From the IMG/VR virus record IMGVR_UViG_3300027702_000001: a stretch of DNA of 64,000 nucleotides. One strand, 5' to 3'. Of the stretch, positions 1 to 64,000 are shown one piece after another; the stretch's first letter is position 1; every line of letters starts with the position of its first letter. This DNA is from a virus. The notes under the pieces were generated by a model. The model did not search any database. It saw only the letters and a program-made list of their open reading frames with translations, and had not been told where the DNA came from. Made by a program: the position numbers and the translations under genes.

Positions 1-188
1 TCTTAGTGTTACTCTTCTATAACCATTTTCGTTTAAATGGATTTTCAATTTTTTCCACTTTCCCCACTTAGTAGAGTAAATGGATCCGAGGTTACTGACA
101 TAATAGTCTTCATAGTTAGGGATGGGTTTATATAGTGTTCCCTCGCTATCTCTATAAGTGTTATCGTCAATTTTAGTAAATGGATTCA

Positions 189-833
189 TTAGGGTGAAAC
201 ATTAAAGGATAATGTGATACGATTGTGTTCCCCATTGGTTTCGTATCCGTGAGTTAGGTTACTGGGGAAAATGATAATATCTCCTTCAGTAGTGGGAACA
301 CTTGCATCTAGTAAATTAAACGCGGTTAATCCATTTTGCTTACATTGCATAATTGGATAATAGGATGATTGAGTAATACGTTTAAACTTAAGAGGGGCGT
401 GTTTAGTTGGATCATAGTTAATGAAATAGCATCCTGAGTAAAGACAATTAGAAAATTCGTGAGGTGCATATAGTGCATTTTGTGATGCGACTTCAATATG
501 AGAGTCAATTAACTCCATACTGCTTAGATCATAATTAAGTGATTGCTCATTAATTTGTCTAACTGCGTCGAGGATGGTGTTTCTTACGTCCTTAAGTGTT
601 GGATGGTCTAGGATGTTATTTTTGCCTATTTGCGTCACACCGTGGCATATATCGCTATTAGGGGATTGAAATAGGTCATCATTTGTGCAACTATTAATAT
701 AACTAGTAATTGCGTTTTTATCCCTTTCGTGGTTTTTATTGGTATAATTACCTACTGGGGACATAAACAACCCATAGACGTTAGTCTGTGAGATGGATTC
801 AAAATCGTCCGAAAGTTCTTTAGGATTATGCAT
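189..833 (-). CDS. Putative 2OG-Fe(II) oxygenase (TIGR02466-like), first metal motif degenerate
   Basis: xxH-x-x-SN-x-x-YSG-x-YF, then GDIIIFPSNLTHG and RITLSFN; HEF instead of HxH/HxD. Confidence 0.7.
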   Translation of the reverse strand: MHNPKELSDDFESISQTNVYGLFMSPVGNYTNKNHERDKNAITSYINSCTNDDLFQSPNSDICHGVTQIGKNNILDHPTLKDVRNTILDAVRQINEQSLNYDLSSMELIDSHIEVASQNALYAPHEFSNCLYSGCYFINYDPTKHAPLKFKRITQSSYYPIMQCKQNGLTAFNLLDASVPTTEGDIIIFPSNLTHGYETNGEHNRITLSFNVSP

Positions 834-862
834 AAAAAAAGAGGACTTGATTTAGTCCCCTT
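834..862 (-). terminator. Intrinsic terminator after 895..1209
   Basis: AAGGGGACT-aaatca-AGTCCTCTT stem followed by T-run on minus strand. Confidence 0.75.
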
Positions 863-891
863 ATTATAGTGTATATAGTGAATTAAGTCAA
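863..891 (-). promoter_or_regulatory. Sigma70-type promoter for 189..833
   Basis: TTGACT (891-886), 17 bp, TATAAT (868-863). Confidence 0.8.
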
Positions 892-894
892 CTC

Positions 895-1209
895 CTAGAA
901 TGCGAGTTCCATACCATTAGCGAACGATTCTGTCAAGTGCTTATAACCTACGAACCAAGTCCAGTTTTTTTGAAATACGCGAGTGCCATAAGAGAATTCA
1001 TCAAGAATAGCGTTTAGACGTGATTTAGTTGTATTTGACTGCCAACCGCCATCGAACAATAAAACAGAATTATTTGTAACTGTCGCGATGTGATTGCCGT
1101 GAAGATAAACGTTTGCTTCGCCGTTAGCGTGTGAAACTGAAGTGTTAGCACTTGAGAAGTTTCTGCCGCTTCTGATTGCTGAGTTCATTTGAGTTTCGAT
1201 CTTTCTCAT
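895..1209 (-). CDS. Conserved cyanophage early hypothetical protein
   Basis: ORF behind early promoter with GGAG RBS; MRKIETQMNSAI N-terminus typical of cyanomyovirus early ORFs. Confidence 0.75.
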   Translation of the reverse strand: MRKIETQMNSAIRSGRNFSSANTSVSHANGEANVYLHGNHIATVTNNSVLLFDGGWQSNTTKSRLNAILDEFSYGTRVFQKNWTWFVGYKHLTESFANGMELAF

Positions 1210-1241
1210 TTGGTGTGGTCTCCTGTGTTGCTTATACTAAT

Positions 1242-1299
1242 ATTATAGGGGATAGGGACGCGATTGCTCGTGGTGATGTGCCACTAATCGAACTGTCCA
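1242..1299 (-). promoter_or_regulatory. Early promoter: palindrome plus -10
   Basis: GTGCCACT-N6-ACTGTCCA at 1278-1299, 30 bp from TATAAT at 1247-1242. Confidence 0.8.
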
Positions 1300-1334
1300 C
1301 TATCGATTGAAATTGGTCGCTTGACGTGATACGG

Positions 1335-1658
1335 TTATTTACCTACACCATAGTCGGATGCACTTCTCTCAAGTTGGTATAAACTTCCGTCTCTATATCC
1401 ATCCTTATATGATTGTTCGATCTTTTCATCGATCTTTTCAAAGTCATCTTCTGAGAGACCACTCTCTTCAAATATGAGAGCATTATCTGAAAACTTTTTC
1501 AACTCTTCGAGAACCTCGTCATATGAAAATTGGCGGTTTATGGCATTATCTCCGAATGCTAGTTCATAGACCTCTTCAATAAATTCGTTTTTTGTCATTT
1601 GCTTTTGTACTGTGAGATTGTTCAATGTGAGATTAAGATCGGTAAAAATATCGTGCAT
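1335..1658 (-). CDS. Hypothetical acidic protein
   Basis: ORF track; true start may be internal (MTKNEF). Confidence 0.65.
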   Translation of the reverse strand: MHDIFTDLNLTLNNLTVQKQMTKNEFIEEVYELAFGDNAINRQFSYDEVLEELKKFSDNALIFEESGLSEDDFEKIDEKIEQSYKDGYRDGSLYQLERSASDYGVGK

Positions 1659-1663
1659 AGTGC

Positions 1664-1858
1664 TTAGAATGGGTTTGTCCAGTTGTATGCTTGCCAGTCG
1701 GTAACCATCCCATCCTGATTGAGACAGTCAACAAAATTGTTCCAACTCTCACGTTTTGCGATTGTGTCACCTCTGAGAGACCTATCCTGAGCAACTGCCA
1801 CTTTCCAGTTGTAACGAAATTGCTCTAGAACCTGTGCTTTAGTTGCTCTCCAAGTCAT
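1664..1858 (-). CDS. Conserved cyanophage early hypothetical protein
   Basis: GGAG RBS downstream of early promoter; ends WTNPF. Confidence 0.75.
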   Translation of the reverse strand: MTWRATKAQVLEQFRYNWKVAVAQDRSLRGDTIAKRESWNNFVDCLNQDGMVTDWQAYNWTNPF

Positions 1859-1890
1859 TTGTGAAATTCTCCTTTGTTTGCTATGTACTT

Positions 1891-1948
1891 ATTATAACGG
1901 ATCAGATCCGCCTGTGTAGGGTAGGTGTGCCAGTTCGTGAACTGTCCT
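1891..1948 (-). promoter_or_regulatory. Early promoter: palindrome plus -10
   Basis: GTGCCAGT-N6-ACTGTCCT at 1927-1948, 30 bp from TATAAT. Confidence 0.8.
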
Positions 1949-1979
1949 AGAAAGTGGTCAGTCTTAACTGTCTCACCTA

Positions 1980-2129
1980 TCATTTATTAAGAGGACTATT
2001 AAAATATGCTTTATTTACTGTGTAGATGGTAAAAATAGCGACGATGATCCCTAAAAACCCTAACCACAAAATTGGGGAATGGGGGAAATCATAAAATGGG
2101 ACTTCTGTGGGAACTGTTGAAAATTGCAT
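1980..2129 (-). CDS. 49-aa single-pass membrane protein (below track cutoff)
   Basis: Manual translation MQFSTVPTEVPFYDFPHSPILWLGFLGIIVAIFTIYTVNKAYFNSPLNK. Confidence 0.65.
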   Translation of the reverse strand: MQFSTVPTEVPFYDFPHSPILWLGFLGIIVAIFTIYTVNKAYFNSPLNK

Positions 2130-2201
2130 CTTAGTTAGGATTGTAGTAATTGAGAAATAGCACTAATATAAGTGCGATGAGTAAAATTGAAATTAATGTG
2201 A

Positions 2202-2354
2202 TCATTCTGTGTAAATGTATGAGTTACCAGTATCATATACATCCGAGAAGAGTTGATAATATAGGTCATTCATTAAACCAAATTCAAAACTAGTGCTCGC
2301 GTGCTCTTCAGTCACTCCCTCGTAGCATTTGAGAATTTCATCGTATTGAGTCAT
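2202..2354 (-). CDS. 50-aa hypothetical protein (start revised)
   Basis: MTQYDEILK start follows GAGG RBS and early promoter at 2379-2437. Confidence 0.6.
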   Translation of the reverse strand: MTQYDEILKCYEGVTEEHASTSFEFGLMNDLYYQLFSDVYDTGNSYIYTE

Positions 2355-2378
2355 CTTTTCCTCTGTGTGTATGTCCTT

Positions 2379-2437
2379 ATTATAAGGGATGGGATTCTGA
2401 TCTGTGTGTGGTGTTGTGACAGTAGTTAAACTGTCAC
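2379..2437 (-). promoter_or_regulatory. Early promoter with perfect palindrome
   Basis: GTGACAGT-agttaa-ACTGTCAC at 2416-2437, 31 bp from TATAAT. Confidence 0.85.
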
Positions 2438-2451
2438 ACAACCGCTTGACT

Positions 2452-2877
2452 TTAGTAAACAATGCACTTATTAGATACATTGATGATTGTGAAACCGAGT
2501 TTTTTCAAAATGTTTCTGTATCTTGCGATCTGAGTATTCTTGCGATATTCCCAAAGATCATCGCCAAATGCGATATAAGAAACTTTTGCTACTTTAGTTT
2601 TATCAATGTGGATTGCTCTGTAATCATCCTGACTAATGTCATCGTGGGCAACTTCGTAAACGATCTTAGCAACTACCTCGCCGCCGATGATTAGATTTGA
2701 AAATTGTGAACTCTCGTGCTTATGGTGAACTGAAACACCATTTTTCCAGTCTCCAGATCCATATGTGTTGATGCGATCTAAAACTAGTGATTGATATACA
2801 TCGAGTTTAACCTCTGGATCAAGACCAATTCTAAGTGTGTCTTTTTTGATCAATTCTTTGTATTCTGTAGGTGTCAT
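2452..2877 (-). CDS. Hypothetical early protein
   Basis: 141-aa ORF directly downstream of early promoter. Confidence 0.7.
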   Translation of the reverse strand: MTPTEYKELIKKDTLRIGLDPEVKLDVYQSLVLDRINTYGSGDWKNGVSVHHKHESSQFSNLIIGGEVVAKIVYEVAHDDISQDDYRAIHIDKTKVAKVSYIAFGDDLWEYRKNTQIARYRNILKKLGFTIINVSNKCIVY

Positions 2878-2900
2878 AGTTGTTTGTTGCTTATACTAAT

Positions 2901-2959
2901 ATTATAGAGGATGATGCCCCAATAATAAACAACGTATGTGCCACTAATACAACTGGCAC
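2901..2959 (-). promoter_or_regulatory. Early promoter: palindrome plus -10
   Basis: GTGCCACT-N6-ACTGGCAC at 2938-2959, 31 bp from TATAAT. Confidence 0.8.
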
Positions 2960-3177
2960 TAGAATCTTTCTAAAACTTTGCATTTTGTGTAATCGTAAAC
3001 AGGATGGAATAATGTTTCATCGTTACAGATCTCCATTTGTGGTCTACAATAGCGTCCCCATCTTCGGATAACTGTTCCAATAATCCGCTGACCTATTGGA
3101 TCAGTATATGCAACGATGTCACCTATACTAATCTCAGCGAATGACTCATAAGTGTTGTATTCTTTAATTTCGCTCAT
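2959..3177 (-). CDS. Hypothetical protein
   Basis: ORF track; ATGA overlap with the upstream gene. Confidence 0.65.
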   Translation of the reverse strand: MSEIKEYNTYESFAEISIGDIVAYTDPIGQRIIGTVIRRWGRYCRPQMEICNDETLFHPVYDYTKCKVLERF

Positions 3178-3467
3178 TGTGCAACCGCTCTTGTTTCAAT
3201 GATTATATCTCTAACTCTCTCGCGATCGAGTGAGTCACCATCACCGAACTCAATATTAGTGTTTGATGCACATAGATCGAGGTATCTGAGTATCGCGATT
3301 GCGATCTCTCCAGTTGTTAATCCATCGATAGGATATAATACATCGGGATGATATGGTGCATAAAACATTTCGATGTAGTCTAGAAATTCTTGAAAATTGC
3401 TCATTAGTTTAAACTCCTTTAACTCTTGATTGTAGGTAAGTTGATTGTGCTTGACATACATTGTCAA
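3174..3467 (-). CDS. Conserved cyanophage hypothetical protein
   Basis: ORF track; FGDGDSLDRERVRD C-terminal motif; start may be internal (MSNFQEF). Confidence 0.65.
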   Translation of the reverse strand: MTMYVKHNQLTYNQELKEFKLMSNFQEFLDYIEMFYAPYHPDVLYPIDGLTTGEIAIAILRYLDLCASNTNIEFGDGDSLDRERVRDIIIETRAVAQ

Positions 3468-3603
3468 CTAGGTTATCGAATGTTTGAACATCCCAACCTT
3501 TTTGCTCTGCAATGTCTAACTCATATGCTGTCATTACGAGGTCATAGAGTAACTCATATTGACCGTTTGAGACTTCGATGTTCATTCCTTTGATTGATTT
3601 CAT
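3409..3603 (-). CDS. Hypothetical protein
   Basis: First ORF after early promoter at 3631-3688. Confidence 0.65.
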   Translation of the reverse strand: MKSIKGMNIEVSNGQYELLYDLVMTAYELDIAEQKGWDVQTFDNLVDNVCQAQSTYLQSRVKGV

Positions 3604-3630
3604 TTAGTTTCCTTTGTTGCTTATGTCCTT

Positions 3631-3688
3631 ATTATAGAGGATCAATACCGCTCTGGGATGCTTTTGTAGTCACTTTGTGAACTGTCAC
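3631..3688 (-). promoter_or_regulatory. Early promoter embedded in upstream CDS end
   Basis: TAGTCACT-N6-ACTGTCAC at 3667-3688, 30 bp from TATAAT. Confidence 0.75.
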
Positions 3689-3836
3689 AATGCTCCTTGA
3701 CAAGATACTCGCCTGTCATTATTCTTTCAAATACTGCGGTCTGTTCATCATTTAGATCAAAATCCATATCTCTGAGAACATCCCACAATTTCGTCATTTG
3801 ATATGACTCGTCGAATGACATAGGTATATTAAGCAT
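3642..3836 (-). CDS. Hypothetical protein
   Basis: ORF track; overlaps neighbour by 8 nt. Confidence 0.6.
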   Translation of the reverse strand: MLNIPMSFDESYQMTKLWDVLRDMDFDLNDEQTAVFERIMTGEYLVKEHCDSSQSDYKSIPERY

Positions 3837-4050
3837 CGTAGTTAACTCCGCTGAATACTCTTAACTGAGTTGCATAGTTAACAAGTTGATTGAATCCATC
3901 TTCATTAACCTTAATCTGATCCAATAGTTTTGAGTCTGCTTCCTCATCTAGAAACCTCATAATGGTCTCAAATTGCTCTAACGCTTCAAAACTAAATCCA
4001 GTCTCTGCTTCAACTTCTGTGCGATCTGGGAATGTTGAGTTTTCAATCAT
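3829..4050 (-). CDS. Hypothetical protein
   Basis: First ORF after early promoter at 4076-4133. Confidence 0.65.
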   Translation of the reverse strand: MIENSTFPDRTEVEAETGFSFEALEQFETIMRFLDEEADSKLLDQIKVNEDGFNQLVNYATQLRVFSGVNYDA

Positions 4051-4075
4051 TTGTTTTTGTGTTGCTTATGTTCTT

Positions 4076-4133
4076 ATTATAGTCAATGTATGTGAACTAT
4101 GGTGTTACTGTGTGCCAGTAATATAACTGTCAC
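4076..4133 (-). promoter_or_regulatory. Early promoter: palindrome plus -10
   Basis: GTGCCAGT-N6-ACTGTCAC at 4112-4133, 30 bp from TATAAT. Confidence 0.85.
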
Positions 4134-4145
4134 ATAAACACTTGA

Positions 4146-4319
4146 CTATGCACTTTGTAGTTCTTCTAATAGAGAGTCAAGTTCTTCAGCACAATGACCA
4201 CATCGCCATCCCTCTATCTCATCACCATAATATGCATATCTGTTGACGAATCTGCCTGATCCTGCTTTACAAGACTGACCACAGTCAACACAAATTTCTG
4301 AATCAAATGTATTTTTCAT
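4146..4319 (-). CDS. Small putative zinc-finger protein (57 aa)
   Basis: Manual translation MKNTFDSEICVDCGQSC...GWRCGHCAEELD; two CxxC pairs; ATGA coupling. Confidence 0.65.
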   Translation of the reverse strand: MKNTFDSEICVDCGQSCKAGSGRFVNRYAYYGDEIEGWRCGHCAEELDSLLEELQSA

Positions 4320-4474
4320 TGACATTCATCCTCGAATCTCTCGCGAGCAATATATTCACAATGCTCAACAAGTGCTTCCTCACTCATCATTTTATCGAGA
4401 CCTGTGGATCTCATTAGTTCTAACTCATCTTCATAGAATCCGATAAGCATATCTTCGTGATGTGAAACTGACAT
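4316..4474 (-). CDS. 52-aa acidic hypothetical protein
   Basis: Manual translation MSVSHHEDMLIGFYEDELE...; abuts both neighbours. Confidence 0.6.
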   Translation of the reverse strand: MSVSHHEDMLIGFYEDELELMRSTGLDKMMSEEALVEHCEYIARERFEDECQ

Positions 4475-4612
4475 TTAAACTTCCTCCCAGTAAACTGTAT
4501 CAACTTTTTTGTATAGGTCTGCAACTTTGCATCCCTTACGTCTAGCAACTTGTCTTGCTATCATCGCTTCCCATCTTAGGAATGACTCATAGTTTCTGTT
4601 TCTACTGCACAT
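4475..4612 (-). CDS. 45-aa basic hypothetical protein
   Basis: Manual translation MCSRNRNYESFLRWEAMIARQVARRKG...; first ORF after early promoter. Confidence 0.55.
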   Translation of the reverse strand: MCSRNRNYESFLRWEAMIARQVARRKGCKVADLYKKVDTVYWEEV

Positions 4613-4635
4613 AATGTTTGTTTGTTTATACTATT

Positions 4636-4693
4636 ATTATAGTAAATGTGTGGTGCATATGGTAACATTATGTGCCACTAGTTGAACTGTCAC
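4636..4693 (-). promoter_or_regulatory. Early promoter: palindrome plus -10
   Basis: GTGCCACT-N6-ACTGTCAC at 4672-4693, 30 bp from TATAAT. Confidence 0.85.
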
Positions 4694-4923
4694 ACTATAC
4701 GATCCATAAAGATCCATTCATATGTACCATCCTCAGGGTCGCGTCCATTAACAACGAACTCCTCATAAATGGCATCAGCATCTTCAAAACGGTTGGCATC
4801 AATGTGCTTTGTGATCACGTTCATATAGTGCTCACCCATCAGATCGATTGATGTTTGCATTTGTTCGTTAAATTCCTGATTGTGGTCGTACTCGTGGATC
4901 TCGTTATTTAATTCGTGTTCCAT
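4690..4923 (-). CDS. Hypothetical acidic protein
   Basis: ORF track; overlaps the end of the nuclease gene. Confidence 0.6.
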   Translation of the reverse strand: MEHELNNEIHEYDHNQEFNEQMQTSIDLMGEHYMNVITKHIDANRFEDADAIYEEFVVNGRDPEDGTYEWIFMDRIV

Positions 4924-5407
4924 AGGTTTGGATTGCTTTGTTGGGGATAGTGTAACCTAGTCGTGGGTCTTTTCTGATCTTATCAGAATGAAATTGCTTT
5001 TTAAGACTAGGTAGTAGCAAGTTCAGTACGTCATCGCCTGACATTTGCCAGACTTCAACAACTTGACCATTTTGGTAGCGTGCAAAGAAGTGATCTTTGT
5101 ACTTGCCAATTTTCTCTTCTTTGAGATACTTGACTTGATCTTCCCAAGTATCTTGAACTGAAATACCATTGTAGGTGGCGGTCAGTTTCTTACCTATAGT
5201 AGATTTATACTCAACAGGATTCCCATCCTGATCAAATGCATCAGCACCCGAGTAATCATCAGCAACATTATGCCCAAGGATACCCGCTAAGTGAATTTCA
5301 CGTGAGCGTGCATAACTGAATGGATCTCCCCATCCGTGTTGGTCGCAAAGAGCATACATTTGCTCAAAAAGTTGCTGATATTGTTGTTCGGGTGTTGTCA
5401 CTTGCAT
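4904..5407 (-). CDS. PvuII-like PD-(D/E)xK restriction-type endonuclease (167 aa, start revised)
   Basis: GADAFDQDGNPVEYKS parallels PvuII GNDAVDNAGQEYELKS with the same D-x9-E-x-K spacing; HGWGDPF, FFARY and IPNKAIQTYGTRIK parallel PvuII HGINDIF, IFAIY and IPVKYVMEHGTKIY (PvuII recalled from memory). Confidence 0.7.
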   Translation of the reverse strand: MQVTTPEQQYQQLFEQMYALCDQHGWGDPFSYARSREIHLAGILGHNVADDYSGADAFDQDGNPVEYKSTIGKKLTATYNGISVQDTWEDQVKYLKEEKIGKYKDHFFARYQNGQVVEVWQMSGDDVLNLLLPSLKKQFHSDKIRKDPRLGYTIPNKAIQTYGTRIK

Positions 5408-5429
5408 AGTTTTTTGATTCGATACCTCT

Positions 5430-5487
5430 ATTATAAGGGTTAAACCCATCCGTGTGTGGATGGGTGTGCCACTAGTCAAACTGTCAC
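5430..5487 (-). promoter_or_regulatory. Early promoter of the nuclease gene
   Basis: GTGCCACT-N6-ACTGTCAC at 5466-5487, 30 bp from TATAAT; 8-bp inverted repeat ACCCATCC/GGATGGGT in the spacer. Confidence 0.85.
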
Positions 5488-5488
5488 A

Positions 5489-5722
5489 CTAGCAGGATGC
5501 AGGTGAGTAGTTTTGTGGTTCAGTTAAGAAGTCAGTCACCTGATAATGAAGATCGAGACGTGAATTGATTGTTTCAATCATTTCTCGCTTACTCATCAAT
5601 CGCATTGACATAGCATTAACCTCACCCCACTTATTTTTCAAACTGAGAGTATAAACAAATTTCTCACTCAAAATCGCGTGTGGACGAAATTCGACTGTCA
5701 TCGATCCTGCTGTGAGTTGCAT
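5489..5722 (-). CDS. Conserved cyanophage early hypothetical protein
   Basis: GGAG RBS, first ORF after promoter at 5750-5807. Confidence 0.7.
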   Translation of the reverse strand: MQLTAGSMTVEFRPHAILSEKFVYTLSLKNKWGEVNAMSMRLMSKREMIETINSRLDLHYQVTDFLTEPQNYSPASC

Positions 5723-5745
5723 TTGGTCTCTCCTGTGCTTTACCT

Positions 5746-6069
5746 CTATATTATAGAGGATGGGGCAAGGTCTAGTGGTTCGGGTGTGACAGTTTGTGGT
5801 TTGGCACGAAGTGTCATCTGTTGCCAGTCATCCCACTCTGTTCCATAGTTGGATTCCACTAGTGGTTTAATCTGTTGCATCAATCCGATTATCGCATCCT
5901 TACCATAATAATCGTGTTCGATAGTATCGTGACCAGTACAACTTGATCCCCACTCTGTTACGTCGCTGTCAATTCTTGCAACTAAACCGCGTGCATAATA
6001 GTGAAGCATACCTAGTTCTCTTCTTGATAATGCTATTGTGAACTCTTTTTTGTTGTTAGTTGGATTCAT
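5746..6069 (-). CDS. Hypothetical protein
   Basis: ORF track. Confidence 0.65.
   Translation of the reverse strand: MNPTNNKKEFTIALSRRELGMLHYYARGLVARIDSDVTEWGSSCTGHDTIEHDYYGKDAIIGLMQQIKPLVESNYGTEWDDWQQMTLRAKPQTVTPEPLDLAPSSII
5750..5807 (-). promoter_or_regulatory. Early promoter embedded in upstream CDS end
   Basis: GTGACAGT-N6-TTTGGCAC at 5786-5807, 30 bp from TATAAT. Confidence 0.75.
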
Positions 6070-6229
6070 TGATTTTTTCTAATTTTTGGACTGCGTTGAA
6101 TAGGTCGATGTGTGCAGCGTCAGGTTCATCGCCATTTTCTTTGAGTTCTGATCTATAAATGTCAGGTAGATCTCTGACTGCATCATAAATCTCCTCAAAT
6201 TCACCTCTGGTGAGTGTTAGAGTTATCAT
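6056..6229 (-). CDS. 57-aa hypothetical protein
   Basis: Manual translation MITLTLTRGEFEEIYDAVRD...AVQKLEKINESN; ATGA coupling. Confidence 0.6.
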   Translation of the reverse strand: MITLTLTRGEFEEIYDAVRDLPDIYRSELKENGDEPDAAHIDLFNAVQKLEKINESN

Positions 6230-6384
6230 ACTATCCTCGCATCTAATACTGTAACTGGATCTAAGAAGAAACCATTGTCAACTGCATTGACTACTACGTT
6301 TTGGTTGATAGCGTCACCGTCAGGGCAATTAATATCGTCCTCTGTGTCTACTTCAACTAGTAATGTGATTTGTACTCTTGTCAT
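6226..6384 (-). CDS. 52-aa hypothetical protein
   Basis: Manual translation MTRVQITLLVEVDTEDDINCPDGD... Confidence 0.6.
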   Translation of the reverse strand: MTRVQITLLVEVDTEDDINCPDGDAINQNVVVNAVDNGFFLDPVTVLDARIV

Positions 6385-6407
6385 CGTATTAGGTTTTGTA
6401 ATATTGT

Positions 6408-6566
6408 GTCAGAGCGAGGGTATCCCTCAGCGATTTGTAATGTGAGCAACGCTCTGACGGTTGAGTGTGGAAGAGGTTCGATTTAAAGATCTGTTCCACC
6501 TGATCTATCCTAACTTGTTTACCAAGTGTAATTAAGATCAGGGATGAGATCACCCTTGCCCTCCAC
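6408..6566 (-). ncRNA. Candidate structured RNA or 5' leader, family unknown
   Basis: Five stems readable directly; G-U pairs only work on the minus strand; starts at the predicted TSS of an early-type promoter. Confidence 0.55.
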
Positions 6567-6572
6567 ATTTAT

Positions 6573-6631
6573 AATATACCAATAAAAAAGACCCCTGTGG
6601 GGTCTTAGTAGTACAGTTTGTTAAGTGTCAC
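6573..6631 (-). promoter_or_regulatory. Early-type promoter driving the structured RNA
   Basis: AGTACAGT-N6-AGTGTCAC at 6610-6631, 31 bp from extended -10 TG-G-TATATT. Confidence 0.6.
6582..6606 (-). terminator. Intrinsic terminator within promoter spacer
   Basis: AAGACCCC-aca-GGGGTCTT plus T-run. Confidence 0.8.
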
Positions 6632-6636
6632 ATAGT

Positions 6637-7065
6637 TTACCAGAATGTCCCCAAATGTGATACTTTATCGAAGAATGCATCACGATATGTATCGTCAATG
6701 CTATTGGCATCTACCGTATAAAGATCTCCTTTGAGTTTCTTACATTTACCAGTAGATCCCTCGATCCACATTAAATCCTTTGTGTGTCCACCTCTATCTG
6801 CAGGTGCGGTCGCTGTGATTTTAATATCATCGCCATCATCTACCTTAGCGAATACCCAAGTAACTGAAGCATCATCCGCCACAACTTTATCTCTCTTGTT
6901 GAGAATGACGTTTACGTGAGTGTGAATTGCTCTTGCAATTTCTGTTGATGTACCAACAGATTCTGCTATTCTCTTGTCAATATTGGCGAGTCTATATGCC
7001 TTCGCCTTCTCTGACAATTTAGTGAGCAGCAAATCTGCATACCCATTAACTGCTGTCGTTGCCAT
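6637..7065 (-). CDS. Hypothetical protein
   Basis: 142-aa ORF; late-like CATAAATA upstream near 7098-7105. Confidence 0.7.
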   Translation of the reverse strand: MATTAVNGYADLLLTKLSEKAKAYRLANIDKRIAESVGTSTEIARAIHTHVNVILNKRDKVVADDASVTWVFAKVDDGDDIKITATAPADRGGHTKDLMWIEGSTGKCKKLKGDLYTVDANSIDDTYRDAFFDKVSHLGTFW

Positions 7066-7099
7066 TGTTAATCTCTGTAACTGTACTTGATAGAGTTAT

Positions 7100-8353
7100 T
7101 TATGCAACTAGCGACTCGGGGTGAATACCGTGGACGAAAATTGCATCTACCACTCTCTGAAGACGTGTTGCGATGTGCTTACCATAGTTCGTATAGGTTG
7201 GTACTGTCACATAACCAGTTGATTTACGATACATCTTAAGGTTACCCGCTGTCAGTTCACCTGAGCGAATACGCTTAGCGTCCTCTTTATGTAGTCTGAT
7301 AACACGTCCAATGGTCTGTGCCATTTCGACTGTTGCCAACTGTCTCAACAAAATAGTATGAGTTAGACCGTGAACATTGATACCTTCAGATAGGATAGAG
7401 TAATGGAAGATGATAAACTTACGGTCATCATCACGTCCGAACTCATCCATAGTATTGAAGAATTGCTCACGGTTCACTTTCTTGTCATTGACATATGCAC
7501 CGAACTTACTAGTCACGTGTAGAACATCGTAACCGCGTTTCTTCAACTCTGATAGCAAGTTGGTCTGACCTAGCATATTACCTAGGATCTTAGAACTAGG
7601 AACTGCACATAACACTTTCTGTGCATTCTTGTCATCAAGATTGTCAAGTACATCGAGAACTGTTTGTGCATCAGTATCCCAACTCATTTTCTTGACTCTC
7701 TCAATATCTTGCTCAAATGGAACAATAGTTGGGGGGATGATAGCACCGCTGTCAATCAATTCTGGTGCAGGTACTTGCTCAATGATAGTACCATAAACAA
7801 TTTGATTGTTCATACCACGGTTATGCCTACGTGCGATTCGTGGTGTTGCTGTGAAGAAATAGCAACGTTTTGCTGTTTCGCTGATCTCTTCAGTTGATTC
7901 GAAGAAATTACGTGATACACTATTGTGTGCTTCATCAAAATATGCTACATCAATGTCAATGCCAGACTCAACAACCCTTCTCAATGAGTGGTATGTTGTG
8001 AATATAACGTGAGTTGCAACTGCACTATTCTGTTTGTTATTCTCAATGAATTTTGCAATTTTCTCAGGTTTTGTGCCTGACTCGTGATGAGTCTCTCCAG
8101 AGTGGACGTGATAGACGTGAACCCAATCTGCCTTAAGGAACTGCATAAACTCCTCACTCAACTGATTAGCGAGTAGGATACGAGGTGCAACAACTACAAT
8201 GGTGCTGTTGCTGTTAGTGTTGAGCGTCCTTAGAGCATCATAGATCATACACATTGTCTTACCACCACCTGTAGGGATGATGATCTGACCTTTAGTCTCA
8301 CGCTTCATAGCGTCTACTGCTCTCTGTTGGTGCTTGCGAAGATTAACGCTCAA
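7100..8353 (-). CDS. Superfamily 2 helicase (ResIII/DEAH-like), TTG start revised
   Basis: Motifs IPTGGGKT, FDEAH, FTATP, LSEGIN, QTIGRVIR; AGGAG RBS before TTG at 8353. Confidence 0.9.
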   Translation of the reverse strand: MSVNLRKHQQRAVDAMKRETKGQIIIPTGGGKTMCMIYDALRTLNTNSNSTIVVVAPRILLANQLSEEFMQFLKADWVHVYHVHSGETHHESGTKPEKIAKFIENNKQNSAVATHVIFTTYHSLRRVVESGIDIDVAYFDEAHNSVSRNFFESTEEISETAKRCYFFTATPRIARRHNRGMNNQIVYGTIIEQVPAPELIDSGAIIPPTIVPFEQDIERVKKMSWDTDAQTVLDVLDNLDDKNAQKVLCAVPSSKILGNMLGQTNLLSELKKRGYDVLHVTSKFGAYVNDKKVNREQFFNTMDEFGRDDDRKFIIFHYSILSEGINVHGLTHTILLRQLATVEMAQTIGRVIRLHKEDAKRIRSGELTAGNLKMYRKSTGYVTVPTYTNYGKHIATRLQRVVDAIFVHGIHPESLVA

Positions 8354-8378
8354 ATGTCTCTCCTGATCTGTTACCAAC

Positions 8379-8438
8379 AGTATAGCACCAAAAAACCCAC
8401 CGATGGGGGGATCGATGGGTCAGTTGTTTGATTGTCAC
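8379..8438 (-). promoter_or_regulatory. Early-type promoter of the helicase
   Basis: GGGTCAGT-N6-ATTGTCAC at 8417-8438, 32 bp from TATACT. Confidence 0.65.
8390..8419 (-). terminator. Intrinsic terminator within promoter spacer
   Basis: CCCATCGAT-cccccc-ATCGGTGGG plus T6. Confidence 0.75.
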
Positions 8439-8442
8439 ACGG

Positions 8443-8598
8443 TCAGAACATATCTCTGCAGATTCGTTTGCATTCAGTCTGGTGTGGTTCAATCGAGCAT
8501 TCGATTAAGCAATTAAAATAATCGTCGATTAGTTCTTCATCCTTTTGTGATTGACTAGACCATTCAACAAGTTGCTCTTTCGCCATTAAGTTGTGCAT
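8443..8598 (-). CDS. 51-aa protein with twin CxxxC motif
   Basis: Manual translation MHNLMAKEQLVEWS...DYFNCLIECSIEPHQTECKRICRDMF; GGAG RBS. Confidence 0.7.
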   Translation of the reverse strand: MHNLMAKEQLVEWSSQSQKDEELIDDYFNCLIECSIEPHQTECKRICRDMF

Positions 8599-8703
8599 AG
8601 TTGTTACTCCAAATTTTATACCATAATGTAGAACATACTGGATGCATTGTGCCCTCGTTAATTCTACTAGTATTTAGATTGTTCTGGAATCATAACACAA
8701 TAA

Positions 8704-8719
8704 TGTAACGATGAATACA
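8704..8719. promoter_or_regulatory. NtcA-like site
   Basis: TGTA-ACGATGAA-TACA, a perfect TGTA-N8-TACA in an intergenic gap. Confidence 0.35.
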
Positions 8720-8734
8720 TTTTGTTACTTATCG

Positions 8735-9058
8735 TTACTTGTTTCGATCTGTCTCCCAGTAGTATGATGAGTGCTCGTAACTGTCTTGTTGATGTCCGTC
8801 AAAGAATGCTGAGTTATCTGTGAATGAGATAACACCGTCTCCGAGGGAATCGAGATCTCGCCTAATATGTCCACCATTGTTTTTTTGAATGAATCGCAAG
8901 TCATCGGATTGTTGCAAGGTGTGTTGCCTTTCGAGTTCATAGATTACAGTATTCAGATTTGACTGTAGGTATTCTGTGAAGTCACAACTCTTCACTTTCT
9001 CGTGCATCAGTTTCGCCAGAGAGATCATCAGTTCGTAGTCCGTGTTCGATTGATTCAT
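8735..9058 (-). CDS. Hypothetical protein
   Basis: ORF track; overlaps upstream ORF by 77 nt. Confidence 0.55.
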   Translation of the reverse strand: MNQSNTDYELMISLAKLMHEKVKSCDFTEYLQSNLNTVIYELERQHTLQQSDDLRFIQKNNGGHIRRDLDSLGDGVISFTDNSAFFDGHQQDSYEHSSYYWETDRNK

Positions 9059-9206
9059 TTACAAAATCCTGTAGTTGTTCCTGTGTTAAATTGTTTAGAA
9101 AATTCCACATAGGGTCATTTCTGTCCCAGTCAAGAGTAACCTGACCGTCATCCACTTGTATCTTAAGCGAATCCCCTGCTTTTCCCTCCTTTTGTTCGTT
9201 TGGCAT
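8982..9206 (-). CDS. Hypothetical protein (start revised)
   Basis: MPNEQKEG start preceded by GAGG. Confidence 0.55.
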   Translation of the reverse strand: MPNEQKEGKAGDSLKIQVDDGQVTLDWDRNDPMWNFLNNLTQEQLQDFVNESIEHGLRTDDLSGETDARESEEL

Positions 9207-9375
9207 CAATAACCTCGATGTGTGAAATGTGAAAATGGAAGTTCCACCAAGCGGTTTGGACTTCCTCGTAAGACTCCACGATTTTAACTGAATTGTCTTT
9301 GCACCATATTTTATACCAATGACGGTCATATGGCAAGTCAGACGTGGATTTGAAAAACTCAGGCAATGCGTTCAT
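9163..9375 (-). CDS. Conserved cyanophage hypothetical protein (start revised)
   Basis: PYDRHWYK...SYEEVQTAWWN motif typical of cyanomyovirus small ORFs. Confidence 0.65.
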   Translation of the reverse strand: MNALPEFFKSTSDLPYDRHWYKIWCKDNSVKIVESYEEVQTAWWNFHFHISHIEVIDAKRTKGGKSRGFA

Positions 9376-9568
9376 AAGACCAATGGGGATCATCGTCACC
9401 GTCAGACCAGATCCAGACTTCTGGATTGTGCTTAGATGACATAAACATACGTCCATCCTGTCTACGTTCTTGAATTTCGCAGATCGGATTGTTATTCATC
9501 AGTTCAACGAACTGTTTCTTTGTTCGGTCAGATTTTGGTGTGACCTTCACCAATTTCCTCAAGGGCAT
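9359..9568 (-). CDS. Hypothetical protein
   Basis: ORF track; VTPKSDRTKKQF...MNNNP. Confidence 0.65.
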   Translation of the reverse strand: MPLRKLVKVTPKSDRTKKQFVELMNNNPICEIQERRQDGRMFMSSKHNPEVWIWSDGDDDPHWSYERIA

Positions 9569-9704
9569 TTTCTAATTTTTGATAAAGATCATTATATTTG
9601 ATACCGAGAAGTCCTTCCCAGTTCTGTTGTGACTTGTCATCAAGCATTTGCATTGCTGACATACATCCTAACAGTTCCTTAGGTGTGAGTGCGAGATTGT
9701 TCAT
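9528..9704 (-). CDS. 58-aa hypothetical protein
   Basis: Manual translation MNNLALTPKELLGCMSAMQMLDD... Confidence 0.55.
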   Translation of the reverse strand: MNNLALTPKELLGCMSAMQMLDDKSQQNWEGLLGIKYNDLYQKLENALEEIGEGHTKI

Positions 9705-9822
9705 TTGTGAATTTCTGGCATTGATCGGGTTTCTCTTGTATTGTAGCAGATTTTGGTTTGTCGTGTGCGTAATAAATCAAAATCTCCTCATACATATCTT
9801 CGTCATATTCTGTGTGTTTCAT
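9679..9822 (-). CDS. 47-aa hypothetical protein
   Basis: Manual translation MKHTEYDEDMYEEILIYY...; ATGA coupling. Confidence 0.5.
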   Translation of the reverse strand: MKHTEYDEDMYEEILIYYAHDKPKSATIQEKPDQCQKFTNEQSRTHT

Positions 9823-10148
9823 CGGTCTTCGATCGGTGGTAACATCTCATTTCCTGGGTGGTCATTGGTTTTTCCCTTGTAATTCTTTACATTTTTAAAG
9901 GAAGAATCATCAATTTCAAGATCATCCCATTGATGTGGATAAACTAATAAACAACACTTATTAAATGGTTGTCTAAATCCCTTTGGATTAGGTTTCTTTG
10001 AAATACAAAGAGTAATATACAAATCATCAACAAATTCAATCGTGCCCTCGAAACCCTGATACCTTGCAGGCATTCCAACTTCGAGTGATTTTAGTATGTT
10101 TCTGATTTCCAATGGGATAGACTCCGAAATGAATAAGGGTGTTGACAT
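9819..10148 (-). CDS. Conserved cyanophage hypothetical protein
   Basis: EGTIEFVDDLYITLC...CCLLVYPHQW. Confidence 0.7.
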   Translation of the reverse strand: MSTPLFISESIPLEIRNILKSLEVGMPARYQGFEGTIEFVDDLYITLCISKKPNPKGFRQPFNKCCLLVYPHQWDDLEIDDSSFKNVKNYKGKTNDHPGNEMLPPIEDR

Positions 10149-10342
10149 TAATCCTGTTTCAAGTGTAGCAATTCCGTAATCGAATTGACTTCGGCAAGTG
10201 TGTCAGTTAGTGTTGTGTCACTAATCTGTCCATTGTGATGTCTCTTATGTAGAGACGAAATATACAACAGTATCGCTTTGCGTAAAACTGACTGTTGTGT
10301 GTTGTTAAGCATTCTGGTTTTTAAGAACATCGCTCCCCCCAA
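10148..10342 (-). CDS. Hypothetical protein
   Basis: ORF track. Confidence 0.55.
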   Translation of the reverse strand: MGGAMFLKTRMLNNTQQSVLRKAILLYISSLHKRHHNGQISDTTLTDTLAEVNSITELLHLKQD

Positions 10343-10359
10343 GCGAATGTATATACTAT

Positions 10360-11034
10360 TTACAATAGTGGGATAAGTGAAAACTGATCGTCAGGTAAAT
10401 CTGACTGAGTATGAATATCGAATCCCAATGTAATACGAGGTGTGTTAAATTCCTCGTGAACTACAACTCTGTGTTGCCTGTCCCACCCAGGCCCAAAGTA
10501 CACATTGCCCACTTCATTCTTTATATTATAAAGTGGTTTACCGTCTTGTCTGAACTCGGTTGTAGTGTTGTGTGGTTCGATACTAATGTAACCGTGGTAA
10601 TCAAATTTGTGATCGTGCCACTTCAACACCTGATCTGGTGTGTGGTAGTTCATCCAACATTGAAACCATAGTGGTTCATCAGTTTCGAGAGTGCTTCGCA
10701 CAATAGTTTGAAGATCTCTGTTCAATAACCAGAATAGCGGACTCGGGGACGTAAGTGCGAATATGTTATAGAACCGATACCCAGAATGCTTTTCTTTGCC
10801 CCAATTCTTGATAAATTCCTCATCTTCCTTGCGTTTTTCATCATAATCCCATAGACTAGGAAGATTTCCTAATGTCAATCCTTGATCAGTCAGCGATGAA
10901 TCGAATCCTGTAAAGGTATTTTTGAAGAGACGATGTGCTCTTCCCAGTTGTGCGATCATTTCATCCTGTTCGTGAATGATACAGGGTGATCTCCAGAGAG
11001 TCCAATCCTCTCCAGTTTCAAGTAAGGTTGCCAT
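10360..11034 (-). CDS. Putative 2OG-Fe(II) oxygenase (start revised)
   Basis: WMNYH...LKWHDH...HGYISI...QHRV...RITLGFD jelly-roll pattern. Confidence 0.65.
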   Translation of the reverse strand: MATLLETGEDWTLWRSPCIIHEQDEMIAQLGRAHRLFKNTFTGFDSSLTDQGLTLGNLPSLWDYDEKRKEDEEFIKNWGKEKHSGYRFYNIFALTSPSPLFWLLNRDLQTIVRSTLETDEPLWFQCWMNYHTPDQVLKWHDHKFDYHGYISIEPHNTTTEFRQDGKPLYNIKNEVGNVYFGPGWDRQHRVVVHEEFNTPRITLGFDIHTQSDLPDDQFSLIPLL

Positions 11035-11707
11035 AATTAGGATTGTAAGAAGTTCGGGGATCCGTGGGTGTTTTTTCACTCACATTTATATTTACCACTA
11101 AACGTGGATTGACTGTTGAGTAGGATGAACTATGAAATAGATCACCCTTGAAAGCAACCGCTCTGCCCTTCTTAGGGGTGATTCGCTGCTTTTCAGTCCA
11201 AGTATCCTTATCCACCATTGCAGGGTACTCAAAGGCATCCTGAGTTCTCTCGTTGTAGATGATAGTATCACCATCAGTATCATTTAGATAATAGATTACA
11301 TTCCAAGAGTTAGGGACGTAACTATCAATATGTGGCATTTGAACTTGATTGCTTCCCATTGCAGGGACTGCATTGATTCTCATTCGTAGCAAACATTCAG
11401 CACTCAATGCTTCACGGAACTGAAGAGCAAGCGGCATAAACCCATTTGTAAGTGTTGAGCAATGTGACTTGTCACCGTACTCAATTTCATACAAATAATG
11501 TAGGTTAGCGAACCCATTACGAGCGTCACCAATAAACTCGGGGATGTCTGTGATTGCATTGTCCTTACGATACCAAGCGAGGTCTGGATTGTTTGCACAT
11601 AGAAGTAACCAGTCTTGATATACTGGTGGGATAATGTTCTCAAAGACGATTACATCATCCAGTTTCTTATATGCTGTATCAAATGGATTGCTGACTGTCA
11701 GTTTCAT
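11018..11707 (-). CDS. 2OG-Fe(II) oxygenase
   Basis: PHID...IYYLNDTDGDT...PKKGRAVAFKGDLFHSSS...RLVVNIN. Confidence 0.8.
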   Translation of the reverse strand: MKLTVSNPFDTAYKKLDDVIVFENIIPPVYQDWLLLCANNPDLAWYRKDNAITDIPEFIGDARNGFANLHYLYEIEYGDKSHCSTLTNGFMPLALQFREALSAECLLRMRINAVPAMGSNQVQMPHIDSYVPNSWNVIYYLNDTDGDTIIYNERTQDAFEYPAMVDKDTWTEKQRITPKKGRAVAFKGDLFHSSSYSTVNPRLVVNINVSEKTPTDPRTSYNPNYGNLT

Positions 11708-12360
11708 TATGTGTAATAGGGTGATGTGTTGATCATTGATTGTTCATTCTGAATCTGCTGACTTGCTGTTTCCCAAGGTGCTGCCAACATCGGACGACCG
11801 TCCCATTTATTGTCAGCGTATCTACCATTTTGATCCACATATGATACAAATGCCTGTATCTGTAGATCTCCCTGATATTTTGGTCTCCAATGGAAATCTT
11901 TATGTCCTCTGAATACGATCATATCACCTTGATTCATTAATAGGTCATACGATTTACCATCAATTTCTATATAAAATGGCCAATTAGTTTGGTCTCTTGT
12001 TACACATATATTTCCTACCCATTCACCACTTGTTCTGTCTCTGTGTCTAACCAGATTAGTGCCTTTAGTATATACTCTAGCGTAACTAAATGTCTGCCAT
12101 AATTTACATCCAACCACGTCCTCAATCTGTTTCTTAATTACCTGTCCCATTGCTTCAAAACATACTGGTGAGTACATTGCAAAGGCACCTGGCATTATGG
12201 GATCGCTTGTGGGACCTGAAGTTGTCGCTTCAATTATGTCTTTAATCATAATGAATTCGTGCTTCAAATGTTCACAAGTTTCTTGTGATAATGCATTACG
12301 AACTCGCCAAAGTTTACCGTTGGCAAATTCTTCGATTTTCTCGTCGATAACCACTTCCAT
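11707..12360 (-). CDS. 2OG-Fe(II) oxygenase
   Basis: YARVY...LVRHRDR...GDMIVFRG...HWR. Confidence 0.8.
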   Translation of the reverse strand: MEVVIDEKIEEFANGKLWRVRNALSQETCEHLKHEFIMIKDIIEATTSGPTSDPIMPGAFAMYSPVCFEAMGQVIKKQIEDVVGCKLWQTFSYARVYTKGTNLVRHRDRTSGEWVGNICVTRDQTNWPFYIEIDGKSYDLLMNQGDMIVFRGHKDFHWRPKYQGDLQIQAFVSYVDQNGRYADNKWDGRPMLAAPWETASQQIQNEQSMINTSPYYT

Positions 12361-12366
12361 ATAATG

Positions 12367-13026
12367 TTAATTGTTTACAAGATCGTGAGTAATTCCGTGG
12401 AAGAATCCTACAATAGTTAGGCGAGAATCGTGTACATCATTTCCGAAGAAATCCATACCACCGTGAAACTTTCTACCATCAAAGAGTAAGCAACGATTGT
12501 ATCTACTTTCAATACTAATTGATGTTTGATACATCGCATTACATTCTTCTTTATATGTCTCATATGCTGCTGCTGATTCAGCATCATCCTGAGCAAGTAA
12601 TTGTTTCTTGAATTCATCTTCGAAACCTTGTCCACTAAAATGTGGTGGCACATCGTAGATGGTTGTACCACGATCAGGTACAACTCCCTCATTCAAATAG
12701 ATAACCAGACCAACACCCAAGTGTGGTGGGTCAGAATGAATCCATCCACGTTTGTTGTTACCATCACACACGTGAAATGCAATATCAGCAATATCAAATC
12801 CGATGAAAGACGGTAGATATGCTGTAATCTTTCTGCATATGATTTCGTGTAGGATAGGATCAACTCCGTCAAGAAGTTTCGACCTCATCCCAGGCCAATT
12901 GCCCTTATTGGGGTGATCATAGCACCTCCAATACTCTTGTTGTTTTGCTAAATTAACGACCAACGATGGTGTCTCGAAAAAGTTATCGATTATGATAGTT
13001 GGTACATACTCTTCTACGAATTTCAT
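12367..13026 (-). CDS. 2OG-Fe(II) oxygenase-like protein
   Basis: IIIDNFF...WPGMRS...WIHSD...VIYLN...YNRCLLFDG..FH...RLT. Confidence 0.75.
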   Translation of the reverse strand: MKFVEEYVPTIIIDNFFETPSLVVNLAKQQEYWRCYDHPNKGNWPGMRSKLLDGVDPILHEIICRKITAYLPSFIGFDIADIAFHVCDGNNKRGWIHSDPPHLGVGLVIYLNEGVVPDRGTTIYDVPPHFSGQGFEDEFKKQLLAQDDAESAAAYETYKEECNAMYQTSISIESRYNRCLLFDGRKFHGGMDFFGNDVHDSRLTIVGFFHGITHDLVNN

Positions 13027-13739
13027 TTTCTAAACCAAGGGAAAGGGCATTTCTTTTCTTTCTCACCAAAGATAATATCCTTAGCAAGGAATGGTGTGAA
13101 TTGTTTTACTGCTAGACGTTTATGCATCTGCAGTAGCATTTCCTGTGGTGGTACTGATTTAGTTAACTTGAATGACTCTCGTAGATCTCCTTCCTTATAG
13201 AAAGCGAATTTATAAATTGGGTCACCGCGTTTGATTTTTACATCCTGTTCAGAATCACATACATTGATACCAAAAGATATAGGTCGGCACCAATCAGATA
13301 GATTGAACCAACCGTTTACTATTGTAAAGTTATTGTTTCTGCTTGTCAAGGGATAGTCTCTTGCTTCTACCCACACACCTTTCGATTTTGTCCACAACAA
13401 TAATTGTGGTACTGAAATCTGTAGAGTCTTGATAGGTGGTTCTAAATCTTCTACCTTCAAATATTTCTGGATCTGCTGATCACTCAATTCTTTTACTGTG
13501 ATGTATCCTTCTTTATTAATTACAATTGTCAAGTCCTTCGGGTTGTACATAATGAACTCACGTGAGTTCTTATGTGACCAAGCAGGGCATTGCATATATG
13601 GTACGAATTTCTTTCCTTCGTACTCATCAATAACTTTCTTGGGTTCAATACCAATACCATCCAAACTTAGAGGTGAATCCCAACAGTTTAGAATGTCTTG
13701 ACCACCGTCATACTGGTAGTAAAAGATCTCAATGCTCAT
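13023..13739 (-). CDS. Conserved cyanophage protein of the oxygenase/halogenase block
   Basis: CPAW near N-terminus, WCRPI, IKRGDPI, C-terminal CPF; function unknown. Confidence 0.7.
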   Translation of the reverse strand: MSIEIFYYQYDGGQDILNCWDSPLSLDGIGIEPKKVIDEYEGKKFVPYMQCPAWSHKNSREFIMYNPKDLTIVINKEGYITVKELSDQQIQKYLKVEDLEPPIKTLQISVPQLLLWTKSKGVWVEARDYPLTSRNNNFTIVNGWFNLSDWCRPISFGINVCDSEQDVKIKRGDPIYKFAFYKEGDLRESFKLTKSVPPQEMLLQMHKRLAVKQFTPFLAKDIIFGEKEKKCPFPWFRK

Positions 13740-14271
13740 AATTAAAATTTAATGTAATTCTATTTGTAGACCTAGTAGGATTCTGCGATGCGTGGTAAAC
13801 AGAACCATCAAAAATAATGACTTTGCCTGCCTCTGGTTTCTCTCTCCTTATTTCATTGTTCTCTTCATCAAAAAACACCGTCTCACCATCTGCCGAGTTG
13901 ACATAATATAGTGCAGTAGTGTGTGGTCTGTTCATATCGACGTGTGGCATATTGTATGGTGACTTTAGTGCACCTTGTGGTAACAATAGTCCACCCTTGA
14001 TCCTAAACAGATTGTACTCGTGTGTGTCTACGAATGAAAAGAATAGTGGCATAATGATATTACAAAACTCTGAATGAGTATTTGTTTCATCATCGTAAAA
14101 CAAATGTGCGAACCCTTGAGATCCATTTGCATTTGGAAATCGGTTTCGCACTTCATCAGTATCTCTGTATGTGACATCCTCAAGGTATCCCCAAGGAAAT
14201 CCAACGTCTAACATCATTTGCTTGATCCTCAACTGGTAGACAGCAGGGATCACATTACGAATAACACGCAT
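13729..14271 (-). CDS. 2OG-Fe(II) oxygenase
   Basis: PHVD...ALYYVNSADGET...FDGSVYHAS...RITLNFN. Confidence 0.8.
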   Translation of the reverse strand: MRVIRNVIPAVYQLRIKQMMLDVGFPWGYLEDVTYRDTDEVRNRFPNANGSQGFAHLFYDDETNTHSEFCNIIMPLFFSFVDTHEYNLFRIKGGLLLPQGALKSPYNMPHVDMNRPHTTALYYVNSADGETVFFDEENNEIRREKPEAGKVIIFDGSVYHASQNPTRSTNRITLNFNYEH

Positions 14272-14441
14272 TAGTAACTCTGTTCACACTCCTCTAGGTT
14301 TTCTGAATTGCATTCCGACATCGAAATGCTATCTGTATGATACGAATGGTAAATTCTTCCCCATACTACATCGAATTCTTCTTGGTTCAAGTCTTTGAAT
14401 AAAACTTTACCATTGTAATAGACGTGGTACGATTTAGACAT
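14271..14441 (-). CDS. 56-aa conserved hypothetical protein
   Basis: Manual translation MSKSYHVYYNGKVLFKDLNQEEFDVVWGRIYHSY...; GGAG RBS. Confidence 0.65.
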   Translation of the reverse strand: MSKSYHVYYNGKVLFKDLNQEEFDVVWGRIYHSYHTDSISMSECNSENLEECEQSY

Positions 14442-14443
14442 TG

Positions 14444-14767
14444 TTACTCCTCCGTTTCGTTTTCCTCTGATACATTACCAATAATTTCCATTTCTGGATC
14501 TGTTGAGTCAAGTTCTGCCATAGGCATATTGACATCTGTGTCATCACCCATTATATCACGTTTCACAATAAAGAGTGCATCGATAGCACCCTCCAATCTA
14601 GATCTCTGAGCATATGCATCAGATCTCTTTTGAAACTCAACTGTGGTGACACCATATGGATTCAGTTTCTTGTTAGAGAACTCTGTATCGTAGTTGTCGA
14701 TAATTTTATCAACTTCCCCTTTTTGAAGATGGAAGTTTTGAATCAATTCATCAAGTGTAAGACTCAT
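14444..14767 (-). CDS. Hypothetical coiled-coil protein
   Basis: ORF track. Confidence 0.65.
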   Translation of the reverse strand: MSLTLDELIQNFHLQKGEVDKIIDNYDTEFSNKKLNPYGVTTVEFQKRSDAYAQRSRLEGAIDALFIVKRDIMGDDTDVNMPMAELDSTDPEMEIIGNVSEENETEE

Positions 14768-15549
14768 CGGTCAATTCCGTTGCTGTGGTGTTTGATCGCT
14801 CTCATAGCACGAGCGACTTTGTGCGATACATCGTCATCATTAGGATACTCTGCCTTCAATGAGTAATTGAAAGCATTTTCTAGATCCCAATCTTCAGTCG
14901 TTGCATTATCTATACGAATATCATACCAACTCTTGTCAAGTGTTGCTCTTGGCATTGGTATGAATTGTGCTAGAGGTGTCCCTGCTTTAACTAGAGTTTC
15001 ACCATCTAGAACGTGCCAGATAAGTTGCACGTTAACTTGCATAGCAAATCTTGGATCATAGATCCCTGCAGTTGCTTCGAAACGGGACTCATTGTTCCAG
15101 TAAACGGGTGTCTGCATAAAGATCACATCGTCACTCGCTCTCACTCTCCACGGTGTCTCAAGTTTGATAATGTGTGCAAGTGATTCACGTGGACTGTCCA
15201 CTAAGGGTACAGTTTGGTCTGGTGGATGATCACCCACAAAATTCGCGTGTCTCGTGAACATTGTAGGGATTTCATACTCATAACCAACTCCATCACCGTT
15301 TGTACGAATGATGAAATCCATTGGTGCGACTACAACATAACCCATACGAGTGATCTGTTTCAACCCTGGGCAATTTGCTACATTCATATTACCCCGAAAG
15401 GGGCACTTCTTGTTTCGCTCTTCCTTCGATTGCCAACGTCTTCTTACCGAACTCGTTGGTATCAAAGGATAATTCTCAACCAACCCTGGTTCTAGAGAGA
15501 AGAATCGCAACCAAGGTTTCTTCTTCTTATTCCTCAGGAAGTTGAACAT
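14764..15549 (-). CDS. Conserved cyanophage protein of the oxygenase/halogenase block (start revised)
   Basis: CPF, CPG...GY...APMDF, KLETPW, AGTPLAQFIP; resembles 13023..13739 in style. Confidence 0.7.
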   Translation of the reverse strand: MFNFLRNKKKKPWLRFFSLEPGLVENYPLIPTSSVRRRWQSKEERNKKCPFRGNMNVANCPGLKQITRMGYVVVAPMDFIIRTNGDGVGYEYEIPTMFTRHANFVGDHPPDQTVPLVDSPRESLAHIIKLETPWRVRASDDVIFMQTPVYWNNESRFEATAGIYDPRFAMQVNVQLIWHVLDGETLVKAGTPLAQFIPMPRATLDKSWYDIRIDNATTEDWDLENAFNYSLKAEYPNDDDVSHKVARAMRAIKHHSNGIDR

Positions 15550-17179
15550 TGTCTTCACCATAAATGTTTTCAAGTAGGAATTCATAATGTGTTGGAACCT
15601 CATCTGACTTGATGAATTCCTCAATATCTTTAATGTAATCTAGACGCTCATTTCCAACGTGAGTGAGTTCTTCGACGTTGCCATATCCATTGAACCTAGT
15701 TCCCAATCTCAATCCCATACCTGCAGCGATGAAATTCATACCTGCAATGTTTGCTCTGAGTGGTCTACCAAGATCTAGAATATCTCCCATCCTCTCATAC
15801 TCATCGTTCACCTTGATGTTACCATCAAACTGTTCGAGCATATACTCACATCTTTGTGATGCGTGTCTCCAATATGGATTATCAGTTCGTTTGCTCAATG
15901 CATAGTGCATTGCTACGAAATGACTGAATCCAATGACCTCACGTTGTGCAGCATAATTGAACCATTGACGCTCAATACCTGTTACATAACCCTGACGACG
16001 ATTGAGAACATCAACCAGTCTAAGAATGTTTTCGTGAGTTGTCAACAGACCAGTGGACTCTAGTGGTTCAATGAAACCATATGACATCCCGATTGCTACA
16101 CAATTCAACTCCCACGCTTTCTCTCTATATCCGTGCTTAATATCAATTAGTTGGATTTCATACTCTTCTGGTTCCAGATCAAACTCTTGTTCAATCCAAA
16201 TTTCAAACTCTTGTCTTGCTTCTGTTTCCATAGCAAAACGTGATGACCAACAGTATCCAACTCCGACTCTATCCCACAATGGAATAGTCCACATCCAACC
16301 AGTATTTGCACCGCGACAGTCTGTCACGTTGTGCATCTTTTCCTGACGTTGTTTCTGATTTTGGTAAGGAATACGAGCAAAGAATGCTTTGTCGTTTGGT
16401 AGATACTTCTCGAAACTAATATGGCGAACAGACATCATATCTTCAATGAGTGCACCCTTAAATCCTGTGCAATCAATGAACAGATCTCCCTGTACTCCGA
16501 TAGTTTTCTTGTCTGCGTCTAGTTTTACTGCTAGTTGTTTGATGACTCTGTTACTTTGTGATGGTGATCCACCTGCAGTAACATCTTTGACCATTCCTCG
16601 TACATCACCTGTGATGTGTGTGAATCTATCCTGTTCAGCGAACGGATAACATACATCAGTCTTCAAGTATTCGCCGAATCTGTCAGCATCAATATGGTAG
16701 GCAGTATCACTAGCAAAATCAAAATCCCTAATTCTCCCATCTTTGTTACCATATTCTTTATTGTTTTCTGCCATACAGGTGTTACCTGCCAAGTAATACT
16801 TAGCAAACAACTCTGGCGGGAACTCATCAGGATACAGTCTTTGAAGATCAAAGAAATCTTGAATATCGTTCTTACAGTTATATAGATCTGCAGGTCCAAA
16901 TGGATACTGGAATGTAGATCCTATTTCACGAAAGTCTGTGAATTGAATACTGTTCTTATATGTCGCTCCTACCTTGGGCATCCACTCTTCGTCTTTAAGA
17001 CCGAGTGATCGCAAATACTTGTTAAACTGTCCGATAGTTGATTCACCAACACCGACTGGTTTATGCTTCTTAGACTCGACCAGTACAACGCTGATCCACG
17101 GGCATAGTTTCAAGAGTGCTGCTGCGGTCATCCATCCAGATGATCCACCACCAACAATCACAACATTGTTAACTTGCAT
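15527..17179 (-). CDS. prnA: Flavin-dependent halogenase (PrnA/tryptophan halogenase family)
   Basis: GGGSSG FAD motif, VGEST, ATYK (catalytic Lys position), FIDCTGF, GWMWTIP (WxWxIP), FIEPLES. Confidence 0.9.
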   Translation of the reverse strand: MQVNNVVIVGGGSSGWMTAAALLKLCPWISVVLVESKKHKPVGVGESTIGQFNKYLRSLGLKDEEWMPKVGATYKNSIQFTDFREIGSTFQYPFGPADLYNCKNDIQDFFDLQRLYPDEFPPELFAKYYLAGNTCMAENNKEYGNKDGRIRDFDFASDTAYHIDADRFGEYLKTDVCYPFAEQDRFTHITGDVRGMVKDVTAGGSPSQSNRVIKQLAVKLDADKKTIGVQGDLFIDCTGFKGALIEDMMSVRHISFEKYLPNDKAFFARIPYQNQKQRQEKMHNVTDCRGANTGWMWTIPLWDRVGVGYCWSSRFAMETEARQEFEIWIEQEFDLEPEEYEIQLIDIKHGYREKAWELNCVAIGMSYGFIEPLESTGLLTTHENILRLVDVLNRRQGYVTGIERQWFNYAAQREVIGFSHFVAMHYALSKRTDNPYWRHASQRCEYMLEQFDGNIKVNDEYERMGDILDLGRPLRANIAGMNFIAAGMGLRLGTRFNGYGNVEELTHVGNERLDYIKDIEEFIKSDEVPTHYEFLLENIYGEDNVQLPEE

Positions 17180-17181
17180 AA

Positions 17182-18672
17182 TTAAGATTCTTCTTTCTTA
17201 TATAGGGTAGATTGATAATACTCCAAAGGGGTTGGATAGTCTGGATCTGACTTGGTTAAATGATCCATAAACATATCATCAAAGTCGGGTGATTCGTAAC
17301 CATCGTGTCTGGCAATAACATCGAACCTATCAGGAATTATATCATATTCGTACCCACCTAGCAAGTAGAGAGCACCCTCGGATAGATAATTTAGGTTTCC
17401 GATCTGTTCAAATCTTTGTGTCAACACATCAGGGAACTCCGATTGGAAGTTCATCTGATTATAATGCTTCCAGAATGGTGTGTCACTCCTAGGACTCAAA
17501 CAGTAATGTGCTAGTACAAAATCCTTGAATGACTGTAGTCTCCTCTTCGATCCCCAGTTGAACTGTTCTCTTATGAAACCATTGTAATAGTCAATTTCTC
17601 TAGGAAGAACCTGTATCAGATTAAATAAGAACTCGTGAACTGAATATAATCCACCTGATTCTAGTGGTTCAATGAAACCACCTGCCAATCCAATAGATAC
17701 CACATTCTTCTTCCATATCTCTTTTCTTACACCTGTAGGGAACTCAAGGAATCTGAATTCCTGTTCATCACCTACACCTAAATGCTGTTTGAATTCTGTT
17801 AATGCATCCTCTTTCGATTGATGACGGGATGAGAATACATAACCCGTGCCAATTCGTGACCACGTGGGTGCTCTCCATACCCATCCACTGCTCATTCCTG
17901 TGCAGTTTGTGTATGCAACTAACTCTTTTGCTTTATCTTTATATGGTACTCTCGTTGTCCACGCTGAGTCACACATCAATTCATCTGTACCATTTATATC
18001 TGAATTCCACGCTTCCCACGTACTTCCTACCTCATTGCTGAGAATTGCAGCAAATCCTGTGCAGTCTATAAAAAGGTCTGCATCGTGCCAATCGCCACTA
18101 TGAACGCGAACTCTGCTAATCCCGTCCACGCTGGATTCAATTTCGCTGACTGTATCTTCAATGAGTCTAATACCTTTTGGTAGTGCATAGTTGTGTTTTA
18201 GATATTCTGCAAAGGAAATAGCGTCGAAATGGTAACCGACATTAAAATAAGTGAGATCGGGAATGAGTTTCCCATTTTCTGAACTGCGAACTGTATCTGA
18301 ATATATCAGACCCCAAGTCATACTGTCAACTTTTCCGATCTTTCGCCAAGTATAGTAGTCAGCAACAGATGCAGGTCCCTCTGTCTTCCCAAATGGGTAA
18401 TGGAATGGACCTTTTGGATTAAAGTTCTCGAATCGTACGCTATGTTTATATGTGGCATCACATTTAGGCATCCAGTCGGAATCTTCCAATCCCAGATACC
18501 TAATAAAAGTATTAAAAAATTGCGTTGTCGCTTCTCCTACACCAATTCTAGGTTTTGTAGGAGATTCGATCAACACAATCTCTTTTGTATCACCAAAATG
18601 TTTCGCTAGAACACTAGCGGTCATCCACCCTGCACTGCCACCACCGACAATACAGATTTTATGTAGTTGCAT
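17182..18672 (-). CDS. prnA: Second flavin-dependent halogenase (PrnA family)
   Basis: GGGSAG, VGEAT, ATYK, FIDCTGF, GWVWRAP (variant of WxWxIP), FIEPLES. Confidence 0.9.
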   Translation of the reverse strand: MQLHKICIVGGGSAGWMTASVLAKHFGDTKEIVLIESPTKPRIGVGEATTQFFNTFIRYLGLEDSDWMPKCDATYKHSVRFENFNPKGPFHYPFGKTEGPASVADYYTWRKIGKVDSMTWGLIYSDTVRSSENGKLIPDLTYFNVGYHFDAISFAEYLKHNYALPKGIRLIEDTVSEIESSVDGISRVRVHSGDWHDADLFIDCTGFAAILSNEVGSTWEAWNSDINGTDELMCDSAWTTRVPYKDKAKELVAYTNCTGMSSGWVWRAPTWSRIGTGYVFSSRHQSKEDALTEFKQHLGVGDEQEFRFLEFPTGVRKEIWKKNVVSIGLAGGFIEPLESGGLYSVHEFLFNLIQVLPREIDYYNGFIREQFNWGSKRRLQSFKDFVLAHYCLSPRSDTPFWKHYNQMNFQSEFPDVLTQRFEQIGNLNYLSEGALYLLGGYEYDIIPDRFDVIARHDGYESPDFDDMFMDHLTKSDPDYPTPLEYYQSTLYKKEES

Positions 18673-18678
18673 ACCAAA

Positions 18679-19197
18679 TTAAAGTTCTTCGTAGGTTCTT
18701 CCCCAGTTAGAATATCTTTCCCAACAAGGTTGTTCTTTCGTTGATAGTTTACAGGGTCTTCCGACTCCAGGCTCTACAGCGTCTGACATAAACTCAGCGA
18801 TCTCTTCCTCAGTCATTGTAGGATCCATTGGTTCCTCAACTGATGAAGGTGATACCGTGTTCTCTTTAACTGTCTTGACGTGATTATACCAAAGAGCATC
18901 CTCTGCTGTCAACGCTTTTCCTGATGCAAGGTCTTTGTAGAGCATATCCAATTGTGCTCCTACCTCACCATATGCCACTCTGCGAGTTGTTGCAGGGTCT
19001 GCATATGTTTCAGTTCTCTTAACCCAAGTCATATCTTCTGCTGAAGGTGACCACTCAAGAGTCCACACATTTGTAATATCATCAGGTGCATTTACCCACA
19101 TTTGTGAGCAACCACGACCCAAGAATAGTGCATATTCTTCCCCAGGTTCTACTACGTCAGCAACGTAACCTGTAAAATCCATTAATGCTTTTTTCAT
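18679..19197 (-). CDS. Fibre-associated hypothetical protein
   Basis: RRVAYGEVGAQLDMLYKD motif typical of tail-fibre assembly-like proteins. Confidence 0.6.
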   Translation of the reverse strand: MKKALMDFTGYVADVVEPGEEYALFLGRGCSQMWVNAPDDITNVWTLEWSPSAEDMTWVKRTETYADPATTRRVAYGEVGAQLDMLYKDLASGKALTAEDALWYNHVKTVKENTVSPSSVEEPMDPTMTEEEIAEFMSDAVEPGVGRPCKLSTKEQPCWERYSNWGRTYEEL

Positions 19198-19206
19198 AGT
19201 GACCTC

Positions 19207-20007
19207 TTACTTGTAGTTGATAACAGTAACAACACCATACTTACCGTTTGAACCACGGAAAGAGTGGAAGTGACCACCTGAACCACCTGAACCATATGCT
19301 GAGTGATCTTGGTGGTTATGACTGAAGTTTCCTCCATTTGGCCAACCTGCAGCAACAGATCCACCGAAGTGAGAAGGTCCACCAGTTCCACCACCGTGAG
19401 CAGCGTGGGACTGTCCACCACCACCCCAGATATTCAGGTCTCCACCAGAACCTTCTCGTCCTAGTCCACCTGAGTGTGAGTTATTACGTGCAGCACCGTG
19501 TCCACCACCTGCTGACATATAAGGACCGAATGAAGATGATCCTCCATCACCACCACGGTTGAAATACCAAGTACCTCCACCGCCACCACCAATCGTAATA
19601 CCGACGGATGAAATGTTGGCAACTGACATCACACGCTCAGAGTAACCCCCTGCACCGCCTGATTCACCGTGACCAGCACCTCCACCACCGCCACCTTGAC
19701 AGCGTACGTGAATATATTTTACGCCACTTGGTCTATTCCAAGTACCGTTACCAGTCCAGATTTGCATAGAACTGATGTTTTCTGAACTAACGTCTGTCCA
19801 AGACATTGACGATCCGTTCGTGGTAAGAAACTTACCTGATTGACCTGAGACACTAGGCACGATCTGACTAGATGAACCTGACATCGTACCATTAACGGTC
19901 AAGTTACTAACAGTCAGCGTACCATTAGCAGTAATATTACCAGATGCGAGGGTAAAACCACCAATGCCAGACAGGTCTCTAATAGATGCAACTTTGAGTG
20001 TGCTCAT
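19207..20007 (-). CDS. Glycine-rich tail-fibre-like protein
   Basis: MSTLKV start, SGQSGKFLTTNGS, WNRPSGVKYIHVRCQGGGGGG glycine-rich domain. Confidence 0.7.
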   Translation of the reverse strand: MSTLKVASIRDLSGIGGFTLASGNITANGTLTVSNLTVNGTMSGSSSQIVPSVSGQSGKFLTTNGSSMSWTDVSSENISSMQIWTGNGTWNRPSGVKYIHVRCQGGGGGGAGHGESGGAGGYSERVMSVANISSVGITIGGGGGGTWYFNRGGDGGSSSFGPYMSAGGGHGAARNNSHSGGLGREGSGGDLNIWGGGGQSHAAHGGGTGGPSHFGGSVAAGWPNGGNFSHNHQDHSAYGSGGSGGHFHSFRGSNGKYGVVTVINYK

Positions 20008-20034
20008 TTTTTCCTGTTAAAATTTCCTCTGATG

Positions 20035-20042
20035 TATTTATA
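20035..20042 (-). promoter_or_regulatory. T4-type late promoter
   Basis: TATAAATA 28 nt upstream of 20007. Confidence 0.75.
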
Positions 20043-20044
20043 CA

Positions 20045-20578
20045 TTATGTAGGTGGCACAGGGCGTGTGAAACCTGCAGGCAGATAAGGTTGGTCTGCTG
20101 CCCACTGTGCGTCATCGGGATAGTATCCGTCGTGGTACACAACTGTACCTTCAGGATTGACTCTTTGAGTGGATGGATCCTCGTAATCGGGGATCGTAAT
20201 ATCCTCTCTATGTATTAGAGATTTCTCATTATCACCTGCCCACATTTGAACTGCGTATTTAACTTCAGGAGTTAAAGCAGGTAATGATACTGTCAACTGA
20301 TATTTAGAGTCACTCGATAAAATGTTATCAAGTTGTTGTGTGAAGACCTGTGTACCATCTGGTTTTGAAACTGAAATACCGACTCGTAAACCGTTATCCC
20401 ATTTCAGTTTGTACTCTCCAAACTTTCTTACACTCATCTTAATGGTTATGTCTTTTGACTTTAGAGTCGAAAATCCACCACCAATAGTTGTGTTTTCGCC
20501 TATATCGAAAACTGCTGTAGCGACGTTGAAATTTTGAAAACCATCGTCTGCTGTCTTTGGGTCGTTAACTGTTGCCAT
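20045..20578 (-). CDS. Hypothetical virion-region protein
   Basis: ORF track; tight packing. Confidence 0.65.
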   Translation of the reverse strand: MATVNDPKTADDGFQNFNVATAVFDIGENTTIGGGFSTLKSKDITIKMSVRKFGEYKLKWDNGLRVGISVSKPDGTQVFTQQLDNILSSDSKYQLTVSLPALTPEVKYAVQMWAGDNEKSLIHREDITIPDYEDPSTQRVNPEGTVVYHDGYYPDDAQWAADQPYLPAGFTRPVPPT

Positions 20579-20580
20579 AA

Positions 20581-21561
20581 TTAGATCAAATAACCAAGAG
20601 TTCCTATACCTTGTCCACCGTTAGGTTGGGCGTATCCTTGTCTGAATTGAGAAGAACTATCCCCTGGGGTTCCCCAGTCACCATTACTTATGGAACCACC
20701 GATGTGATATGGAGAAGAGATCCAAGATGCACCTCCACCTCCACCAGCAGCACCGTTACAGTCACAGCCAGGGTTTCCACCACATTGACCAGCATTGTAA
20801 CCGCCGCCACCGCCGCCTCCACCTGAAGCGTCGTTCCCTGGTCTGCCACATTCATCACCATTTGTATCACCGTTTCCACCCATTGCTCCACCTTGTGAAC
20901 CGCACTGTCCGTTTGCTCCTCTTTGTCCACCTGCTCCACCAGAACCTGCTCCAGAGCAACCTTCACGACCTCCACCTCCACCGCCGCCTGCTGCGACTGC
21001 GAGTATGTGTGTACTATCCATACTTACACCTAATGGTGTGAAGAGCATAGTTGCTGCTCCTCCTCCACCACCACCTGCTGAACATCCTCTACAAGATGCG
21101 TGGGTGCCACGACCACCTGAACCATAACCTGATCCATTGGTACCATTACCGCCGCCACCCCAACATCCGTAGCAACCTGATCCACCGCCGCCGCCACCGC
21201 CGACGTAAACTCTCATTCTTCCACCTGCAGCGATCCAATCTGCCTGTACTGTAATCTCACTATATGACATACCGCCTGCACCACCACCTGCTCCACCTTG
21301 TCCACCTGCACCGCCTGCTCCACCCCACAACCAAGCGTATAGAGTTGCACCTGCACCTGCATCAATGTATAGACTATTATCTCCTGTACTGGTAAATCTA
21401 TGGAATCTAAAGTTCTGACCATTATATGCTTGGTCAAACACTGTTCCATTGTCTTGAGCAATAATTCTTACCGAACCACCGCCACCTGCTCCTGCACCAC
21501 GTGATGCCAAAGAAGAAGACAAGGGACTGAACATCCCAGAATAACCAATGTTAGTAGACAT
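20581..21561 (-). CDS. Glycine/cysteine-rich fibre-like protein
   Basis: Repeated GGGGG runs with CYGC, CRGC, GC, CDC. Confidence 0.7.
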   Translation of the reverse strand: MSTNIGYSGMFSPLSSSLASRGAGAGGGGSVRIIAQDNGTVFDQAYNGQNFRFHRFTSTGDNSLYIDAGAGATLYAWLWGGAGGAGGQGGAGGGAGGMSYSEITVQADWIAAGGRMRVYVGGGGGGGSGCYGCWGGGGNGTNGSGYGSGGRGTHASCRGCSAGGGGGGAATMLFTPLGVSMDSTHILAVAAGGGGGGGREGCSGAGSGGAGGQRGANGQCGSQGGAMGGNGDTNGDECGRPGNDASGGGGGGGGYNAGQCGGNPGCDCNGAAGGGGGASWISSPYHIGGSISNGDWGTPGDSSSQFRQGYAQPNGGQGIGTLGYLI

Positions 21562-21563
21562 AA

Positions 21564-22430
21564 TTATGCTTGATAATATCCAGTAGCAGAACCCATCACA
21601 GTGAATGATTGCTGAGCAGTGTTAGGTGTGTAGACCAATGCGAATGAGACAACAACATAAGTATCATCTTCACCCCAACTTGGTTCAGCACCACCTGACC
21701 AGTATATAGTTGTTGACTGTCCGTTAACGTTAACTGATGTAGGAATACCCTCACCACCTTGGTTTTTGATAGCAACAGTCATACCATATGCGTGTGCACC
21801 ATCAGTAGGAACGTTAGTAAAACTGATAGTGAAATTACCACCACCAGTTTTGTTGATCCAGATTGAGTTTGAATTATTATAATCGTGAGTTATAGAACCA
21901 CTTGTTGTGTAATAGTAAACGCTCTCTTTCGTTTCACCGTAATGAAGTGTACCAGTGAATGTAGCGTGTTGTGATTCAATATCAACAAATTCAGCGTATG
22001 ACAGGTCATCGTCACCAAGTAGTGTCCAAGATGCACCGTTCTCAATGGTAACAGTATAACCTGAGTTAATTTGAATTGGACCTGCTGAGAATCCGTTTGT
22101 GAACTCTACACCGCCGTTTGCAGTAGGACCGACAGTTAAGTTCTCTCCAATATTTGTACCGTTAGTTCTAATGATAGAACCTTCACCAATAGCAGGACCA
22201 CCCCCACCAACATCAGTCCACCCAGGGTTGCCTTGTGCAGCATCCTGTTTGTAGATCTGTGCCATATCTTCAGTCGTGTTATAGACTAAAGTACCAAATG
22301 CGGGTGTACCGAGGGCATTGACCTGTGACTGGTTAAGTGGCGGTAAATTTATTTGTTCGGAAATAGACCACGCTTCAACTAGACCTCTAGTTGTCGCTTG
22401 TATCTGATTACCATTAATCTTTGTTGACAT
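21564..22430 (-). CDS. Virion structural/fibre protein
   Basis: AFGTLVYNTT collar-like motif; SAGPIQINSGYTVTIENGASWT. Confidence 0.65.
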   Translation of the reverse strand: MSTKINGNQIQATTRGLVEAWSISEQINLPPLNQSQVNALGTPAFGTLVYNTTEDMAQIYKQDAAQGNPGWTDVGGGGPAIGEGSIIRTNGTNIGENLTVGPTANGGVEFTNGFSAGPIQINSGYTVTIENGASWTLLGDDDLSYAEFVDIESQHATFTGTLHYGETKESVYYYTTSGSITHDYNNSNSIWINKTGGGNFTISFTNVPTDGAHAYGMTVAIKNQGGEGIPTSVNVNGQSTTIYWSGGAEPSWGEDDTYVVVSFALVYTPNTAQQSFTVMGSATGYYQA

Positions 22431-22454
22431 AGGATCCTACTGCTCCTCTTCTAT

Positions 22455-25400
22455 TTAGATGACTAGTTCCCTGATCTGGATCACATCACCAGTTGAGGGT
22501 GGAGTACCGATTGAGAAGTCAACAGCGTTGCCGCTAACTTGATAGTCAGTGCCTGGGATTTGGGCGACACCATTCAAGAATACAAGAACAGAGTAAGAGG
22601 TATGCCCTGGGGAAATAGCAAAGGATGATGTTGACCCGTTACCATTGTATGTGACCCCGTTGTTATTGTTAGCAAGACCAGTTGCAAGTCTATACTTATC
22701 AGCAGCACCATACTTACCAGTAACATCAAGGTCACCAGAAATGAATGTGTTACCACTGATCTTCATTCTATTGGATGCATCAGGTGCCATTCCAATACCA
22801 TAGTTAGTGACACCACTGAACCTACGTGCAGTAATTGGTCCAGTATCTGTCATACCAAATTTGTACCAAGATCCTGAATCGTAGATCCAACCAAGTGAAT
22901 CACCTGCCTGCCAGTCGATGTTATAGATAATATCACCATCATTAAATGCCAATGCAGCATCAATATCTGGTTGACCTGACCCATCATCTTCTGCGAGGAA
23001 CGTCTGCTTTAGTACGGTTCCATCAGTGTTACTATAAGTTAGTTTCAGAGTCTGAATATTCTCCTGAGCAGTAATTCTCTTCTGGAATGTAACTGGACCT
23101 GAGAATACAGATTCCAACTGGTTAGATGCACCACCAATAACAGTTAGTTTGTCAGTAAGAACAATCTCTGAGAACGTCTCAATGGTTGTACCCTCTTCAC
23201 CCAACACGTTAAGTTGTGCAATATCTTCGTTAGTGATCTGACCTGTAACTGGGTTGATAACTTGGTTACCAACGAATAGTTCACCATCAGAGTTAACACC
23301 TGAGTAATATGCAACACCTGCTGCTTCTTTCAACGACTGTGACAGTCTGACCTGTGCGGGTGATAGAACTTCCACCTGTGTAGATGGGAATGCAGTTGAG
23401 TAGTTACCTGGCCCAAATCCAAGATATTCAAACGTGTGACCAGATGCTCTAAGGATGGAGTATCTTCGTAGTTCACATAGAATAGGAGCAACTGAGTTAT
23501 CAGCGTTCAACTTCAGAGGGATCTTTCTCTCTTCTTCATCACCAAGGCGTCCTGTAACAACAATACTGTTCAGTGTATTAGATGTTGTGTTATATCCTAA
23601 GTTGTTTTCCTGTTCAAGTAAGAAGAACTGAGTTGACTCTTTAGTAATAGAGAGTTTTGTGTTCTCATTAGGTGTAGGTGTGGCACCATCAGTTGTAGTA
23701 ACAACGCCAAGAATGTCATTGTCAGCAACTGAAATAGCGGGACCTGGGTCTGCTACTGGGTTGTCTCTGTCAAATGCGGGGTATAGATCAACTGTCTGCT
23801 GTGAGAATGCGAAGTCATCAAAGTTAGATGTAGATGGAGCAACTGATGCATTCAGGAAGGTTAGATAGTAAATACCATCCTTAAGACCTCTTTCAAATTC
23901 TTGATATACTTCTACTTCGTAGATGTAGTATGTCTTATCGTATGCAGGTGAGTTAGTCTCTGAAGATCTAGGTTGTACCACGAAACCAGTAATGGGTTGT
24001 CTAGGAATCGGGAACGCATCCTTGTCCAGTACATATCTAAATCTGTAGATTCTATCTTTAAGGTCTCTTGCGTCGGGTACTCTTCTAATGAATGATGTGG
24101 GCGTGAATCCAAGATTTTGATACTGACTGTTAGCAATTAGAGTTGTATAGATGTCGTTCTGGTTTGAATCGACTTGTAGATACCAGTTAGACTGGTTAGC
24201 ATCCCACTTGATAGGTGAGTTGTCATCACCTGGGGATGTACCTGTAACATCACCACCTGAAGGATCAATCTTCGCTGTGTGTGTTGTTGGTGAGTTTGCA
24301 CCTGAAGCAATCAACAGAACGTTAATCTTGTCAGGTAATGTAGGTGAATCTCTTCTAGCACCAATGGTGTAACCCTGAATCTTAGAGGGTGGTTTACCTG
24401 TTTCGTTTGTATATCCGTAGAGGTATAGTTTTGTAGGATCTGCTGCAGCACGGATCTTATTAATATCAAATGTCACCCAGTTGATAGAGATCTCTGCTAC
24501 GTCTGAAATATCTTTTGGTGGAATTACGTGTGTAATTTGACCTGCTTTATCTTTCGTGAATGAAGCACTCTTAAATCCTTTACTTCGAAGAGACGTATTA
24601 CCGAAGTTACTGTTAGAGTTAGTAATTGAAAGGTCACCACCACTGTCTGAGAAGAAGTGATCACCAAATCCAACAGCGAACACAGAAACGACCTGAATGA
24701 AAGCATCATTACTTGCTTTAATGTGGACGTGTCTCCATCCTTTTCTGTACTTACATAGTCCGTTAATATGTGCGCCAGATCCGCTTGCTTGTGCTTCATA
24801 ATTTCCTGTTGATGGGTTATATAATACGAATGCTCTGTCGTCTTTCTGTAGTGAAATACCAGTGAACTGAGCAACAACCATTGATTTAAAACCAGTGGCG
24901 AGTGAACCATCTGCGTGCATACCACAAATACCCCACACAGAACGTAGGGAGCAGTTGAACACATATGGTGACGCTGAGTCAACCGTGTCAATCTCAACTT
25001 TAACCAGTACGTTAGAACCAATCGCGTTACCTGACGGTTCTGCTGACATCTGGTAGGTAAACTGGTTACCCTGTGCTGACGTTACGAGGAATGATCCGTT
25101 GTATAGATTAGAGTCTGCCTCAGTTGGTCCAGTAACACCAGAGATGTTGACTGCAACACCAACAGAGAAACCGTGGTTGCTAGGGTTATCTTGAATATCA
25201 ACCGTAAAAGCAGTTGCAGTTTGACCATTTCGGATAATCTGAGATACTCGGAATTCGTCGGAAATCGGACCAACGATCCTGTTTTCCTCGACTCTTGCCT
25301 GTAACTGGTCTTGTGCGATAGTTCCAGAGGTATCTGGAATTGTTGCGTATGCCTTTGAGATCTTCTGGTAGTAGAGATCTAGGTCAAGGATCGTAGCATA

Positions 25401-26030
25401 CTCAAAACAAGTAATCTTATGGTGTGAGAAGTTAGGTGCAATAGTATCTGCAACATCTCCTCTATAATATACCCCGTTATTGTCCCCGTCGAAGAAGGAC
25501 ATCTGCCAGAAGTAAGTACCACCAGTCAATCTGAAGATTGCTGATGCCCCTGGTTCGTTTGCACCTGTGATACCAAGTGATGCGTTGATAGTAGGATATG
25601 GAACATACTTAGGAATGATCTTAGTTCTTCTAAGGTCAGATCCAACAACAGAACAACCCCTGGGAACGATGATACCACCGTTAACGGAGTTGAACTTATA
25701 CAGGATATTGTTAGGAGAAGTTAAATCAAAGTTTGTATTTTCGTCAAACGGCGTAATCTCGTTAAAATTGCTGGTCCCTGGTCTATTGTCTAGAACGTAT
25801 TCTGAAGGATATAGGTATATACTGAATGCGTCAAATTCGTCATTACTAAGTCCAACTCTATATGAAAATCTCGATACCTCAAGGAAGGCACGTTGCAACG
25901 TCTTAAACGGGCGCAGTGCCGAGTTACCTCGGTTGTCATATGCATCCGATGCATCGAAGTCGTCGGGGTTGACGTATATAATACGACCAGTCCTCGACGT
26001 GATGATATTTTTAAGACGTGTTAGTGCCAT
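22455..26030 (-). CDS. Large virion structural protein (fibre/baseplate, beta-helix-like)
   Basis: MALTRLKNII...IYVNPDDFDASD...PFKTLQRA N-terminus conserved in cyanomyoviruses; C-terminal VFLNGVAQIPGTDY repeat. Confidence 0.75.
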   Translation of the reverse strand: MALTRLKNIITSRTGRIIYVNPDDFDASDAYDNRGNSALRPFKTLQRAFLEVSRFSYRVGLSNDEFDAFSIYLYPSEYVLDNRPGTSNFNEITPFDENTNFDLTSPNNILYKFNSVNGGIIVPRGCSVVGSDLRRTKIIPKYVPYPTINASLGITGANEPGASAIFRLTGGTYFWQMSFFDGDNNGVYYRGDVADTIAPNFSHHKITCFEYATILDLDLYYQKISKAYATIPDTSGTIAQDQLQARVEENRIVGPISDEFRVSQIIRNGQTATAFTVDIQDNPSNHGFSVGVAVNISGVTGPTEADSNLYNGSFLVTSAQGNQFTYQMSAEPSGNAIGSNVLVKVEIDTVDSASPYVFNCSLRSVWGICGMHADGSLATGFKSMVVAQFTGISLQKDDRAFVLYNPSTGNYEAQASGSGAHINGLCKYRKGWRHVHIKASNDAFIQVVSVFAVGFGDHFFSDSGGDLSITNSNSNFGNTSLRSKGFKSASFTKDKAGQITHVIPPKDISDVAEISINWVTFDINKIRAAADPTKLYLYGYTNETGKPPSKIQGYTIGARRDSPTLPDKINVLLIASGANSPTTHTAKIDPSGGDVTGTSPGDDNSPIKWDANQSNWYLQVDSNQNDIYTTLIANSQYQNLGFTPTSFIRRVPDARDLKDRIYRFRYVLDKDAFPIPRQPITGFVVQPRSSETNSPAYDKTYYIYEVEVYQEFERGLKDGIYYLTFLNASVAPSTSNFDDFAFSQQTVDLYPAFDRDNPVADPGPAISVADNDILGVVTTTDGATPTPNENTKLSITKESTQFFLLEQENNLGYNTTSNTLNSIVVTGRLGDEEERKIPLKLNADNSVAPILCELRRYSILRASGHTFEYLGFGPGNYSTAFPSTQVEVLSPAQVRLSQSLKEAAGVAYYSGVNSDGELFVGNQVINPVTGQITNEDIAQLNVLGEEGTTIETFSEIVLTDKLTVIGGASNQLESVFSGPVTFQKRITAQENIQTLKLTYSNTDGTVLKQTFLAEDDGSGQPDIDAALAFNDGDIIYNIDWQAGDSLGWIYDSGSWYKFGMTDTGPITARRFSGVTNYGIGMAPDASNRMKISGNTFISGDLDVTGKYGAADKYRLATGLANNNNGVTYNGNGSTSSFAISPGHTSYSVLVFLNGVAQIPGTDYQVSGNAVDFSIGTPPSTGDVIQIRELVI

Positions 26031-26083
26031 CTTCTATAGGAATCCTGTCTATATGGTTATTTATGAAGGGTCAAGATTGGGAT

Positions 26084-28003
26084 TTAACCTCCACCAGCAG
26101 CACCGCCGCCTCCACCAGCACCACCGCCACCTGCAGCAGCTTGGTTGTACTGATCTGGTAAGAAATCGTTCGCTTCATTCTCGAATCCATTCACTTGGAA
26201 TGATAAATCGGCACTTGATGCATAAACAACAATGTGTGAATTAGGTCCTACCACAATTCCACTATGTTTGTTAGTACCATTGGCACCTAAAGCATAATCA
26301 TAGTAAATGTAGTCTTCAGTTGCAAGGTCAGCAGGTTGTGTAACCGAACTGGCAGTGACTGTACTTCTGTCAGCACCCTGTTCAGGGGGTGTGTCAACGA
26401 AGGTGTCGGCATTTGCAAATGCTGCAGATCCAACTCCAAGAGCAACAGAAAGAACTGGAGCAGTCCAGTCTGTGACCCAACCATACTTACCACCAGTTAC
26501 AGTACCAACAGTAATTGTTGAAGTACCAACCAAGAATGTATCACCAGTTACCCAAGTTCCTGTCACGTCATAGAGAAGAATCTCTGTGTATTGTGGATCT
26601 TGAACAACAGTCAAACTAGCAGAATAAACTGTAGTACCTGCAGTTGAAGGAGCACCCTCAGCATAGTAATACAGTGGGTTTGGTGACTGTGCAGTAGGAA
26701 TAAGATCAATGATCCCGTCCGTTCCAGCAGTACCAGATTTCGTTACACCAGTTGTATATTCTGTACCTGCAACTGGAGTCGCTCCTGTACCCTCTTGTGT
26801 ATCAGAGAATCTAAGAGGAAGTGAAGTGTTTGTTGAGTCTGACTGATCAAATCTGTATGTTCTTTCCACATCCATAGAGAACGTAGAAGGAACAACTTCC
26901 TGACCTGAAACAGTACCCCAAACAAATCCTGTTGTGTAGATAGCACTTGAAGTTGCAGTGAACTGAGTGTCAACAGTAGCAGAAGAACTACCACCTGTAA
27001 CAGTCTCAGCAGAGTCAAACCAGTTGACCATTGCTTGACTACCCTGTGACATAGGTGTAACAGTTGCACCATCAGCGTGTGCAGCATCTGTAGTACCCCA
27101 CTGACCTCTGGTAACTGAAAGATCGTTACCAACTACACCAGTACAAAGCATAATCTCGTTGCCAACACGTAAGTATTGACCAGAGACGATTACAGTACCA
27201 TCAGTAACAGTCAACGTAGTGTCTGCTACTTGGAACTGTGCACCTTCGTTAATAGTTGTAGTGGTTCCTGCATCTTGGAAGAATGAAACCATCTGTCCTG
27301 ATCTGTGTGCAGCAGCAGAGGTACCGAACTGTGCTCTTGTGACAGTTACGTTAGCACCACCAGTTGTGCCACTGTAGAATGTAGGAGTACCAACCAAGAT
27401 AACCTCAGCAGTATATCCTGTAATTCCATCAGATAGTACGAAATATGAACTACCAACAGATGCAGTACCATCACTCATCTTGAGTGTTGTTGCACCTGAA
27501 GCAATGTCTGCAATCTCAATATTCATCGTGGTCCCGATACCACGGAATGTTGCAGATACACCTGAAGTACCACCAGTTACAGTTTCACCGCCCTGAAATG
27601 TTCCTGAGATACCAGTTGCATCAATACCAATAGAAGTATATGTCTTAACCTTCACATAGTTCGTGATAACACTAGTATCAACCACAACGTCCAAGATCGA
27701 TGCTGTTTTAGCAAAGTCAGCAGAACTGATCTGTAAACCAGGGGTTGCATCGGATCTTGAAATCCCAGGTGCTACTCCTAGTTTATATGATGAAACTGGG
27801 TTACCTCTATTAAACTTGTAACTACTCGCGTCTAGAGTAAGTTTCTGAGTGTAATCTTTAAGACCAACTCGATAAGTCGCAGCGGATCCACCTCTTTCCG
27901 TTGCTAGTAATACGGTGGATGCTGTATTCAACTGACTAGTCGAGTACAGCACAGTATTTGTTGTTGCTGCAGGGGCGGATGCAGCGAGTCTACCTGCGCT
28001 CAT
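26084..28003 (-). CDS. Virion structural protein (Thr/Gly-rich)
   Basis: Repeated VTR(A/G)QxGTxxAAH modules; YRFDQSDSTN...PLRFS. Confidence 0.7.
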   Translation of the reverse strand: MSAGRLAASAPAATTNTVLYSTSQLNTASTVLLATERGGSAATYRVGLKDYTQKLTLDASSYKFNRGNPVSSYKLGVAPGISRSDATPGLQISSADFAKTASILDVVVDTSVITNYVKVKTYTSIGIDATGISGTFQGGETVTGGTSGVSATFRGIGTTMNIEIADIASGATTLKMSDGTASVGSSYFVLSDGITGYTAEVILVGTPTFYSGTTGGANVTVTRAQFGTSAAAHRSGQMVSFFQDAGTTTTINEGAQFQVADTTLTVTDGTVIVSGQYLRVGNEIMLCTGVVGNDLSVTRGQWGTTDAAHADGATVTPMSQGSQAMVNWFDSAETVTGGSSSATVDTQFTATSSAIYTTGFVWGTVSGQEVVPSTFSMDVERTYRFDQSDSTNTSLPLRFSDTQEGTGATPVAGTEYTTGVTKSGTAGTDGIIDLIPTAQSPNPLYYYAEGAPSTAGTTVYSASLTVVQDPQYTEILLYDVTGTWVTGDTFLVGTSTITVGTVTGGKYGWVTDWTAPVLSVALGVGSAAFANADTFVDTPPEQGADRSTVTASSVTQPADLATEDYIYYDYALGANGTNKHSGIVVGPNSHIVVYASSADLSFQVNGFENEANDFLPDQYNQAAAGGGGAGGGGGAAGGG

Positions 28004-28006
28004 TTT

Positions 28007-29332
28007 TTAGAAACCTGAGAAAAAGTGTTGTTGTAATCTTAGTCTGCCACCAAGATCAGGAGCAGAAATTGAACCACCGAAACTAACACCAAGTGTCGTA
28101 ACGTTTTCGGTTGAAAGTAACGTTGCATCAGCATTCGGGAATCTGATAGAACGTGTTCCTTCTACATTATCTAGCACAAAATTGATCTTGTTCTGATCGT
28201 TGTCTCCACTGATTAGTTGAAGACCCACCACAGATTTGTTCTCCATAACCTGTTGTGCTTTCTCAGTAACAACAATGTTGTTAGATGAGATAGGAACATT
28301 CAGATTATTATGTGGGAACGCATAACGTAAAAGAGTTGTTCCAGAAATAGCAGATAGATCGAACTGAATACGTTTAGTAACGTCAGTTGCGTCTGCAAAT
28401 CTAGGATCAGCGTATTCTTTGTTTTTGAATACCTGAGTTGATTCAGTACCTGCAACTGTAAGTGACTGGTCAGGGAAAGTAACAATACGATTAGAAGTTA
28501 CATCACCAGATTGGAATGTGACTTGTGGTGTCGGATTATTAGGATCACCAGACTCAATATTACTAATTGAGGGGTTGATGAAGTTTTTGTTACTGACGTT
28601 CTGTTCAGTAACAGTATCAAGAAGTGTTGACTGTGCAACACCTGCACCATAATCAGGAAGTCTGTAGATATGAGTTCCAGGGGATTCCCAAGAGTCACAC
28701 TCAAATAGCGCGATCTTACTAGTGTCCGATGAACCAGTAACTCTCAAGTCACCATCTTTGATGATGATCGTCTTGTTACTGATAGTCTGTGCTGTATCGT
28801 TACCTAGAAGAGTTGTTGATGTAAAACTACCTGTGCTTGGAAGTGCGAAGGTACGAATACCTGCACCAGTTGAAACACCAGAGATTTCAAATTTTGCTTT
28901 CTTATCTGGGTTCTGGTCATCTGCAATAAGCAGGTTGACGTCTTGGAACTCAGCAGGTCCATTCACTAGGAATCTACCAGATCCCTGTGGACGCATATCG
29001 ATATTAACGTTGGAAGATGTAGTATCTCCAGCGATCATTCGAATCGTAGCAGAACCGTCAGCGTTTGGTTGCTTTCTATAGTACATACTTGATGTACCAA
29101 AAGCAATACCAATCTCATTATATGAATTCTGATATAGTCCTGTGTCCCTGTCCAAATCGAACGCAAGTCCAGGTTGGGACTGACTTCCTGCGGATACACC
29201 TTTGAAAAGTTGATTTATTTTTGCTTTTCTATTCGGTATCAGCGGGTCAGAAATCACAACGGGAAGAATCGCTTCCCCCGTCAAAACGGCATCTGCCAGA
29301 GTTTCTAATTGTGAAATTCTTTTTGTTCCCAC
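28007..29332 (-). CDS. Virion structural protein with internal repeats
   Basis: MGTKRISQL start; repeated QTISNK/TKRIQF/R-x-x-x-FP units. Confidence 0.7.
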   Translation of the reverse strand: MGTKRISQLETLADAVLTGEAILPVVISDPLIPNRKAKINQLFKGVSAGSQSQPGLAFDLDRDTGLYQNSYNEIGIAFGTSSMYYRKQPNADGSATIRMIAGDTTSSNVNIDMRPQGSGRFLVNGPAEFQDVNLLIADDQNPDKKAKFEISGVSTGAGIRTFALPSTGSFTSTTLLGNDTAQTISNKTIIIKDGDLRVTGSSDTSKIALFECDSWESPGTHIYRLPDYGAGVAQSTLLDTVTEQNVSNKNFINPSISNIESGDPNNPTPQVTFQSGDVTSNRIVTFPDQSLTVAGTESTQVFKNKEYADPRFADATDVTKRIQFDLSAISGTTLLRYAFPHNNLNVPISSNNIVVTEKAQQVMENKSVVGLQLISGDNDQNKINFVLDNVEGTRSIRFPNADATLLSTENVTTLGVSFGGSISAPDLGGRLRLQQHFFSGF

Positions 29333-29360
29333 TTAACTCAGGCGCTATTTTATACAATCT

Positions 29361-29368
29361 TATTTATA
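29361..29368 (-). promoter_or_regulatory. T4-type late promoter
   Basis: TATAAATA upstream of 29332. Confidence 0.75.
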
Positions 29369-29603
29369 CACGTTGCAGGTAGAGGTCTTGAAGTGTCTCC
29401 TTCAGACTACCAATATGCTTGGATCCGATGGAAATTTGAGGGTATGATGCACCCTCTCCAAATTCATTTTCAAACGATCTTTGAGTAAAATGTTCATTGA
29501 GTCTATAAGTTTGAAATTCAAAATCTTGAGATTCAAGGAACTGTTGTGCTCTCTCACACTCTTGTGAACCATTGCTATACAAAACTGCGTTTGGATGACT
29601 CAT
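29364..29603 (-). CDS. Glutaredoxin-like protein (monothiol)
   Basis: SQEC...YPQISIGSKHIGSL glutaredoxin motif. Confidence 0.8.
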   Translation of the reverse strand: MSHPNAVLYSNGSQECERAQQFLESQDFEFQTYRLNEHFTQRSFENEFGEGASYPQISIGSKHIGSLKETLQDLYLQRV

Positions 29604-29634
29604 CTGCCGCCTTTTAAGATATTACTATTTACCC

Positions 29635-29922
29635 TTACAAACCATTCCAGAATGTATCTGATGGTGATTGCATATTTCTTGAAACAATAAACAAAATTAC
29701 ATTACAAGCGAACCACATTAGATTGGTTACCCACGCTTGTCTCCAACAATATTTCCTGTTGGTTTGTACGATATACATATTTCTCTCATTCATTGTTGCG
29801 TCAACAGTTAAAGGTCTGAACTTTAAAATCTGTTCGATTATCAATGAGATAACGAATCCTACTGCAAAGATGTAGAAGAATAAGTTCAGTACACCTGCTG
29901 CGGTGAATAGAAGTGATAGCAT
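29635..29922 (-). CDS. Conserved membrane protein
   Basis: Two hydrophobic segments; NRKYCWRQAW. Confidence 0.7.
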   Translation of the reverse strand: MLSLLFTAAGVLNLFFYIFAVGFVISLIIEQILKFRPLTVDATMNERNMYIVQTNRKYCWRQAWVTNLMWFACNVILFIVSRNMQSPSDTFWNGL

Positions 29923-30155
29923 TAGTTGTGTGGTTTGTGGTCTTTGAATTTATCGTGGTTACCGTCCCCAGGCATTTTGCCAAAGGCAACGTATTCAATT
30001 GCTTGAAGAGAACCTTCTAATCTTTTCAGATCATTCTCATTCTTGACATACTCATCATACCATCCTTGTAGTTCATCTTGTCTGGCATTGAGTTGAGCAG
30101 TTCGTTTTGCGAAACGCTGAATGAGTTGGTTGTAGTTTTCAGTTTTTTTAGTCAC
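29922..30155 (-). CDS. Coiled-coil hypothetical protein (GTG start revised)
   Basis: GGAG RBS before GTG at 30155. Confidence 0.6.
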   Translation of the reverse strand: MTKKTENYNQLIQRFAKRTAQLNARQDELQGWYDEYVKNENDLKRLEGSLQAIEYVAFGKMPGDGNHDKFKDHKPHN

Positions 30156-30459
30156 GTTGTCTCCAATCGTCAGGTTTATCGTGATGAAACCAATCATTGA
30201 TGTCATCGGCACTGTCGAACCCTGTTCTTGTATCAGATGGGTCGGGTTCGCCTAATCCCATCCTATTCAGAAAATCATCGGTACTGCCTTCTTCGATCCC
30301 TTTGGATGCTCGTCTTGCTTGACGCATCCATTCTCGGGCAGTTGTGTGACTCTTTGATAATTTCTCTGCCCAGATCATATCTGAGATTGATACTTCTTCG
30401 CCTTTAGAGATTTTCTTACAGATCGCCTCAAGTCGAAGTCGGTAAGCAGTAGAGAGCAT
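30148..30459 (-). CDS. Conserved cyanophage hypothetical protein
   Basis: MLSTAYRLRLEAIC...WRQRD family signature. Confidence 0.8.
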   Translation of the reverse strand: MLSTAYRLRLEAICKKISKGEEVSISDMIWAEKLSKSHTTAREWMRQARRASKGIEEGSTDDFLNRMGLGEPDPSDTRTGFDSADDINDWFHHDKPDDWRQRD

Positions 30460-30477
30460 TGTTTACGAGCGTTTTGA

Positions 30478-30678
30478 TTATTTAGAACCAAGTATCTCTT
30501 TTAAGGCATCAACCTTCTGGAATTCAGCGTACGCTGACTCTGATCGATCCGAAAGGATACCAAGGATGTCTGCCAGAATGTCATCGTTATCAACGTCATC
30601 GTTGATGTAGGAGTCTAACGCTTCCTGTAAGTAGCGTCTCCTGTTCCATTCTGGGGAATAGGGTTTGTAGTGTGGCAT
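30478..30678 (-). CDS. Conserved hypothetical protein
   Basis: YKPYSPEWNRRRYL. Confidence 0.7.
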   Translation of the reverse strand: MPHYKPYSPEWNRRRYLQEALDSYINDDVDNDDILADILGILSDRSESAYAEFQKVDALKEILGSK

Positions 30679-30680
30679 TA

Positions 30681-30938
30681 TTAAAATGGCAATTCCTCTT
30701 CACATCTTACCACATCTGTCAACTCAAAGACAATAGGGTGGCAAGATTCCATAATGAGGTATTGGGAGTGCCTATAAAGTTCCTCCATAGTATAGCACAT
30801 TTTTTCAGAACATTCATCAATCAACTCAGGAGTTGGTCGATCAACTTCATCAAATGTAAAGGGGATACCATTAATGTACCACATCTTGACAATACCTTGT
30901 CCGTGGATAAGTCTAAAATCTGAATTTACCGTGTACAT
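30681..30938 (-). CDS. Conserved hypothetical protein
   Basis: VKMWYINGIPFTFDE. Confidence 0.7.
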   Translation of the reverse strand: MYTVNSDFRLIHGQGIVKMWYINGIPFTFDEVDRPTPELIDECSEKMCYTMEELYRHSQYLIMESCHPIVFELTDVVRCEEELPF

Positions 30939-31360
30939 TTTACAAACTCAAAAGGTCCTTTTTCTGATCCCCATAGGAGAGTTCCTGATTTGTCCCAACC
31001 TTTGTCAGACGTTTCCCAAGAGTCTTTAGTAAGTCTTGCCTTGGTTTCAACTCTCCTACCTTGTTCGTCAATCCTTTCAGATTTACCGACCCAAACACAA
31101 TCTTGGACTTCTGTGAACGTCATATCACTGACGTTGATTCCATCTTTGAAAGTTTGTAGGACAATTTGATCATTATCAACAACAATCTTATGTTCTCTCT
31201 GGCGATATACATCACCATTCCAGTCATACCATTGTTTAGTTTTCAATACGTCATCTTCATAGTACCACTCGTAATGTACATAAGCAAATGATGTCGGGTT
31301 GAGTTGACATTGCTTGATGTTATGCCAGTGGTGGACTAAGTGATCAAGAAACTTCTCCAT
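30926..31360 (-). CDS. cpeT: CpcT/CpeT-like phycobiliprotein lyase
   Basis: W-x-N-x-x-Q-x-x-x-x-P-x-x-F-x-x-V, then QWY..YR; GS-x-x-GPF C-terminus. Confidence 0.6.
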   Translation of the reverse strand: MEKFLDHLVHHWHNIKQCQLNPTSFAYVHYEWYYEDDVLKTKQWYDWNGDVYRQREHKIVVDNDQIVLQTFKDGINVSDMTFTEVQDCVWVGKSERIDEQGRRVETKARLTKDSWETSDKGWDKSGTLLWGSEKGPFEFVKCTR

Positions 31361-31364
31361 AGAT

Positions 31365-31802
31365 CTAATCTATATATTTTCTTTTGAAAATGAATGGTCC
31401 TGGGGTTTTACCCCACGTCATACCTTTGTCAATAGATGTAAATTCTTCAGCAGTTACAGTAACGTAAGAATATACGTCTTCACCTCTGCTGTTCTTAGCA
31501 TCCTGTTCGGTTCTGCCGCAATAACCACCCTCTCCTACTTTAGTGAAGAGCATACTAGGTTCTTGAGTGCCATCTTTGCGAAAGGTCTGCAACTCAAGAT
31601 GATTACCTTTATCCAAGAGTTTGTGATTACGCTCTCGGTACATCTCTCCATTCCAGTCATACCACTGTGCAGAATGAATCTCCCCCTCTTCTTCCCAGAA
31701 CTGATAGTGAACGTGGGAGAAATGAGAAGGAGAATTTTGTGCCTGTTGTTTGTTTTCCCAAGGGTGAAACAACAATGACTTTAACTCTTCAATCTGGGTC
31801 AC
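31365..31802 (-). CDS. cpeT: Second CpcT/CpeT-like lyase
   Basis: WENKQQAQNSPSHFSHV...QWYDWNGEMYR; paralogue of neighbour. Confidence 0.6.
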   Translation of the reverse strand: MTQIEELKSLLFHPWENKQQAQNSPSHFSHVHYQFWEEEGEIHSAQWYDWNGEMYRERNHKLLDKGNHLELQTFRKDGTQEPSMLFTKVGEGGYCGRTEQDAKNSRGEDVYSYVTVTAEEFTSIDKGMTWGKTPGPFIFKRKYID

Positions 31803-32059
31803 AGCATCTTATGAGCGGCAGCAGTCTCCTGTGCAACGTGTACACCGAGTTCGCCTTCGCTAGGTAGGTTGTCCAGATTAGGTAGTTCTTCTTCATTAAG
31901 AAGTGAATCTACTTCAGAACCAATATTACGTCCTGGGGCAACTTGTGTCATAACAACATTGCCTTTAGGTGCTTCGATGAGAACATTCTCACCGCGTTCA
32001 ACAAGTTTAAGCAAGAAATCGAAGTTTTCTTGTGCTTCTTCTACAGATACTCTAATCAT
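31799..32059 (-). CDS. Phd/YefM antitoxin-like protein
   Basis: VSVEEAQENFDFLLKLVERGENVLI matches Phd N-terminal pattern. Confidence 0.55.
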   Translation of the reverse strand: MIRVSVEEAQENFDFLLKLVERGENVLIEAPKGNVVMTQVAPGRNIGSEVDSLLNEEELPNLDNLPSEGELGVHVAQETAAAHKML

Positions 32060-32064
32060 TGTTT

Positions 32065-32214
32065 TTAGTGGTCGTGGTCATCAAATGGATCGTCAAGTCC
32101 CTCGTTATCGAAGAACCCTTTGTAGACACCATAGAGAACAAACATCACAACGATAACCATAATGGAGATCGGAAAGGTGATGTTTGGATCAGCGTTGTAG
32201 TGAGGGATCATCAT
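32065..32214 (-). CDS. psbN: PsbN-like photosystem assembly protein (49 aa)
   Basis: Manual translation MMIPHYNADPNITFPISIMVIVVMFVLYGVYKGFFDNEGLDDPFDDHDH; TM helix plus DPF(D/E)(D/E)H end. Confidence 0.75.
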   Translation of the reverse strand: MMIPHYNADPNITFPISIMVIVVMFVLYGVYKGFFDNEGLDDPFDDHDH

Positions 32215-32414
32215 AGCAAATAACAAATAGATTCGGTGTCAACTGCGCCTTGGACATTAGTTACGGATTCTCGGAATCCTTCTGCTCCTTCTTCGGTGAA
32301 CTGATACCGAATCTTTTCAATGTTTCCATCACTAACTTGTATGGACAGGGTGCGTTTCGGAAAATTGATCCAAACATAATCAACGTACAGGTGGTCTAGG
32401 TACTCGTCAGTCAT
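32211..32414 (-). CDS. Hypothetical protein (start revised)
   Basis: MTDEYLDH start with ATGA coupling. Confidence 0.65.
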   Translation of the reverse strand: MTDEYLDHLYVDYVWINFPKRTLSIQVSDGNIEKIRYQFTEEGAEGFRESVTNVQGAVDTESICYLL

Positions 32415-32566
32415 TTGTATGTAGGATAGCAATCGATAACTTGCAGACCATACATAGATGCTGCGGTTTGACGTGCCTCTTGTGCAGAGAACACTTCGTC
32501 AATTATAACACGTTTGATTGGACCGTTGGGTCTACGAAGAAGAACTTCGTACTTCCTTGCAGGCAT
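32411..32566 (-). CDS. 51-aa hypothetical protein
   Basis: Manual translation MPARKYEVLLRRPNGPIKRVII...EARQTAASMYG. Confidence 0.6.
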   Translation of the reverse strand: MPARKYEVLLRRPNGPIKRVIIDEVFSAQEARQTAASMYGLQVIDCYPTYK

Positions 32567-32596
32567 TGAATTCTTGTGACTGACCTTAGTATAGCA

Positions 32597-35053
32597 CTAA
32601 TTCAGCATAATGGGTAGTCCAACGAACTGTGCTAGACCACCTGTGCAACCTGCTGTGTAGACTCCAGTTCCAACTGTATATGCCATAGCACCGTTGTTGA
32701 CAGTGTTTAGGATGGCACCACCTGCTCCTGTAACGAATTCTCCGATACCACCTTTAGGTGTTTTAACCAGAGTCAAGTGACCACCACCTGTACCTGTAAC
32801 TAGATCCACCATACCCCCAGGTTGTCCTGTACACTCAGCAATACGAACGTGTGCAGCAGGGAGAGGTGATGTACCTGCTCCTGATCCACAGATAGTAAGG
32901 TCAAGACCTTTGATCATTGTGCATCTACCTGTCAATCCAGGGATTACATTAGTCATTCCGATGTTCTGGAAAATGACATTGTTAATAAACTCAGACTTCC
33001 ACGCTGCTTCATTGATGATCTCACCAGAAACAGTGTTCATTAATGTTGTACACTTATTATTAATTGCTGAAGCGTTGAAACTCAACTCATTGTGAGCATT
33101 CAATTTGATATTTGCTGCTTGAATCTGATAATCACCCTCATAAGCAACGTTATAATCTGATGAATATGTTTGTGCTGCTTTGGATTGCTTTGCACCTGAT
33201 GCAGGTTCACCCGTCTTTGGATCTGTCTCAACATTTTGTGAGAGGTGAGTATTGAATGCTCCACCAACCTCAAGGTTGAAATCACCCATAACTTTGAGGT
33301 TAAGATCACCCTCAACAGTCAGAGTTTTATTCTTCTTGACAGTCTTGCAATCATCTCTACCAATGATCTTTGTATCATTTCCAGGGACGTTTGTATGTTG
33401 GTCACCCAACACGGTGGCGATCACAGTCTGACCACCTGCGTGCTGAACAATAGTTTTCTCTTTTCCTGGGGTGTTGTCTTGAATAGTTTTTGCACCGTTC
33501 AAGAATGATTCTGCTTGTGTAGCATATACATCAAGATTCGTGAAAAGATTACTGAGGTAACTTCCCTTCTTCTTATTGTTTTTTCCACCACCAGTATAAA
33601 CAGTTACCTCTTCTTCTAAGAAGTCTGGAACACTAGCACACGTCGTTGTACCCAACAAGGGCATCCAGAATTTAATTTTCGGTCGTTTAATCTTCCTCCC
33701 GCAATCTCTGTTTCCAAACAGTGCTGCAAGGATACCAAGAATGATTGAAACAAGTGATTGGAAGTTTAACTTAGAGAAATCAAATTCAAAAAGAGTATCT
33801 AGTGTACCTTTAATTTTACGAGCAACACCAGTTGCATTCTTTGCCATAGCAAGTGCTGATGTGATCTTATTAGCAACTCCAGAAACTTTACCAATAGCAC
33901 CTTGAACCTTACCAATAACTGCGTTAACTGTATCAGTAACTTTATCAGCAAAACCACCGACAACTTTAGTAACTACCTTGCCTGCAATATCATTGGCGAA
34001 TCCACTAATATCTCCAAGTGCACTCTGAAGTCCTTTGATAATATAATTTGCTTCGAAGTTACAGAACAAGTTGGTAATGAAGTCTGCAAGTTTTAGGATT
34101 GAAGAGATAACTCCTGTAGGGACAACATTACTAATAGCAGACATAATCTTATCCATAATTGCCTCGATGCCTTTTGCAAGCATCTGTTTCAAGGAACTTA
34201 GGATACCAGTCATAGCAGAAGAAACATAGTTCTTGATGCCTGTCATCGATTCATTCATCACATCGTTGAAAACCTTCTTACCAGTAATCAATGAAGTGAG
34301 ATTACCATCTAAGTCAGTCGCGAGTGTGCCGCTAAGATTGCCGAACTCTGTCAGCATTCTTTGTAGGTCTTTTTCAAAACCGTCCCCACTTGGACCGACC
34401 GCTCCATCAGCAACACCTTGTGCTTCTGCAGGAACCTTAGTAGGGTTTGTGTATGGATTTCCAGGTAGTTGTTGCTCTAGGATTGAAAGCAATCCTCTAG
34501 ACTTTTCTTCACCACCACCCTCGTCACCAACCTGTTGACTTGGATCTACGTTAAATGAAGTACCTTGGTGTGAAACTTGTCCTTTTACATCTTTTGATGC
34601 AGGTGGCATTGAATCATCGTCAAGTGCCTCATCATTAGATGCAATAGTAGTTGCACTGATCTTCTCATCTGACGTAGGTGTAGTATCTCCCGTTTTGGGA
34701 TCACTCATACCACGGAATCCACGAAGGGATCCCATCACAACAGGAAGTTGTGCTTCTTCACCATCTAAAAAGAAACCTAGAACCTGTGCACCAACCTGCA
34801 GTTCAGTCTTAGTACCAGTATTCTTGATACCTGCCTGATCTGTAGGAAGCATAACAACTGCCCACGGTAAATCTGCAGTAGGGACTTTATCAAGATACGA
34901 TTCACCGCCAGCACCAGTGTACCAACCGACAATACGCACTTTGACCCTACCGATCATCTGAGGATCTTTAATAGACTCGACTTCTCCGATCCACCAAGTG
35001 AACCCGTCGCGTCCCATTACATCAGATTTTCCGATAGCAGCAGTTAAACTCAC
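32597..35053 (-). CDS. gp5: Baseplate hub/needle gp5-like protein
   Basis: GRDGFTWWIGEVE...DP..IGRVKVRIVG...DLPWA...GFFLDG gp5 OB-fold; C-terminal beta-strand repeats. Confidence 0.85.
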   Translation of the reverse strand: MSLTAAIGKSDVMGRDGFTWWIGEVESIKDPQMIGRVKVRIVGWYTGAGGESYLDKVPTADLPWAVVMLPTDQAGIKNTGTKTELQVGAQVLGFFLDGEEAQLPVVMGSLRGFRGMSDPKTGDTTPTSDEKISATTIASNDEALDDDSMPPASKDVKGQVSHQGTSFNVDPSQQVGDEGGGEEKSRGLLSILEQQLPGNPYTNPTKVPAEAQGVADGAVGPSGDGFEKDLQRMLTEFGNLSGTLATDLDGNLTSLITGKKVFNDVMNESMTGIKNYVSSAMTGILSSLKQMLAKGIEAIMDKIMSAISNVVPTGVISSILKLADFITNLFCNFEANYIIKGLQSALGDISGFANDIAGKVVTKVVGGFADKVTDTVNAVIGKVQGAIGKVSGVANKITSALAMAKNATGVARKIKGTLDTLFEFDFSKLNFQSLVSIILGILAALFGNRDCGRKIKRPKIKFWMPLLGTTTCASVPDFLEEEVTVYTGGGKNNKKKGSYLSNLFTNLDVYATQAESFLNGAKTIQDNTPGKEKTIVQHAGGQTVIATVLGDQHTNVPGNDTKIIGRDDCKTVKKNKTLTVEGDLNLKVMGDFNLEVGGAFNTHLSQNVETDPKTGEPASGAKQSKAAQTYSSDYNVAYEGDYQIQAANIKLNAHNELSFNASAINNKCTTLMNTVSGEIINEAAWKSEFINNVIFQNIGMTNVIPGLTGRCTMIKGLDLTICGSGAGTSPLPAAHVRIAECTGQPGGMVDLVTGTGGGHLTLVKTPKGGIGEFVTGAGGAILNTVNNGAMAYTVGTGVYTAGCTGGLAQFVGLPIMLN

Positions 35054-35071
35054 AGCGATATATAGTTTTTA

Positions 35072-35230
35072 TTATTTAGCAAGTGACTCAACATAGTTAT
35101 TAAAACTCTCTGACATACGGTGATAACCGCTGCCAATATAAATTTGTCCTGCCACAACAGCAACAGTACAGAGTCCCCAAAAGATGTAGTAAGGTGATGA
35201 TTTCACTTGATGAAAATGCTTTTTCTTCAT
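35072..35230 (-). CDS. 52-aa membrane protein
   Basis: Manual translation MKKKHFHQVKSSPYYIFWGLCTVAVVAGQIYIGSGY... Confidence 0.65.
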   Translation of the reverse strand: MKKKHFHQVKSSPYYIFWGLCTVAVVAGQIYIGSGYHRMSESFNNYVESLAK

Positions 35231-35385
35231 TGACGTGGATAATAAACTTCAACAAATGAGTTGCACTTAGGACAACTCAGATTAGTAACCATAGAATACT
35301 CCGACGAGGTGACTGGATAGTCTTCTTCATCGAGACTATGGTCACCTCCCCAGATTAACTCAGTTTGGCAATGCCAACAATTCAT
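35227..35385 (-). CDS. Small zinc-ribbon protein (start revised)
   Basis: MNCWHCQTELIWGGD...NLSCPKC. Confidence 0.7.
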   Translation of the reverse strand: MNCWHCQTELIWGGDHSLDEEDYPVTSSEYSMVTNLSCPKCNSFVEVYYPRQ

Positions 35386-36071
35386 TTGATGTATTTGTTT
35401 TTGAGTAACCACTTCCTTGTGAGAGGAGTGGGTGAGTAATGTTCCCACATAGGAGTATTTGATGCACAGACTTTAAGTGCTTGTGCAGTCATACCCTCTG
35501 TGTGCCCTGCCCAAAACGCTTCCTTTTCCCAAGGGATTGCCGAGGGTTGTTGGAAATACGTTTTCTCTGCCATATTCTGCCACATTTTAGGAACTTGGTC
35601 CTCTGGGTGAATAATAGCGATCAATGAATTGTTAAGGGTACCTGCCATACAATCCTGAGCAGCGTGCCAACCTTCGTGCCTGACTACTGCCATAAACACG
35701 TGAGGACGACTGACGTGTGCCTCATTTAGATAGAAATGATTACTCACAGTATGGTAAACACCTCTATGTCCAACAGGAAAATACTTTGGACTTGCAATAT
35801 AAACGTTAATTCCTAATTTGTCAAATGATCTTGAAAGACTATTAAACTCTTCTCTAACTGTATTGAAGTTTTGGTTAGAAAAAATCTTTTGTACATCGTC
35901 CGTATTACGGACTCTCTTTACATCTTCAGTACACTCCTGCAGGAGCATACATCCCATAGCATCATTTGTAAACCATCCTTTAGTAATTTTACCTTCAATA
36001 GGTTTTGGTAGGGGGTTTGCTGCTACAGGTAAACTCAAACTCAACAATGTCGCCAATAGGACATTACGCAT
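35382..36071 (-). CDS. Secreted zincin-like protein
   Basis: Signal peptide; RHEGWH (HExxH) and downstream WEKEA. Confidence 0.65.
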   Translation of the reverse strand: MRNVLLATLLSLSLPVAANPLPKPIEGKITKGWFTNDAMGCMLLQECTEDVKRVRNTDDVQKIFSNQNFNTVREEFNSLSRSFDKLGINVYIASPKYFPVGHRGVYHTVSNHFYLNEAHVSRPHVFMAVVRHEGWHAAQDCMAGTLNNSLIAIIHPEDQVPKMWQNMAEKTYFQQPSAIPWEKEAFWAGHTEGMTAQALKVCASNTPMWEHYSPTPLTRKWLLKNKYIK

Positions 36072-36627
36072 ACGAAATCCATCCAGTTACAATTAGTTTT
36101 TCTTCATTTGGTGCGGGGTTACCGTGATGGATATGTGTCCAATCTACAGGCCACAACAGGGTTAAACCCTTTTCTGGTTGAATCTGTAGGTCTTGATGAA
36201 CCCATTGTGTATCACCACCTTCCTCCACGGTGTTTAGGTAGGTCATCCAGACAAGATGTCTGAACGATGTGGTCTTATTTGAACCCACTCTTTCGCAGTG
36301 GGGTTGTGTAAATGCTTGCCCTGGTTCATACTTCTGGATATTGAATGGTTCGATAACCTCCAAATCCGCCATTTTTGCCCAGGGATATTGATCGACGTAC
36401 AATTGAATGCACGCTTGTACCTCATCCAAATAATTTGTAATTCTCGGATCTTTGATCCAAGATGGAACAGACATATCCGTGGAGTTCTTGATCAGTGGAT
36501 CAGTTCCACCACTATATTCACCAGGGACTTTGGCAAGATAATCACAGGTGTTGTAAAAATCCACTACACCGTCAATGATTTCTTCTTTTATTTTGCCACC
36601 TGCAATAAACGATTGTACTGCTGCCAT
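36064..36627 (-). CDS. 2OG-Fe(II) oxygenase (start revised)
   Basis: FNIQKY...HCE...WMTYLN.VEEGG.T...WP..WTH.H.G. Confidence 0.85.
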   Translation of the reverse strand: MAAVQSFIAGGKIKEEIIDGVVDFYNTCDYLAKVPGEYSGGTDPLIKNSTDMSVPSWIKDPRITNYLDEVQACIQLYVDQYPWAKMADLEVIEPFNIQKYEPGQAFTQPHCERVGSNKTTSFRHLVWMTYLNTVEEGGDTQWVHQDLQIQPEKGLTLLWPVDWTHIHHGNPAPNEEKLIVTGWISYA

Positions 36628-36646
36628 AATAATAGATGATAGGTTA

Positions 36647-36874
36647 TTAGTCTTCATAAACCAGACATTCTGGTTCTGAAGGGTTTTGATCACAATAAAG
36701 TTCTAGGTAAGTAGGATCGTGATGATCTCCTGCTTCAATTTCCTTTTTGTGATGTTCTGCGTAATCTTCCAAGTCGTGAAGTTCGCCCTCGATGTGACGA
36801 CGAGTCTGAGGACTTGTCTGTGGATTATCGAGAATCTCTTTATCTTTTTGAATGTGGTCTTCGATGTTTTTCAT
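36647..36874 (-). CDS. cp12: CP12 Calvin-cycle inhibitor
   Basis: C-terminal LELYCDQNPSEPECLVYED. Confidence 0.9.
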   Translation of the reverse strand: MKNIEDHIQKDKEILDNPQTSPQTRRHIEGELHDLEDYAEHHKKEIEAGDHHDPTYLELYCDQNPSEPECLVYED

Positions 36875-36884
36875 TAGGTCTCCT

Positions 36885-38252
36885 TTATGAGGTTACACTA
36901 TCTTTAGATAGTTGTAAGTGGGTAGTTAATCCAGTAGGACTATAGTCGTGTTTTAGTCCTACGACAAGATAACGTCCCGAATATACAGGATCCAATACAG
37001 TTCTTTCCTCTACGTTAGAAGATGCAGGAATTTTACATTGAATTACCATACCGACAGCCAATGATACATTACCTGGGATGGTTATGTCAAGTCTTATGGA
37101 GTTAAGTAACTGCCATCGAGAATACGAGTATGAACTCGCTGCGATGGTATCATTATCCATATTTCCTGCAGTATCGGTTCCATCTTGAGACGTTTTCGCA
37201 TTCTTCATTCCAGGTAGAGCACGGATTTTAACTCTGGTAGGTTTTTTCTCATCAAAGTATGCTTCCTTGATCTTAGGAAAAGGGAAAGCATCATTAAGTG
37301 TTTCTGCCTGTCCAAATACCTCAAGTAATGATTGAGTCCTTGGCGGTGAGATTGAACCAGAGGGTCCACTCTTTCCACTCCCTGCTGTAGGGAGATTACC
37401 TGAAGTGAGTGCAGGTGCTTTAACACCGATAACGGTATTTACATATGCACCAGTTCGCATTTTTTCCAGATGGTTGCCCTGATCTGGATAATTCATACTT
37501 TCGATACTGTAAGCATTATACTCGGCATTGCCGACATTTGCTTGTTCATATGTGAACGTCGGGATAGTTCCCTTGTTCATTAATTCTCCCTTGGTAAGAG
37601 TATCTATAGTATTAAAATAGAACCCATTCTTGTTTTCAAAGAACAAATATCCTGCCTTGTTGTTTTCAGATGAAACAATTTTATCAGAAATATATGCAAT
37701 AACATCAAATGGTCTCCAAGAGGGAGATATAAAATTGAAGTTACCTTTAGAACCTTCGTACGAATATTTCCGTCCAGATGACTTCAAAAACTTATCGACA
37801 ATTTCTTTTACGTGAGTTGATCCAGTCTTATATCTAAATGCTTTGAACACTCTATTTGTTTCATTGTTATATGCTTCTGGTGAAACTGTAAATATCACAT
37901 ATGATTGTGCTCTTTCAGATTTAGTTACCGCACCAATCTTAAAAATACGTTGTCTGACGATTAGAGGTTGATCTGGAGCACTATCTGACTCTAGTTCTAG
38001 TTGGATAAATTCATTACCAGTTAGATCAGAAATCAAGTCAATAGTGTCCATTATCGCAATCTCCATTCTGACCGAAGGAGAATCAATAGACTCAATGTAA
38101 TTAAATCCAGGGCAGACACCTCTAATATCTACTGCCTTTCCCCCGTCAGGTGACAGTTCCTGAATCTTTTCTGATGGAACATAGTCATCTGCCAAATACA
38201 GATTAAACTGTTTAATTTTATACCCTTTTGCTTGGTACGTTGATTCAGACAT
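36885..38252 (-). CDS. Baseplate hub protein (gp27-like by position)
   Basis: Follows tape-measure-like genes; YLFFENKNGFYF, IPGNVSLAVG..I, SGRYLV..LKH typical of hub proteins. Confidence 0.6.
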   Translation of the reverse strand: MSESTYQAKGYKIKQFNLYLADDYVPSEKIQELSPDGGKAVDIRGVCPGFNYIESIDSPSVRMEIAIMDTIDLISDLTGNEFIQLELESDSAPDQPLIVRQRIFKIGAVTKSERAQSYVIFTVSPEAYNNETNRVFKAFRYKTGSTHVKEIVDKFLKSSGRKYSYEGSKGNFNFISPSWRPFDVIAYISDKIVSSENNKAGYLFFENKNGFYFNTIDTLTKGELMNKGTIPTFTYEQANVGNAEYNAYSIESMNYPDQGNHLEKMRTGAYVNTVIGVKAPALTSGNLPTAGSGKSGPSGSISPPRTQSLLEVFGQAETLNDAFPFPKIKEAYFDEKKPTRVKIRALPGMKNAKTSQDGTDTAGNMDNDTIAASSYSYSRWQLLNSIRLDITIPGNVSLAVGMVIQCKIPASSNVEERTVLDPVYSGRYLVVGLKHDYSPTGLTTHLQLSKDSVTS

Positions 38253-40279
38253 CAGAACAGATTACTCAGTACACTAGCGGATTCAGCAACTCTACCAAAC
38301 CTACTAGACAAGAAGTCAGTCGCTGGATTGGGTCTACCTTTTTGTACAACAGGGGCACCGCCACCACCACCTGAACTAGTTTTAGCAGTAGGTAGTACGA
38401 TTGCATCAGCAACCATAGTCTCTATACTAGAATTTAGGTCCTCAGTCTTGACCTTAGTGGCAATACTCTTGATATTTGCAACTGTTTTGCTAATAATATT
38501 ACCAGTTCTTTCTTTAAGTGCAGGTGGCATAATATCAACAACCCTATTCACAACACCACCAATATTCTGTGCAGCAACATTGATATGTGGTTGCATAAAG
38601 TTCATTGCTGCCTGTGCACCTGGGGGTAGAGTTGCCGATCCCATTGCTGTCCCTATACCTTTCAACATACCACCAAATGAATATCCTTTATATTGTCCGT
38701 AATTTGATGGGGGTAGTGATGAAACTGCTGTTGACTTTTTAGATCCGAAATCAAAAGGAACTGTACCACCCATAGAAAATCCAGGGACTTTATATCCTGC
38801 AGAAGTTGCTTGTTGAATTCTTCTACTAGTAAGTCCAGGGTCTTTCTTAGTATGAGGGGTATTAAATGGAACAACAAAACCCCCAGAGGATCTTTGTGCC
38901 ACATATTCAGTTCCGTGTCCGATAAAGGATACAGACTTACCACCATCGAGTGATACTGGGTAACCTGATTGTGGTCCAGAGATCCAACCACCATTCGACT
39001 TCTCAGGTAGAACTGCAGTCTGTGGTCGAATCAGACCACCTATTGACATCTCTTGTTGTTCTTCTGCGTTATCTGCTGCTGCAGCGTCCATTCTCTCCTG
39101 CACCCCAGGAATCATCTTGAGGAAACCAGTCAACCCTTCGATCATTTTGATCAGTGGGAAGAATGCCGCTTTACCCATAAATTCGGCAAACGACAGTAAT
39201 TTAGGTAGATGTGGTTTGATCGCATCTACTATCATCTGCAATGGAGGACCCACTGCTTTGAAAAGTTCTGAAATTGCCTCTCTTAAAGGTTTAAAGAACG
39301 TGTCAAGTGTCTCCATCATAAAGTCAAATGCTTCCTTAATAGTATTGAAGAAATTACCAACTATAGGTCCAAGGAACTTGCCTGCCTCTTTTCCTAGTAA
39401 TCCACCAACAGCGTTACCAATCAAACCACCGATAGGACCTGCAATCTTATTACCGATCATACCAAGTGCCATAGCACCACCACCTGCACCAATACCAGCA
39501 CCTCTCGCCGCTGCCATCCTATCTTCTTCAACACCGTCATAGTTCTCTGCTACATCCTGATATGCCAAGACTCCCTGTGTGCCTGCTAGTGCTAACTGAC
39601 CCAGAGGGTTGCCACCAAGGAATTTACCCAGATTCAGGATACCTTTACCAATGGTACTAATAATACTGGTAAATGCTTGGATAGTTCCAATAGGATTCTT
39701 CAGGAACGATAAACCTGCTAATACAGCAAGTCCTGCACCAAGCATTTTTGCTGCTGCTTGGAATCTAGTCCATCCATCACTATCTTCACCAAATAACTCA
39801 CCATATTTCTGTTTCCACCAATTTATCGTGTCTCCAATCCACTTGAAGAACCCACTTACCATCTCAAACGCTTTTACTATCTTCTCTCGATTCTCTTTCT
39901 TAGATAACCAATTGAGTGCACCGAATAGGAACAGGTTTTTAAGGAACTTCATCAGATAGTCCATAAATCCCAAACCAGCACCCTTTGTGGCACTGATTGC
40001 ACTATCTGCAGTATCTCCTTTTGCTTCTATCGCTGCTTCTCTTTGTCTGTCTGCTTGAAGAGCAGCAAAGCGGCGCTGCTCATCCATAAGTCTTTGTTGT
40101 GCTACTTGGTTCTTCTTCAGTGCAAGACCAATACTATTTACAGTCGCTCCTAGGGAATTAATTGCTTTAACTGTCGGGACGAAACCTGTGGTGGTAAATG
40201 TTTTTTTACCGACAGTCATCTGTGCACCATCTGCCTCTTTAGGTGGTGTGACGTATTTGTATAGTCTTATCTTACTCAT
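38252..40279 (-). CDS. Tape-measure-like protein (paralogue 2)
   Basis: Helical Gly/Ala-rich; N-terminus paralogous to 40283..42802. Confidence 0.6.
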   Translation of the reverse strand: MSKIRLYKYVTPPKEADGAQMTVGKKTFTTTGFVPTVKAINSLGATVNSIGLALKKNQVAQQRLMDEQRRFAALQADRQREAAIEAKGDTADSAISATKGAGLGFMDYLMKFLKNLFLFGALNWLSKKENREKIVKAFEMVSGFFKWIGDTINWWKQKYGELFGEDSDGWTRFQAAAKMLGAGLAVLAGLSFLKNPIGTIQAFTSIISTIGKGILNLGKFLGGNPLGQLALAGTQGVLAYQDVAENYDGVEEDRMAAARGAGIGAGGGAMALGMIGNKIAGPIGGLIGNAVGGLLGKEAGKFLGPIVGNFFNTIKEAFDFMMETLDTFFKPLREAISELFKAVGPPLQMIVDAIKPHLPKLLSFAEFMGKAAFFPLIKMIEGLTGFLKMIPGVQERMDAAAADNAEEQQEMSIGGLIRPQTAVLPEKSNGGWISGPQSGYPVSLDGGKSVSFIGHGTEYVAQRSSGGFVVPFNTPHTKKDPGLTSRRIQQATSAGYKVPGFSMGGTVPFDFGSKKSTAVSSLPPSNYGQYKGYSFGGMLKGIGTAMGSATLPPGAQAAMNFMQPHINVAAQNIGGVVNRVVDIMPPALKERTGNIISKTVANIKSIATKVKTEDLNSSIETMVADAIVLPTAKTSSGGGGGAPVVQKGRPNPATDFLSSRFGRVAESASVLSNLF

Positions 40280-40282
40280 AGT

Positions 40283-42802
40283 TTATAAACCGTGGAATCC
40301 ACCCATACCTGTTAGAGAATAGTCACTAGGTGATGTGACCGTTTGTGCTCCTCCCACACCAGTCTCTGAGAGAATAGTTTTAATAATTGGTTGGAATACT
40401 ACCATTGAGGATCCATCTGCAGAACTTAGTTCGGTATCTTGTTGTTGAGATGACCGTGTTAATTCACTAGTCTTCGTACTATTTAGATCTGTTGGTCTTA
40501 TTTCTCTATTGTCAGGACTAGGTGAAGGTCCAGTGCTCAACTGTTTTGCACCTTTACTGATAGCAACTCTTATAGTTTCTGGCATCACCGCTTTATATTT
40601 TTTCACAAAATCCTTATCTTTCTTATTACCTGCAGTACCACCGAGAGTCACACCGACACAACCTGCAGTACCATTGTCATTAATATCATTATGAAGTTGA
40701 ATTGCAGATCTCTTACCAATAACACCACCCATATTGTTAATAAAGGTAGACCAAGTTCCAATACCACTTACATATGAGTGTTCTGCAAATCCAACAAGAG
40801 GATACTTACCATCTGGTAAAGGATAAAGAGCACCAGATACGTTTCTTCTTTGTGATTGTGATGTACCTGCTGTACTATATTGACCACTAATCGCTTCCCA
40901 CTGACCAACCTTTCTATTCTTACCATCAAACAGACGTAGCACACCAGTAGCACCATCACCGTGTCCTTGGAAATCTAAACGTCCTCCTTTTGGTACAGGA
41001 CTATCATCTTTACTGACACCTTTCTTCGCTACAAATGGATCATCGACCATAGAAGTTTGAGGTTGTGCCATCTCAAACTGTGCCAATGCTGCCCTAGCAC
41101 TCTCTGCTTTCTCTTCAGCGAACGGTATTAAAACATTCTCCCAGTGCTTCGCTTTTTCTTCGTTGGTTGAACCCAAACCATTCCAGTGTCCATTACCAAT
41201 GTGCATACCTGGGGCACCATTTGATGTCCAGATAACTCCGTCAACCATTCCCCAGACAGATCTAGCACCACCTTCACCATTTGCAATTCTTTCTCTTATT
41301 TCTTTGAGTTCATTCTTCAATCTCTTCACGTCATAGTCTTCATTCACTACCTGTGCTGTTGCCTTTTGACCATCAGAACCAATGAGTCTTGTTATAGTAT
41401 TCCCTGCTCCTGAAACGAAGGATCCAACATTATTAATTGCCCAGATCGCTTTCTCAAATATCCAGACAATACTATCTAACGCTGCCTTAGCAGCAGGACC
41501 AATAATATAGTCCATCAAACCTTGGAAAGCAGCACCTGCAATAGGTGCAATAAACTCAAGCACCATATCAAGGACGTGCTTCAAAGGTTCAAACAAATCT
41601 TGTATTGCTGTTGCAACTGGTTTTACAAATGCATTAAACATTGGTAGAGCAATATTCTTAAAGAAATCTCCAAGAGGTTTCAGAATAGGTTCGATTGCCT
41701 CTCCAAGGAACGCTCCAATCTTATCTCCAAAGAACCCACCTAGAACACCACCCACAATAGGTGCAAATGGTCCTAGGACAGGTGTTAACAGTGCAGTGAC
41801 CGCAACTGTACCAATGGTGGCACCGATACCTCCACCTGCTGCCACATTCATACTGTCACCAGCAGCGAGTCTGGATCCAAATGAGAGTGCACCTGCAAAT
41901 ATACCTCCACCAACACCAGATCGCATAAAGCGACCCATACCTGTCATACCTTTAAATCCTGCCCTTCCTGCAATACGACCACCGAATCTTGATTTAGATG
42001 CATTGCCACCAAATCTTCTAGCATATCTCTGTCGTGCTGCCTTCGATGCATTACCAGACCTAACACCTCTAGGTGGTCTTTTTGGTCGAGTATTATTCTT
42101 TAAGAAATTATTTTGATTTACTTTCTTTGCGTTCTTTGCGGCAGTGGTACGATTAGTTTTAAATAATTTTGATAGTTTGCCAATATCTCCTGCCAACTTC
42201 CAGGGCATTAAAATCCTACTTGCCAACTTGAGCGCGGCGAGACCCCCTACAACTTTCAGCGCCCTCATTAAGTAACTGTCGTTCCCATCTGGATCGAACA
42301 GTCCATCGTATAGAGTTCGGAAACCCCACGCTCCGACTTTCCAAACAGTTCCTAACCACTTACCAATCCATTCGAACCCAGTCCGAACCGCCTCTTTGTT
42401 TTCCTTCTTAGACAACCAGTCTAATGCAAAGTATGTACCAAGAGTTGTAGCAAATGCAATCAGTGGTTCTATTAATGGTCCTAGGAATCCAAAGAGACCA
42501 CTCCCACCACGTTTTGAATATCCTCTTGAGTTCGCCTCTTTTTCTATCTCATCAGTTGCTTGCTTCTCAATCTTATTTTCTCTCGCCCTGTCCTGTGCTA
42601 GAGATTTTCTCCCTTGCACAGCGTACGCTGCATCAAGTCGTGCTTGGTGTCCTGCTGTGAGAATCTTACCAACATCGGTGACAGTATGTCCCAATCGGTT
42701 GACCGCTAGGGTCATTGACATTGCAGGATCCTTCTTGTCCATACCAGAGGTAGTGACAGGAATAAAGTTTCTTATTGATAACTTGGGTGCTGCTTTTGCC
42801 AT
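40283..42802 (-). CDS. Tape-measure-like protein (gp29-like) with C-terminal L,D-transpeptidase-like domain
   Basis: Helical Gly/Ala-rich body; C-terminal IQLHND...GTAGCVG. Confidence 0.6.
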   Translation of the reverse strand: MAKAAPKLSIRNFIPVTTSGMDKKDPAMSMTLAVNRLGHTVTDVGKILTAGHQARLDAAYAVQGRKSLAQDRARENKIEKQATDEIEKEANSRGYSKRGGSGLFGFLGPLIEPLIAFATTLGTYFALDWLSKKENKEAVRTGFEWIGKWLGTVWKVGAWGFRTLYDGLFDPDGNDSYLMRALKVVGGLAALKLASRILMPWKLAGDIGKLSKLFKTNRTTAAKNAKKVNQNNFLKNNTRPKRPPRGVRSGNASKAARQRYARRFGGNASKSRFGGRIAGRAGFKGMTGMGRFMRSGVGGGIFAGALSFGSRLAAGDSMNVAAGGGIGATIGTVAVTALLTPVLGPFAPIVGGVLGGFFGDKIGAFLGEAIEPILKPLGDFFKNIALPMFNAFVKPVATAIQDLFEPLKHVLDMVLEFIAPIAGAAFQGLMDYIIGPAAKAALDSIVWIFEKAIWAINNVGSFVSGAGNTITRLIGSDGQKATAQVVNEDYDVKRLKNELKEIRERIANGEGGARSVWGMVDGVIWTSNGAPGMHIGNGHWNGLGSTNEEKAKHWENVLIPFAEEKAESARAALAQFEMAQPQTSMVDDPFVAKKGVSKDDSPVPKGGRLDFQGHGDGATGVLRLFDGKNRKVGQWEAISGQYSTAGTSQSQRRNVSGALYPLPDGKYPLVGFAEHSYVSGIGTWSTFINNMGGVIGKRSAIQLHNDINDNGTAGCVGVTLGGTAGNKKDKDFVKKYKAVMPETIRVAISKGAKQLSTGPSPSPDNREIRPTDLNSTKTSELTRSSQQQDTELSSADGSSMVVFQPIIKTILSETGVGGAQTVTSPSDYSLTGMGGFHGL

Positions 42803-42975
42803 TAAAGTGACTGGTGTTGTCCCGCCTGCTGGCGTTGTCTTGCCTCTTCTTCACGTAAGTAACGCATCAAGAGGTTCACATAAACATCCCTTTCCCACGG
42901 CATCATATTTTCAAGTTCTGTGAGACTATACTTATGATGTTGCATCAAAGCAAAATTAGTCTCATACATATTCAT
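42802..42975 (-). CDS. gp51: gp51 baseplate hub assembly protein (short form; probable frameshift extension of gp26)
   Basis: Manual translation MNMYETNFALMQHHKYSLTELENMMPWERDVYVNLL... Confidence 0.85.
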   Translation of the reverse strand: MNMYETNFALMQHHKYSLTELENMMPWERDVYVNLLMRYLREEEARQRQQAGQHQSL

Positions 42976-42995
42976 CAACGAATCGTGCGCTAGGG

Positions 42996-43700
42996 CTACG
43001 CGAAAAAACTTGCTAGTCCTTCGAGTAAGATTGGTGATGTAACTTCGGTCTTCGGATTGAAAACCTCAATAGTATGGGAGAGTTTAGGCATAGTTTCAAA
43101 GAACTTCTGGACTAAAGCAAACTGTTGTGAGTTCATATTTTCATAGAATTCAACTAGTTCTTTAGTTGTAGAATCTTTTCCTTCATATACATCCTCACCT
43201 TCAGCAATACTTTCAGTACAACTAGCAGCGAGTTTGAATAGATCGTCTACACCTGGGTTGTCAACGAGATTATTCTTCACAAACACATCCAAGGATGGAT
43301 ATTTCATAGTGATGGTAACTTCATCGGTGACTTTGAGAATGGTGGTATGTTCCTTAGGAATTTGTACCTTAACTTCATCAAGGTTGACTTCAACATCAAC
43401 TTGAGTCTTCTCATCATCAGGACAAGTGATTTTAAATTCACTCACCTCACCAACAGATTTACCACGGATTTTAAGAAAGAGATATTCAATATCGAATGTA
43501 GCAAGATCGTCAAGTTTCTTGAGGTTGGTACAATTCTTGATAATCTCTTTCACCGCTTTGATCATCTCTTTGTTATCCTGTGTTTCCATAGCAAGGTAAA
43601 GAAGTTTCTCTTCTCTCACTAGGAATGGTCTATAGGTAACCTTTTGACCACGAGGAAGCACGCATTCATAATCTGGAATGCTCAGTTTGGGTAAAGGCAT
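42996..43700 (-). CDS. gp26: gp26 baseplate hub assembly chaperone
   Basis: MPLPK, YRPFLVREEK, FLKIRGKSVGE, CPDD, GLASFF. Confidence 0.9.
   Translation of the reverse strand: MPLPKLSIPDYECVLPRGQKVTYRPFLVREEKLLYLAMETQDNKEMIKAVKEIIKNCTNLKKLDDLATFDIEYLFLKIRGKSVGEVSEFKITCPDDEKTQVDVEVNLDEVKVQIPKEHTTILKVTDEVTITMKYPSLDVFVKNNLVDNPGVDDLFKLAASCTESIAEGEDVYEGKDSTTKELVEFYENMNSQQFALVQKFFETMPKLSHTIEVFNPKTEVTSPILLEGLASFFA
43002..43008 (-). other. Putative -1 ribosomal frameshift heptamer T TTT TTC
   Basis: Last codons of gp26 are AGT TTT TTC GCG TAG; the -1 frame is open into gp51. Confidence 0.65.
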
Positions 43701-43729
43701 CGTGTAAAATTACAATTCAGTAAAACTAT

Positions 43730-44455
43730 TTAGACCCCGACGTAGGTCCTTAGATCATTATCGTCGAGAACACTATCTATATTGTTTATAACCTTTTCTT
43801 TGGTCCAACCATTTACCTTGTCCTGTTTTGTAGTAAATCTATAACGCTCAAACTTAAACTGTACATCTAATCTAATTATTTCTGAATTACTATTACCGAA
43901 GGTCATTGTACCTAGGTTGAATGGATATGCTCCAGTGAATCTCCAGACACCAACTGCTTTATTTAAACGTGTTTGATATGTCTGTCCTTTCTTCTTAGTC
44001 TTCACAACAAAGTTAGATCCTCTCTCCCATTTCCTTACAATGATGTCACAAATATAATCATCATAGAAACTGACTCTGTTCTCACCATCAGGTGCAATAG
44101 AATTCATCCAAGTCTCAAAGAAATCTCTATGCCACTGGTTCTTTGTCACTAAGAATGAGATTGCTAGTTCATTAGGTGTCTGTCCTGTTACATATGATCT
44201 TTGAAGACCAAAGTTCTGAGTGTCTCCAGTCGTCAAGTTTCTTGAAGGGATAGTAACTTGATCAGCAAAATAATTTACAGCGTCATAATATTCTCTTCCA
44301 TATGCAATCGTCCCACCACCATTAAGTGCTGCAGATCCTAGAACACCAGGGAATCCGACCTCTACTGAGTAAAGATTACCACGGGAAGGTTCCCACGCTC
44401 CCTTAGCAACAAGGTCTGTGAATGATCGAAATGAATTAGGTGCTGCGTATGACAT
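43730..44455 (-). CDS. Tail tube family protein (gp19/gp54-like)
   Basis: R.NLYSV, VTIPSR, FFETWMN, FYDDY, AYPFNL. Confidence 0.7.
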   Translation of the reverse strand: MSYAAPNSFRSFTDLVAKGAWEPSRGNLYSVEVGFPGVLGSAALNGGGTIAYGREYYDAVNYFADQVTIPSRNLTTGDTQNFGLQRSYVTGQTPNELAISFLVTKNQWHRDFFETWMNSIAPDGENRVSFYDDYICDIIVRKWERGSNFVVKTKKKGQTYQTRLNKAVGVWRFTGAYPFNLGTMTFGNSNSEIIRLDVQFKFERYRFTTKQDKVNGWTKEKVINNIDSVLDDNDLRTYVGV

Positions 44456-44910
44456 TAGAGTCTCTTTAATACTAACGATGTTGGTACGGGTATGTTTCTT
44501 CCGTTGACAGTGGTTACAAATTCTTCAGAGGGAATCAAACCAATATCTGCCCACTCAGAGTTTTCAATGCTGTAATAGGGTGATAGAACATTACTTCGCA
44601 AGTATTTATGCAGAGTAACGGGAGGTGGTGACGGGGTGAACCCTGAGACCCGTGCTTGAGGTGGTAGATAGTGTACATTAGCACCCCAAAAGTGGTTCGC
44701 TGACTCACCTATGACATACACCAAAGGATACTTATCCCAGAACTGATACTTCTCTGCATACTCTGCTGTGTACTGGAAAGTACATACTCCTCCCACAGCA
44801 GGACCATCTATGCCACGACCTGACAGGTAGAAGAACAACTGACTCCTCCACCAAGAGGGTGACTGTGCTTTATAGTTTGCTAGATCTCTTAGATCTTGAT
44901 AGACGCTCAT
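44455..44910 (-). CDS. gp2: DNA end protector protein
   Basis: FQYTA...WDKYPLV...FWGANVHYL. Confidence 0.7.
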   Translation of the reverse strand: MSVYQDLRDLANYKAQSPSWWRSQLFFYLSGRGIDGPAVGGVCTFQYTAEYAEKYQFWDKYPLVYVIGESANHFWGANVHYLPPQARVSGFTPSPPPVTLHKYLRSNVLSPYYSIENSEWADIGLIPSEEFVTTVNGRNIPVPTSLVLKRL

Positions 44911-45341
44911 ACTTTGAGTTCTTTTTCTGTGAGTATCATAAATTTCATCTTACGATCTGCACAATACTCACGTGCTGCCTTCCACTTCGCCTGATTGACT
45001 CCGTACGTGGCAATCTCTGTCAATAATCTCTTAGTCTTCCTACCTTTTTTAGGTGGAAGAGTTTGTGCCTTGGGTTTTACCTCCACTATATATTTAGTAG
45101 TACCAGAGGAAGTTCTTCCTTTGATGTAGAAATCTGGAAAATATCTGTGTATTCTATTGTCAATAGGTGAAACATAGGGAATGATTATCTCCTCTGAACC
45201 CCATTCGATGACGTTCTCATTCTTATCGCACCACACCATTAATTTACGTTCCCACAAACTTCTATAAATAATATTCGTAGGGTCACCTTTGTATTTTCCT
45301 GGGTAACTAGGTCTGAACCTTCCAGAATAACTTCGCTGCAT
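44907..45341 (-). CDS. gp4: Head completion nuclease
   Basis: YSGRFRP.YP.KYKGDP..IIYRSLWE...HRYFPDF...VEVKP...NQAKW. Confidence 0.92.
   Translation of the reverse strand: MQRSYSGRFRPSYPGKYKGDPTNIIYRSLWERKLMVWCDKNENVIEWGSEEIIIPYVSPIDNRIHRYFPDFYIKGRTSSGTTKYIVEVKPKAQTLPPKKGRKTKRLLTEIATYGVNQAKWKAAREYCADRKMKFMILTEKELKV
45263..45270 (+). promoter_or_regulatory. T4-type late promoter for gp48-gp53, inside gp4
   Basis: TATAAATA on plus strand 72 nt before gp48 ATG. Confidence 0.6.
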
Positions 45342-46430
45342 ATGACTACCCCACTAGTTTACCCAAGAACATTGCCATCCGACGTACTCGGATCGAGACG
45401 TGAGATCTCTCGCGAAGATACTTTTGCGACTAAACTCGTAGATTATCTTAAGATTCAAGTGTACGATCCTCAACAGGGTGGTAATCCTTATACTTATGTA
45501 GGCAACGACGGTAAACCCGTAGCAGAACCTTTTAGAAGTGCATCTGATGCAGGGTTAGTTGGTAATGTATTTTTATATTTACCTAATGGTTTACAAGAAA
45601 ATTATACAGCGATGTATAATGAAACCACTTTAGGTGCAGCAGGTCTTGGTGCTATGAAAGCAGCAGGCAATCCGACTCAAGACAATGCTGTTAATACTCT
45701 ACAAGAAACAGCAGGAACTATAAAACCAGAGTTTTTAATGAACTCAATCTCATCTGCTGTCGGTGCAGTTAACTCCACACTAGGTGCAGGTGGAGATATT
45801 GATGGTAATGCTTTGTCTGCTATTGCAACTAAGAAAATATTCAACCCATACCAAGAAGTTACATTCAAAGGTGTGGCATATAGAAACCATACATTTAACT
45901 TTAAGATTGCACCACGTAATGCTAAGGAAGCACGAGAAGCACTAGGTATATTCCAACTCCTTCGTTATGCTATGCATCCTACGATGTCTGGTAGTAATGC
46001 TGATGCGATCAAGAAAATGTTTCAGTTAGGTCTCACCAGTGATGATGAAGCAGTTAGAAAGCGTACAGAAGATGCATCGAATGCTCTTTCAACAGGGAAT
46101 GGTACTGATGTAGGAACTCTGAACAACGCTAGGTTCCTAAACATTCCAAACTATTTCAGACTCGGTATTGTTCGTGTCAAAGCACAAGAGACTGAGAGTG
46201 GTGATGATCTTAGGATTACAGGCAATGGTGGTATGCTCAAGACTATTCACTCATTCCCTTCCAAGGTTGTACTTGAGAATCTACAGTTGAATACATCACC
46301 TGACAACTTTATGAATACTTTGAGAGATATTACTGATAATACTTGGGACTATGGTCCAGTTGCATATACAATGACTCTCACCTTCAAGGAAACTCAATTC
46401 CTTACTTCAGATATGTTCGCAGGAGGTTAA
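45342..46430 (+). CDS. gp48: Baseplate tail-tube cap
   Basis: LYLP, FNPYQEVTFKGVAYRNHTF.F...P.N..E, LTFKE. Confidence 0.85.
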   Translation: MTTPLVYPRTLPSDVLGSRREISREDTFATKLVDYLKIQVYDPQQGGNPYTYVGNDGKPVAEPFRSASDAGLVGNVFLYLPNGLQENYTAMYNETTLGAAGLGAMKAAGNPTQDNAVNTLQETAGTIKPEFLMNSISSAVGAVNSTLGAGGDIDGNALSAIATKKIFNPYQEVTFKGVAYRNHTFNFKIAPRNAKEAREALGIFQLLRYAMHPTMSGSNADAIKKMFQLGLTSDDEAVRKRTEDASNALSTGNGTDVGTLNNARFLNIPNYFRLGIVRVKAQETESGDDLRITGNGGMLKTIHSFPSKVVLENLQLNTSPDNFMNTLRDITDNTWDYGPVAYTMTLTFKETQFLTSDMFAGG

Positions 46431-46433
46431 ACA

Positions 46434-47396
46434 ATGGCATACTTCAAATATTTACCTAATGTATATGTAAGAAACAGAACGTTCCTTAATGGTTCCCATC
46501 CATATGAACTGACTGTTAATATCTTCCGTCGTATTAAGATCCGAGATCTATACAAAGGAGAACTCTTAGGGTTCACTAAGTATGCTATCAAAGATAACGA
46601 ACGTCCTGATCAAGTTGCAAAGAAAGCATATGGTGATAGTGGATTGGACTGGATTGTGTTACTTGTGAACAACATCATCAATGTAAACAATGAATGGCCA
46701 GTAACAAGAGAGGACCTTTATAATATATGTGTAGACAGATTCGGTACTGTAGATAGTGTTCATCACTATGAAACTAAAGAGATTAAAAATAGTAATGGTG
46801 ATGTGATTCTACCCGAAGGTCTTCAAGTCAATGAGAATTTTCAGTACATCAAACCAGATGGTACACTGACTACTAAGTTTGATTCTCGTAGACCTATCAG
46901 TAATTATGAAACGATGGATGAAGAGAATGAATATAAACGTCAGATCTATTTGCTACGTGGTGCATACATTGATGACTTTGTGAATGAGTTCAGAAGACTC
47001 AGTAAGTATCTACCTAGTGATGAAGTAGATTCTGAAGGCAATAAGAAAACCCCTACCACATTGGCAGAGGAGTTCATTGGTATCACTAACTATAGAAAAC
47101 CAAGTCAGAGCACAGCGTCAACTGGTTCTGCACGTGGTGGTGGATCATCTACTGCTCTCATTGCATCTGGTGGTGGGTCAGGTACTGCAGGTGTTGCAGC
47201 AGTAATACAAGAAGTAACTACTGGGACTAGCAGTACAGGTACAACAAGTAATAGCACTACATCATACAATACAGAGACAGCAAGCAGCAGTTCGTCATCA
47301 TCTAGTTCTAGTTCTTCCTCGTCTAGTTCTTCTTCCTCTTCTAGTTCTAGTTCTTCTTCATCATCTGGATCCTCAGGTGGATATGGAGGATATTAA
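46434..47396 (+). CDS. gp53: Baseplate wedge subunit with Ser-rich tail
   Basis: YFKYLP, RPDQVA...YG....DWIVLL.NNI.N...EWP. Confidence 0.88.
   Translation: MAYFKYLPNVYVRNRTFLNGSHPYELTVNIFRRIKIRDLYKGELLGFTKYAIKDNERPDQVAKKAYGDSGLDWIVLLVNNIINVNNEWPVTREDLYNICVDRFGTVDSVHHYETKEIKNSNGDVILPEGLQVNENFQYIKPDGTLTTKFDSRRPISNYETMDEENEYKRQIYLLRGAYIDDFVNEFRRLSKYLPSDEVDSEGNKKTPTTLAEEFIGITNYRKPSQSTASTGSARGGGSSTALIASGGGSGTAGVAAVIQEVTTGTSSTGTTSNSTTSYNTETASSSSSSSSSSSSSSSSSSSSSSSSSSSSGSSGGYGGY
47280..47376 (+). repeat. Low-complexity poly-Ser coding tract
   Basis: About 30 consecutive Ser codons (TCT/AGT/TCA/TCC/TCG mix). Confidence 0.9.
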
Positions 47397-47638
47397 TGCT
47401 TTGTATTGAAGGAGCACAGTCACTAAAATTAGAGTGTGCCCTTCGTGAATTGGGGTTTGTAGATATAGGTTGGAAAACTGTAGCACACGCAGGTATATTC
47501 TTTGTGCAACCAGTAGGAGTTCCTGATGTACCAGACGGAGATCTCCTAGGATTTCTTGTGACTATTCCATACGCAGAATGGCGGCGTCCTAAACTTAAGA
47601 CGACCGCCAAACTTGCTTTAGATTATGCTCTAGGTTAG
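47396..47638 (+). CDS. Hypothetical protein
   Basis: TAATG coupling to gp53. Confidence 0.6.
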   Translation: MLCIEGAQSLKLECALRELGFVDIGWKTVAHAGIFFVQPVGVPDVPDGDLLGFLVTIPYAEWRRPKLKTTAKLALDYALG

Positions 47639-47928
47639 AAACACCAACCGTTTTTCTTGTAGAAATAACACGGTGTTCCGTGTTCGTTATGCTTATTAGG
47701 TGTGAAGAAATCACCGTGACCATAATGATAGTGGTGGTGATGACGATGTTGATGCCTTCGCTTAGGAACTGGTGTGTACCAACAGTTCCAAGTCTCAAAC
47801 AATTTATCGTAAGTGCAATGTGAGGGTTCAACCTCATAGTTACCACTTCTCAACCGTGGTGCACGGTGGTGTGCCATCGCAGGTGTTGCGACAGACAGTA
47901 GCAGTAGTGCAATGGCAAATTTCTTCAT
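47635..47928 (-). CDS. Secreted His-rich protein
   Basis: Signal peptide MKKFAIALLLLSVATPAMA; RRHQHRHHHHYHYGHG. Confidence 0.65.
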   Translation of the reverse strand: MKKFAIALLLLSVATPAMAHHRAPRLRSGNYEVEPSHCTYDKLFETWNCWYTPVPKRRHQHRHHHHYHYGHGDFFTPNKHNEHGTPCYFYKKNGWCF

Positions 47929-47937
47929 AGGGTTCCT

Positions 47938-48855
47938 TTACTCTTCTTCTGCTAGTTTAGCAAAGTATGAGAGAGTGTCATCCTCACCTGTGTCACTTGT
48001 TGAAGTGGACACTTGTTCTGTCCAAGATGGTCCTGCTGTAGCACTGATAGTAGGAGCAGGTCCACGTCCTTCAGACTCGTCTTCAAGAGACTCATCAACC
48101 TGCAGAGCAGCAGTCTTAGGACCAAGCACAGACTTCAAACGTGCCTCAAGTTCTTCATAAGACTTGAATTGATCTGGTGAAGTGAACGATGCAAGATCGT
48201 GTGCCTGACCATAAACCTCTTCAAGTTTATCATCTTCGAAACCACCCAAAGTTTGTGGTGAAGTGAACGTTGAGTCATCGTAGTTCCAATAACCTGCAAC
48301 CTGCTTGATCTTCAACTTGAAGTCAGCACCCTTCCAAAGATCGAAAGGATTGAATGCGGGTTCTGGATCGTAATCATTCTCATTGGGTTGCATCTTTGCC
48401 ATAATCTTGTCAAAGATACGCTTGCCATACTTATAAAGAAATACTTTCCCTTCGTTCTCAGGATTCAATGGATCCTTTACAACGTAGATGTTACTGTAGT
48501 ACGACAGTTTACGCTTTTGCTTACGTGCGATGTCCTTATCAGACTCGATACCAGAATTCCAAAGTGAAGAGTTCAGTGCAGAGACTGGATCCTTCTGTCC
48601 AAGAGTGGTAAGAGAGTTCTCGATGAACCAACCGCCAGGTCCTTGGAATGCGTGACTCCAAACCTGTGCCCAAGGAAGTTCTGCTCCCTCAGATTCTGGA
48701 AGGAAACGGATCACTGCGAATCCATTACCTGCTTTGTCTACCTGTGGTTTCCAGAAGCGTTCATCAACCTTCTTTCCACCGCTAGACATTTTCTCAATTT
48801 CCTTGGTCAAGTTAGCGAACTTACCTGACTTCTTTTTAAGATCTGCGAATGCCAT
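47938..48855 (-). CDS. gp32: Single-stranded DNA binding protein (start revised)
   Basis: DERFWKP..DKAGNGFAVIRFLP, HAFQGPGGWFIENSLTT, acidic tail YFAKLAEEE. Confidence 0.95.
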   Translation of the reverse strand: MAFADLKKKSGKFANLTKEIEKMSSGGKKVDERFWKPQVDKAGNGFAVIRFLPESEGAELPWAQVWSHAFQGPGGWFIENSLTTLGQKDPVSALNSSLWNSGIESDKDIARKQKRKLSYYSNIYVVKDPLNPENEGKVFLYKYGKRIFDKIMAKMQPNENDYDPEPAFNPFDLWKGADFKLKIKQVAGYWNYDDSTFTSPQTLGGFEDDKLEEVYGQAHDLASFTSPDQFKSYEELEARLKSVLGPKTAALQVDESLEDESEGRGPAPTISATAGPSWTEQVSTSTSDTGEDDTLSYFAKLAEEE

Positions 48856-48914
48856 TTGTATTAGTGTTAGTGTGTGTTGTGTGATTGTACTACCCATATA
48901 GGGTAACGTACTAT

Positions 48915-49256
48915 TTAGTCGTTGTCAAGGTGTTGCTTACGCATATCCTTGAGTTTTGTCTCCATATCATCAAGAACTTCATTGATGTGCTTGCCTCCAG
49001 AATACATCTCTGAAAGCGTATCAATTTTGAACTTGATGTCTGCTGCCTCCTTGTCCTGATGTGCCATCAGAGCAAGTCTAGCATAGAAAACCTTTTGTTT
49101 GGCGATCAGTTCTAGAGTTCCCTCTAGGTGCTCTCGCCTGCCTGCATCATCTAGTTCAGTAAACTTTACTGATAGTTTTGCTAATTCGAGATAGAGTTTC
49201 TCCATCTCTTGTACTTCACCACGTACGACTTCTGATTCGTAAAATGGATTGGTCAT
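48915..49256 (-). CDS. Conserved cyanophage protein between gp33 and gp32
   Basis: FYESEVVR...LIAKQKVFYARL. Confidence 0.75.
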   Translation of the reverse strand: MTNPFYESEVVRGEVQEMEKLYLELAKLSVKFTELDDAGRREHLEGTLELIAKQKVFYARLALMAHQDKEAADIKFKIDTLSEMYSGGKHINEVLDDMETKLKDMRKQHLDND

Positions 49257-49498
49257 ATCGGTAGGACTCCCCTTGATGTTCGTTTAACATAGTTTAATTC
49301 TTGGGCATTAAACTTTATCTTATCCTTCAGCGGTTTGCTGATGAGTTTGTTGACAGTATCCACCTCAATGTCAAGATCATCGCAGACAACAATGACTGCA
49401 TCAATATAGTTGACAAGACCGTTGCTGTTTTTGACAACATCTTCAACAGCAGCAGAAAATTTCGCTTGTGTCATAAATTTGTCTTTGTATTCCTTCAT
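49253..49498 (-). CDS. gp33: Late transcription co-activator
   Basis: NYIDAVIVVC....IE......LISKPLKDKI. Confidence 0.9.
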   Translation of the reverse strand: MKEYKDKFMTQAKFSAAVEDVVKNSNGLVNYIDAVIVVCDDLDIEVDTVNKLISKPLKDKIKFNAQELNYVKRTSRGVLPI

Positions 49499-50166
49499 TG
49501 TAGTTTATCCTGCATAAATTCGTTGATGTATTCAACAAGTAGTTGGTAATAATAATCAAGGTCTGTCTTCTGAATGATCTGCATAGATCCTTCTTCAGTG
49601 GAAATAATAGTTACAATACTATCAACCTTGACACCACACCGCTCGTAATACATCACAGCGTATGCAGTTTCTTGAACAAAGTAGTTCTCGATCCAGGATT
49701 CCTTCTTGGGTTTAGTAGAAGTTTTGAAATCAATGACTGATAACTTACCTTCATACTCAGCAATGCAGTCTACTCGACCTGCTATGCGAAGGTGATCACT
49801 GTAAAGAGGACTTTCAAGAAGATGAATGTTATTAATGTTGTTGAGAGTATCCTTAGCGGTTTTAAACATAAAACTTGCTAGTGGATTCTTTTCATCAAAC
49901 TTGACAGTTTCATTCTTCAGGTAACATTCTACCATACTATGAAACTTATTGCCACGTGAGGAAGCACGACCTGAGATCTTGTTTGCTTCCTTCTCACCAA
50001 CCCTCTTCCTCCACTTCATAATTTTGTCCTTAGTCCTGTGACTAGTGACTGTAGTGACGGATGGATACCATTTGTTTTCACCAACTTCATAGAGACGAAG
50101 ACCATTACTCTTGGTAACAGCATTCATCTCAGTCAGTGGAACTGGAGGTCCCACTAAGTTAAACAT
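49495..50166 (-). CDS. PD-(D/E)xK exonuclease
   Basis: YPSVTTV, RGNKFH, IAGRVDCIAEY.G.LSVIDFKTS. Confidence 0.85.
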   Translation of the reverse strand: MFNLVGPPVPLTEMNAVTKSNGLRLYEVGENKWYPSVTTVTSHRTKDKIMKWRKRVGEKEANKISGRASSRGNKFHSMVECYLKNETVKFDEKNPLASFMFKTAKDTLNNINNIHLLESPLYSDHLRIAGRVDCIAEYEGKLSVIDFKTSTKPKKESWIENYFVQETAYAVMYYERCGVKVDSIVTIISTEEGSMQIIQKTDLDYYYQLLVEYINEFMQDKLQ

Positions 50167-50168
50167 AA

Positions 50169-50921
50169 TTAAAATCCTAGATTGATTTTACTGATTAGAT
50201 ACTCACGTACCAAACCAGAACGCACGATGTCTTCGATACCAAATTCTACGCAGTCAAACGAACTCATTGTTTGAATGATCTTCATAAAATCTAGGACACC
50301 ATTTTTTTCATTTGTTTTGATGAGGTCAGACTGTGTGTAGTCACCTGCAAAGATGATCTTACAGTTCTCTCCCACCCTAGTAATTATACTATCAAGTTCG
50401 TGAAAGTTCAAGTTGCTGAACTCATCGACGATAACAATACAATTATCCATCGTGACACCACGGATGAATGATGTTGACCAGAATGAAATAGTTTCCTGTG
50501 CTCTAAGATTATCGTAAAGCATTTCGAATGCAGCATCATCTGGCATTTCGAACATATACTTTACCATATTCTTGTAAGGAATCTGGTATAGGTTTGACTT
50601 GTCTTCGTGGTCACCTGGAAGGAAACCAATCTCTCTTGTGGGTACAAGAGAACGAACCATATAAACCTTTTCATATGCATTAGAAGGTTCTAGAACCTCC
50701 TTGAGTGCCATATAAAGACTGATAAATGTTTTACCAGTACCTGCTGCACCGTGAAGGCATAAGTTTTTACCTTCAGCATAAGACTTGAAGACCCGCTCCT
50801 GATTAGTGGTGATGGGTTCAATCGTCTTAAGATGTTCTTGATTGATTGGTTTCTTTCTTCGCATCTGTTTCGCTGATCGTGAAAAGGATGAGACAGGTGT
50901 CTTTCTCTTGCGTTGTGGCAT
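50169..50921 (-). CDS. phoH: PhoH family ATPase
   Basis: GAAGTGKT, REIGFLPG, FIRG.T, IVDEFSN, GDY.QSD. Confidence 0.93.
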   Translation of the reverse strand: MPQRKRKTPVSSFSRSAKQMRRKKPINQEHLKTIEPITTNQERVFKSYAEGKNLCLHGAAGTGKTFISLYMALKEVLEPSNAYEKVYMVRSLVPTREIGFLPGDHEDKSNLYQIPYKNMVKYMFEMPDDAAFEMLYDNLRAQETISFWSTSFIRGVTMDNCIVIVDEFSNLNFHELDSIITRVGENCKIIFAGDYTQSDLIKTNEKNGVLDFMKIIQTMSSFDCVEFGIEDIVRSGLVREYLISKINLGF

Positions 50922-50924
50922 AAT

Positions 50925-51155
50925 TTAGGTAAAGCGACTAAGGTTCGCTGCAGGGTGATCTGCTTGGATCTTTTGCATCACGTTTTTGAATCCTTCGGAC
51001 TGTTTAGGTTTACCATAGACAGTACCGTTGTGTTGGTTCCCTAAGTATCTTTCCAACTCAGGATGTTCTTCTTTGTATTTATCCAGATCTTTGATCGACA
51101 TAAAATTGGATGTGATCTCACCTGATTCTTTGTTAATCCATTCGTAGGTTGGCAT
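50925..51155 (-). CDS. FmdB-like small protein (Cys lost)
   Basis: MPTYEW start; position upstream of phoH. Confidence 0.6.
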   Translation of the reverse strand: MPTYEWINKESGEITSNFMSIKDLDKYKEEHPELERYLGNQHNGTVYGKPKQSEGFKNVMQKIQADHPAANLSRFT

Positions 51156-51198
51156 CTATCTTAGAATAATGTGGGTGTTGAGGGTAACTTTATATAGG

Positions 51199-51435
51199 TC
51201 ATACCCAGTCGTATGTGGCATCGTCTGGGAACTCTTCTATCATATCATACGGACCATCTAATTTACGTTTGTAATCTCTTTCATCCAAGACCTCATTGAT
51301 AAGTTGTTTAAGTTCAACCTTCAATGCATCAGATAAAAGATTCATTTCGTTCACCTTCATAGGTGGGATGGCATCTCTTTGTGCTTGTATGTCGGAGGTT
51401 GTTCCACCTCCTGCTGACATTGCTTGTGTATCCAT
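51199..51435 (-). CDS. Conserved hypothetical protein
   Basis: MDTQAMS...LKVELKQLINEVL. Confidence 0.7.
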   Translation of the reverse strand: MDTQAMSAGGGTTSDIQAQRDAIPPMKVNEMNLLSDALKVELKQLINEVLDERDYKRKLDGPYDMIEEFPDDATYDWV

Positions 51436-52031
51436 TATCTAAGGTCAAGAGTTTTAGTGTGAACACCGAACAATCCTCTGATAAAAATATTAAAAGAGAG
51501 ACTCATTCGTGGTGTTAGATTTGTACCTTGTGGTACATAGTGTACTAGATGTGAGGGAAAAATACAAATCATACCTTGTTGAGGGGTAACTTTGTATAGA
51601 GAACTGTTGTACATATTCCAACCGTCAATGTCTGGTTCGATCATCTTGTACTGATTCTTATTGAAGATCAATTCGGATGATCCCTCAGGTGCTGTTAGGA
51701 ATATGACACCACTAAACATACTATTAGTATGATCGTGGGAGTCCGCTGCTTCACCATCATTCAGTTTACTGATCCAAGAATTAGTAACTTGGATGTCGTA
51801 CTTCTGACTGATACCTTGGACAGCATACACATACTGTTTGATGTGGTTGTTTGTCCATTCGACAAATCCTTTAGGCATTCTAGCAAGAATGTTAGGGTCT
51901 TGCGTTAGTGCTCCACCGCTAGGTACTTTACTGAATGAAAAACCTGACACTAGCGGAGTAACGTCAGGCATCTTACCATCATTATCAATATAAAGAGGTG
52001 ATGAAAACAATGGAACAACTTCCATCGGCAT
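51435..52031 (-). CDS. 2OG-Fe(II) oxygenase (TIGR02466-like)
   Basis: PLFSSP, SHDHTNSMFSGV, IFPSHLVH.V, RMSLSFN. Confidence 0.8.
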   Translation of the reverse strand: MPMEVVPLFSSPLYIDNDGKMPDVTPLVSGFSFSKVPSGGALTQDPNILARMPKGFVEWTNNHIKQYVYAVQGISQKYDIQVTNSWISKLNDGEAADSHDHTNSMFSGVIFLTAPEGSSELIFNKNQYKMIEPDIDGWNMYNSSLYKVTPQQGMICIFPSHLVHYVPQGTNLTPRMSLSFNIFIRGLFGVHTKTLDLR

Positions 52032-52750
52032 CAGTCAATCCTCAAGCAAGGTTGTAGATCATCCCAGTAACTCTCATCAACACAGTTACAATCCTCATCA
52101 GGACACCAGTCAAGAGCAGCAGAAATGATAGGGAACTGACAGATGAAGTGATTCTTCACGGTGTCAGCAATCTTTTTATGTTCTAGTTGCGTACCATTCT
52201 TCTCACGTAGTTCAATGTAATGGATCCAGTTACGAAGATTACCTGTCATATACAAACGAGTTGGTGTCGCAAGAGGTAGCACAAATCTTGCTGACTCTTT
52301 TGCAATACCATCTTGAACCATCTGTTTATACAGGTCCATCGACTCATCAAAATGTTTACGGACTAGAATCTCATACTTTTGTTTAGTGAAATCATCAATG
52401 TCATCGATGGAATTCTGTCTGTTCTTTGTATCCTGTCTGCGTAGTGCAAACAAAGGGATTTCATTTTCAATCTGTGATGCATCTGCATAACGTTGAGAAA
52501 ACTCTTGAAATGTAAACGACCTGTGCCTCAGAATCTGGGCAGCGATTGCTCTAGTCGTTGTGATCTCAAGAGTCATACTTGCTTGCTCAAATACAGACCA
52601 GTGTCCGTGCTTGATACAGTAACTCAGCAACCCAGAAATCTTAGGGTTGTCTTGATTTTTAGGGTTGCTCACACGAGCGATGTATCCAATAGTCTTTTCA
52701 GCATCAGGTGTGACGGAGACTAAGCATACCTTGGTAGGGTCAGTCGGCAT
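52031..52750 (-). CDS. thyX: FAD-dependent thymidylate synthase
   Basis: HWSVFE, RHRSFTFQEFSQRY, ESARFVLP, GTQLEH. Confidence 0.95.
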   Translation of the reverse strand: MPTDPTKVCLVSVTPDAEKTIGYIARVSNPKNQDNPKISGLLSYCIKHGHWSVFEQASMTLEITTTRAIAAQILRHRSFTFQEFSQRYADASQIENEIPLFALRRQDTKNRQNSIDDIDDFTKQKYEILVRKHFDESMDLYKQMVQDGIAKESARFVLPLATPTRLYMTGNLRNWIHYIELREKNGTQLEHKKIADTVKNHFICQFPIISAALDWCPDEDCNCVDESYWDDLQPCLRID

Positions 52751-52970
52751 TAGTAATAAACCTAGTTAGTACAATCATATAAAATGCGTGCAGATAATTT
52801 AGTGCCTTTAGTCCAAAGAGGTACGGCATTAAACCATTCCAACACACCATCAGAAGTAGCGGTCCAAGGAGGAAAACTCCAATGAACTTCCCAACTTGTT
52901 CGGGAGTGACTTCATATTCTTTCTTGGCATCATCAGAGTCTTCTTTGTTAAGACCCCTGATGTATGTCAT
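52740..52970 (-). CDS. Membrane protein (start revised)
   Basis: Two hydrophobic segments; ATGA coupling. Confidence 0.65.
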   Translation of the reverse strand: MTYIRGLNKEDSDDAKKEYEVTPEQVGKFIGVFLLGPLLLMVCWNGLMPYLFGLKALNYLHAFYMIVLTRFITNAD

Positions 52971-53221
52971 TTTTTCTTGCCAGGAGGTTGAGGGTTTGGA
53001 TTCCATAGTTTAGGTGAGATGCGTCCTTGGGTTTGATCAAACCTTTGAAACTTTTTTTTATACTTATCGTAGTAGTGATCAAAGATTCTACCTGTATCAC
53101 CCATCGCTATATCATACTTGGGTTTGTCGGTCTCGTCAAGATAAGTAACAAGATACGAATTGTTTGGAAGCGTCCGATCGTTACCTGCTTCTAGTGGTAC
53201 GTTCTCTTTGATTAATTTCAT
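52967..53221 (-). CDS. Conserved hypothetical protein
   Basis: LPNNSYLV.Y, IFDHYYDKY, G.ISPKLW. Confidence 0.7.
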   Translation of the reverse strand: MKLIKENVPLEAGNDRTLPNNSYLVTYLDETDKPKYDIAMGDTGRIFDHYYDKYKKKFQRFDQTQGRISPKLWNPNPQPPGKKK

Positions 53222-53670
53222 TAACCGTTCTGACTCCGACCACCCCAGTTGATAGTTGGGAACGCTTCACTCACAACATTTTTTGTGATACGAAATTTCT
53301 TGTGCAGTTTCTTATCCTTTACAAGACAGAGGATTGCTGCTTCATCTTTGTGCAACCCTTCACACATTTGAATAAACATATTCTCACGTGTCATCTTGTT
53401 GATGTTTTCTGCACCACCCTTGATGAAGTAATAGAACTTACGTCCTTCTTTCTCTAGAAGTGTATGCTCTGTTCCTTGGGGTGCATCGTTTGGTCGGTAA
53501 GGTACTTCACCTTCTGGTACGATGGACTGTACAGACTCATCAAAGTTCCAGATGAACAATGACCTGAGTGACTGTGAGTTATTTTCTTGAAGGATTTTTA
53601 CCTTCTCTGCTTTTGTTTTAGCGTTGTGTGCTTTCTGCAGAATTTCAGAAATCATAAGTTTGAATGCCAT
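53221..53670 (-). CDS. Conserved T4-like cyanophage protein
   Basis: LMISEILQK, GEVPY, RENMFIQMCEGLH..EA. Confidence 0.75.
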   Translation of the reverse strand: MAFKLMISEILQKAHNAKTKAEKVKILQENNSQSLRSLFIWNFDESVQSIVPEGEVPYRPNDAPQGTEHTLLEKEGRKFYYFIKGGAENINKMTRENMFIQMCEGLHKDEAAILCLVKDKKLHKKFRITKNVVSEAFPTINWGGRSQNG

Positions 53671-53672
53671 AG

Positions 53673-54542
53673 TTAAAAGTCTCCTATTTGTTGGAGCAAA
53701 TCATTTAGTTCGTTGTCTACAAGATACTTCCACACGTACTTACGTGCAGGAGGATTAAAACTCTCATAGGTATCTATAATCTTTTCTTCAACCTCTTTTG
53801 GGATACAAGAAAAGTCTATCAGAGTTTTGTTTCTTTCGTAGTTCTTTTTGTTTTCCTCAGGGATGTAGTCTAAGTTCTGTACCCAGACATCGATCTTCTT
53901 ACGTGCCAGAGGGCGCTGTCTGCGTCCTTCTAGGAGGCAGGAGTCGTCGGATAGGACGTTGGGGATTCCGTCGCTCCTATCGCCTTTGAGGATGTGCTCA
54001 GAGATATAGATGTGAGGGTCTACACCGTTCACATATTTCTTGAGACAAGGATTGTACTGAGTAACAAACCTAAAGCGTTGTAGTTGAATGAAATCTTTAT
54101 CACCAGATAGGATCAAAACTTTCTGAGCAGGTTGCATATTGTTTTGCAATCGTATGTTCTTAAGACCTTGATCTTTAACAAGGATTGCAATGATGTCATC
54201 TGCTTCTGCTCCATCAACCTCAACAACTTTATAAGGGAGTGACTCTCGAAACTCATCCTTAAGTTTGTTTAGTAGATCGAAGATGTTGTTCCAATTATGT
54301 TTGGATTTTTCTCGGTCCCTCTTTCTCGTACCTTTATAGTACGGATAGTATTCACGTCTCCAGTAATGTTTACTGTCATAACAAAGGACTAACTCACCAT
54401 ACTCTTTCCGAAACTCGTGCCTATAATTACGCAACGAGTTAAGGATCATATGGCGAACCAGTCCTTCTTGTAGTTCCTCAGATTGTGTCAAACTAACCAT
54501 AAGATTAGCGATCATTACCTGATTCATATCGACCAGGATCAT
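53673..54542 (-). CDS. rnh: RNase H (5'-3' exonuclease, T4 rnh)
   Basis: MILVDMNQ, YKGTR, EADDIIA, SGDKDFIQL, GDRSDGIPN. Confidence 0.93.
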   Translation of the reverse strand: MILVDMNQVMIANLMVSLTQSEELQEGLVRHMILNSLRNYRHEFRKEYGELVLCYDSKHYWRREYYPYYKGTRKRDREKSKHNWNNIFDLLNKLKDEFRESLPYKVVEVDGAEADDIIAILVKDQGLKNIRLQNNMQPAQKVLILSGDKDFIQLQRFRFVTQYNPCLKKYVNGVDPHIYISEHILKGDRSDGIPNVLSDDSCLLEGRRQRPLARKKIDVWVQNLDYIPEENKKNYERNKTLIDFSCIPKEVEEKIIDTYESFNPPARKYVWKYLVDNELNDLLQQIGDF

Positions 54543-54545
54543 AAC

Positions 54546-54788
54546 TTAGTCGTCGTCTTCAGCATCCAGTATATCATCATTCTCTGTGAATTTCAAGTAA
54601 AGCAGTTCGGTTTGATCTACGTTACCCTCTTCGTCTAGCATCTCAGGATGTGTGATTGACTTTGCATAGGCAGCGTTGTCGATGTATGCATCAATGTAGT
54701 CTTTCGCTGTCCAAGTTACCAGTCCACCAATTAGGAATGATCCTATGATTGCGAAGACATATAATGCTGTTTCCATCGGTCTCTCCAA
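54546..54788 (-). CDS. Conserved membrane protein
   Basis: N-terminal TM; HPEMLDE.GN. Confidence 0.7.
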   Translation of the reverse strand: MERPMETALYVFAIIGSFLIGGLVTWTAKDYIDAYIDNAAYAKSITHPEMLDEEGNVDQTELLYLKFTENDDILDAEDDD

Positions 54789-54837
54789 GTAGTGTGAACA
54801 AAGGGTGCAATTTAGAGACCTCCTATAACGCTATGAT

Positions 54838-54845
54838 TATTTATA
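54838..54845 (-). promoter_or_regulatory. T4-type late promoter
   Basis: TATAAATA overlapping the nrdC stop. Confidence 0.65.
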
Positions 54846-55089
54846 GAAGACCCTGGGATCTAAACTGTGTGATTGTTTCATTGCAACCACCAGTCCTCTT
54901 ACCATCAACGATTAGTTGTGGGAATGTAGCACTACGACCAAACTCTTCCCAGAATTGTGGACGTGTAAAGTTGACATCAAGTTTTTGTTCTTGGAATTTC
55001 CATCCTTTCATCTCGTAGAGTTTCTTAATCTTAACACAGAAAGGGCACCCGTCACGAGTGTAGATAATAGTAGAGTCAGGCATTGTCAT
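54841..55089 (-). CDS. nrdC: Glutaredoxin
   Basis: CPFC, TFPQ, GGC. Confidence 0.9.
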   Translation of the reverse strand: MTMPDSTIIYTRDGCPFCVKIKKLYEMKGWKFQEQKLDVNFTRPQFWEEFGRSATFPQLIVDGKRTGGCNETITQFRSQGLL

Positions 55090-55097
55090 TAGAGAAT

Positions 55098-55121
55098 AAA
55101 AAAGGGAGCACTCTGCTCCCT
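55098..55121 (-). terminator. Intrinsic terminator
   Basis: GGGAGCA-gag-TGCTCCC plus T6. Confidence 0.8.
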
Positions 55122-55145
55122 AGTATCTATTATAGTAAGTAAACC

Positions 55146-55514
55146 TTAGAAAGCGTACTTAACTCCGAGTTTACCACCGTAACCAGTGTCAACAGTCTCG
55201 CTAGTGAGGAATGAAACTTCACCATATACTCCAACTGCCTCTGAAACAGCAAGTCCAAGACCTGCCTTACCTGAGAACTCAGTGTCGCTGTCAGCACCGT
55301 CTACAGCGATCACAGATGGACCCGCTTGCACGTAGTATGAAGCAGAACCAGTAGTACCTTCGTACCCCACGTGAAGATCTGTAGTGGCACCAGTGTAATT
55401 TGAACCAGTCCATCCAGCGTTTGTTTCCACGTTAACGTAGGGTCCTGCAAGGACCGCAGATGGGGCAGCAATAGCAGTTGCAGCGGCAAGAGCAGCGAAT
55501 GCAGATTTGATCAT
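55146..55514 (-). CDS. Outer-membrane beta-barrel-like protein (DUF680-like)
   Basis: Signal peptide, GPYVNVETNAG, C-terminal GVKYAF; GGAG RBS. Confidence 0.75.
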   Translation of the reverse strand: MIKSAFAALAAATAIAAPSAVLAGPYVNVETNAGWTGSNYTGATTDLHVGYEGTTGSASYYVQAGPSVIAVDGADSDTEFSGKAGLGLAVSEAVGVYGEVSFLTSETVDTGYGGKLGVKYAF

Positions 55515-55579
55515 TTAAAAAAACTCCTTAAAATTAGTGTGAACGATTCGTGATGCGATACGATTCGGGCACGAATGAT

Positions 55580-55587
55580 TATTTATA
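55580..55587 (-). promoter_or_regulatory. T4-type late promoter
   Basis: TATAAATA upstream of 55514. Confidence 0.7.
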
Positions 55588-55610
55588 CACAACTTTGTTT
55601 CATTGTGTAA

Positions 55611-55695
55611 CGGAAAAGGTGGGATTCGAACCCACGGATGCCTTCACATCGCTGGTTTTCAAGACCAGTGCCATCAACCACTCGACCACTTTTCC
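55611..55695 (-). tRNA. trnS: tRNA-Ser (anticodon UGA)
   Basis: GGAAAAG/CTTTTCC acceptor stem, CTGGT-CTTGAAA-ACCAG anticodon arm, long variable arm, GTTCGAATC T-loop; no encoded CCA. Confidence 0.93.
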
Positions 55696-55883
55696 TTGTA
55701 TTGAAATAACCCAGAGCGATCATACACCAAACGGTAGTTATCTGTCAACACATAGTGTCCTGTTATGTCGCTTCCATCACAATGGTACCCATAGGAGACT
55801 ACGGACTCGTAAACCCCATCAATACAGAACTTTTTCTCTTTATTCTCCAAATAAGAATGGTAATATTCGTCAAGATTGAGCAT
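55674..55883 (-). CDS. Conserved hypothetical protein overlapping tRNA 5' end
   Basis: YGYHCDG.DI.GHYVLT. Confidence 0.6.
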   Translation of the reverse strand: MLNLDEYYHSYLENKEKKFCIDGVYESVVSYGYHCDGSDITGHYVLTDNYRLVYDRSGLFQYKEKWSSG

Positions 55884-56115
55884 TGATTTCTCCCAATTTC
55901 TTGTGGCAATACTCTACTAATTCGTCACGATAATTTAAGAGTTCATCGTAACATTCTTGGTTGTGTGCACACGCTCTGAGTTTAGAATCAGGTTTGTGCA
56001 GACTCTCTATCAGCAGTGTCATCCCCCGAATCTTTTGATCCTTCGTTGATGGCATCAGTGGTGTCCTCCTGTGTGGGTTTCGTAACATTATATAGGGTTT
56101 GGTCCAATCTTGCAA
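55870..56115 (-). CDS. Conserved hypothetical protein
   Basis: SLHKPDSKLRACAHNQECY; start probably at MPSTKD. Confidence 0.7.
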   Translation of the reverse strand: MQDWTKPYIMLRNPHRRTPLMPSTKDQKIRGMTLLIESLHKPDSKLRACAHNQECYDELLNYRDELVEYCHKKLGEINAQS

Positions 56116-56257
56116 CCTCCCCTAAGGGTGACTTAAAAAACTTTCTGATTTTTTTAAGTTTCTTTTTTGCCTTCGCTTGATCTCCAGACTTGAGTGCTCC
56201 TTTAACAGCATCCAACTCCATCTTAGATTTCATAAAGCGTCTGTCCCAGTAGTCCAT
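55988..56257 (-). CDS. Hypothetical protein
   Basis: ORF track; TAATG coupling. Confidence 0.6.
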   Translation of the reverse strand: MDYWDRRFMKSKMELDAVKGALKSGDQAKAKKKLKKIRKFFKSPLGEVARLDQTLYNVTKPTQEDTTDAINEGSKDSGDDTADRESAQT

Positions 56258-59200
56258 TAGTAAGTATCTTTGATGATTATATTGAACTGCCTAACCTGTG
56301 TAGGTTGATAAGGCGTCCTATTACTATACCATACCGTGCTCGTTTTGTCGTGCATTGATTGGTAGATTGCCATTCTAGCATTACGTTTGAATCTAGCGGT
56401 GGTGGCATCACGTACAAGAACTTTCTGAGGTAGGTTGTTTTGACTAGGGAAGTAAGGAGACGATGGTTCATCACCATCAGTAATCTGCAATTGCTCAGGT
56501 GGCCACTGAACATTAATCACATCTTCCTTATCATATCTCTTACCGTAATCAAATACTTGTGAGATTCTTACCATACCAAACCATCCATACTTGTCAAACT
56601 TATACGCATCACCAGACTCATAGTTGTCCTGACGTGTAACTCTAATCCTCATTCTAAAACGTAGTCCTTTCCTATCCTCGTAGTCTGTTGCGAACACCAC
56701 ATCATTACCTGCTGTAGTTTGTTCCAACCAATACTGATGGAATGATGTTGCATTTCCATTCTCATATAAGAAGAAACTCTGGAAGATCTCATTCATATTA
56801 ACTGCATACTCATTACCTGTAGTGCTCTGGTTGTTTACCACAGTCACATCTGGTTGTCTAGGAATTGTTATGTCACCATATGCACCAAGAGCAATGTCTT
56901 GAATCATACCTTGCATTTCAGAAGCGTCAGGACATTGATCACCATTGATCCCAGTCACTTTGAATCCTATCTTATAGAAATCAGGACCAACCCAATTGAT
57001 ACCATCATATCCATTTTCATCTTGATTGAAATACTCATCCTGATCTTCAATCTTCAGATTAAATTCATCACCAACTTTAAAACCACCCACACCCCAGTCT
57101 TCAATACTATCAAGGTACCATCTGACATAATACTGGTATGCATCTTCAACAAGATACTTGAGTCTCACTGAGAATCCATTCTTTGCGACGACATCAACGT
57201 AACCTATGTCACCATCACCCATTTCTTGTGCAATATCTCTACCATTAATGATCCTACATCTCTGTGATGCTCTCTCAGGATGATTCAAATAGACGTTTGC
57301 TGCTTGATCCACTACCTTATTTGTTATTACAGTTGTATAATCTTCCTTATCTGGGTCAGCATCCAAGTGATTATTCCAAACAAATAACTGACCACTGACA
57401 GGTAGACCACACGGTTCAGTAATCGCAGGACCTGATTGTGGTTGTCCCTCTGCTTGATCTTTACTGTCAGTTCCATAACTGTGTGACTGTGTAAGTAAAT
57501 TGACAGTCCAAGTGTTGACGTATGTACCTTCCGATTCGTCTCTGATTGCGAATGCAGGAGATGCTTTTCCGTTGTAGTGTCCTGTATTAATTGACTTAAT
57601 TTTAAACACTAAGTTGTCTCCCTTCTCCACATCAAAAGTATGTAAGACAGCACCGATCCTTTTCCATTCAGATACTAGTGATCTCTCTTCATAGATTACA
57701 TTACCATTTAATTTAAGTTGCCAAGTAAACTTAGTACAGTCACCATAACCTGCAGTCATACCACCGTGTGATCTGATCGTTAGTGTTGTAGATTTTGCAA
57801 TCTTAACTCTCTGTACTCTGTTAATACTATTTGCATAGTCACCCTTACATTTACCACACTCCCACGTGTCAGCACCTGTCTTAGGATGTTCGTGATAGGA
57901 ACCACATTCTGTACGAACCAACATCACATCACCAAATGACCCCTTCCTAAATGCTTTCTTCTCACAGTCATCTTGTACGTTGATGTTTGCCATAACTGGT
58001 TGAGCAGGTTCAGCGAACACATAACATTCAATACCTTCGTAGTAGTATTCACTTTCACCATACCCTACTCTATATGATATACGAACATCGTTATAGTCCT
58101 CATCACCATCGAACAAGTCTTCCCAATATTGCCAAACATTATCTGGCCACTTAGTCTGATCCCTTTTATCTGGATTCAATCTCCTGTCTGAGAAAAATAC
58201 ATATCCTTTTTGTTTAGGATGACTGTTCTCATTAGTGGTCCATCCAGGACCGTGTGTATTGTTGTGTGCTGAGAATGTGATGTCATCACCAGTGTTTGTA
58301 CCACCATTATTACCATCAGGAATTATAAAGAACCCAAGATTACAAGGCATATAAGAATTGATCTCGTCTCTAGGAATCTTTCTATGGAAAGTACCCGATG
58401 CATCAGTAGCATTACTTAGAAGAACCCGACCGAAGATAGGTTCATTGTCTGAGTTGGTTACATACCATCCAAAGGTATTCTCATAGGAAGCACCACCACG
58501 TCGTACGTTAAGTTGAATCTTAAGTGCAGACTCAGCGGGGGTTTCAAACCTGAATATATTATTCTTGAGATCTGGTGCGCTCGCTACATTACCAAGTGAT
58601 TCAATTGAATACTTGTGATCATTACCCTCAAAACTATAGTAACGATGTAGAGGTGCAGGTTTCTCTCCCTCCATCAGTTCTGAAATCATATCTTCTGCCT
58701 CTCTATATCCATAGAAAAGAATCTCATCACGTGGTTGGTAACCACCATCATCTAGGTCACCACTCTCACCTGCAATATCAGATACCAACTGAGTGTCTTG
58801 TCTAGATGCTGAGAAAGTTCTATGTACTGAAACACTACGTCCTGTATTTGATGGGACTACGTTGCCATAAAATGATACACCTACCTGCTGATAACCTGCA
58901 TCAGGTGTATCTGAAAGACTATACCTATGATCTCTACCAATATTATTATTACCTAAGATAGAAAACCTTGCGTTGGCATCATTACCATCATTGTCTTTGA
59001 ATGCAATCGACTTGTTGTCACCATAGTTCTTATCATTGTCAACAGAATATCCAGAACCAGATAGACCTGAGTAAGAAATACTATGGTCCCCAGGTGAGAG
59101 TGTGATTGCTATTGTTTGCTTTCCTTTCTCCCCAACTCTAGTAAAAGTAGTTCCACTAACAGTAACAGTATCTACAGCAATGCCTGCTGTTCTAGGGTTA

Positions 59201-59907
59201 TCATCCCACTCAAAATGAAAAGATATTGTTTGAGAAGTATTACCAGTAACAGTTACAGTGTTGGCACCATTAAAGATAGCATCCCCTGCAGTGCCCATAC
59301 CTTTTCTCATTTCAAATATAGGTGCTCTTTCGGTAACACAATTTCTGATACAAACCATATTGGTTGTACCATACGTTGCTTTAGGAACGAATGAATCACA
59401 GTCTGCCTGAGGTGGTTTCCACGCACCACCAACATAGGGTCTGAAGAAACAGTCAAGATGATTCTGAATACATTCTTGAAGTTCTAAGTTCTTATCGTCG
59501 TCGCATTCTATAGTCGCACGAGATGCATTAGTTGTCCCTGGTGGAGAGGTACAAACCTTACCACTATCCTCATCATCTCCAGTAGGAATATCAAATAATA
59601 TGTCAGGAGTTAGAAAGGTACTCATTCCAAGACCAACAATCTGTTCTAACAGAGGGTCCCACGGAATGTGAACAGGAGGTGGTAACGGTGCCTCAGGTGT
59701 ATCAGGAAAGTTTGGTGGCAGAAGAGTACCACCATCGCCATAACATTGACCTAGAAGATCTTCTACAACGTTGACCAATGTATTAGGTGAAGCACCACCC
59801 CCAGGCGCACCAGTACCACCCCCTCCAGACTGGACTACCTCCTGTTCTTCGCCAGAGTCCTCAGGGTCACAATTTCTACTAAACCAATGGTCGTTTTGTA
59901 TAGTCAA
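56257..59907 (-). CDS. Large virion-associated protein (1216 aa)
   Basis: Pro-rich N-terminus; YENTFGWY...LGFFIIPDG...YWEDLFDGDEDYND (DUF4114-like). Confidence 0.65.
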   Translation of the reverse strand: MTIQNDHWFSRNCDPEDSGEEQEVVQSGGGGTGAPGGGASPNTLVNVVEDLLGQCYGDGGTLLPPNFPDTPEAPLPPPVHIPWDPLLEQIVGLGMSTFLTPDILFDIPTGDDEDSGKVCTSPPGTTNASRATIECDDDKNLELQECIQNHLDCFFRPYVGGAWKPPQADCDSFVPKATYGTTNMVCIRNCVTERAPIFEMRKGMGTAGDAIFNGANTVTVTGNTSQTISFHFEWDDNPRTAGIAVDTVTVSGTTFTRVGEKGKQTIAITLSPGDHSISYSGLSGSGYSVDNDKNYGDNKSIAFKDNDGNDANARFSILGNNNIGRDHRYSLSDTPDAGYQQVGVSFYGNVVPSNTGRSVSVHRTFSASRQDTQLVSDIAGESGDLDDGGYQPRDEILFYGYREAEDMISELMEGEKPAPLHRYYSFEGNDHKYSIESLGNVASAPDLKNNIFRFETPAESALKIQLNVRRGGASYENTFGWYVTNSDNEPIFGRVLLSNATDASGTFHRKIPRDEINSYMPCNLGFFIIPDGNNGGTNTGDDITFSAHNNTHGPGWTTNENSHPKQKGYVFFSDRRLNPDKRDQTKWPDNVWQYWEDLFDGDEDYNDVRISYRVGYGESEYYYEGIECYVFAEPAQPVMANINVQDDCEKKAFRKGSFGDVMLVRTECGSYHEHPKTGADTWECGKCKGDYANSINRVQRVKIAKSTTLTIRSHGGMTAGYGDCTKFTWQLKLNGNVIYEERSLVSEWKRIGAVLHTFDVEKGDNLVFKIKSINTGHYNGKASPAFAIRDESEGTYVNTWTVNLLTQSHSYGTDSKDQAEGQPQSGPAITEPCGLPVSGQLFVWNNHLDADPDKEDYTTVITNKVVDQAANVYLNHPERASQRCRIINGRDIAQEMGDGDIGYVDVVAKNGFSVRLKYLVEDAYQYYVRWYLDSIEDWGVGGFKVGDEFNLKIEDQDEYFNQDENGYDGINWVGPDFYKIGFKVTGINGDQCPDASEMQGMIQDIALGAYGDITIPRQPDVTVVNNQSTTGNEYAVNMNEIFQSFFLYENGNATSFHQYWLEQTTAGNDVVFATDYEDRKGLRFRMRIRVTRQDNYESGDAYKFDKYGWFGMVRISQVFDYGKRYDKEDVINVQWPPEQLQITDGDEPSSPYFPSQNNLPQKVLVRDATTARFKRNARMAIYQSMHDKTSTVWYSNRTPYQPTQVRQFNIIIKDTY

Positions 59908-60142
59908 CTTCTGTTCTAGGAACTAGTTTTAGGTATTTAGTAGCGGTTTCTTCGGGTGGATTCCAATGTCGAATGACTCCGCTGATAATAAAACAGTTAG
60001 TGATAAGGTAACTGAGAAATAGAATGGTCCGTACAAGAACAATGTGGTTATCATATTGTTCTGTTTTGTCGTCGGAAAAACTCCCGAGTGAATACTTCCA
60101 GACATCCCAAATTTTTTTAATCATATAGTATCTATATGCCAT
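59879..60142 (-). CDS. Small membrane protein
   Basis: WKYSLGSFSD...NCFIISGVIRHW. Confidence 0.7.
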   Translation of the reverse strand: MAYRYYMIKKIWDVWKYSLGSFSDDKTEQYDNHIVLVRTILFLSYLITNCFIISGVIRHWNPPEETATKYLKLVPRTEVDYTKRPLV

Positions 60143-60167
60143 AAAAAAAGACCCCTTTCGGGGTCTT
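60142..60167 (-). terminator. psbA terminator
   Basis: AAGACCCC-GAAA-GGGGTCTT plus T-run. Confidence 0.85.
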
Positions 60168-60193
60168 GAGAGATCAATATTTAACTGATTAAA

Positions 60194-61288
60194 TCAACCA
60201 ATAGAAGGTGCAATCAAAGCAACAGGAGTTGTCTCTGCAGCAGCAAGATCTAGTGGGAAGTTGTGAGCGTTACGCTCGTGCATAACTTCCATACCAAGAC
60301 CTGCTCTGTTAAGAACATCTGCCCAAGTTGGAATCACTTTACCAGATGCATCAACAACCGACTGGTTGAAGTTGAATCCGTTCAAGTTGAATGCCATTGT
60401 GCTCACACCCATTGCAGTGAACCAGATGCAAACCACAGGGAATGCAGCAAGGAAGAAGTGAAGTGAACGTGAGTTGTTGAATGAAGCATATTGGAAGATC
60501 AAACGACCAAAGTAACCGTGAGCGGCAACGATGTTGTAAGTCTCTTCTTCTTGACCGAACTTGTAACCGTAGTTCTGAGATTCAGATTCTGTAGTCTCTC
60601 TGATTAGAGAAGATGTAACTAGAGAACCGTGCATTGCACTGAATAGAGAACCACCAAACACACCTGCAACTCCGAGCATATGGAATGGGTGCATTAGAAT
60701 GTTGTGCTCTGCTTGGAACACGAACATATAGTTAAAAGTACCTGAGATACCAAGAGGCATCGCATCTGAGAAAGAACCTTGTCCGAAAGGATACACCAAG
60801 AACACAGCGAATGCTGCAGATACTGGTGCTGAATAAGCAACACAGATCCAAGGACGCATACCTAGACGGTATGAAAGTTCCCACTGACGACCACAGTATG
60901 CTGTGATTCCGATAAGGAAGTGGAATACAACGAGTTGGAAAGGACCACCGTTATACAACCACTCATCTAGAGTTGCTGCTTCCCAGATTGGGTAGAAGTG
61001 TAGACCGATAGCGTTTGAAGAAGGGACAACAGCACCAGAAATGATGTTGTTACCATACAAAAGAGATCCTGCAACAGGTTCTCTGATGCCATCGATGTCC
61101 ACAGGTGGAGCAGCGATGAACGCGATAATAAAACAAGTAGCAGCGGCAAGCAAGCAAGGAATCATCAAGACACCGAACCAACCGACATAGATGCGGTTGT
61201 CAACGCTTGTGACCCAGTTGCATAGTTCGTCCCATCCTGAGAGGAGACCACCACGCTGGCGAGTAATAGTTGGACTTGAAATAGACAT
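60194..61288 (-). CDS. psbA: Photosystem II D1 protein
   Basis: [39 protein letters not shown]; uninterrupted. Confidence 0.99.
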
Positions 61289-61307
61289 TGAAATTAGGGT
61301 AGGTATG

Positions 61308-61394
61308 AGTGCAGGGAAACACTAATAAGATATTCCTTCGCCACCCTCAGGCGGAGGTATTAGAGACGTAATTTATACTCCCTATAGGTCTCGG
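61308..61394 (-). ncRNA. PhotoRC-II-like structured psbA leader
   Basis: Stems GAGAC/GTCTC, CCTCCGCC/GGCGAAGG, AGTG-TTTCCCTG-CACT in the psbA 5' UTR; family assigned from memory. Confidence 0.6.
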
Positions 61395-61422
61395 TTGGAG
61401 GGGAGTAGTAGTTGTAGAATTG

Positions 61423-61440
61423 TTTACATTCCGTAACATT
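61423..61440 (+). promoter_or_regulatory. HLR1-like (RpaB) direct repeat in psbA 5' UTR
   Basis: TTTACATT-CC-GTAACATT, one mismatch to (G/T)TTACA(T/A)(T/A)-N2 x2. Confidence 0.6.
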
Positions 61441-61451
61441 CAACACTATGT

Positions 61452-61481
61452 ATAATACATCGAATGTTCAAGATTTGTCAA
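61452..61481 (-). promoter_or_regulatory. Sigma70-type psbA promoter
   Basis: TTGACA, 18 bp, TATTAT. Confidence 0.8.
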
Positions 61482-61641
61482 CCCCTTGTGCCAGTTGTTC
61501 TTGTGCCTTAACCGCTTTGATATGACGGAGCGTTGCGAAAGCATAGTTGATCTCTTCCTGAGTATAATTCTCAGGATGCTTCATCGCATTAGTAATCAGA
61601 CGTTTGGCGATCTTTTTGTTTGTTAGTGATTTCGGTGTCAT
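61468..61641 (-). CDS. Hypothetical protein (start revised)
   Basis: MTPKSLTNKKIAKRLI...HPENYT. Confidence 0.6.
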   Translation of the reverse strand: MTPKSLTNKKIAKRLITNAMKHPENYTQEEINYAFATLRHIKAVKAQEQLAQGVDKS

Positions 61642-61861
61642 AGTAGTATTCCAGATAGAGAGATGATAATTCGTGAGTGAATAATTCAGAATCAATTTTG
61701 TCAACTTCCATCAGTCTCTTGTACTGTCCACTACTCATAACCCAATCACAAAAATCATAATGTTTATTGGTAAGTTCTCCTTTCCAATTAACACATCTTT
61801 GCAATAGAGTTGCTCTATACTCCATCATTTCATCGGAGTATCTCCAGTCATTAGTTACCAT
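61589..61861 (-). CDS. Hypothetical protein (start revised)
   Basis: MVTNDWRYSDE...HYDFCD. Confidence 0.6.
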   Translation of the reverse strand: MVTNDWRYSDEMMEYRATLLQRCVNWKGELTNKHYDFCDWVMSSGQYKRLMEVDKIDSELFTHELSSLYLEYYYDTEITNKQKDRQTSDY

Positions 61862-61932
61862 CGGGAACCATCCTAACGTTACAATAATATGGTACATAAG
61901 GTTTCGACATTTCGCAAACCTTTGTATAGAAA

Positions 61933-62487
61933 TTACCCTTTAATTCCGATAAACCCGAGTAGTTTCTCAAAGTGACCCACTCGTCTTTGATTTGAACTTG
62001 AAGATTGAACTTTTTCATCAGCGGAGACTTTTGATAGTCGATCCAGGTAATTATATGTATATGTTTTTCGTGGTCCTTCTACTCCCCAACCCAACCATCG
62101 GTATGCTGCACGATGATACTCATCGTAGGTACGACCAGGGATTTTCCACGTCAGTAGTGCTTGTTGAAATTGATTTTCGTTTGACATATAACGCAACTGT
62201 CCCTCGAAGGACGATGGATTCAATCCATACTTAGCACAGAACATTCCAAGTCCTGCATAGCGTGACTCACTTGTCCATTGAATCAAACCATACCCACCCT
62301 TGTGACAGTCTTGCCAGTCAACAAGGTCACCACCTTCACAAACATTAGGAACAAACTTTGATTCCTGTTTGATGTTTGCCATAACGACAGAAAGCGCCAG
62401 AGGATCACCGATCCCTTGACGCTGCTGTAGATACTGTAATGCTCTCGATTCATTGAAAGAGCACGTTGCACAGATCCATTCAATCAT
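61933..62487 (-). CDS. Phage tail lysozyme-like cell wall hydrolase
   Basis: MANIKQES.F, GYGLIQWT...R. Confidence 0.7.
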   Translation of the reverse strand: MIEWICATCSFNESRALQYLQQRQGIGDPLALSVVMANIKQESKFVPNVCEGGDLVDWQDCHKGGYGLIQWTSESRYAGLGMFCAKYGLNPSSFEGQLRYMSNENQFQQALLTWKIPGRTYDEYHRAAYRWLGWGVEGPRKTYTYNYLDRLSKVSADEKVQSSSSNQRRVGHFEKLLGFIGIKG

Positions 62488-62692
62488 TTGTTAGAACTAG
62501 GAAAAACTTCGTCTGGTCAACTGGTGCATTCTCATAGGATGAGATGTCACCATATTCTTTGTGGTCTTTGTATCCTACCATCCTACCTTTTGTATTCTGC
62601 AGTGCAGGCATAAAGGCAATCAAGAAGAACACAGCAGGAGCACCAACTAGTAGTGCACCACCAATAACATAGTACGTGAGAAGTTCAATCAT
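62480..62692 (-). CDS. Small single-pass membrane protein
   Basis: TM helix then QNTKGRMVGYKDH. Confidence 0.7.
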   Translation of the reverse strand: MIELLTYYVIGGALLVGAPAVFFLIAFMPALQNTKGRMVGYKDHKEYGDISSYENAPVDQTKFFLVLTND

Positions 62693-62837
62693 TTCGTTTT
62701 TTAATAACGATTACATTTTCAGAATTGACTACACCAAGACCGAACTCCAGATGGTCGTCGGGTTCCCAACACAACTCTTGATAGAGGGCATTGAGTTTTT
62801 CCATATCCTCCCATAACTGGTCTGGGTTCGGTGCCAT
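62685..62837 (-). CDS. 50-aa conserved protein
   Basis: Manual translation MAPNPDQLWEDMEKLNALYQELCWEPDDHLEF... Confidence 0.65.
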   Translation of the reverse strand: MAPNPDQLWEDMEKLNALYQELCWEPDDHLEFGLGVVNSENVIVIKKRND

Positions 62838-62868
62838 AGTAATACGTTTGCTGAACGTATTTATTCTA

Positions 62869-63051
62869 TCAGAATAATCCGAAGAACATATGTCCAGTTA
62901 ACAAATCAGAACAAGCAGCAGCGACCAAACCGATCATTGCTAGTCTACCGTTCCAAGTTTCTGCCCAAACCTTTTGTGGTTCGATGGCGACTGCCTTGGC
63001 AGAGACTTGTGCGCTCTGCTCAGGGACTGAGAATTGTGTGTTGGTTCTCAT
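62869..63051 (-). CDS. hli: High-light inducible protein
   Basis: AETWNGRLAMIG. Confidence 0.92.
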   Translation of the reverse strand: MRTNTQFSVPEQSAQVSAKAVAIEPQKVWAETWNGRLAMIGLVAAACSDLLTGHMFFGLF

Positions 63052-63052
63052 C

Positions 63053-63160
63053 CTAAAAAATTCCTGGGATGATTTGTCCAGTTGTAACGTAAGCGCCTAC
63101 TGCTGCTACGAAACCGAGCATTGCTGCCCATCCATTAAATCTTTCTGCTTCTGGTGTCAT
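63053..63160 (-). CDS. hli: High-light inducible protein (35 aa)
   Basis: Manual translation MTPEAERFNGWAAMLGFVAAVGAYVTTGQIIPGIF. Confidence 0.93.
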   Translation of the reverse strand: MTPEAERFNGWAAMLGFVAAVGAYVTTGQIIPGIF

Positions 63161-63182
63161 TGTGAGTCTCCGATAGGGTGAA

Positions 63183-63269
63183 TTAAGAAAATACGAACGG
63201 AAGTCCGTTAGTTGCTGTGTAACCTAGCACAGCGAGGAAGGTGATCTGAGGAAAAATTGATTTGATCAT
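63183..63269 (-). CDS. 28-aa hydrophobic micro-protein in the hli operon
   Basis: Manual translation MIKSIFPQITFLAVLGYTATNGLPFVFS; fills the gap between two hli genes. Confidence 0.5.
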   Translation of the reverse strand: MIKSIFPQITFLAVLGYTATNGLPFVFS

Positions 63270-63273
63270 TGGA

Positions 63274-63471
63274 CTAACCAAGGATTCCAAAGAAAAAGAA
63301 GTTTCCTGTTGCGATGTAGGAAATCAAACCTGTGGTAAAACCAAGCATTGCAAGTCTACCGTTGAGTTTTTCAGCAACTTCGTTGTGAGTAACTGAAACA
63401 TCCATAACCTGCATCCTAGGTTCTTTAGCGAAGATGTTCTGTCTGCCGCCCTGTTCTGTGATAGTAGTCAT
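63274..63471 (-). CDS. hli: High-light inducible protein
   Basis: AEKLNGRLAMLG. Confidence 0.93.
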   Translation of the reverse strand: MTTITEQGGRQNIFAKEPRMQVMDVSVTHNEVAEKLNGRLAMLGFTTGLISYIATGNFFFFGILG

Positions 63472-63496
63472 TGATCAAGTATTAAGAACTGTTACA

Positions 63497-63525
63497 ATTA
63501 TATAGGGATTGTAAACTTTTGTCAA
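63497..63525 (-). promoter_or_regulatory. Consensus sigma70 promoter of hli operon with overlapping HLR1-like site
   Basis: TTGACA, 17 bp, TATAAT; TTGACAAA-AG-TTTACAAT at 63525-63508. Confidence 0.85.
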
Positions 63526-63547
63526 CCCCCAAGTCAGAATTCCTTGA

Positions 63548-63787
63548 TTACTGTGACGAAACTGTATCACGTTCGTAACAAGGGACACCTGCAGGGTCCA
63601 ACCACTTGGTGTATTCGAAGTCTTCGATAGCAGTCATCATCTGATCCATATTGTCACAGTAGTACATCGTCTGGTAACGCTCTGTGTACTCATTGAACTT
63701 AAGGATCCTGCAATCTGGTTTGCCATTGATCTCTAGTTTTCCACAGGTGACATACTTGTAAGGATAACGTTCGTGGATAAGGTCCAT
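63548..63787 (-). CDS. Conserved cyanophage hypothetical protein
   Basis: HERYPYKYV.CG...CRI.KF. Confidence 0.7.
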   Translation of the reverse strand: MDLIHERYPYKYVTCGKLEINGKPDCRILKFNEYTERYQTMYYCDNMDQMMTAIEDFEYTKWLDPAGVPCYERDTVSSQ

Positions 63788-63819
63788 AGAATTTGTTTAA
63801 CTGTTATTACTATACACAT

Positions 63820-63843
63820 AAAAAGACCCTCTTGTCGAGGGTC
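63820..63843 (-). terminator. Intrinsic terminator
   Basis: GACCCTC-gacaa-GAGGGTC plus T5. Confidence 0.8.
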
Positions 63844-63854
63844 GGTGTGCCACT

Positions 63855-64000
63855 TTAAAATGTGGGTCCAATATCTAGTGCAAGATTGTCTACGAAGAGT
63901 TCATAATCCTCGTCTGGGTCTCCGAAGAACTGGACACCAACAGACTCATAATATCTGAACAAACGTTTGAACAGAGATGGGTTCTCGTAATCAAGCGCGA
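63855..64000 (-). CDS. Partial conserved hypothetical protein (5' end outside window)
   Basis: Manual translation ...ALDYENPSLFKRLFRYYESVGVQFFGDPDEDYELFVDNL... Confidence 0.6.
   Translation of the reverse strand, partial: ALDYENPSLFKRLFRYYESVGVQFFGDPDEDYELFVDNLALDIGPTF

Follow-up and report, generated by a model that had tools for sequence, protein, structure and literature searches.

Avoidance of restriction sites, seen as a shortage of short palindromes, was reportedly described in virulent double-stranded DNA phages by Sharp in 1986. A T4-like phage must also tell its own DNA from that of the host while its nucleases are active; T4 marks self with hydroxymethyl-cytosine, so that its nucleases destroy the cytosine-containing DNA of the host. 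Avoidance is strongest in phages that lack DNA modification: T4-like phages without modified bases rely on it, coliphages of the T4 type that have no hydroxymethylase steer clear of the majority of host sites, and the words that virulent phages lose by synonymous change are short palindromic type II targets (Rusinov et al., 2018, PMC6286503).

A degenerate 4-base word, RGCY, is read by CviJI and CviKI-1 of the chloroviruses (RG^CY), frequent cutters of unprotected DNA in a virus–host system. To our knowledge, RGCY-cutting enzymes have been described from chloroviruses only, and we know of no bacterial counterpart. Chlorovirus DNA is itself shielded by methylation, through the m5C methylase M.CviJI.

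Here we describe a stretch of 64,000 nucleotides (the window) from a marine T4-like cyanophage (Kyanoviridae; record IMGVR_UViG_3300027702_000001) that is an extreme case of restriction-site avoidance. It differs from the known cases in that three 4-bp words, foremost among them the degenerate RGCY, have almost or wholly gone from a genome of ~180 kb, and in that depletion follows a regional gradient centred on early genes and tracks phage family and habitat, not documented host systems. The word is that of CviJI, but the cyanophage has no C5-methyltransferase and the sites are absent instead. In contrast to T4, discrimination (for CATG, where applicable) would be by an absent word rather than a modified base.

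RGCY is depleted beyond codon and dinucleotide bias

Exact counting found 14 RGCY sites in the window (AGCT 1, AGCC 2, GGCT 2, GGCC 9). Base composition predicts 672 sites, dinucleotides 494 and a second-order Markov model 257, while 100 shuffles of synonymous codons, which leave each protein and the overall codon usage unchanged, gave 374.5 ± 14 with a minimum of 339. As the codon shuffle still expects ~375 sites, codon and dinucleotide bias are not the cause. A first-pass annotation had put the total at about ten; all ten are real, and four were missed (18770, 19340, 36149 and 37056). Counted against Markov and codon-shuffle nulls, the depletion it described held up and proved to have been understated: the count did not approach expectation, nor did bias explain the shortfall. 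The control words YGCR, RGCR, YGCY, TGCA, GTAC and ACGT occurred at about their expected frequencies. On the mRNA-sense strand both asymmetric words are missing (AGCC 1/94, GGCT 2/129), and RGCY is therefore recognized at the level of duplex DNA. These data support the view that RGCY is strongly selected against as a single coherent word, degenerate and strand-symmetric, all four members of which are depleted.

Other words are purged more completely

RGCY is not the only word affected. Across positions 1–64000, CATG and CCGG are both absent, against 152 ± 9 and 63 ± 7 in codon shuffles, and for these two words as for RGCY the under-representation exceeds codon, amino-acid and dinucleotide composition. 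GCGC is reduced (17 versus 54 expected) and GATC is not avoided (363 versus 282 expected). About ten 6-base palindromes have been purged by synonymous changes, with GATATC, AGTACT, GTATAC, TACGTA, GTCGAC, TGCGCA and CTCGAG all at zero. The earlier proposal of selection against one degenerate 4-mer thus stands as to the coherence of RGCY and fails as to its being the only one, since CATG and CCGG are purged more completely; the loss of these two words, the reduction of GCGC and the missing 6-bp palindromes had all been overlooked.

Similar losses were found in other phages. In G002, a complete relative 95% identical to the window, 9 of 42 palindromic hexamers occur at ≤ 10% of expectation versus 2 of 1846 non-palindromic ones, and CATG stands at 0 of 904. 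S-WAM1 lacks CTGCAG, ACTAGT, CACGTG and all 16 CTNNAG words, and S-CRM01 and HTVC008M lack other palindrome sets of their own. Varied restriction repertoires would produce such lineage-specific sets. From each of RB49, KVP40 and phiM12, 10–13 hexamer palindromes are missing, in keeping with the reliance on avoidance of T4-like phages that carry no modified bases.

Residual sites lie mainly where the protein forces them

All 14 residual RGCY sites fall between 10490 and 58148, leaving the early-gene (hyperplastic) region (1–10489) with none. Seven of the nine GGCC sites (11978, 12893, 19340, 36149, 46696, 56501 and 58145) are Trp-Pro codon pairs (TGG-CCN), which offer no synonymous escape, and the other two (10490 and 23410) are Gly-Pro. 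The first-pass annotation had assigned five of seven to Trp-Pro, too few on both counts, and was right about the Gly-Pro pair. The remaining coding sites are GGCT at 18770 (Glu-Pro), AGCC at 20766 (Gly-Cys) and 37056 (Leu-Ala), and AGCT at 26138 (Gln-Ala). A second GGCT, at 42994, is intergenic, between ORFs 42801–42978 and 42996–43700, in agreement with its earlier placement at a gene junction. Residual sites therefore lie mainly where removal would alter the protein, and 13 of the 14 are found at the homologous place in G002, where Trp-Pro accounts for 17 of 19 GGCC sites. With forced Trp-Pro sites set aside, all four RGCY words stand at 0.01–0.03 of expectation in the window lineage. Avoidance has also left a footprint at the amino-acid level, in that even the Trp-Pro dipeptide is thinned: its observed/expected ratio is 0.51–0.69 in four marine cyanomyoviruses versus 0.94–0.95 in S-CRM01 and HTVC008M.

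The purge is ongoing and extends to a captured host gene

We compared 3,284 substitutions between the window and G002 with the same substitutions placed at random. Real substitutions created 2 RGCY sites versus 110 ± 10 at random, no CATG versus 54 ± 7 and no CCGG versus 23 ± 5, and neutral controls behaved as expected (GATC 47 versus 49, TGCA 52 versus 43). The purge of RGCY is thus still ongoing, and new sites are kept out. The host-derived psbA gene (60194–61288, minus strand), whose closest match is Prochlorococcus, contains neither RGCY nor CATG. Prochlorococcus psbA, 89% identical in amino acids, has 14–20 RGCY and 6–7 CATG, and the copy in podovirus P-SSP7 has 15 and 4, which bears out the earlier remark that avoidance extends even to psbA. 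Neither RGCY nor CCGG is avoided in host DNA around psbA.

Avoidance follows phage family and habitat

RGCY avoidance is shared by the family's marine phages and is not peculiar to the window phage: the observed/expected ratio was 0.03–0.35 in every marine Kyanoviridae genome tested. It was not seen in host genomes, in the freshwater family member S-CRM01, or in RB49, KVP40 and phiM12, and P-SSP7, Syn5, P-SS2 and S-TIM5, which belong to other families and infect the same host genera, had RGCY and CCGG at expectation. P-SSP7 avoids GGCC (0.09) despite its unremarkable RGCY count, and GGCC alone is depleted in RB49 (0.28), KVP40 (0.20) and phiM12 (0.13). The SAR11 phage HTVC008M avoids RGCY (0.27); restriction systems have been reported to be rare in SAR11. 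The distribution thus tracks phage family and habitat more than host, and a host-restriction model must therefore invoke the broad host range of these myoviruses and their lack of other counter-measures.

The extent of depletion varies among and within genomes. S-WAM1, Syn9 and P-SSM4 retain 191, 346 and 242 RGCY sites; G002 has 52, and synonymous change could dispose of 35 of them. In most relatives AGCT (0.14–0.35) is less depleted than GGCC (0.04–0.18) or AGCC plus GGCT (0.06–0.17). A ResIII/DEAD helicase gene recognized by Pfam (7100–8377, minus strand) served as anchor and tree marker for 99 related loci; 20-kb loci of some lineages proved nearly free of RGCY (0/135, 0/94 and 1/174). Around the same helicase in S-WAM1, Syn9, P-SSM4 and two IMG/VR genomes, the ratio is 0.00–0.02 versus 0.1–0.3 elsewhere.

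A predicted PvuII-fold nuclease gene accompanies the absence of CATG

An ORF at 4904–5407 (minus strand; 167 amino acids from its ATG, the frame running on to a TTG at 5479) is predicted to encode an orphan nuclease. Its AlphaFold model (pLDDT 92.6) retrieved R.PvuII at all of Foldseek ranks 1–11 (E 1e-7 to 8e-7, TM 0.57–0.71), so that a PvuII fold is predicted across the whole of the product. R.PvuII is a type IIP enzyme of the PD-(D/E)XK class (CAG^CTG); the modelled protein shares its fold (TM ~0.7) and size, and the catalytic D…E-x-K is intact, with GADAFD…VEYKS aligned to GNDAVD…EYELKS. Residues D56, D59, E66 and K68 show no variation across 27 homologues and are kept in 55 of 55 loci examined. 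Identity to R.PvuII, on the other hand, is only ~20%, Pfam PF09225 scored below its gathering threshold (13.6 bits versus a cut-off of 25, E 0.066), and a profile search of the PDB gave no PvuII match.

CATG is wholly absent in 28 of 36 carriers of this gene versus 1 of 63 non-carriers among the 99 loci, and its absence tracks the gene in six of seven independent contrasts. An association test of ORF families across the ±10 kb variable region recovered the CATG-linked nuclease (p = 1.7e-16). These associations point to CATG, rather than the CAGCTG of PvuII, as the word that carriers would have to lack. CAGCTG is itself absent from the window, where AGCT as a whole is so nearly absent that its absence has no power on CAGCTG specificity. 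The segments that we take to be the PvuII recognition regions (STHHH and INNPK) are replaced in the family by invariant TYNGISVQ and KDPR. A further difference from R.PvuII is the lack of a cognate methylase in the lineage: no methyltransferase lies near the ORF, neither the window nor G002 yielded a beta-class enzyme, and the only methylase seen is a Dam-class enzyme 89 kb away. In P-TIM68 the copy of the gene has an SPPY-type methylase immediately upstream. The best explanation for the absence of CATG is the predicted PvuII-fold nuclease that the phage itself encodes without a methylase.

Methyltransferases and candidate nucleases for RGCY

C5-methyltransferases (PF00145) had no match in G002, G003, S-WAM1, S-CAM8, P-RSM6, Syn9 or S-PM2. 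A Dam-class enzyme is present in all five genomes tested, and GATC sites are not avoided. The host family carries type II systems: of 301 Cyanobiaceae genomes, 37 have C5-methyltransferases, some of which adjoin nucleases resembling SinI or EcoO109I, or else ORFs of no known class. No HpaII-family nuclease was found in 401 Cyanobiaceae genomes, and the hosts yielded no nuclease or methylase specific for RGCY; R.CviJI offers no known Pfam or NCBIfam model and no solved structure to search by, its fold being listed as unknown (Orlowski and Bujnicki, 2008, PMC2441816).

Discussion

We consider it probable that a phage without cytosine modification evades cutting by lacking the target words, with RGCY purged under attack by one or more outside nucleases and CATG through its own PvuII-fold nuclease. 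The phage's cytosines would be unmodified, and selection would strip nearly every RGCY by synonymous change, removing new sites continually. Both the agency of a nuclease and its residence we infer. The most likely agents for RGCY are nucleases met from outside, which may be restriction enzymes supplied by picocyanobacterial hosts or by resident elements of these hosts and having either a CviJI-like RGCY specificity or a combination of GGCY-type and AGCT-type specificities, directed at incoming unmodified DNA. Depletion may be complete in the early-gene region because cuts there would be the most damaging. The absence of CATG, and perhaps of CCGG, which is all-or-none, would form a second layer in the same genome.

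Could the phage, or marine Kyanoviridae at large, instead encode a methylase-free RGCY nuclease that shreds host and competitor DNA and spares a genome without sites? The same logic has support for CATG in the present genome, the family and habitat of a phage predict avoidance where its host does not, and some lineages are essentially free of RGCY. We nevertheless regard this as quite improbable, since relatives keep 190–350 sites and G002 keeps synonymously removable ones, whereas CATG is wholly gone there. Depletion of RGCY is regional, not uniform; the test that recovered the CATG-linked nuclease in the ±10 kb variable region gave no ORF family that goes with loci free of RGCY (best 6/27 versus 0/54); and the genes common to marine members, including HTVC008M, but not S-CRM01 are oxygenases and structural proteins, with no nucleases among them. 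The graded depletion and the hundreds of sites left in relatives therefore favour an outside nuclease over a phage-borne one; the regional gradient and the retention of sites in S-WAM1, Syn9 and P-SSM4 would fit restriction from outside that acts probabilistically.

It is also unlikely, if less readily dismissed, that RGCY is merely the overlap of separate agents, such as HaeIII-like enzymes for GGCC, AluI-like enzymes for AGCT and GGCY/RGCC-type enzymes. Many unrelated phages avoid GGCC, four of those above without RGCY as a whole, and AGCT is the least depleted member in most relatives. Asymmetric AGCC/GGCT is depleted with both palindromes in every marine member, however, so that a degenerate symmetric reader is needed anyway, and in the window lineage the four words are depleted alike. 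An origin in mutation or composition, with sites eroded under no selection by biased codon or dinucleotide usage or by deamination at methylated cytosines, is extremely improbable. GC and CG dinucleotides are indeed somewhat under-represented, but the codon-preserving shuffle and the substitutions between the window and G002 contradict it. The deamination products RGTY and RACY stand at 1.04 and 1.13 of expectation, CTGG/CCAG is not raised, the phage has no C5-methyltransferase, CATG has no route to loss through a methylatable C, and sites survive at just those places where the protein leaves no alternative.

More speculatively, and with rather less confidence than in the outside-nuclease reading, marine cyanomyoviruses might distinguish self from non-self by sequence, through methylase-free type II nucleases (a PvuII-fold enzyme for CATG, another for CCGG) that cut host or rival DNA and spare a phage genome without their words; the family-wide RGCY purge would then reflect a widespread undescribed RGCY-cutting activity among picocyanobacteria and their phages, possibly carried by some phages and driving avoidance in those that co-infect with them.

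In practical terms, such genomes resist cutting by CviJI/CviKI-1, AluI, HaeIII, NlaIII, HpaII and MspI, which matters for libraries and typing. The missing words provide concrete specificities to seek in Prochlorococcus, Synechococcus and their phages, and the PvuII-fold gene supplies a candidate for a phage restriction enzyme that works without a methylase, one that would be easy to test. Few viruses in the ocean are more abundant than cyanomyoviruses, and their purge of RGCY, CCGG and CATG implies major pressure from frequent-cutting nucleases, strong enough to thin Trp-Pro and to rewrite a captured psbA.

RGCY is purged from the window

The window is part of a T4-like cyanomyovirus; it has a GC content of 41%, contains about 105 ORFs and is 93% coding with the minus strand predominant. 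Its genes include those for baseplate and fibre proteins, a ResIII helicase and psbA. The nearest phages in GenBank reach only about 75% identity to it, in patches; G002, a complete IMG/VR genome of 181,945 bp, is 94.8% identical across it.

The first-pass annotation had located ten RGCY sites by eye. All ten are real, and exact counting revealed four more, giving 14 in total: AGCT 1, AGCC 2, GGCT 2 and GGCC 9. Base composition predicts 672, dinucleotide frequencies 494, a second-order Markov model 257, and permutation of synonymous codons with every protein kept unchanged 374.5±14; the depletion therefore exceeds codon and dinucleotide bias. As the annotation had noted, AGC is almost always followed by A or G (AGCA 325, AGCG 127), even in psbA; GGCA (128), TGCC (220) and TGCT (384) are also frequent, and the R-GC-Y corner alone of the NGCN table is empty. 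AGCC and GGCT are both missing from the coding strand, indicating that the target is duplex DNA read symmetrically and not mRNA. The psbA product is 89–90% identical to Prochlorococcus D1; the phage gene has no RGCY and no CATG, compared with 14–20 RGCY and 6–7 CATG in Prochlorococcus psbA and 15 and 4, respectively, in the copy of podovirus P-SSP7.

GGCC survives mainly as Trp-Pro, as had been proposed: seven of the nine sites in the window, and 17 of 19 in G002, are of this kind (TGG-CCN), the sole RGCY context without a synonymous escape. The Trp-Pro dipeptide itself is reduced to 0.51–0.69 of expectation in G002, S-WAM1, Syn9 and P-SSM4, against 0.94–0.95 in the freshwater phage S-CRM01 and the SAR11 phage HTVC008M; Pro-Trp is reduced in none of these six genomes. 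Removable RGCY sites at 10490, 18770, 23410, 26138, 37056 and 42994 (five synonymous, one intergenic) are kept at homologous positions in G002 in spite of the purge; a separate constraint may be preserving them.

Several words are avoided, and selection is current

The annotation's observation is thus confirmed, and its interpretation, strong selection against one degenerate 4-mer, is partly supported: selection stands, a single word does not. CATG and CCGG are both absent from the window (0 versus 152±9 and 0 versus 63±7 in the codon shuffle), as are several 6-bp palindromes among those containing none of RGCY, CATG and CCGG (shuffle means: GATATC 27, AGTACT 17, GTATAC 10, TACGTA 10, GTCGAC 8, TGCGCA 6, CTCGAG 6). 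GCGC is reduced to 17 against 54 expected, with none before 24772, and GATC is over-represented (363 versus 282). Across the whole of G002 there are no CATG (904 expected), no CCGG (179 expected) and 52 RGCY (about 1490 expected), and hexamers at or below 10% of expectation comprise 9 of 42 palindromic and 2 of 1846 non-palindromic ones.

Between the window and G002 there are 3,284 substitutions. Together they gave rise to two new RGCY sites, no CATG and no CCGG, against 110±10, 54±7 and 23±5, respectively, when an identical substitution spectrum is scattered randomly. The controls GATC (47 observed versus 49) and TGCA (52 versus 43) showed neutral turnover. Selection against RGCY, CATG and CCGG is real and current. 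Deamination products are not enriched, and a mutational origin is therefore not supported.

Other lineages lack other words. The whole S-WAM1 genome (L112-L121) contains none of the 16 CTNNAG words and no YACGTR (CTGAAG, for instance, stands at 0/174 and CTCAAG at 0/131), which suggests that this lineage is under further degenerate specificities. GCGC, merely partly reduced in the window lineage, is wholly absent from the Prochlorococcus phages P-SSM4 (0/71 genome-wide), P-SSM2 and P-RSM6 (L188-L191, L206-L210, L001, L017). HTVC008M (L155-L158, L197-L200) has observed/expected ratios of 0.01 for TCGA, 0.03 for CGCG, 0.28 for GATC and 0.34 for ACGT, and is without many non-palindromic hexamers containing GATC or TCGA.

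RGCY avoidance belongs to marine Kyanoviridae

The annotation had called for comparison with related phages and hosts, and 4-mers were counted by scripts run on fetched sequences. RGCY observed/expected was about 0.03 in nine loci from close IMG/VR relatives (86–97% amino acid identity), 0.10–0.24 in the marine Kyanoviridae isolates S-WAM1, S-CAM8, P-SSM2, Syn9, P-SSM4, S-PM2, P-TIM68 and P-RSM6, and 0.27 in HTVC008M, a member of the same family; the median of 58 further helicase-anchored IMG/VR loci was 0.10. The freshwater family member S-CRM01 stood at 0.94. T4-like phages of other families (RB49, KVP40, phiM12) avoid GGCC alone and not RGCY. Cyanophages of other families infecting the same host genera (P-SSP7, Syn5, P-SS2, S-TIM5) gave about 0.9–1.26, and Prochlorococcus and marine Synechococcus host DNA about 1.0. 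RGCY avoidance is thus a property of marine Kyanoviridae, not of everything that infects these hosts.

CATG loss accompanies an orphan PvuII-fold nuclease

An ORF at 4904-5407 (minus strand, 167 aa) has a predicted fold (pLDDT 92.6) for which R.PvuII takes all eleven top places among structural matches. Sequence similarity to PvuII is sub-threshold, and searching the PDB with a profile built from the nuclease alignment returned noise only. The catalytic D...E-x-K is invariant, but other invariant segments stand in place of the PvuII recognition segments. The gene has more than 1,000 metagenomic homologues and occurs on 399 IMG/VR contigs; among isolates, only P-SSM2, P-SSM5 and P-TIM68 carry it. 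P-TIM68 has an SPPY-type methylase gene immediately upstream of it, a gene that the window and G002 are without; in the window, no methylase gene lies close to the nuclease. Enrichment of CAGCTG among surviving AGCT at loci with this methylase was considered and set aside, as phages without the gene were equally enriched.

Among the 99 loci placed on a helicase tree, 28 of 36 carriers of the nuclease gene had a CATG observed/expected of 0.05 or less, versus 1 of 63 non-carriers, and supported branches of the tree show seven or more changes of the trait. Across seven independent carrier/non-carrier pairs, the CATG-free state accompanied the gene in six and opposed it in none (sign test, p ~0.03). 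Gene-less close kin of one carrier have intermediate CATG (0.04–0.44), as if CATG were relaxing once the gene was lost. Where a carrier retains CATG, its nuclease is intact and differs slightly in one loop (KDPRIG); no protecting methylase was identified in such carriers, the P-SSM2_068-type N6A methylase giving only weak cross-hits, on 10 contigs. We read CATG loss as self-avoidance of a putative methylase-free restriction nuclease or, equivalently, as a sign that the nuclease can persist only in genomes free of CATG.

CCGG behaves in the same way, its loss being all-or-none. Counts are zero (one in Syn9) in all main-clade marine cyanomyoviruses, including the genome G409, which has an RGCY ratio of 0.60, and are at expectation in a basal clade, S-CRM01 and HTVC008M. 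The genomes compared offered no independent contrast for CCGG, and no gene is thereby named. An SNase homologue (PF00565, 153 aa; G002 L108:3167-3628, minus strand, outside the window) is 81–82% identical across marine cyanomyoviruses, with no tblastn match in S-CRM01, HTVC008M or the CCGG-keeping genome G405.

What purges RGCY

Two observations speak against an RGCY nuclease encoded by the phage. Relatives retain 190–350 RGCY sites, and G002 retains 35 that are synonymously removable, in contrast to CATG at 0/904. Depletion is also complete (0.00–0.02) only within 20–30 kb around the helicase (window 7100-8377, minus strand) and early-gene region; the regional depletion lies at 19034-51358 in S-WAM1 (L112-L121), 30–50 kb in Syn9, 30–60 kb in P-SSM4, and 40–90 and 50–70 kb in the IMG/VR genomes G405 and G408; elsewhere in these five genomes the ratio is 0.1–0.3 at equal GC. 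The first 10.5 kb of the window, which hold this region, contain no RGCY. CATG follows another regional pattern in these relatives, with its minimum in the stretch just beyond the helicase region. A pangenome association (111 loci, ±10 kb) tied no ORF family to RGCY-free loci, while the same analysis recovered the CATG-linked gene (p = 1.7e-16). That gene was rejected as the explanation for avoidance of RGCY or AGCT: it is missing from S-WAM1, S-CAM8, P-RSM6, Syn9 and P-SSM4, all of which avoid RGCY, and from the 58 further loci with their median of 0.10. Core genes of RGCY avoiders that are missing from S-CRM01 (2OG-Fe(II) oxygenases, structural proteins, DUFs, transaldolase and the SNase homologue) include no sequence-specific nuclease. 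The oxygenase paralogues (G002 14338-14880, 67029-67658, 98166-98738 and 103298-104433; window 189-833) are common to marine Kyanoviridae including HTVC008M, with no tblastn match in S-CRM01.

A cost that is graded and varies with position is consistent with a nuclease acting on incoming DNA; such a putative nuclease would meet the DNA as it enters, and harm would be greatest in early genes. Alternatively, the regional gradient could come from module exchange between lineages. The main weakness of the host restriction reading is that the podo- and siphoviruses compared here do not avoid RGCY, which weighs against it. On the host side, C5-methylases occur in 12% of 301 Cyanobiaceae genomes, some adjoining SinI-like or EcoO109I-like nucleases, Vsr, or unclassified ORFs to which neither Pfam nor NCBIfam assigns a family; a search of 401 Cyanobiaceae genomes gave no member of the HpaII family. 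At three Synechococcus-like loci (L132, L137 and L141; GC 0.58–0.60), a C5-methyltransferase of 350–495 aa adjoins a conserved 319-aa ORF outside Pfam and NCBIfam families, a pair that probably constitutes an uncharacterised type II system and occurs in at least three genomes.

Avoidance and methylation

Avoidance of restriction sites as such is textbook knowledge. A full-text literature search brought up no paper describing cyanophages that avoid RGCY, CCGG or CATG, and RGCY cutters are, to our knowledge, described only from chloroviruses. T4-like phages without base modification depend on site avoidance (PMC6286503). No C5-methyltransferase was found in the seven Kyanoviridae genomes examined. 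A Dam-class enzyme is present in five of five genomes tested, where GATC is not avoided, whereas HTVC008M has no tblastn match to the Dam-class gene and avoids GATC. It therefore seems that avoidance and methylation are interchangeable solutions, adopted one word at a time.

Follow-up and report, generated by a model that had tools for sequence, protein, structure and literature searches.

The nuclease gene and its upstream element

The DNA analysed here, hereafter called the window, is a stretch of 64,000 nucleotides from the IMG/VR virus record IMGVR_UViG_3300027702_000001. Comparison of the window with phage isolates by megablast returned short matches only, with no close isolate among them. 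Positions 4904–5407 of the minus strand, with the stop codon at 4904–4906, hold an open reading frame whose translation is a PvuII-fold PD-(D/E)xK nuclease of 167 aa. The segment GADAFDQDGNPVEYKS of this protein contains D56-x9-E66-x-K68, confirming both the reading frame and the D-x9-E-x-K motif named in the original prediction.

Family searches with the single sequence gave limited results. The Pfam family PF09225 (Endonuc-PvuII) scored 14.2 bits against the window nuclease alone (E 0.045), below the gathering threshold of 25 bits, and matched 5 of 45 nuclease homologues at E≤0.01 (best 2.8e-6). A phmmer comparison with PvuII yielded a weak match in which the catalytic segment was aligned. 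The matching PHROG, 35715, carries no assigned function, and the NCBIfam search returned no family. More than 1300 relatives of the nuclease were found in marine metagenomes, a few of them with a precomputed PF09225 match. Among the 45 homologues, D56, E66, and K68 were conserved in at least 90%, and pairwise dN/dS within the methylase-less lineage described below was 0.02–0.09 at dS of 0.26–1.1, indicating that the orphan nuclease is kept under strong purifying selection with its catalytic residues intact.

The upstream region was examined by direct reading of the sequence. A −10-like hexamer, TATAAT, is located on the minus strand at 5430–5435, 22 nt 5′ of the nuclease ATG, and a 24-nt dyad, TGTGACAGTTTGACTAGTGGCACA, lies about 30 nt 5′ of this hexamer (5465–5488, minus strand). 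Between them is a perfect hairpin with a 7-bp stem, CCCATCC-N6-GGATGGG (5445–5464, no strand assigned), which had a single match in the whole window by pattern search and is unique to the nuclease's copy of the element. The unit of dyad and TATAAT, with the same spacing, heads at least eight other small minus-strand genes within 1200–5800; the minus-strand TATAAT positions of the other dyad copies are 4641, 4081, 3636, 2906, 2384, 1896, and 1247, with a partial copy at 5755. A scan with a generic sigma-70 consensus did not list the site upstream of the nuclease and gave the same counts as shuffled sequences. The nuclease gene thus appears to have its own copy of a repeated promoter-like element of the region. 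Of the early promoter previously proposed for the gene, the promoter-like sequence was borne out, and early timing is presumed from the setting among small genes.

Homology to R.PvuII

A profile of 45 diverse homologues recognized PvuII chains in hmmsearch with E values from 3.3e-7 to 5.3e-7, and tandem single-chain PvuII with an E value of 1.3e-14. The alignment joined profile positions 11–165 to PvuII 15–157, which is essentially the whole protein, and D56, E66, and K68 were aligned with D58, E68, and K70 of PvuII. An AlphaFold2 model of the nuclease (pLDDT 96.8, pTM 0.89) was compared with the PDB using Foldseek, and the top 11 matches were all PvuII (TM 0.59–0.74, probability 1.00). They were followed by the methyl-directed enzymes Eco15I and NhoI, then DpnI, and then much weaker resolvases, RecU and Hjc among them (E > 0.05, TM ~0.4 or lower). 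A fold search of BFVD gave weak, uncharacterised viral matches only. These results indicate that the nuclease is a homologue of PvuII with the PvuII fold of the PD-(D/E)xK enzymes. The N- and C-terminal parallels to R.PvuII noted in the original prediction extend over the full length, and the structural comparison that it had suggested gave PvuII as the leading match.

The segments with which PvuII reads its bases are a different matter. In the profile alignment, STHHH at 81–85 of PvuII was replaced by YNGIS..TWE, and DINNPK at 138–143 by KDPRLG. Both replacement segments were themselves conserved across the nuclease family, and the residues of the CAGCTG read-out (His83–85 and Asn140/141) were not. 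The fold and chemistry are thus PvuII-like, whereas the specificity is expected to be another one.

R.PvuII of Proteus vulgaris (type IIP, CAG^CTG; PF09225; PDB 1pvi, 1f0o, and 3ksk) therefore shares with the window nuclease its fold, its length class (157 and 167 aa, respectively, collinear from N to C terminus), and the D-x9-E-x-K catalytic arrangement. Identity is about 20%, and the DNA-reading segments differ. The partner of R.PvuII is the PF01555 N4-cytosine methylase M.PvuII, whereas that of the nuclease's relatives is an NPPF-motif methyltransferase (MTase) of 176–197 aa, and no controller protein was seen. The sites also differ: R.PvuII cuts CAGCTG, and CATG is the probable site of the window nuclease (see below). 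As a coincidence of possible interest, CATG is the PvuII site CAG|CTG minus its central GC, and the histidines with which PvuII reads these two bases have no counterpart in the family.

Loss of the methylase in the lineage of the window

The original prediction held that no MTase lies next to the nuclease or anywhere in the window. This was supported by tblastn searches with five cyanophage DNA MTases (two from P-SSM2, two from P-TIM68, and one of the Dam family), none of which detected a DNA MTase in the window. For the rest of the genome, a complete related genome from IMG/VR, G002, served as a stand-in once its collinearity had been checked. G002 is 181,945 bp long with terminal repeats, aligns collinearly over 98.5% of the window (94% nucleotide identity), and encodes a nuclease 99% identical to that of the window. 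In G002 and two further near-complete relatives, there was no match to PF01555, PF00145, PF05869, or PF02384 and no small MTase. The only DNA MTase in these three genomes was a Dam-family D12 enzyme, about 89 kb from the nuclease gene. It was rejected as the cognate methylase since it also occurs in nuclease-less cyanomyoviruses, including the complete genomes G007 and G008. Thus, a cognate MTase elsewhere in the genome, which would have undermined the prediction, was not found in the collinear relative. A further candidate for self-protection, an acidic 77-aa ORF overlapping the 3′ end of the nuclease gene, was rejected as an immunity protein, as its homologues are also found in phages without the nuclease and in other locations.

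Most of the related cyanomyoviruses, P-TIM68 among them, have a small DNA MTase with an NPPF motif adjoining the nuclease gene. The P-TIM68 homologue, gp050 (annotated as hypothetical), has a PF01555 "putative methylase" on one side and a 176-aa "DNA methyltransferase" on the other, and in P-SSM2 the small MTase is located 7.6 kb upstream of the nuclease. In nearly all IMG/VR loci, the distance from the nuclease stop to the start of the small MTase is −22 to +40 bp, and the PvuII-like gene was directly upstream in 52 of 73 small-MTase loci. The cyanophage isolates with the nuclease are the same as those with the small MTase, namely P-SSM2, P-SSM5, and P-TIM68 only. The PF01555 (gp049-type) MTase, being common where the nuclease is missing, was regarded as an orphan and not as the cognate enzyme.

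Between phages, the small MTase shows 75–93% identity, and its SNPPFTNK motif does not vary. Among amino-MTases, the NPPF/NPPY motif type is characteristic of N6-adenine enzymes, of which M.EcoRI and M.TaqI are examples. Pfam detected weak similarity to EcoRI_methylase and Eco57I only and no curated family, NCBIfam gave no family, and a sequence search of the PDB gave nothing meaningful; its N6-adenine chemistry is therefore deduced from the motif.

Taken together, the adjoining MTase in relatives and the presence of both genes in the same three isolates indicate that the nuclease–methylase pair is the ancestral state. A nuclease gene beside its cognate MTase gene, as in type IIP restriction–modification (R-M) systems, is present in relatives and lacking in the window and G002. 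The solitary state of the nuclease is thus true for the window's lineage, but it is derived.

Depletion of RGCY and CCGG is general to marine cyanomyoviruses

The window has a G+C content of 41%, and expected word counts were calculated from base composition. Over the whole window, AGCT occurred once (233 expected), AGCC twice (162 expected), GGCT twice (164 expected), and GGCC nine times (114 expected), giving 14 RGCY sites against approximately 673 expected, a depletion of about 50-fold. The near absence of RGCY on which the original prediction was built is therefore real, but RGCY is neither the only purged word nor the most purged one, as CCGG (114 expected) and CATG (233 expected) were absent altogether.

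As controls, 80 loci anchored on the neighbouring helicase gene were collected and scored; 63 cyanomyovirus loci lacked the nuclease. Their median observed/expected (o/e) ratios were 0.14 for AGCT, 0.08 for AGCC plus GGCT, and 0.00 for CCGG, and AGCT or AGCC plus GGCT reached zero in 7–11 of the 63. Four complete control genomes lack the PvuII-like gene throughout. Two of them were counted in full: G007, with 234 AGCT of 693 expected and 0 CCGG of 381 expected, and G008, with 128 of 611 and 0 of 210, respectively. The depletion was thus not specific to carriers of the gene. Equal depletion in phages without the gene had been named as a result that would refute the original prediction, and it was observed in part: the gene-less loci were about as poor in RGCY as the carriers, but genome-wide the two complete controls (AGCT o/e 0.34 in G007 and 0.21 in G008) were less depleted than G002 (0.02). 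These data indicate that depletion of RGCY and CCGG is general to marine cyanomyoviruses, is stronger in the lineage of the window, and is not tied to the nuclease. It probably belongs to the class of classical restriction-site avoidance. If the small MTase is an adenine MTase, CCGG cannot be its target, and CCGG is absent from nuclease-less phages too.

RGCY sites also persist where the nuclease is unaccompanied by a methylase: in addition to the 14 in the window, there are 52 in G002 and 1–30 in every methylase-less carrier locus. AGCT alone occurred 119 times in the 406 kb of the 23 methylase-less carrier loci defined below. CAGCTG was missing from the window and G002 and was present in nine methylase-less carrier loci, including three copies in G005 and two in G013. 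A CviJI-like enzyme would require its own genome to be free of RGCY or protected, and the 14 and 52 sites in the window and G002 are accompanied by no C5 or N4 MTase. In the hosts, RGCY was over-represented, with o/e of 1.3–1.6 (1.6 for AGCT) over loci totalling 505 kb from Prochlorococcus and 181 kb from marine Synechococcus/Cyanobium. Since RGCY is depleted in 63 loci without the gene and its sites persist in every methylase-less carrier, it is not the target of the nuclease, and the same counts argue against AGCT as the target.

CATG is absent only where the nuclease lacks a methylase

The word that tracks the combination of nuclease present and methylase absent is CATG. Over positions 1–64000 of the window (no strand assigned), its complete absence is the putative footprint of self-protection, and G002 contained none of 662 expected. 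Among all 4-mers, only CATG (0 of 1823 expected) and CCGG (0 of 918 expected) were absent from five methylase-less carrier genomes totalling about 500 kb. Every flank context of CATG was absent from these five genomes, which argues that the purged word is the 4-mer itself and not a 6-mer.

To delimit the methylase-less carriers, we took 23 unique loci in which the nuclease was present, at least 2 kb was visible on both sides, and there was no small MTase. CATG was found in none of them (0 vs 1396 expected). In 25 carriers with the small MTase, the median o/e was 0.43 and was never 0, and in the 63 nuclease-less loci the median was 0.93 and again never 0. Zero CATG was therefore observed in 23/23 loci with the nuclease and without the MTase, versus 0/25 with the MTase and 0/63 without the nuclease. 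The complete nuclease-less genomes G007 and G008 had about the expected number (688 of 693 expected in G007 and 511 of 611 in G008). The general idea of the original prediction, protection of the phage by avoiding a sequence and not by methylating it, fits these data well once CATG takes the place of RGCY. As expected for a solitary enzyme, no MTase that could cover the probable site was found: the one DNA MTase of the complete relatives is the Dam-family D12 enzyme, which nuclease-less phages carry as well.

Five carriers had CATG sites without a visible small MTase. Four of these apparent exceptions are P-SSM2-like contigs that end 0.3–1.5 kb upstream of the nuclease, and the MTase of P-SSM2 itself lies farther upstream, at the distance given above. 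The fifth is a distant member (52% identity) beside a PF01555 MTase. In G003, 12 CATG sites were present, all in the last 2.4 kb of the contig, and this CATG-bearing end is probably chimeric.

Partial depletion was also seen. Carriers with the MTase had less CATG than controls (Mann–Whitney p ~8e-6, not phylogenetically corrected), and some nuclease-less phages were depleted 4- to 10-fold, indicating that other pressures directed at CATG exist. An ORF of PF05315 (NlaIII/IceA, CATG) was found in one of five small-MTase contigs checked, about 1.5 kb upstream of the MTase and separated from it by a 310-aa ORF, and no further copies of the NlaIII/IceA family were found. This pairing of the small MTase with an NlaIII/IceA-family nuclease gives weak support to a CATG specificity. 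Host chromosomes offer many such sites, with CATG o/e of 0.86 in Prochlorococcus and 1.16 in marine Synechococcus, or about one CATG per 260–370 bp. As there is no CATG anywhere in the phage DNA, CATG, and not RGCY, is most likely the sequence that the nuclease would cut in host or rival-phage DNA.

Independence of the contrasts

The number of independent contrasts was assessed on two trees. In the nuclease tree, all methylase-less genes fell in one well-supported clade, in which a methylase-bearing, CATG-containing subgroup was nested, giving approximately two transitions. In the tree of the helicase, representing the backbone, a supported clade of 30 rows consisted of 20 carriers lacking CATG and, interleaved with them, 10 nuclease-less phages with CATG at or above expectation. 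Within this clade, nuclease presence and CATG absence each require four changes, which coincide; well-supported branches force two of the four. Over the whole helicase tree, nuclease presence was patchy, with 11 changes among cyanomyoviruses. Either tree thus provides 2–4 independent contrasts, all of which agree, although with so few the sign test cannot become significant.

Proposed mechanism and alternative explanations

We consider it probable that the nuclease is an orphaned but active type IIP-like restriction enzyme of the PvuII structural family that cuts CATG, whose methylase has been lost and from which the phage's own DNA is spared by purging of the site. The ancestral cassette would have comprised the PvuII-fold nuclease and, directly downstream, the very small NPPF (N6-adenine-type) MTase, both with CATG specificity, the latter presumably producing m6A at CATG. 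In the clade of the window, the CATG purge would have been completed, the MTase lost, and the nuclease retained. The phage's own DNA would then escape cleavage, as the target, most probably the palindrome CATG of 4 bp, does not occur in it. The enzyme, expressed from the promoter-like element of its gene within a region of small, presumably early genes, may cut any unmethylated DNA that bears CATG in the infected cell, including the host chromosome and co-infecting phages. It may serve to break down host DNA (for nucleotide supply and shut-off), to keep out rival phages, or to do both; this role is suggested by analogy with chlorovirus R-M systems (PMC7019647) and by the absence of denA, denB, and ndd from cyanomyoviruses (PMC2984593).

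In a different explanation, the nuclease is a restriction-type enzyme with another specificity or is restrained, for example by an unrecognised inhibitor, Dam-family methylation, or tight regulation; zero CATG was imposed by external CATG cutters of hosts or rival phages, and the small MTase was an anti-restriction orphan, no longer needed after the loss of CATG. Such cutters would account for the 4- to 10-fold depletion in some nuclease-less cyanophages, and the NlaIII/IceA-family gene on one contig suggests that CATG cutters of another family circulate in cyanophages; the Dam-family MTase of the complete relatives and the small number of independent contrasts also leave room for it. However, this explanation does not account for the restriction of zero CATG to carriers without the MTase (23/23, versus 0/25 with it and 0/63 in nuclease-less loci), nor for the normal CATG levels of sister phages without the nuclease on the backbone tree. 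The nuclease and MTase genes form a tight, often overlapping pair, which implies a shared specificity. Restraint by Dam-family methylation is countered by the presence of that MTase in nuclease-less phages, and the inhibitor variant by the 77-aa ORF, whose homologues occur in nuclease-less phages and have no positional link to the nuclease. We therefore regard this explanation as unlikely.

A non-restriction role of the PD-(D/E)xK nuclease, in recombination, repair, homing, or packaging, with the methylase adjacency in relatives being incidental, is very improbable. It could draw on the PD-(D/E)xK fold shared with resolvases, on the weak matches to RecU and Hjc, and on the PHROG without assigned function, but the similarity is specifically to PvuII, over the full length and in all of the leading structural matches, with resolvases far behind. 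The gene's patchy distribution is unlike that of a core replication or repair gene, and the nuclease is strictly linked either to the MTase or to zero CATG. Finally, a relaxed PvuII- or CviJI-like enzyme that cuts host RGCY (or AGCT or CAGCTG), with the phage protected by RGCY avoidance, is almost certainly not the answer: the strong depletion in the window, the over-representation in hosts, and the lack of CAGCTG in the window and G002 are compatible with it, but RGCY sites remain in the window, G002, and all 23 methylase-less loci, nine of them with CAGCTG, the depletion is similar in the 63 gene-less loci and is also seen in complete nuclease-less genomes, and the base-contacting residues HHH 83–85 and N140/N141 of PvuII are not conserved.

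Comparison with known systems

The orphaned CATG cutter proposed here has parallels in several known systems. Chloroviruses encode short-site restriction enzymes beside the corresponding methylases, and these enzymes are believed to break down the DNA of the host in the first minutes after infection (Van Etten et al. 2019, PMC7019647). CviAII (CATG) and CviJI (RGCY) are such virus-encoded short-site cutters, as proposed for the window nuclease. Chloroviruses protect themselves by methylation and package nucleases in their virions, whereas the window phage would have discarded the methylase and purged the site; unlike chloroviruses, it infects a bacterium. A further parallel is PacI, a solitary restriction enzyme from a bacterium with no PacI site in its genome (discussed in Ershova et al. 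2012, PMC3488263). Like PacI, the window nuclease has no methylase and is presumably tolerated because its own genome lacks the site, here probably CATG. But the PacI site is an AT-only 8-bp sequence that is rare by composition in its host, whereas the word completely removed from the lytic phage considered here has 4 bp and about 660 expected occurrences per genome.

The case also touches on restriction-site avoidance. In its classical form, phage genomes are counter-selected against the sites of host R-M systems, and short palindromes are purged from virulent phages, as they are here. Classical avoidance is driven by host defence, whereas for CATG the selecting nuclease is apparently the phage's own. 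The probable 4-bp site, the lytic phage carrier, and the methylase loss traceable among relatives set this case apart from R.PvuII, chlorovirus R-M, and PacI. A full-text literature search found no publication describing this nuclease or the CATG situation.

Implications for cyanomyovirus biology

T4-like cyanophages kill a large share of the picocyanobacteria of the ocean. Cyanomyoviruses lack denA, denB, and ndd, and it has been argued that their host-DNA breakdown must be less efficient or proceed by an undescribed method (review, PMC2984593). If the proposal is true, a methylase-free 4-bp cutter in a site-purged genome would be a candidate for host-DNA breakdown in cyanomyoviruses and for warfare between phages. 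The nuclease could be a new PvuII-fold cutter of CATG. It would also represent an extreme form of restriction without modification, with PacI, an 8-bp cutter of bacterial origin, as the known precedent (PMC3488263). Oligonucleotide avoidance, moreover, could be shaped by a phage's own nuclease, beyond host R-M. More tentatively, and with somewhat less confidence than would make it our expectation, a widespread clade of lytic marine cyanomyoviruses may tell self from non-self by sequence alone, having erased CATG from genomes of ~180 kb and discarded the methylase, while a 4-bp cutter shreds the host DNA, replacing the function of denA, denB, and ndd, and destroys co-infecting rivals; such phage-borne nucleases may in turn drive the partial CATG depletion of other cyanophages.

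Genes and promoter-like elements around the nuclease

In the small-gene region of the window (1200–5800, minus strand), a dyad with a consensus of about TGTGACAGTT-N4-6-ACTGGCACA recurs in nine or more copies. The copies lie approximately 30 nt upstream of a TATAAT hexamer with no −35 box. Every copy stands ahead of a small gene, and in many cases a ATAAGCAAC-like leader comes after it. The promoter-like element of the PvuII-fold nuclease gene also has a perfect hairpin (CCCATCC-GTGTGT-GGATGGG, 5445–5464), placed downstream of the dyad and upstream of the −10 hexamer. This hairpin occurs only once in the window and may act as an attenuator or may terminate transcription of the upstream gene.

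At its 3′ end, the nuclease gene shares 20 nt with a very acidic 77-aa ORF (4690–4923, minus strand; 20 D+E vs. 4 K+R), which fills the slot occupied in relatives by the small methylase, an NPPF-motif DNA methyltransferase. This ORF is probably not an immunity protein, because homologues are also carried by phages without the nuclease.

Methylases and their neighbors in related phages

On four contigs, the small methylase is adjoined by an ORF of 300–310 aa in place of the PvuII-like gene (L357:1009–1920, L371:826–1728, L400:3067–3987, and L413:3003–3935), and no Pfam family was found for these ORFs. An NlaIII/IceA-family ORF (PF05315) is located 0.6 kb upstream of the one on L413 (L413:1841–2437). 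Such ORFs may serve the small methylase as nuclease partners in place of the PvuII-like enzyme.

A PF01555 N6/N4 DNA methylase near the helicase gene is widespread among nuclease-less cyanomyoviruses (L074, L075, L085, L094, L101, L103, L105, L128, and others). It is an orphan methylase, 61–81% identical in these loci to gp049 of P-TIM68.

Word depletion in phages with and without the nuclease

Most marine cyanomyovirus loci, regardless of nuclease carriage, had CCGG at zero or near zero and a 5- to 10-fold depletion of RGCY, as assessed from the window, the helicase-anchored control loci L057–L143, and the complete nuclease-less genomes G007 and G008. Along the latter two, AGCT was strongly uneven, with local densities of 0–45 sites per 10 kb, and the helicase/small-gene region was nearly AGCT-free, unlike other regions (loci L156–L165 and L176–L185). 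In Prochlorococcus and Synechococcus loci, RGCY was above expectation (observed/expected 1.3–1.6). The psbA protein of the window (60194–61288, minus strand) was 89–90% identical to Prochlorococcus copies and 87% identical to marine Synechococcus copies; these identities give a weak hint as to the host.

In G003 (IMGVR_UViG_3300020442_000006, 187-kb contig), the last 2.4 kb (185,000–187,493) hold every one of the 12 CATG sites, along with 5 of the 13 AGCT sites; this stretch was probably joined to the contig by chimeric assembly. CATG was depleted 4- to 18-fold, never to zero, in a nuclease-less cyanophage subgroup (L115, L116, L121, L122, L126, L131, L138, and L141), on which CATG cutters of hosts or rival phages may exert the pressure. 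For CCGG and RGCY, the selecting agent could be a host restriction-modification system or another phage nuclease.
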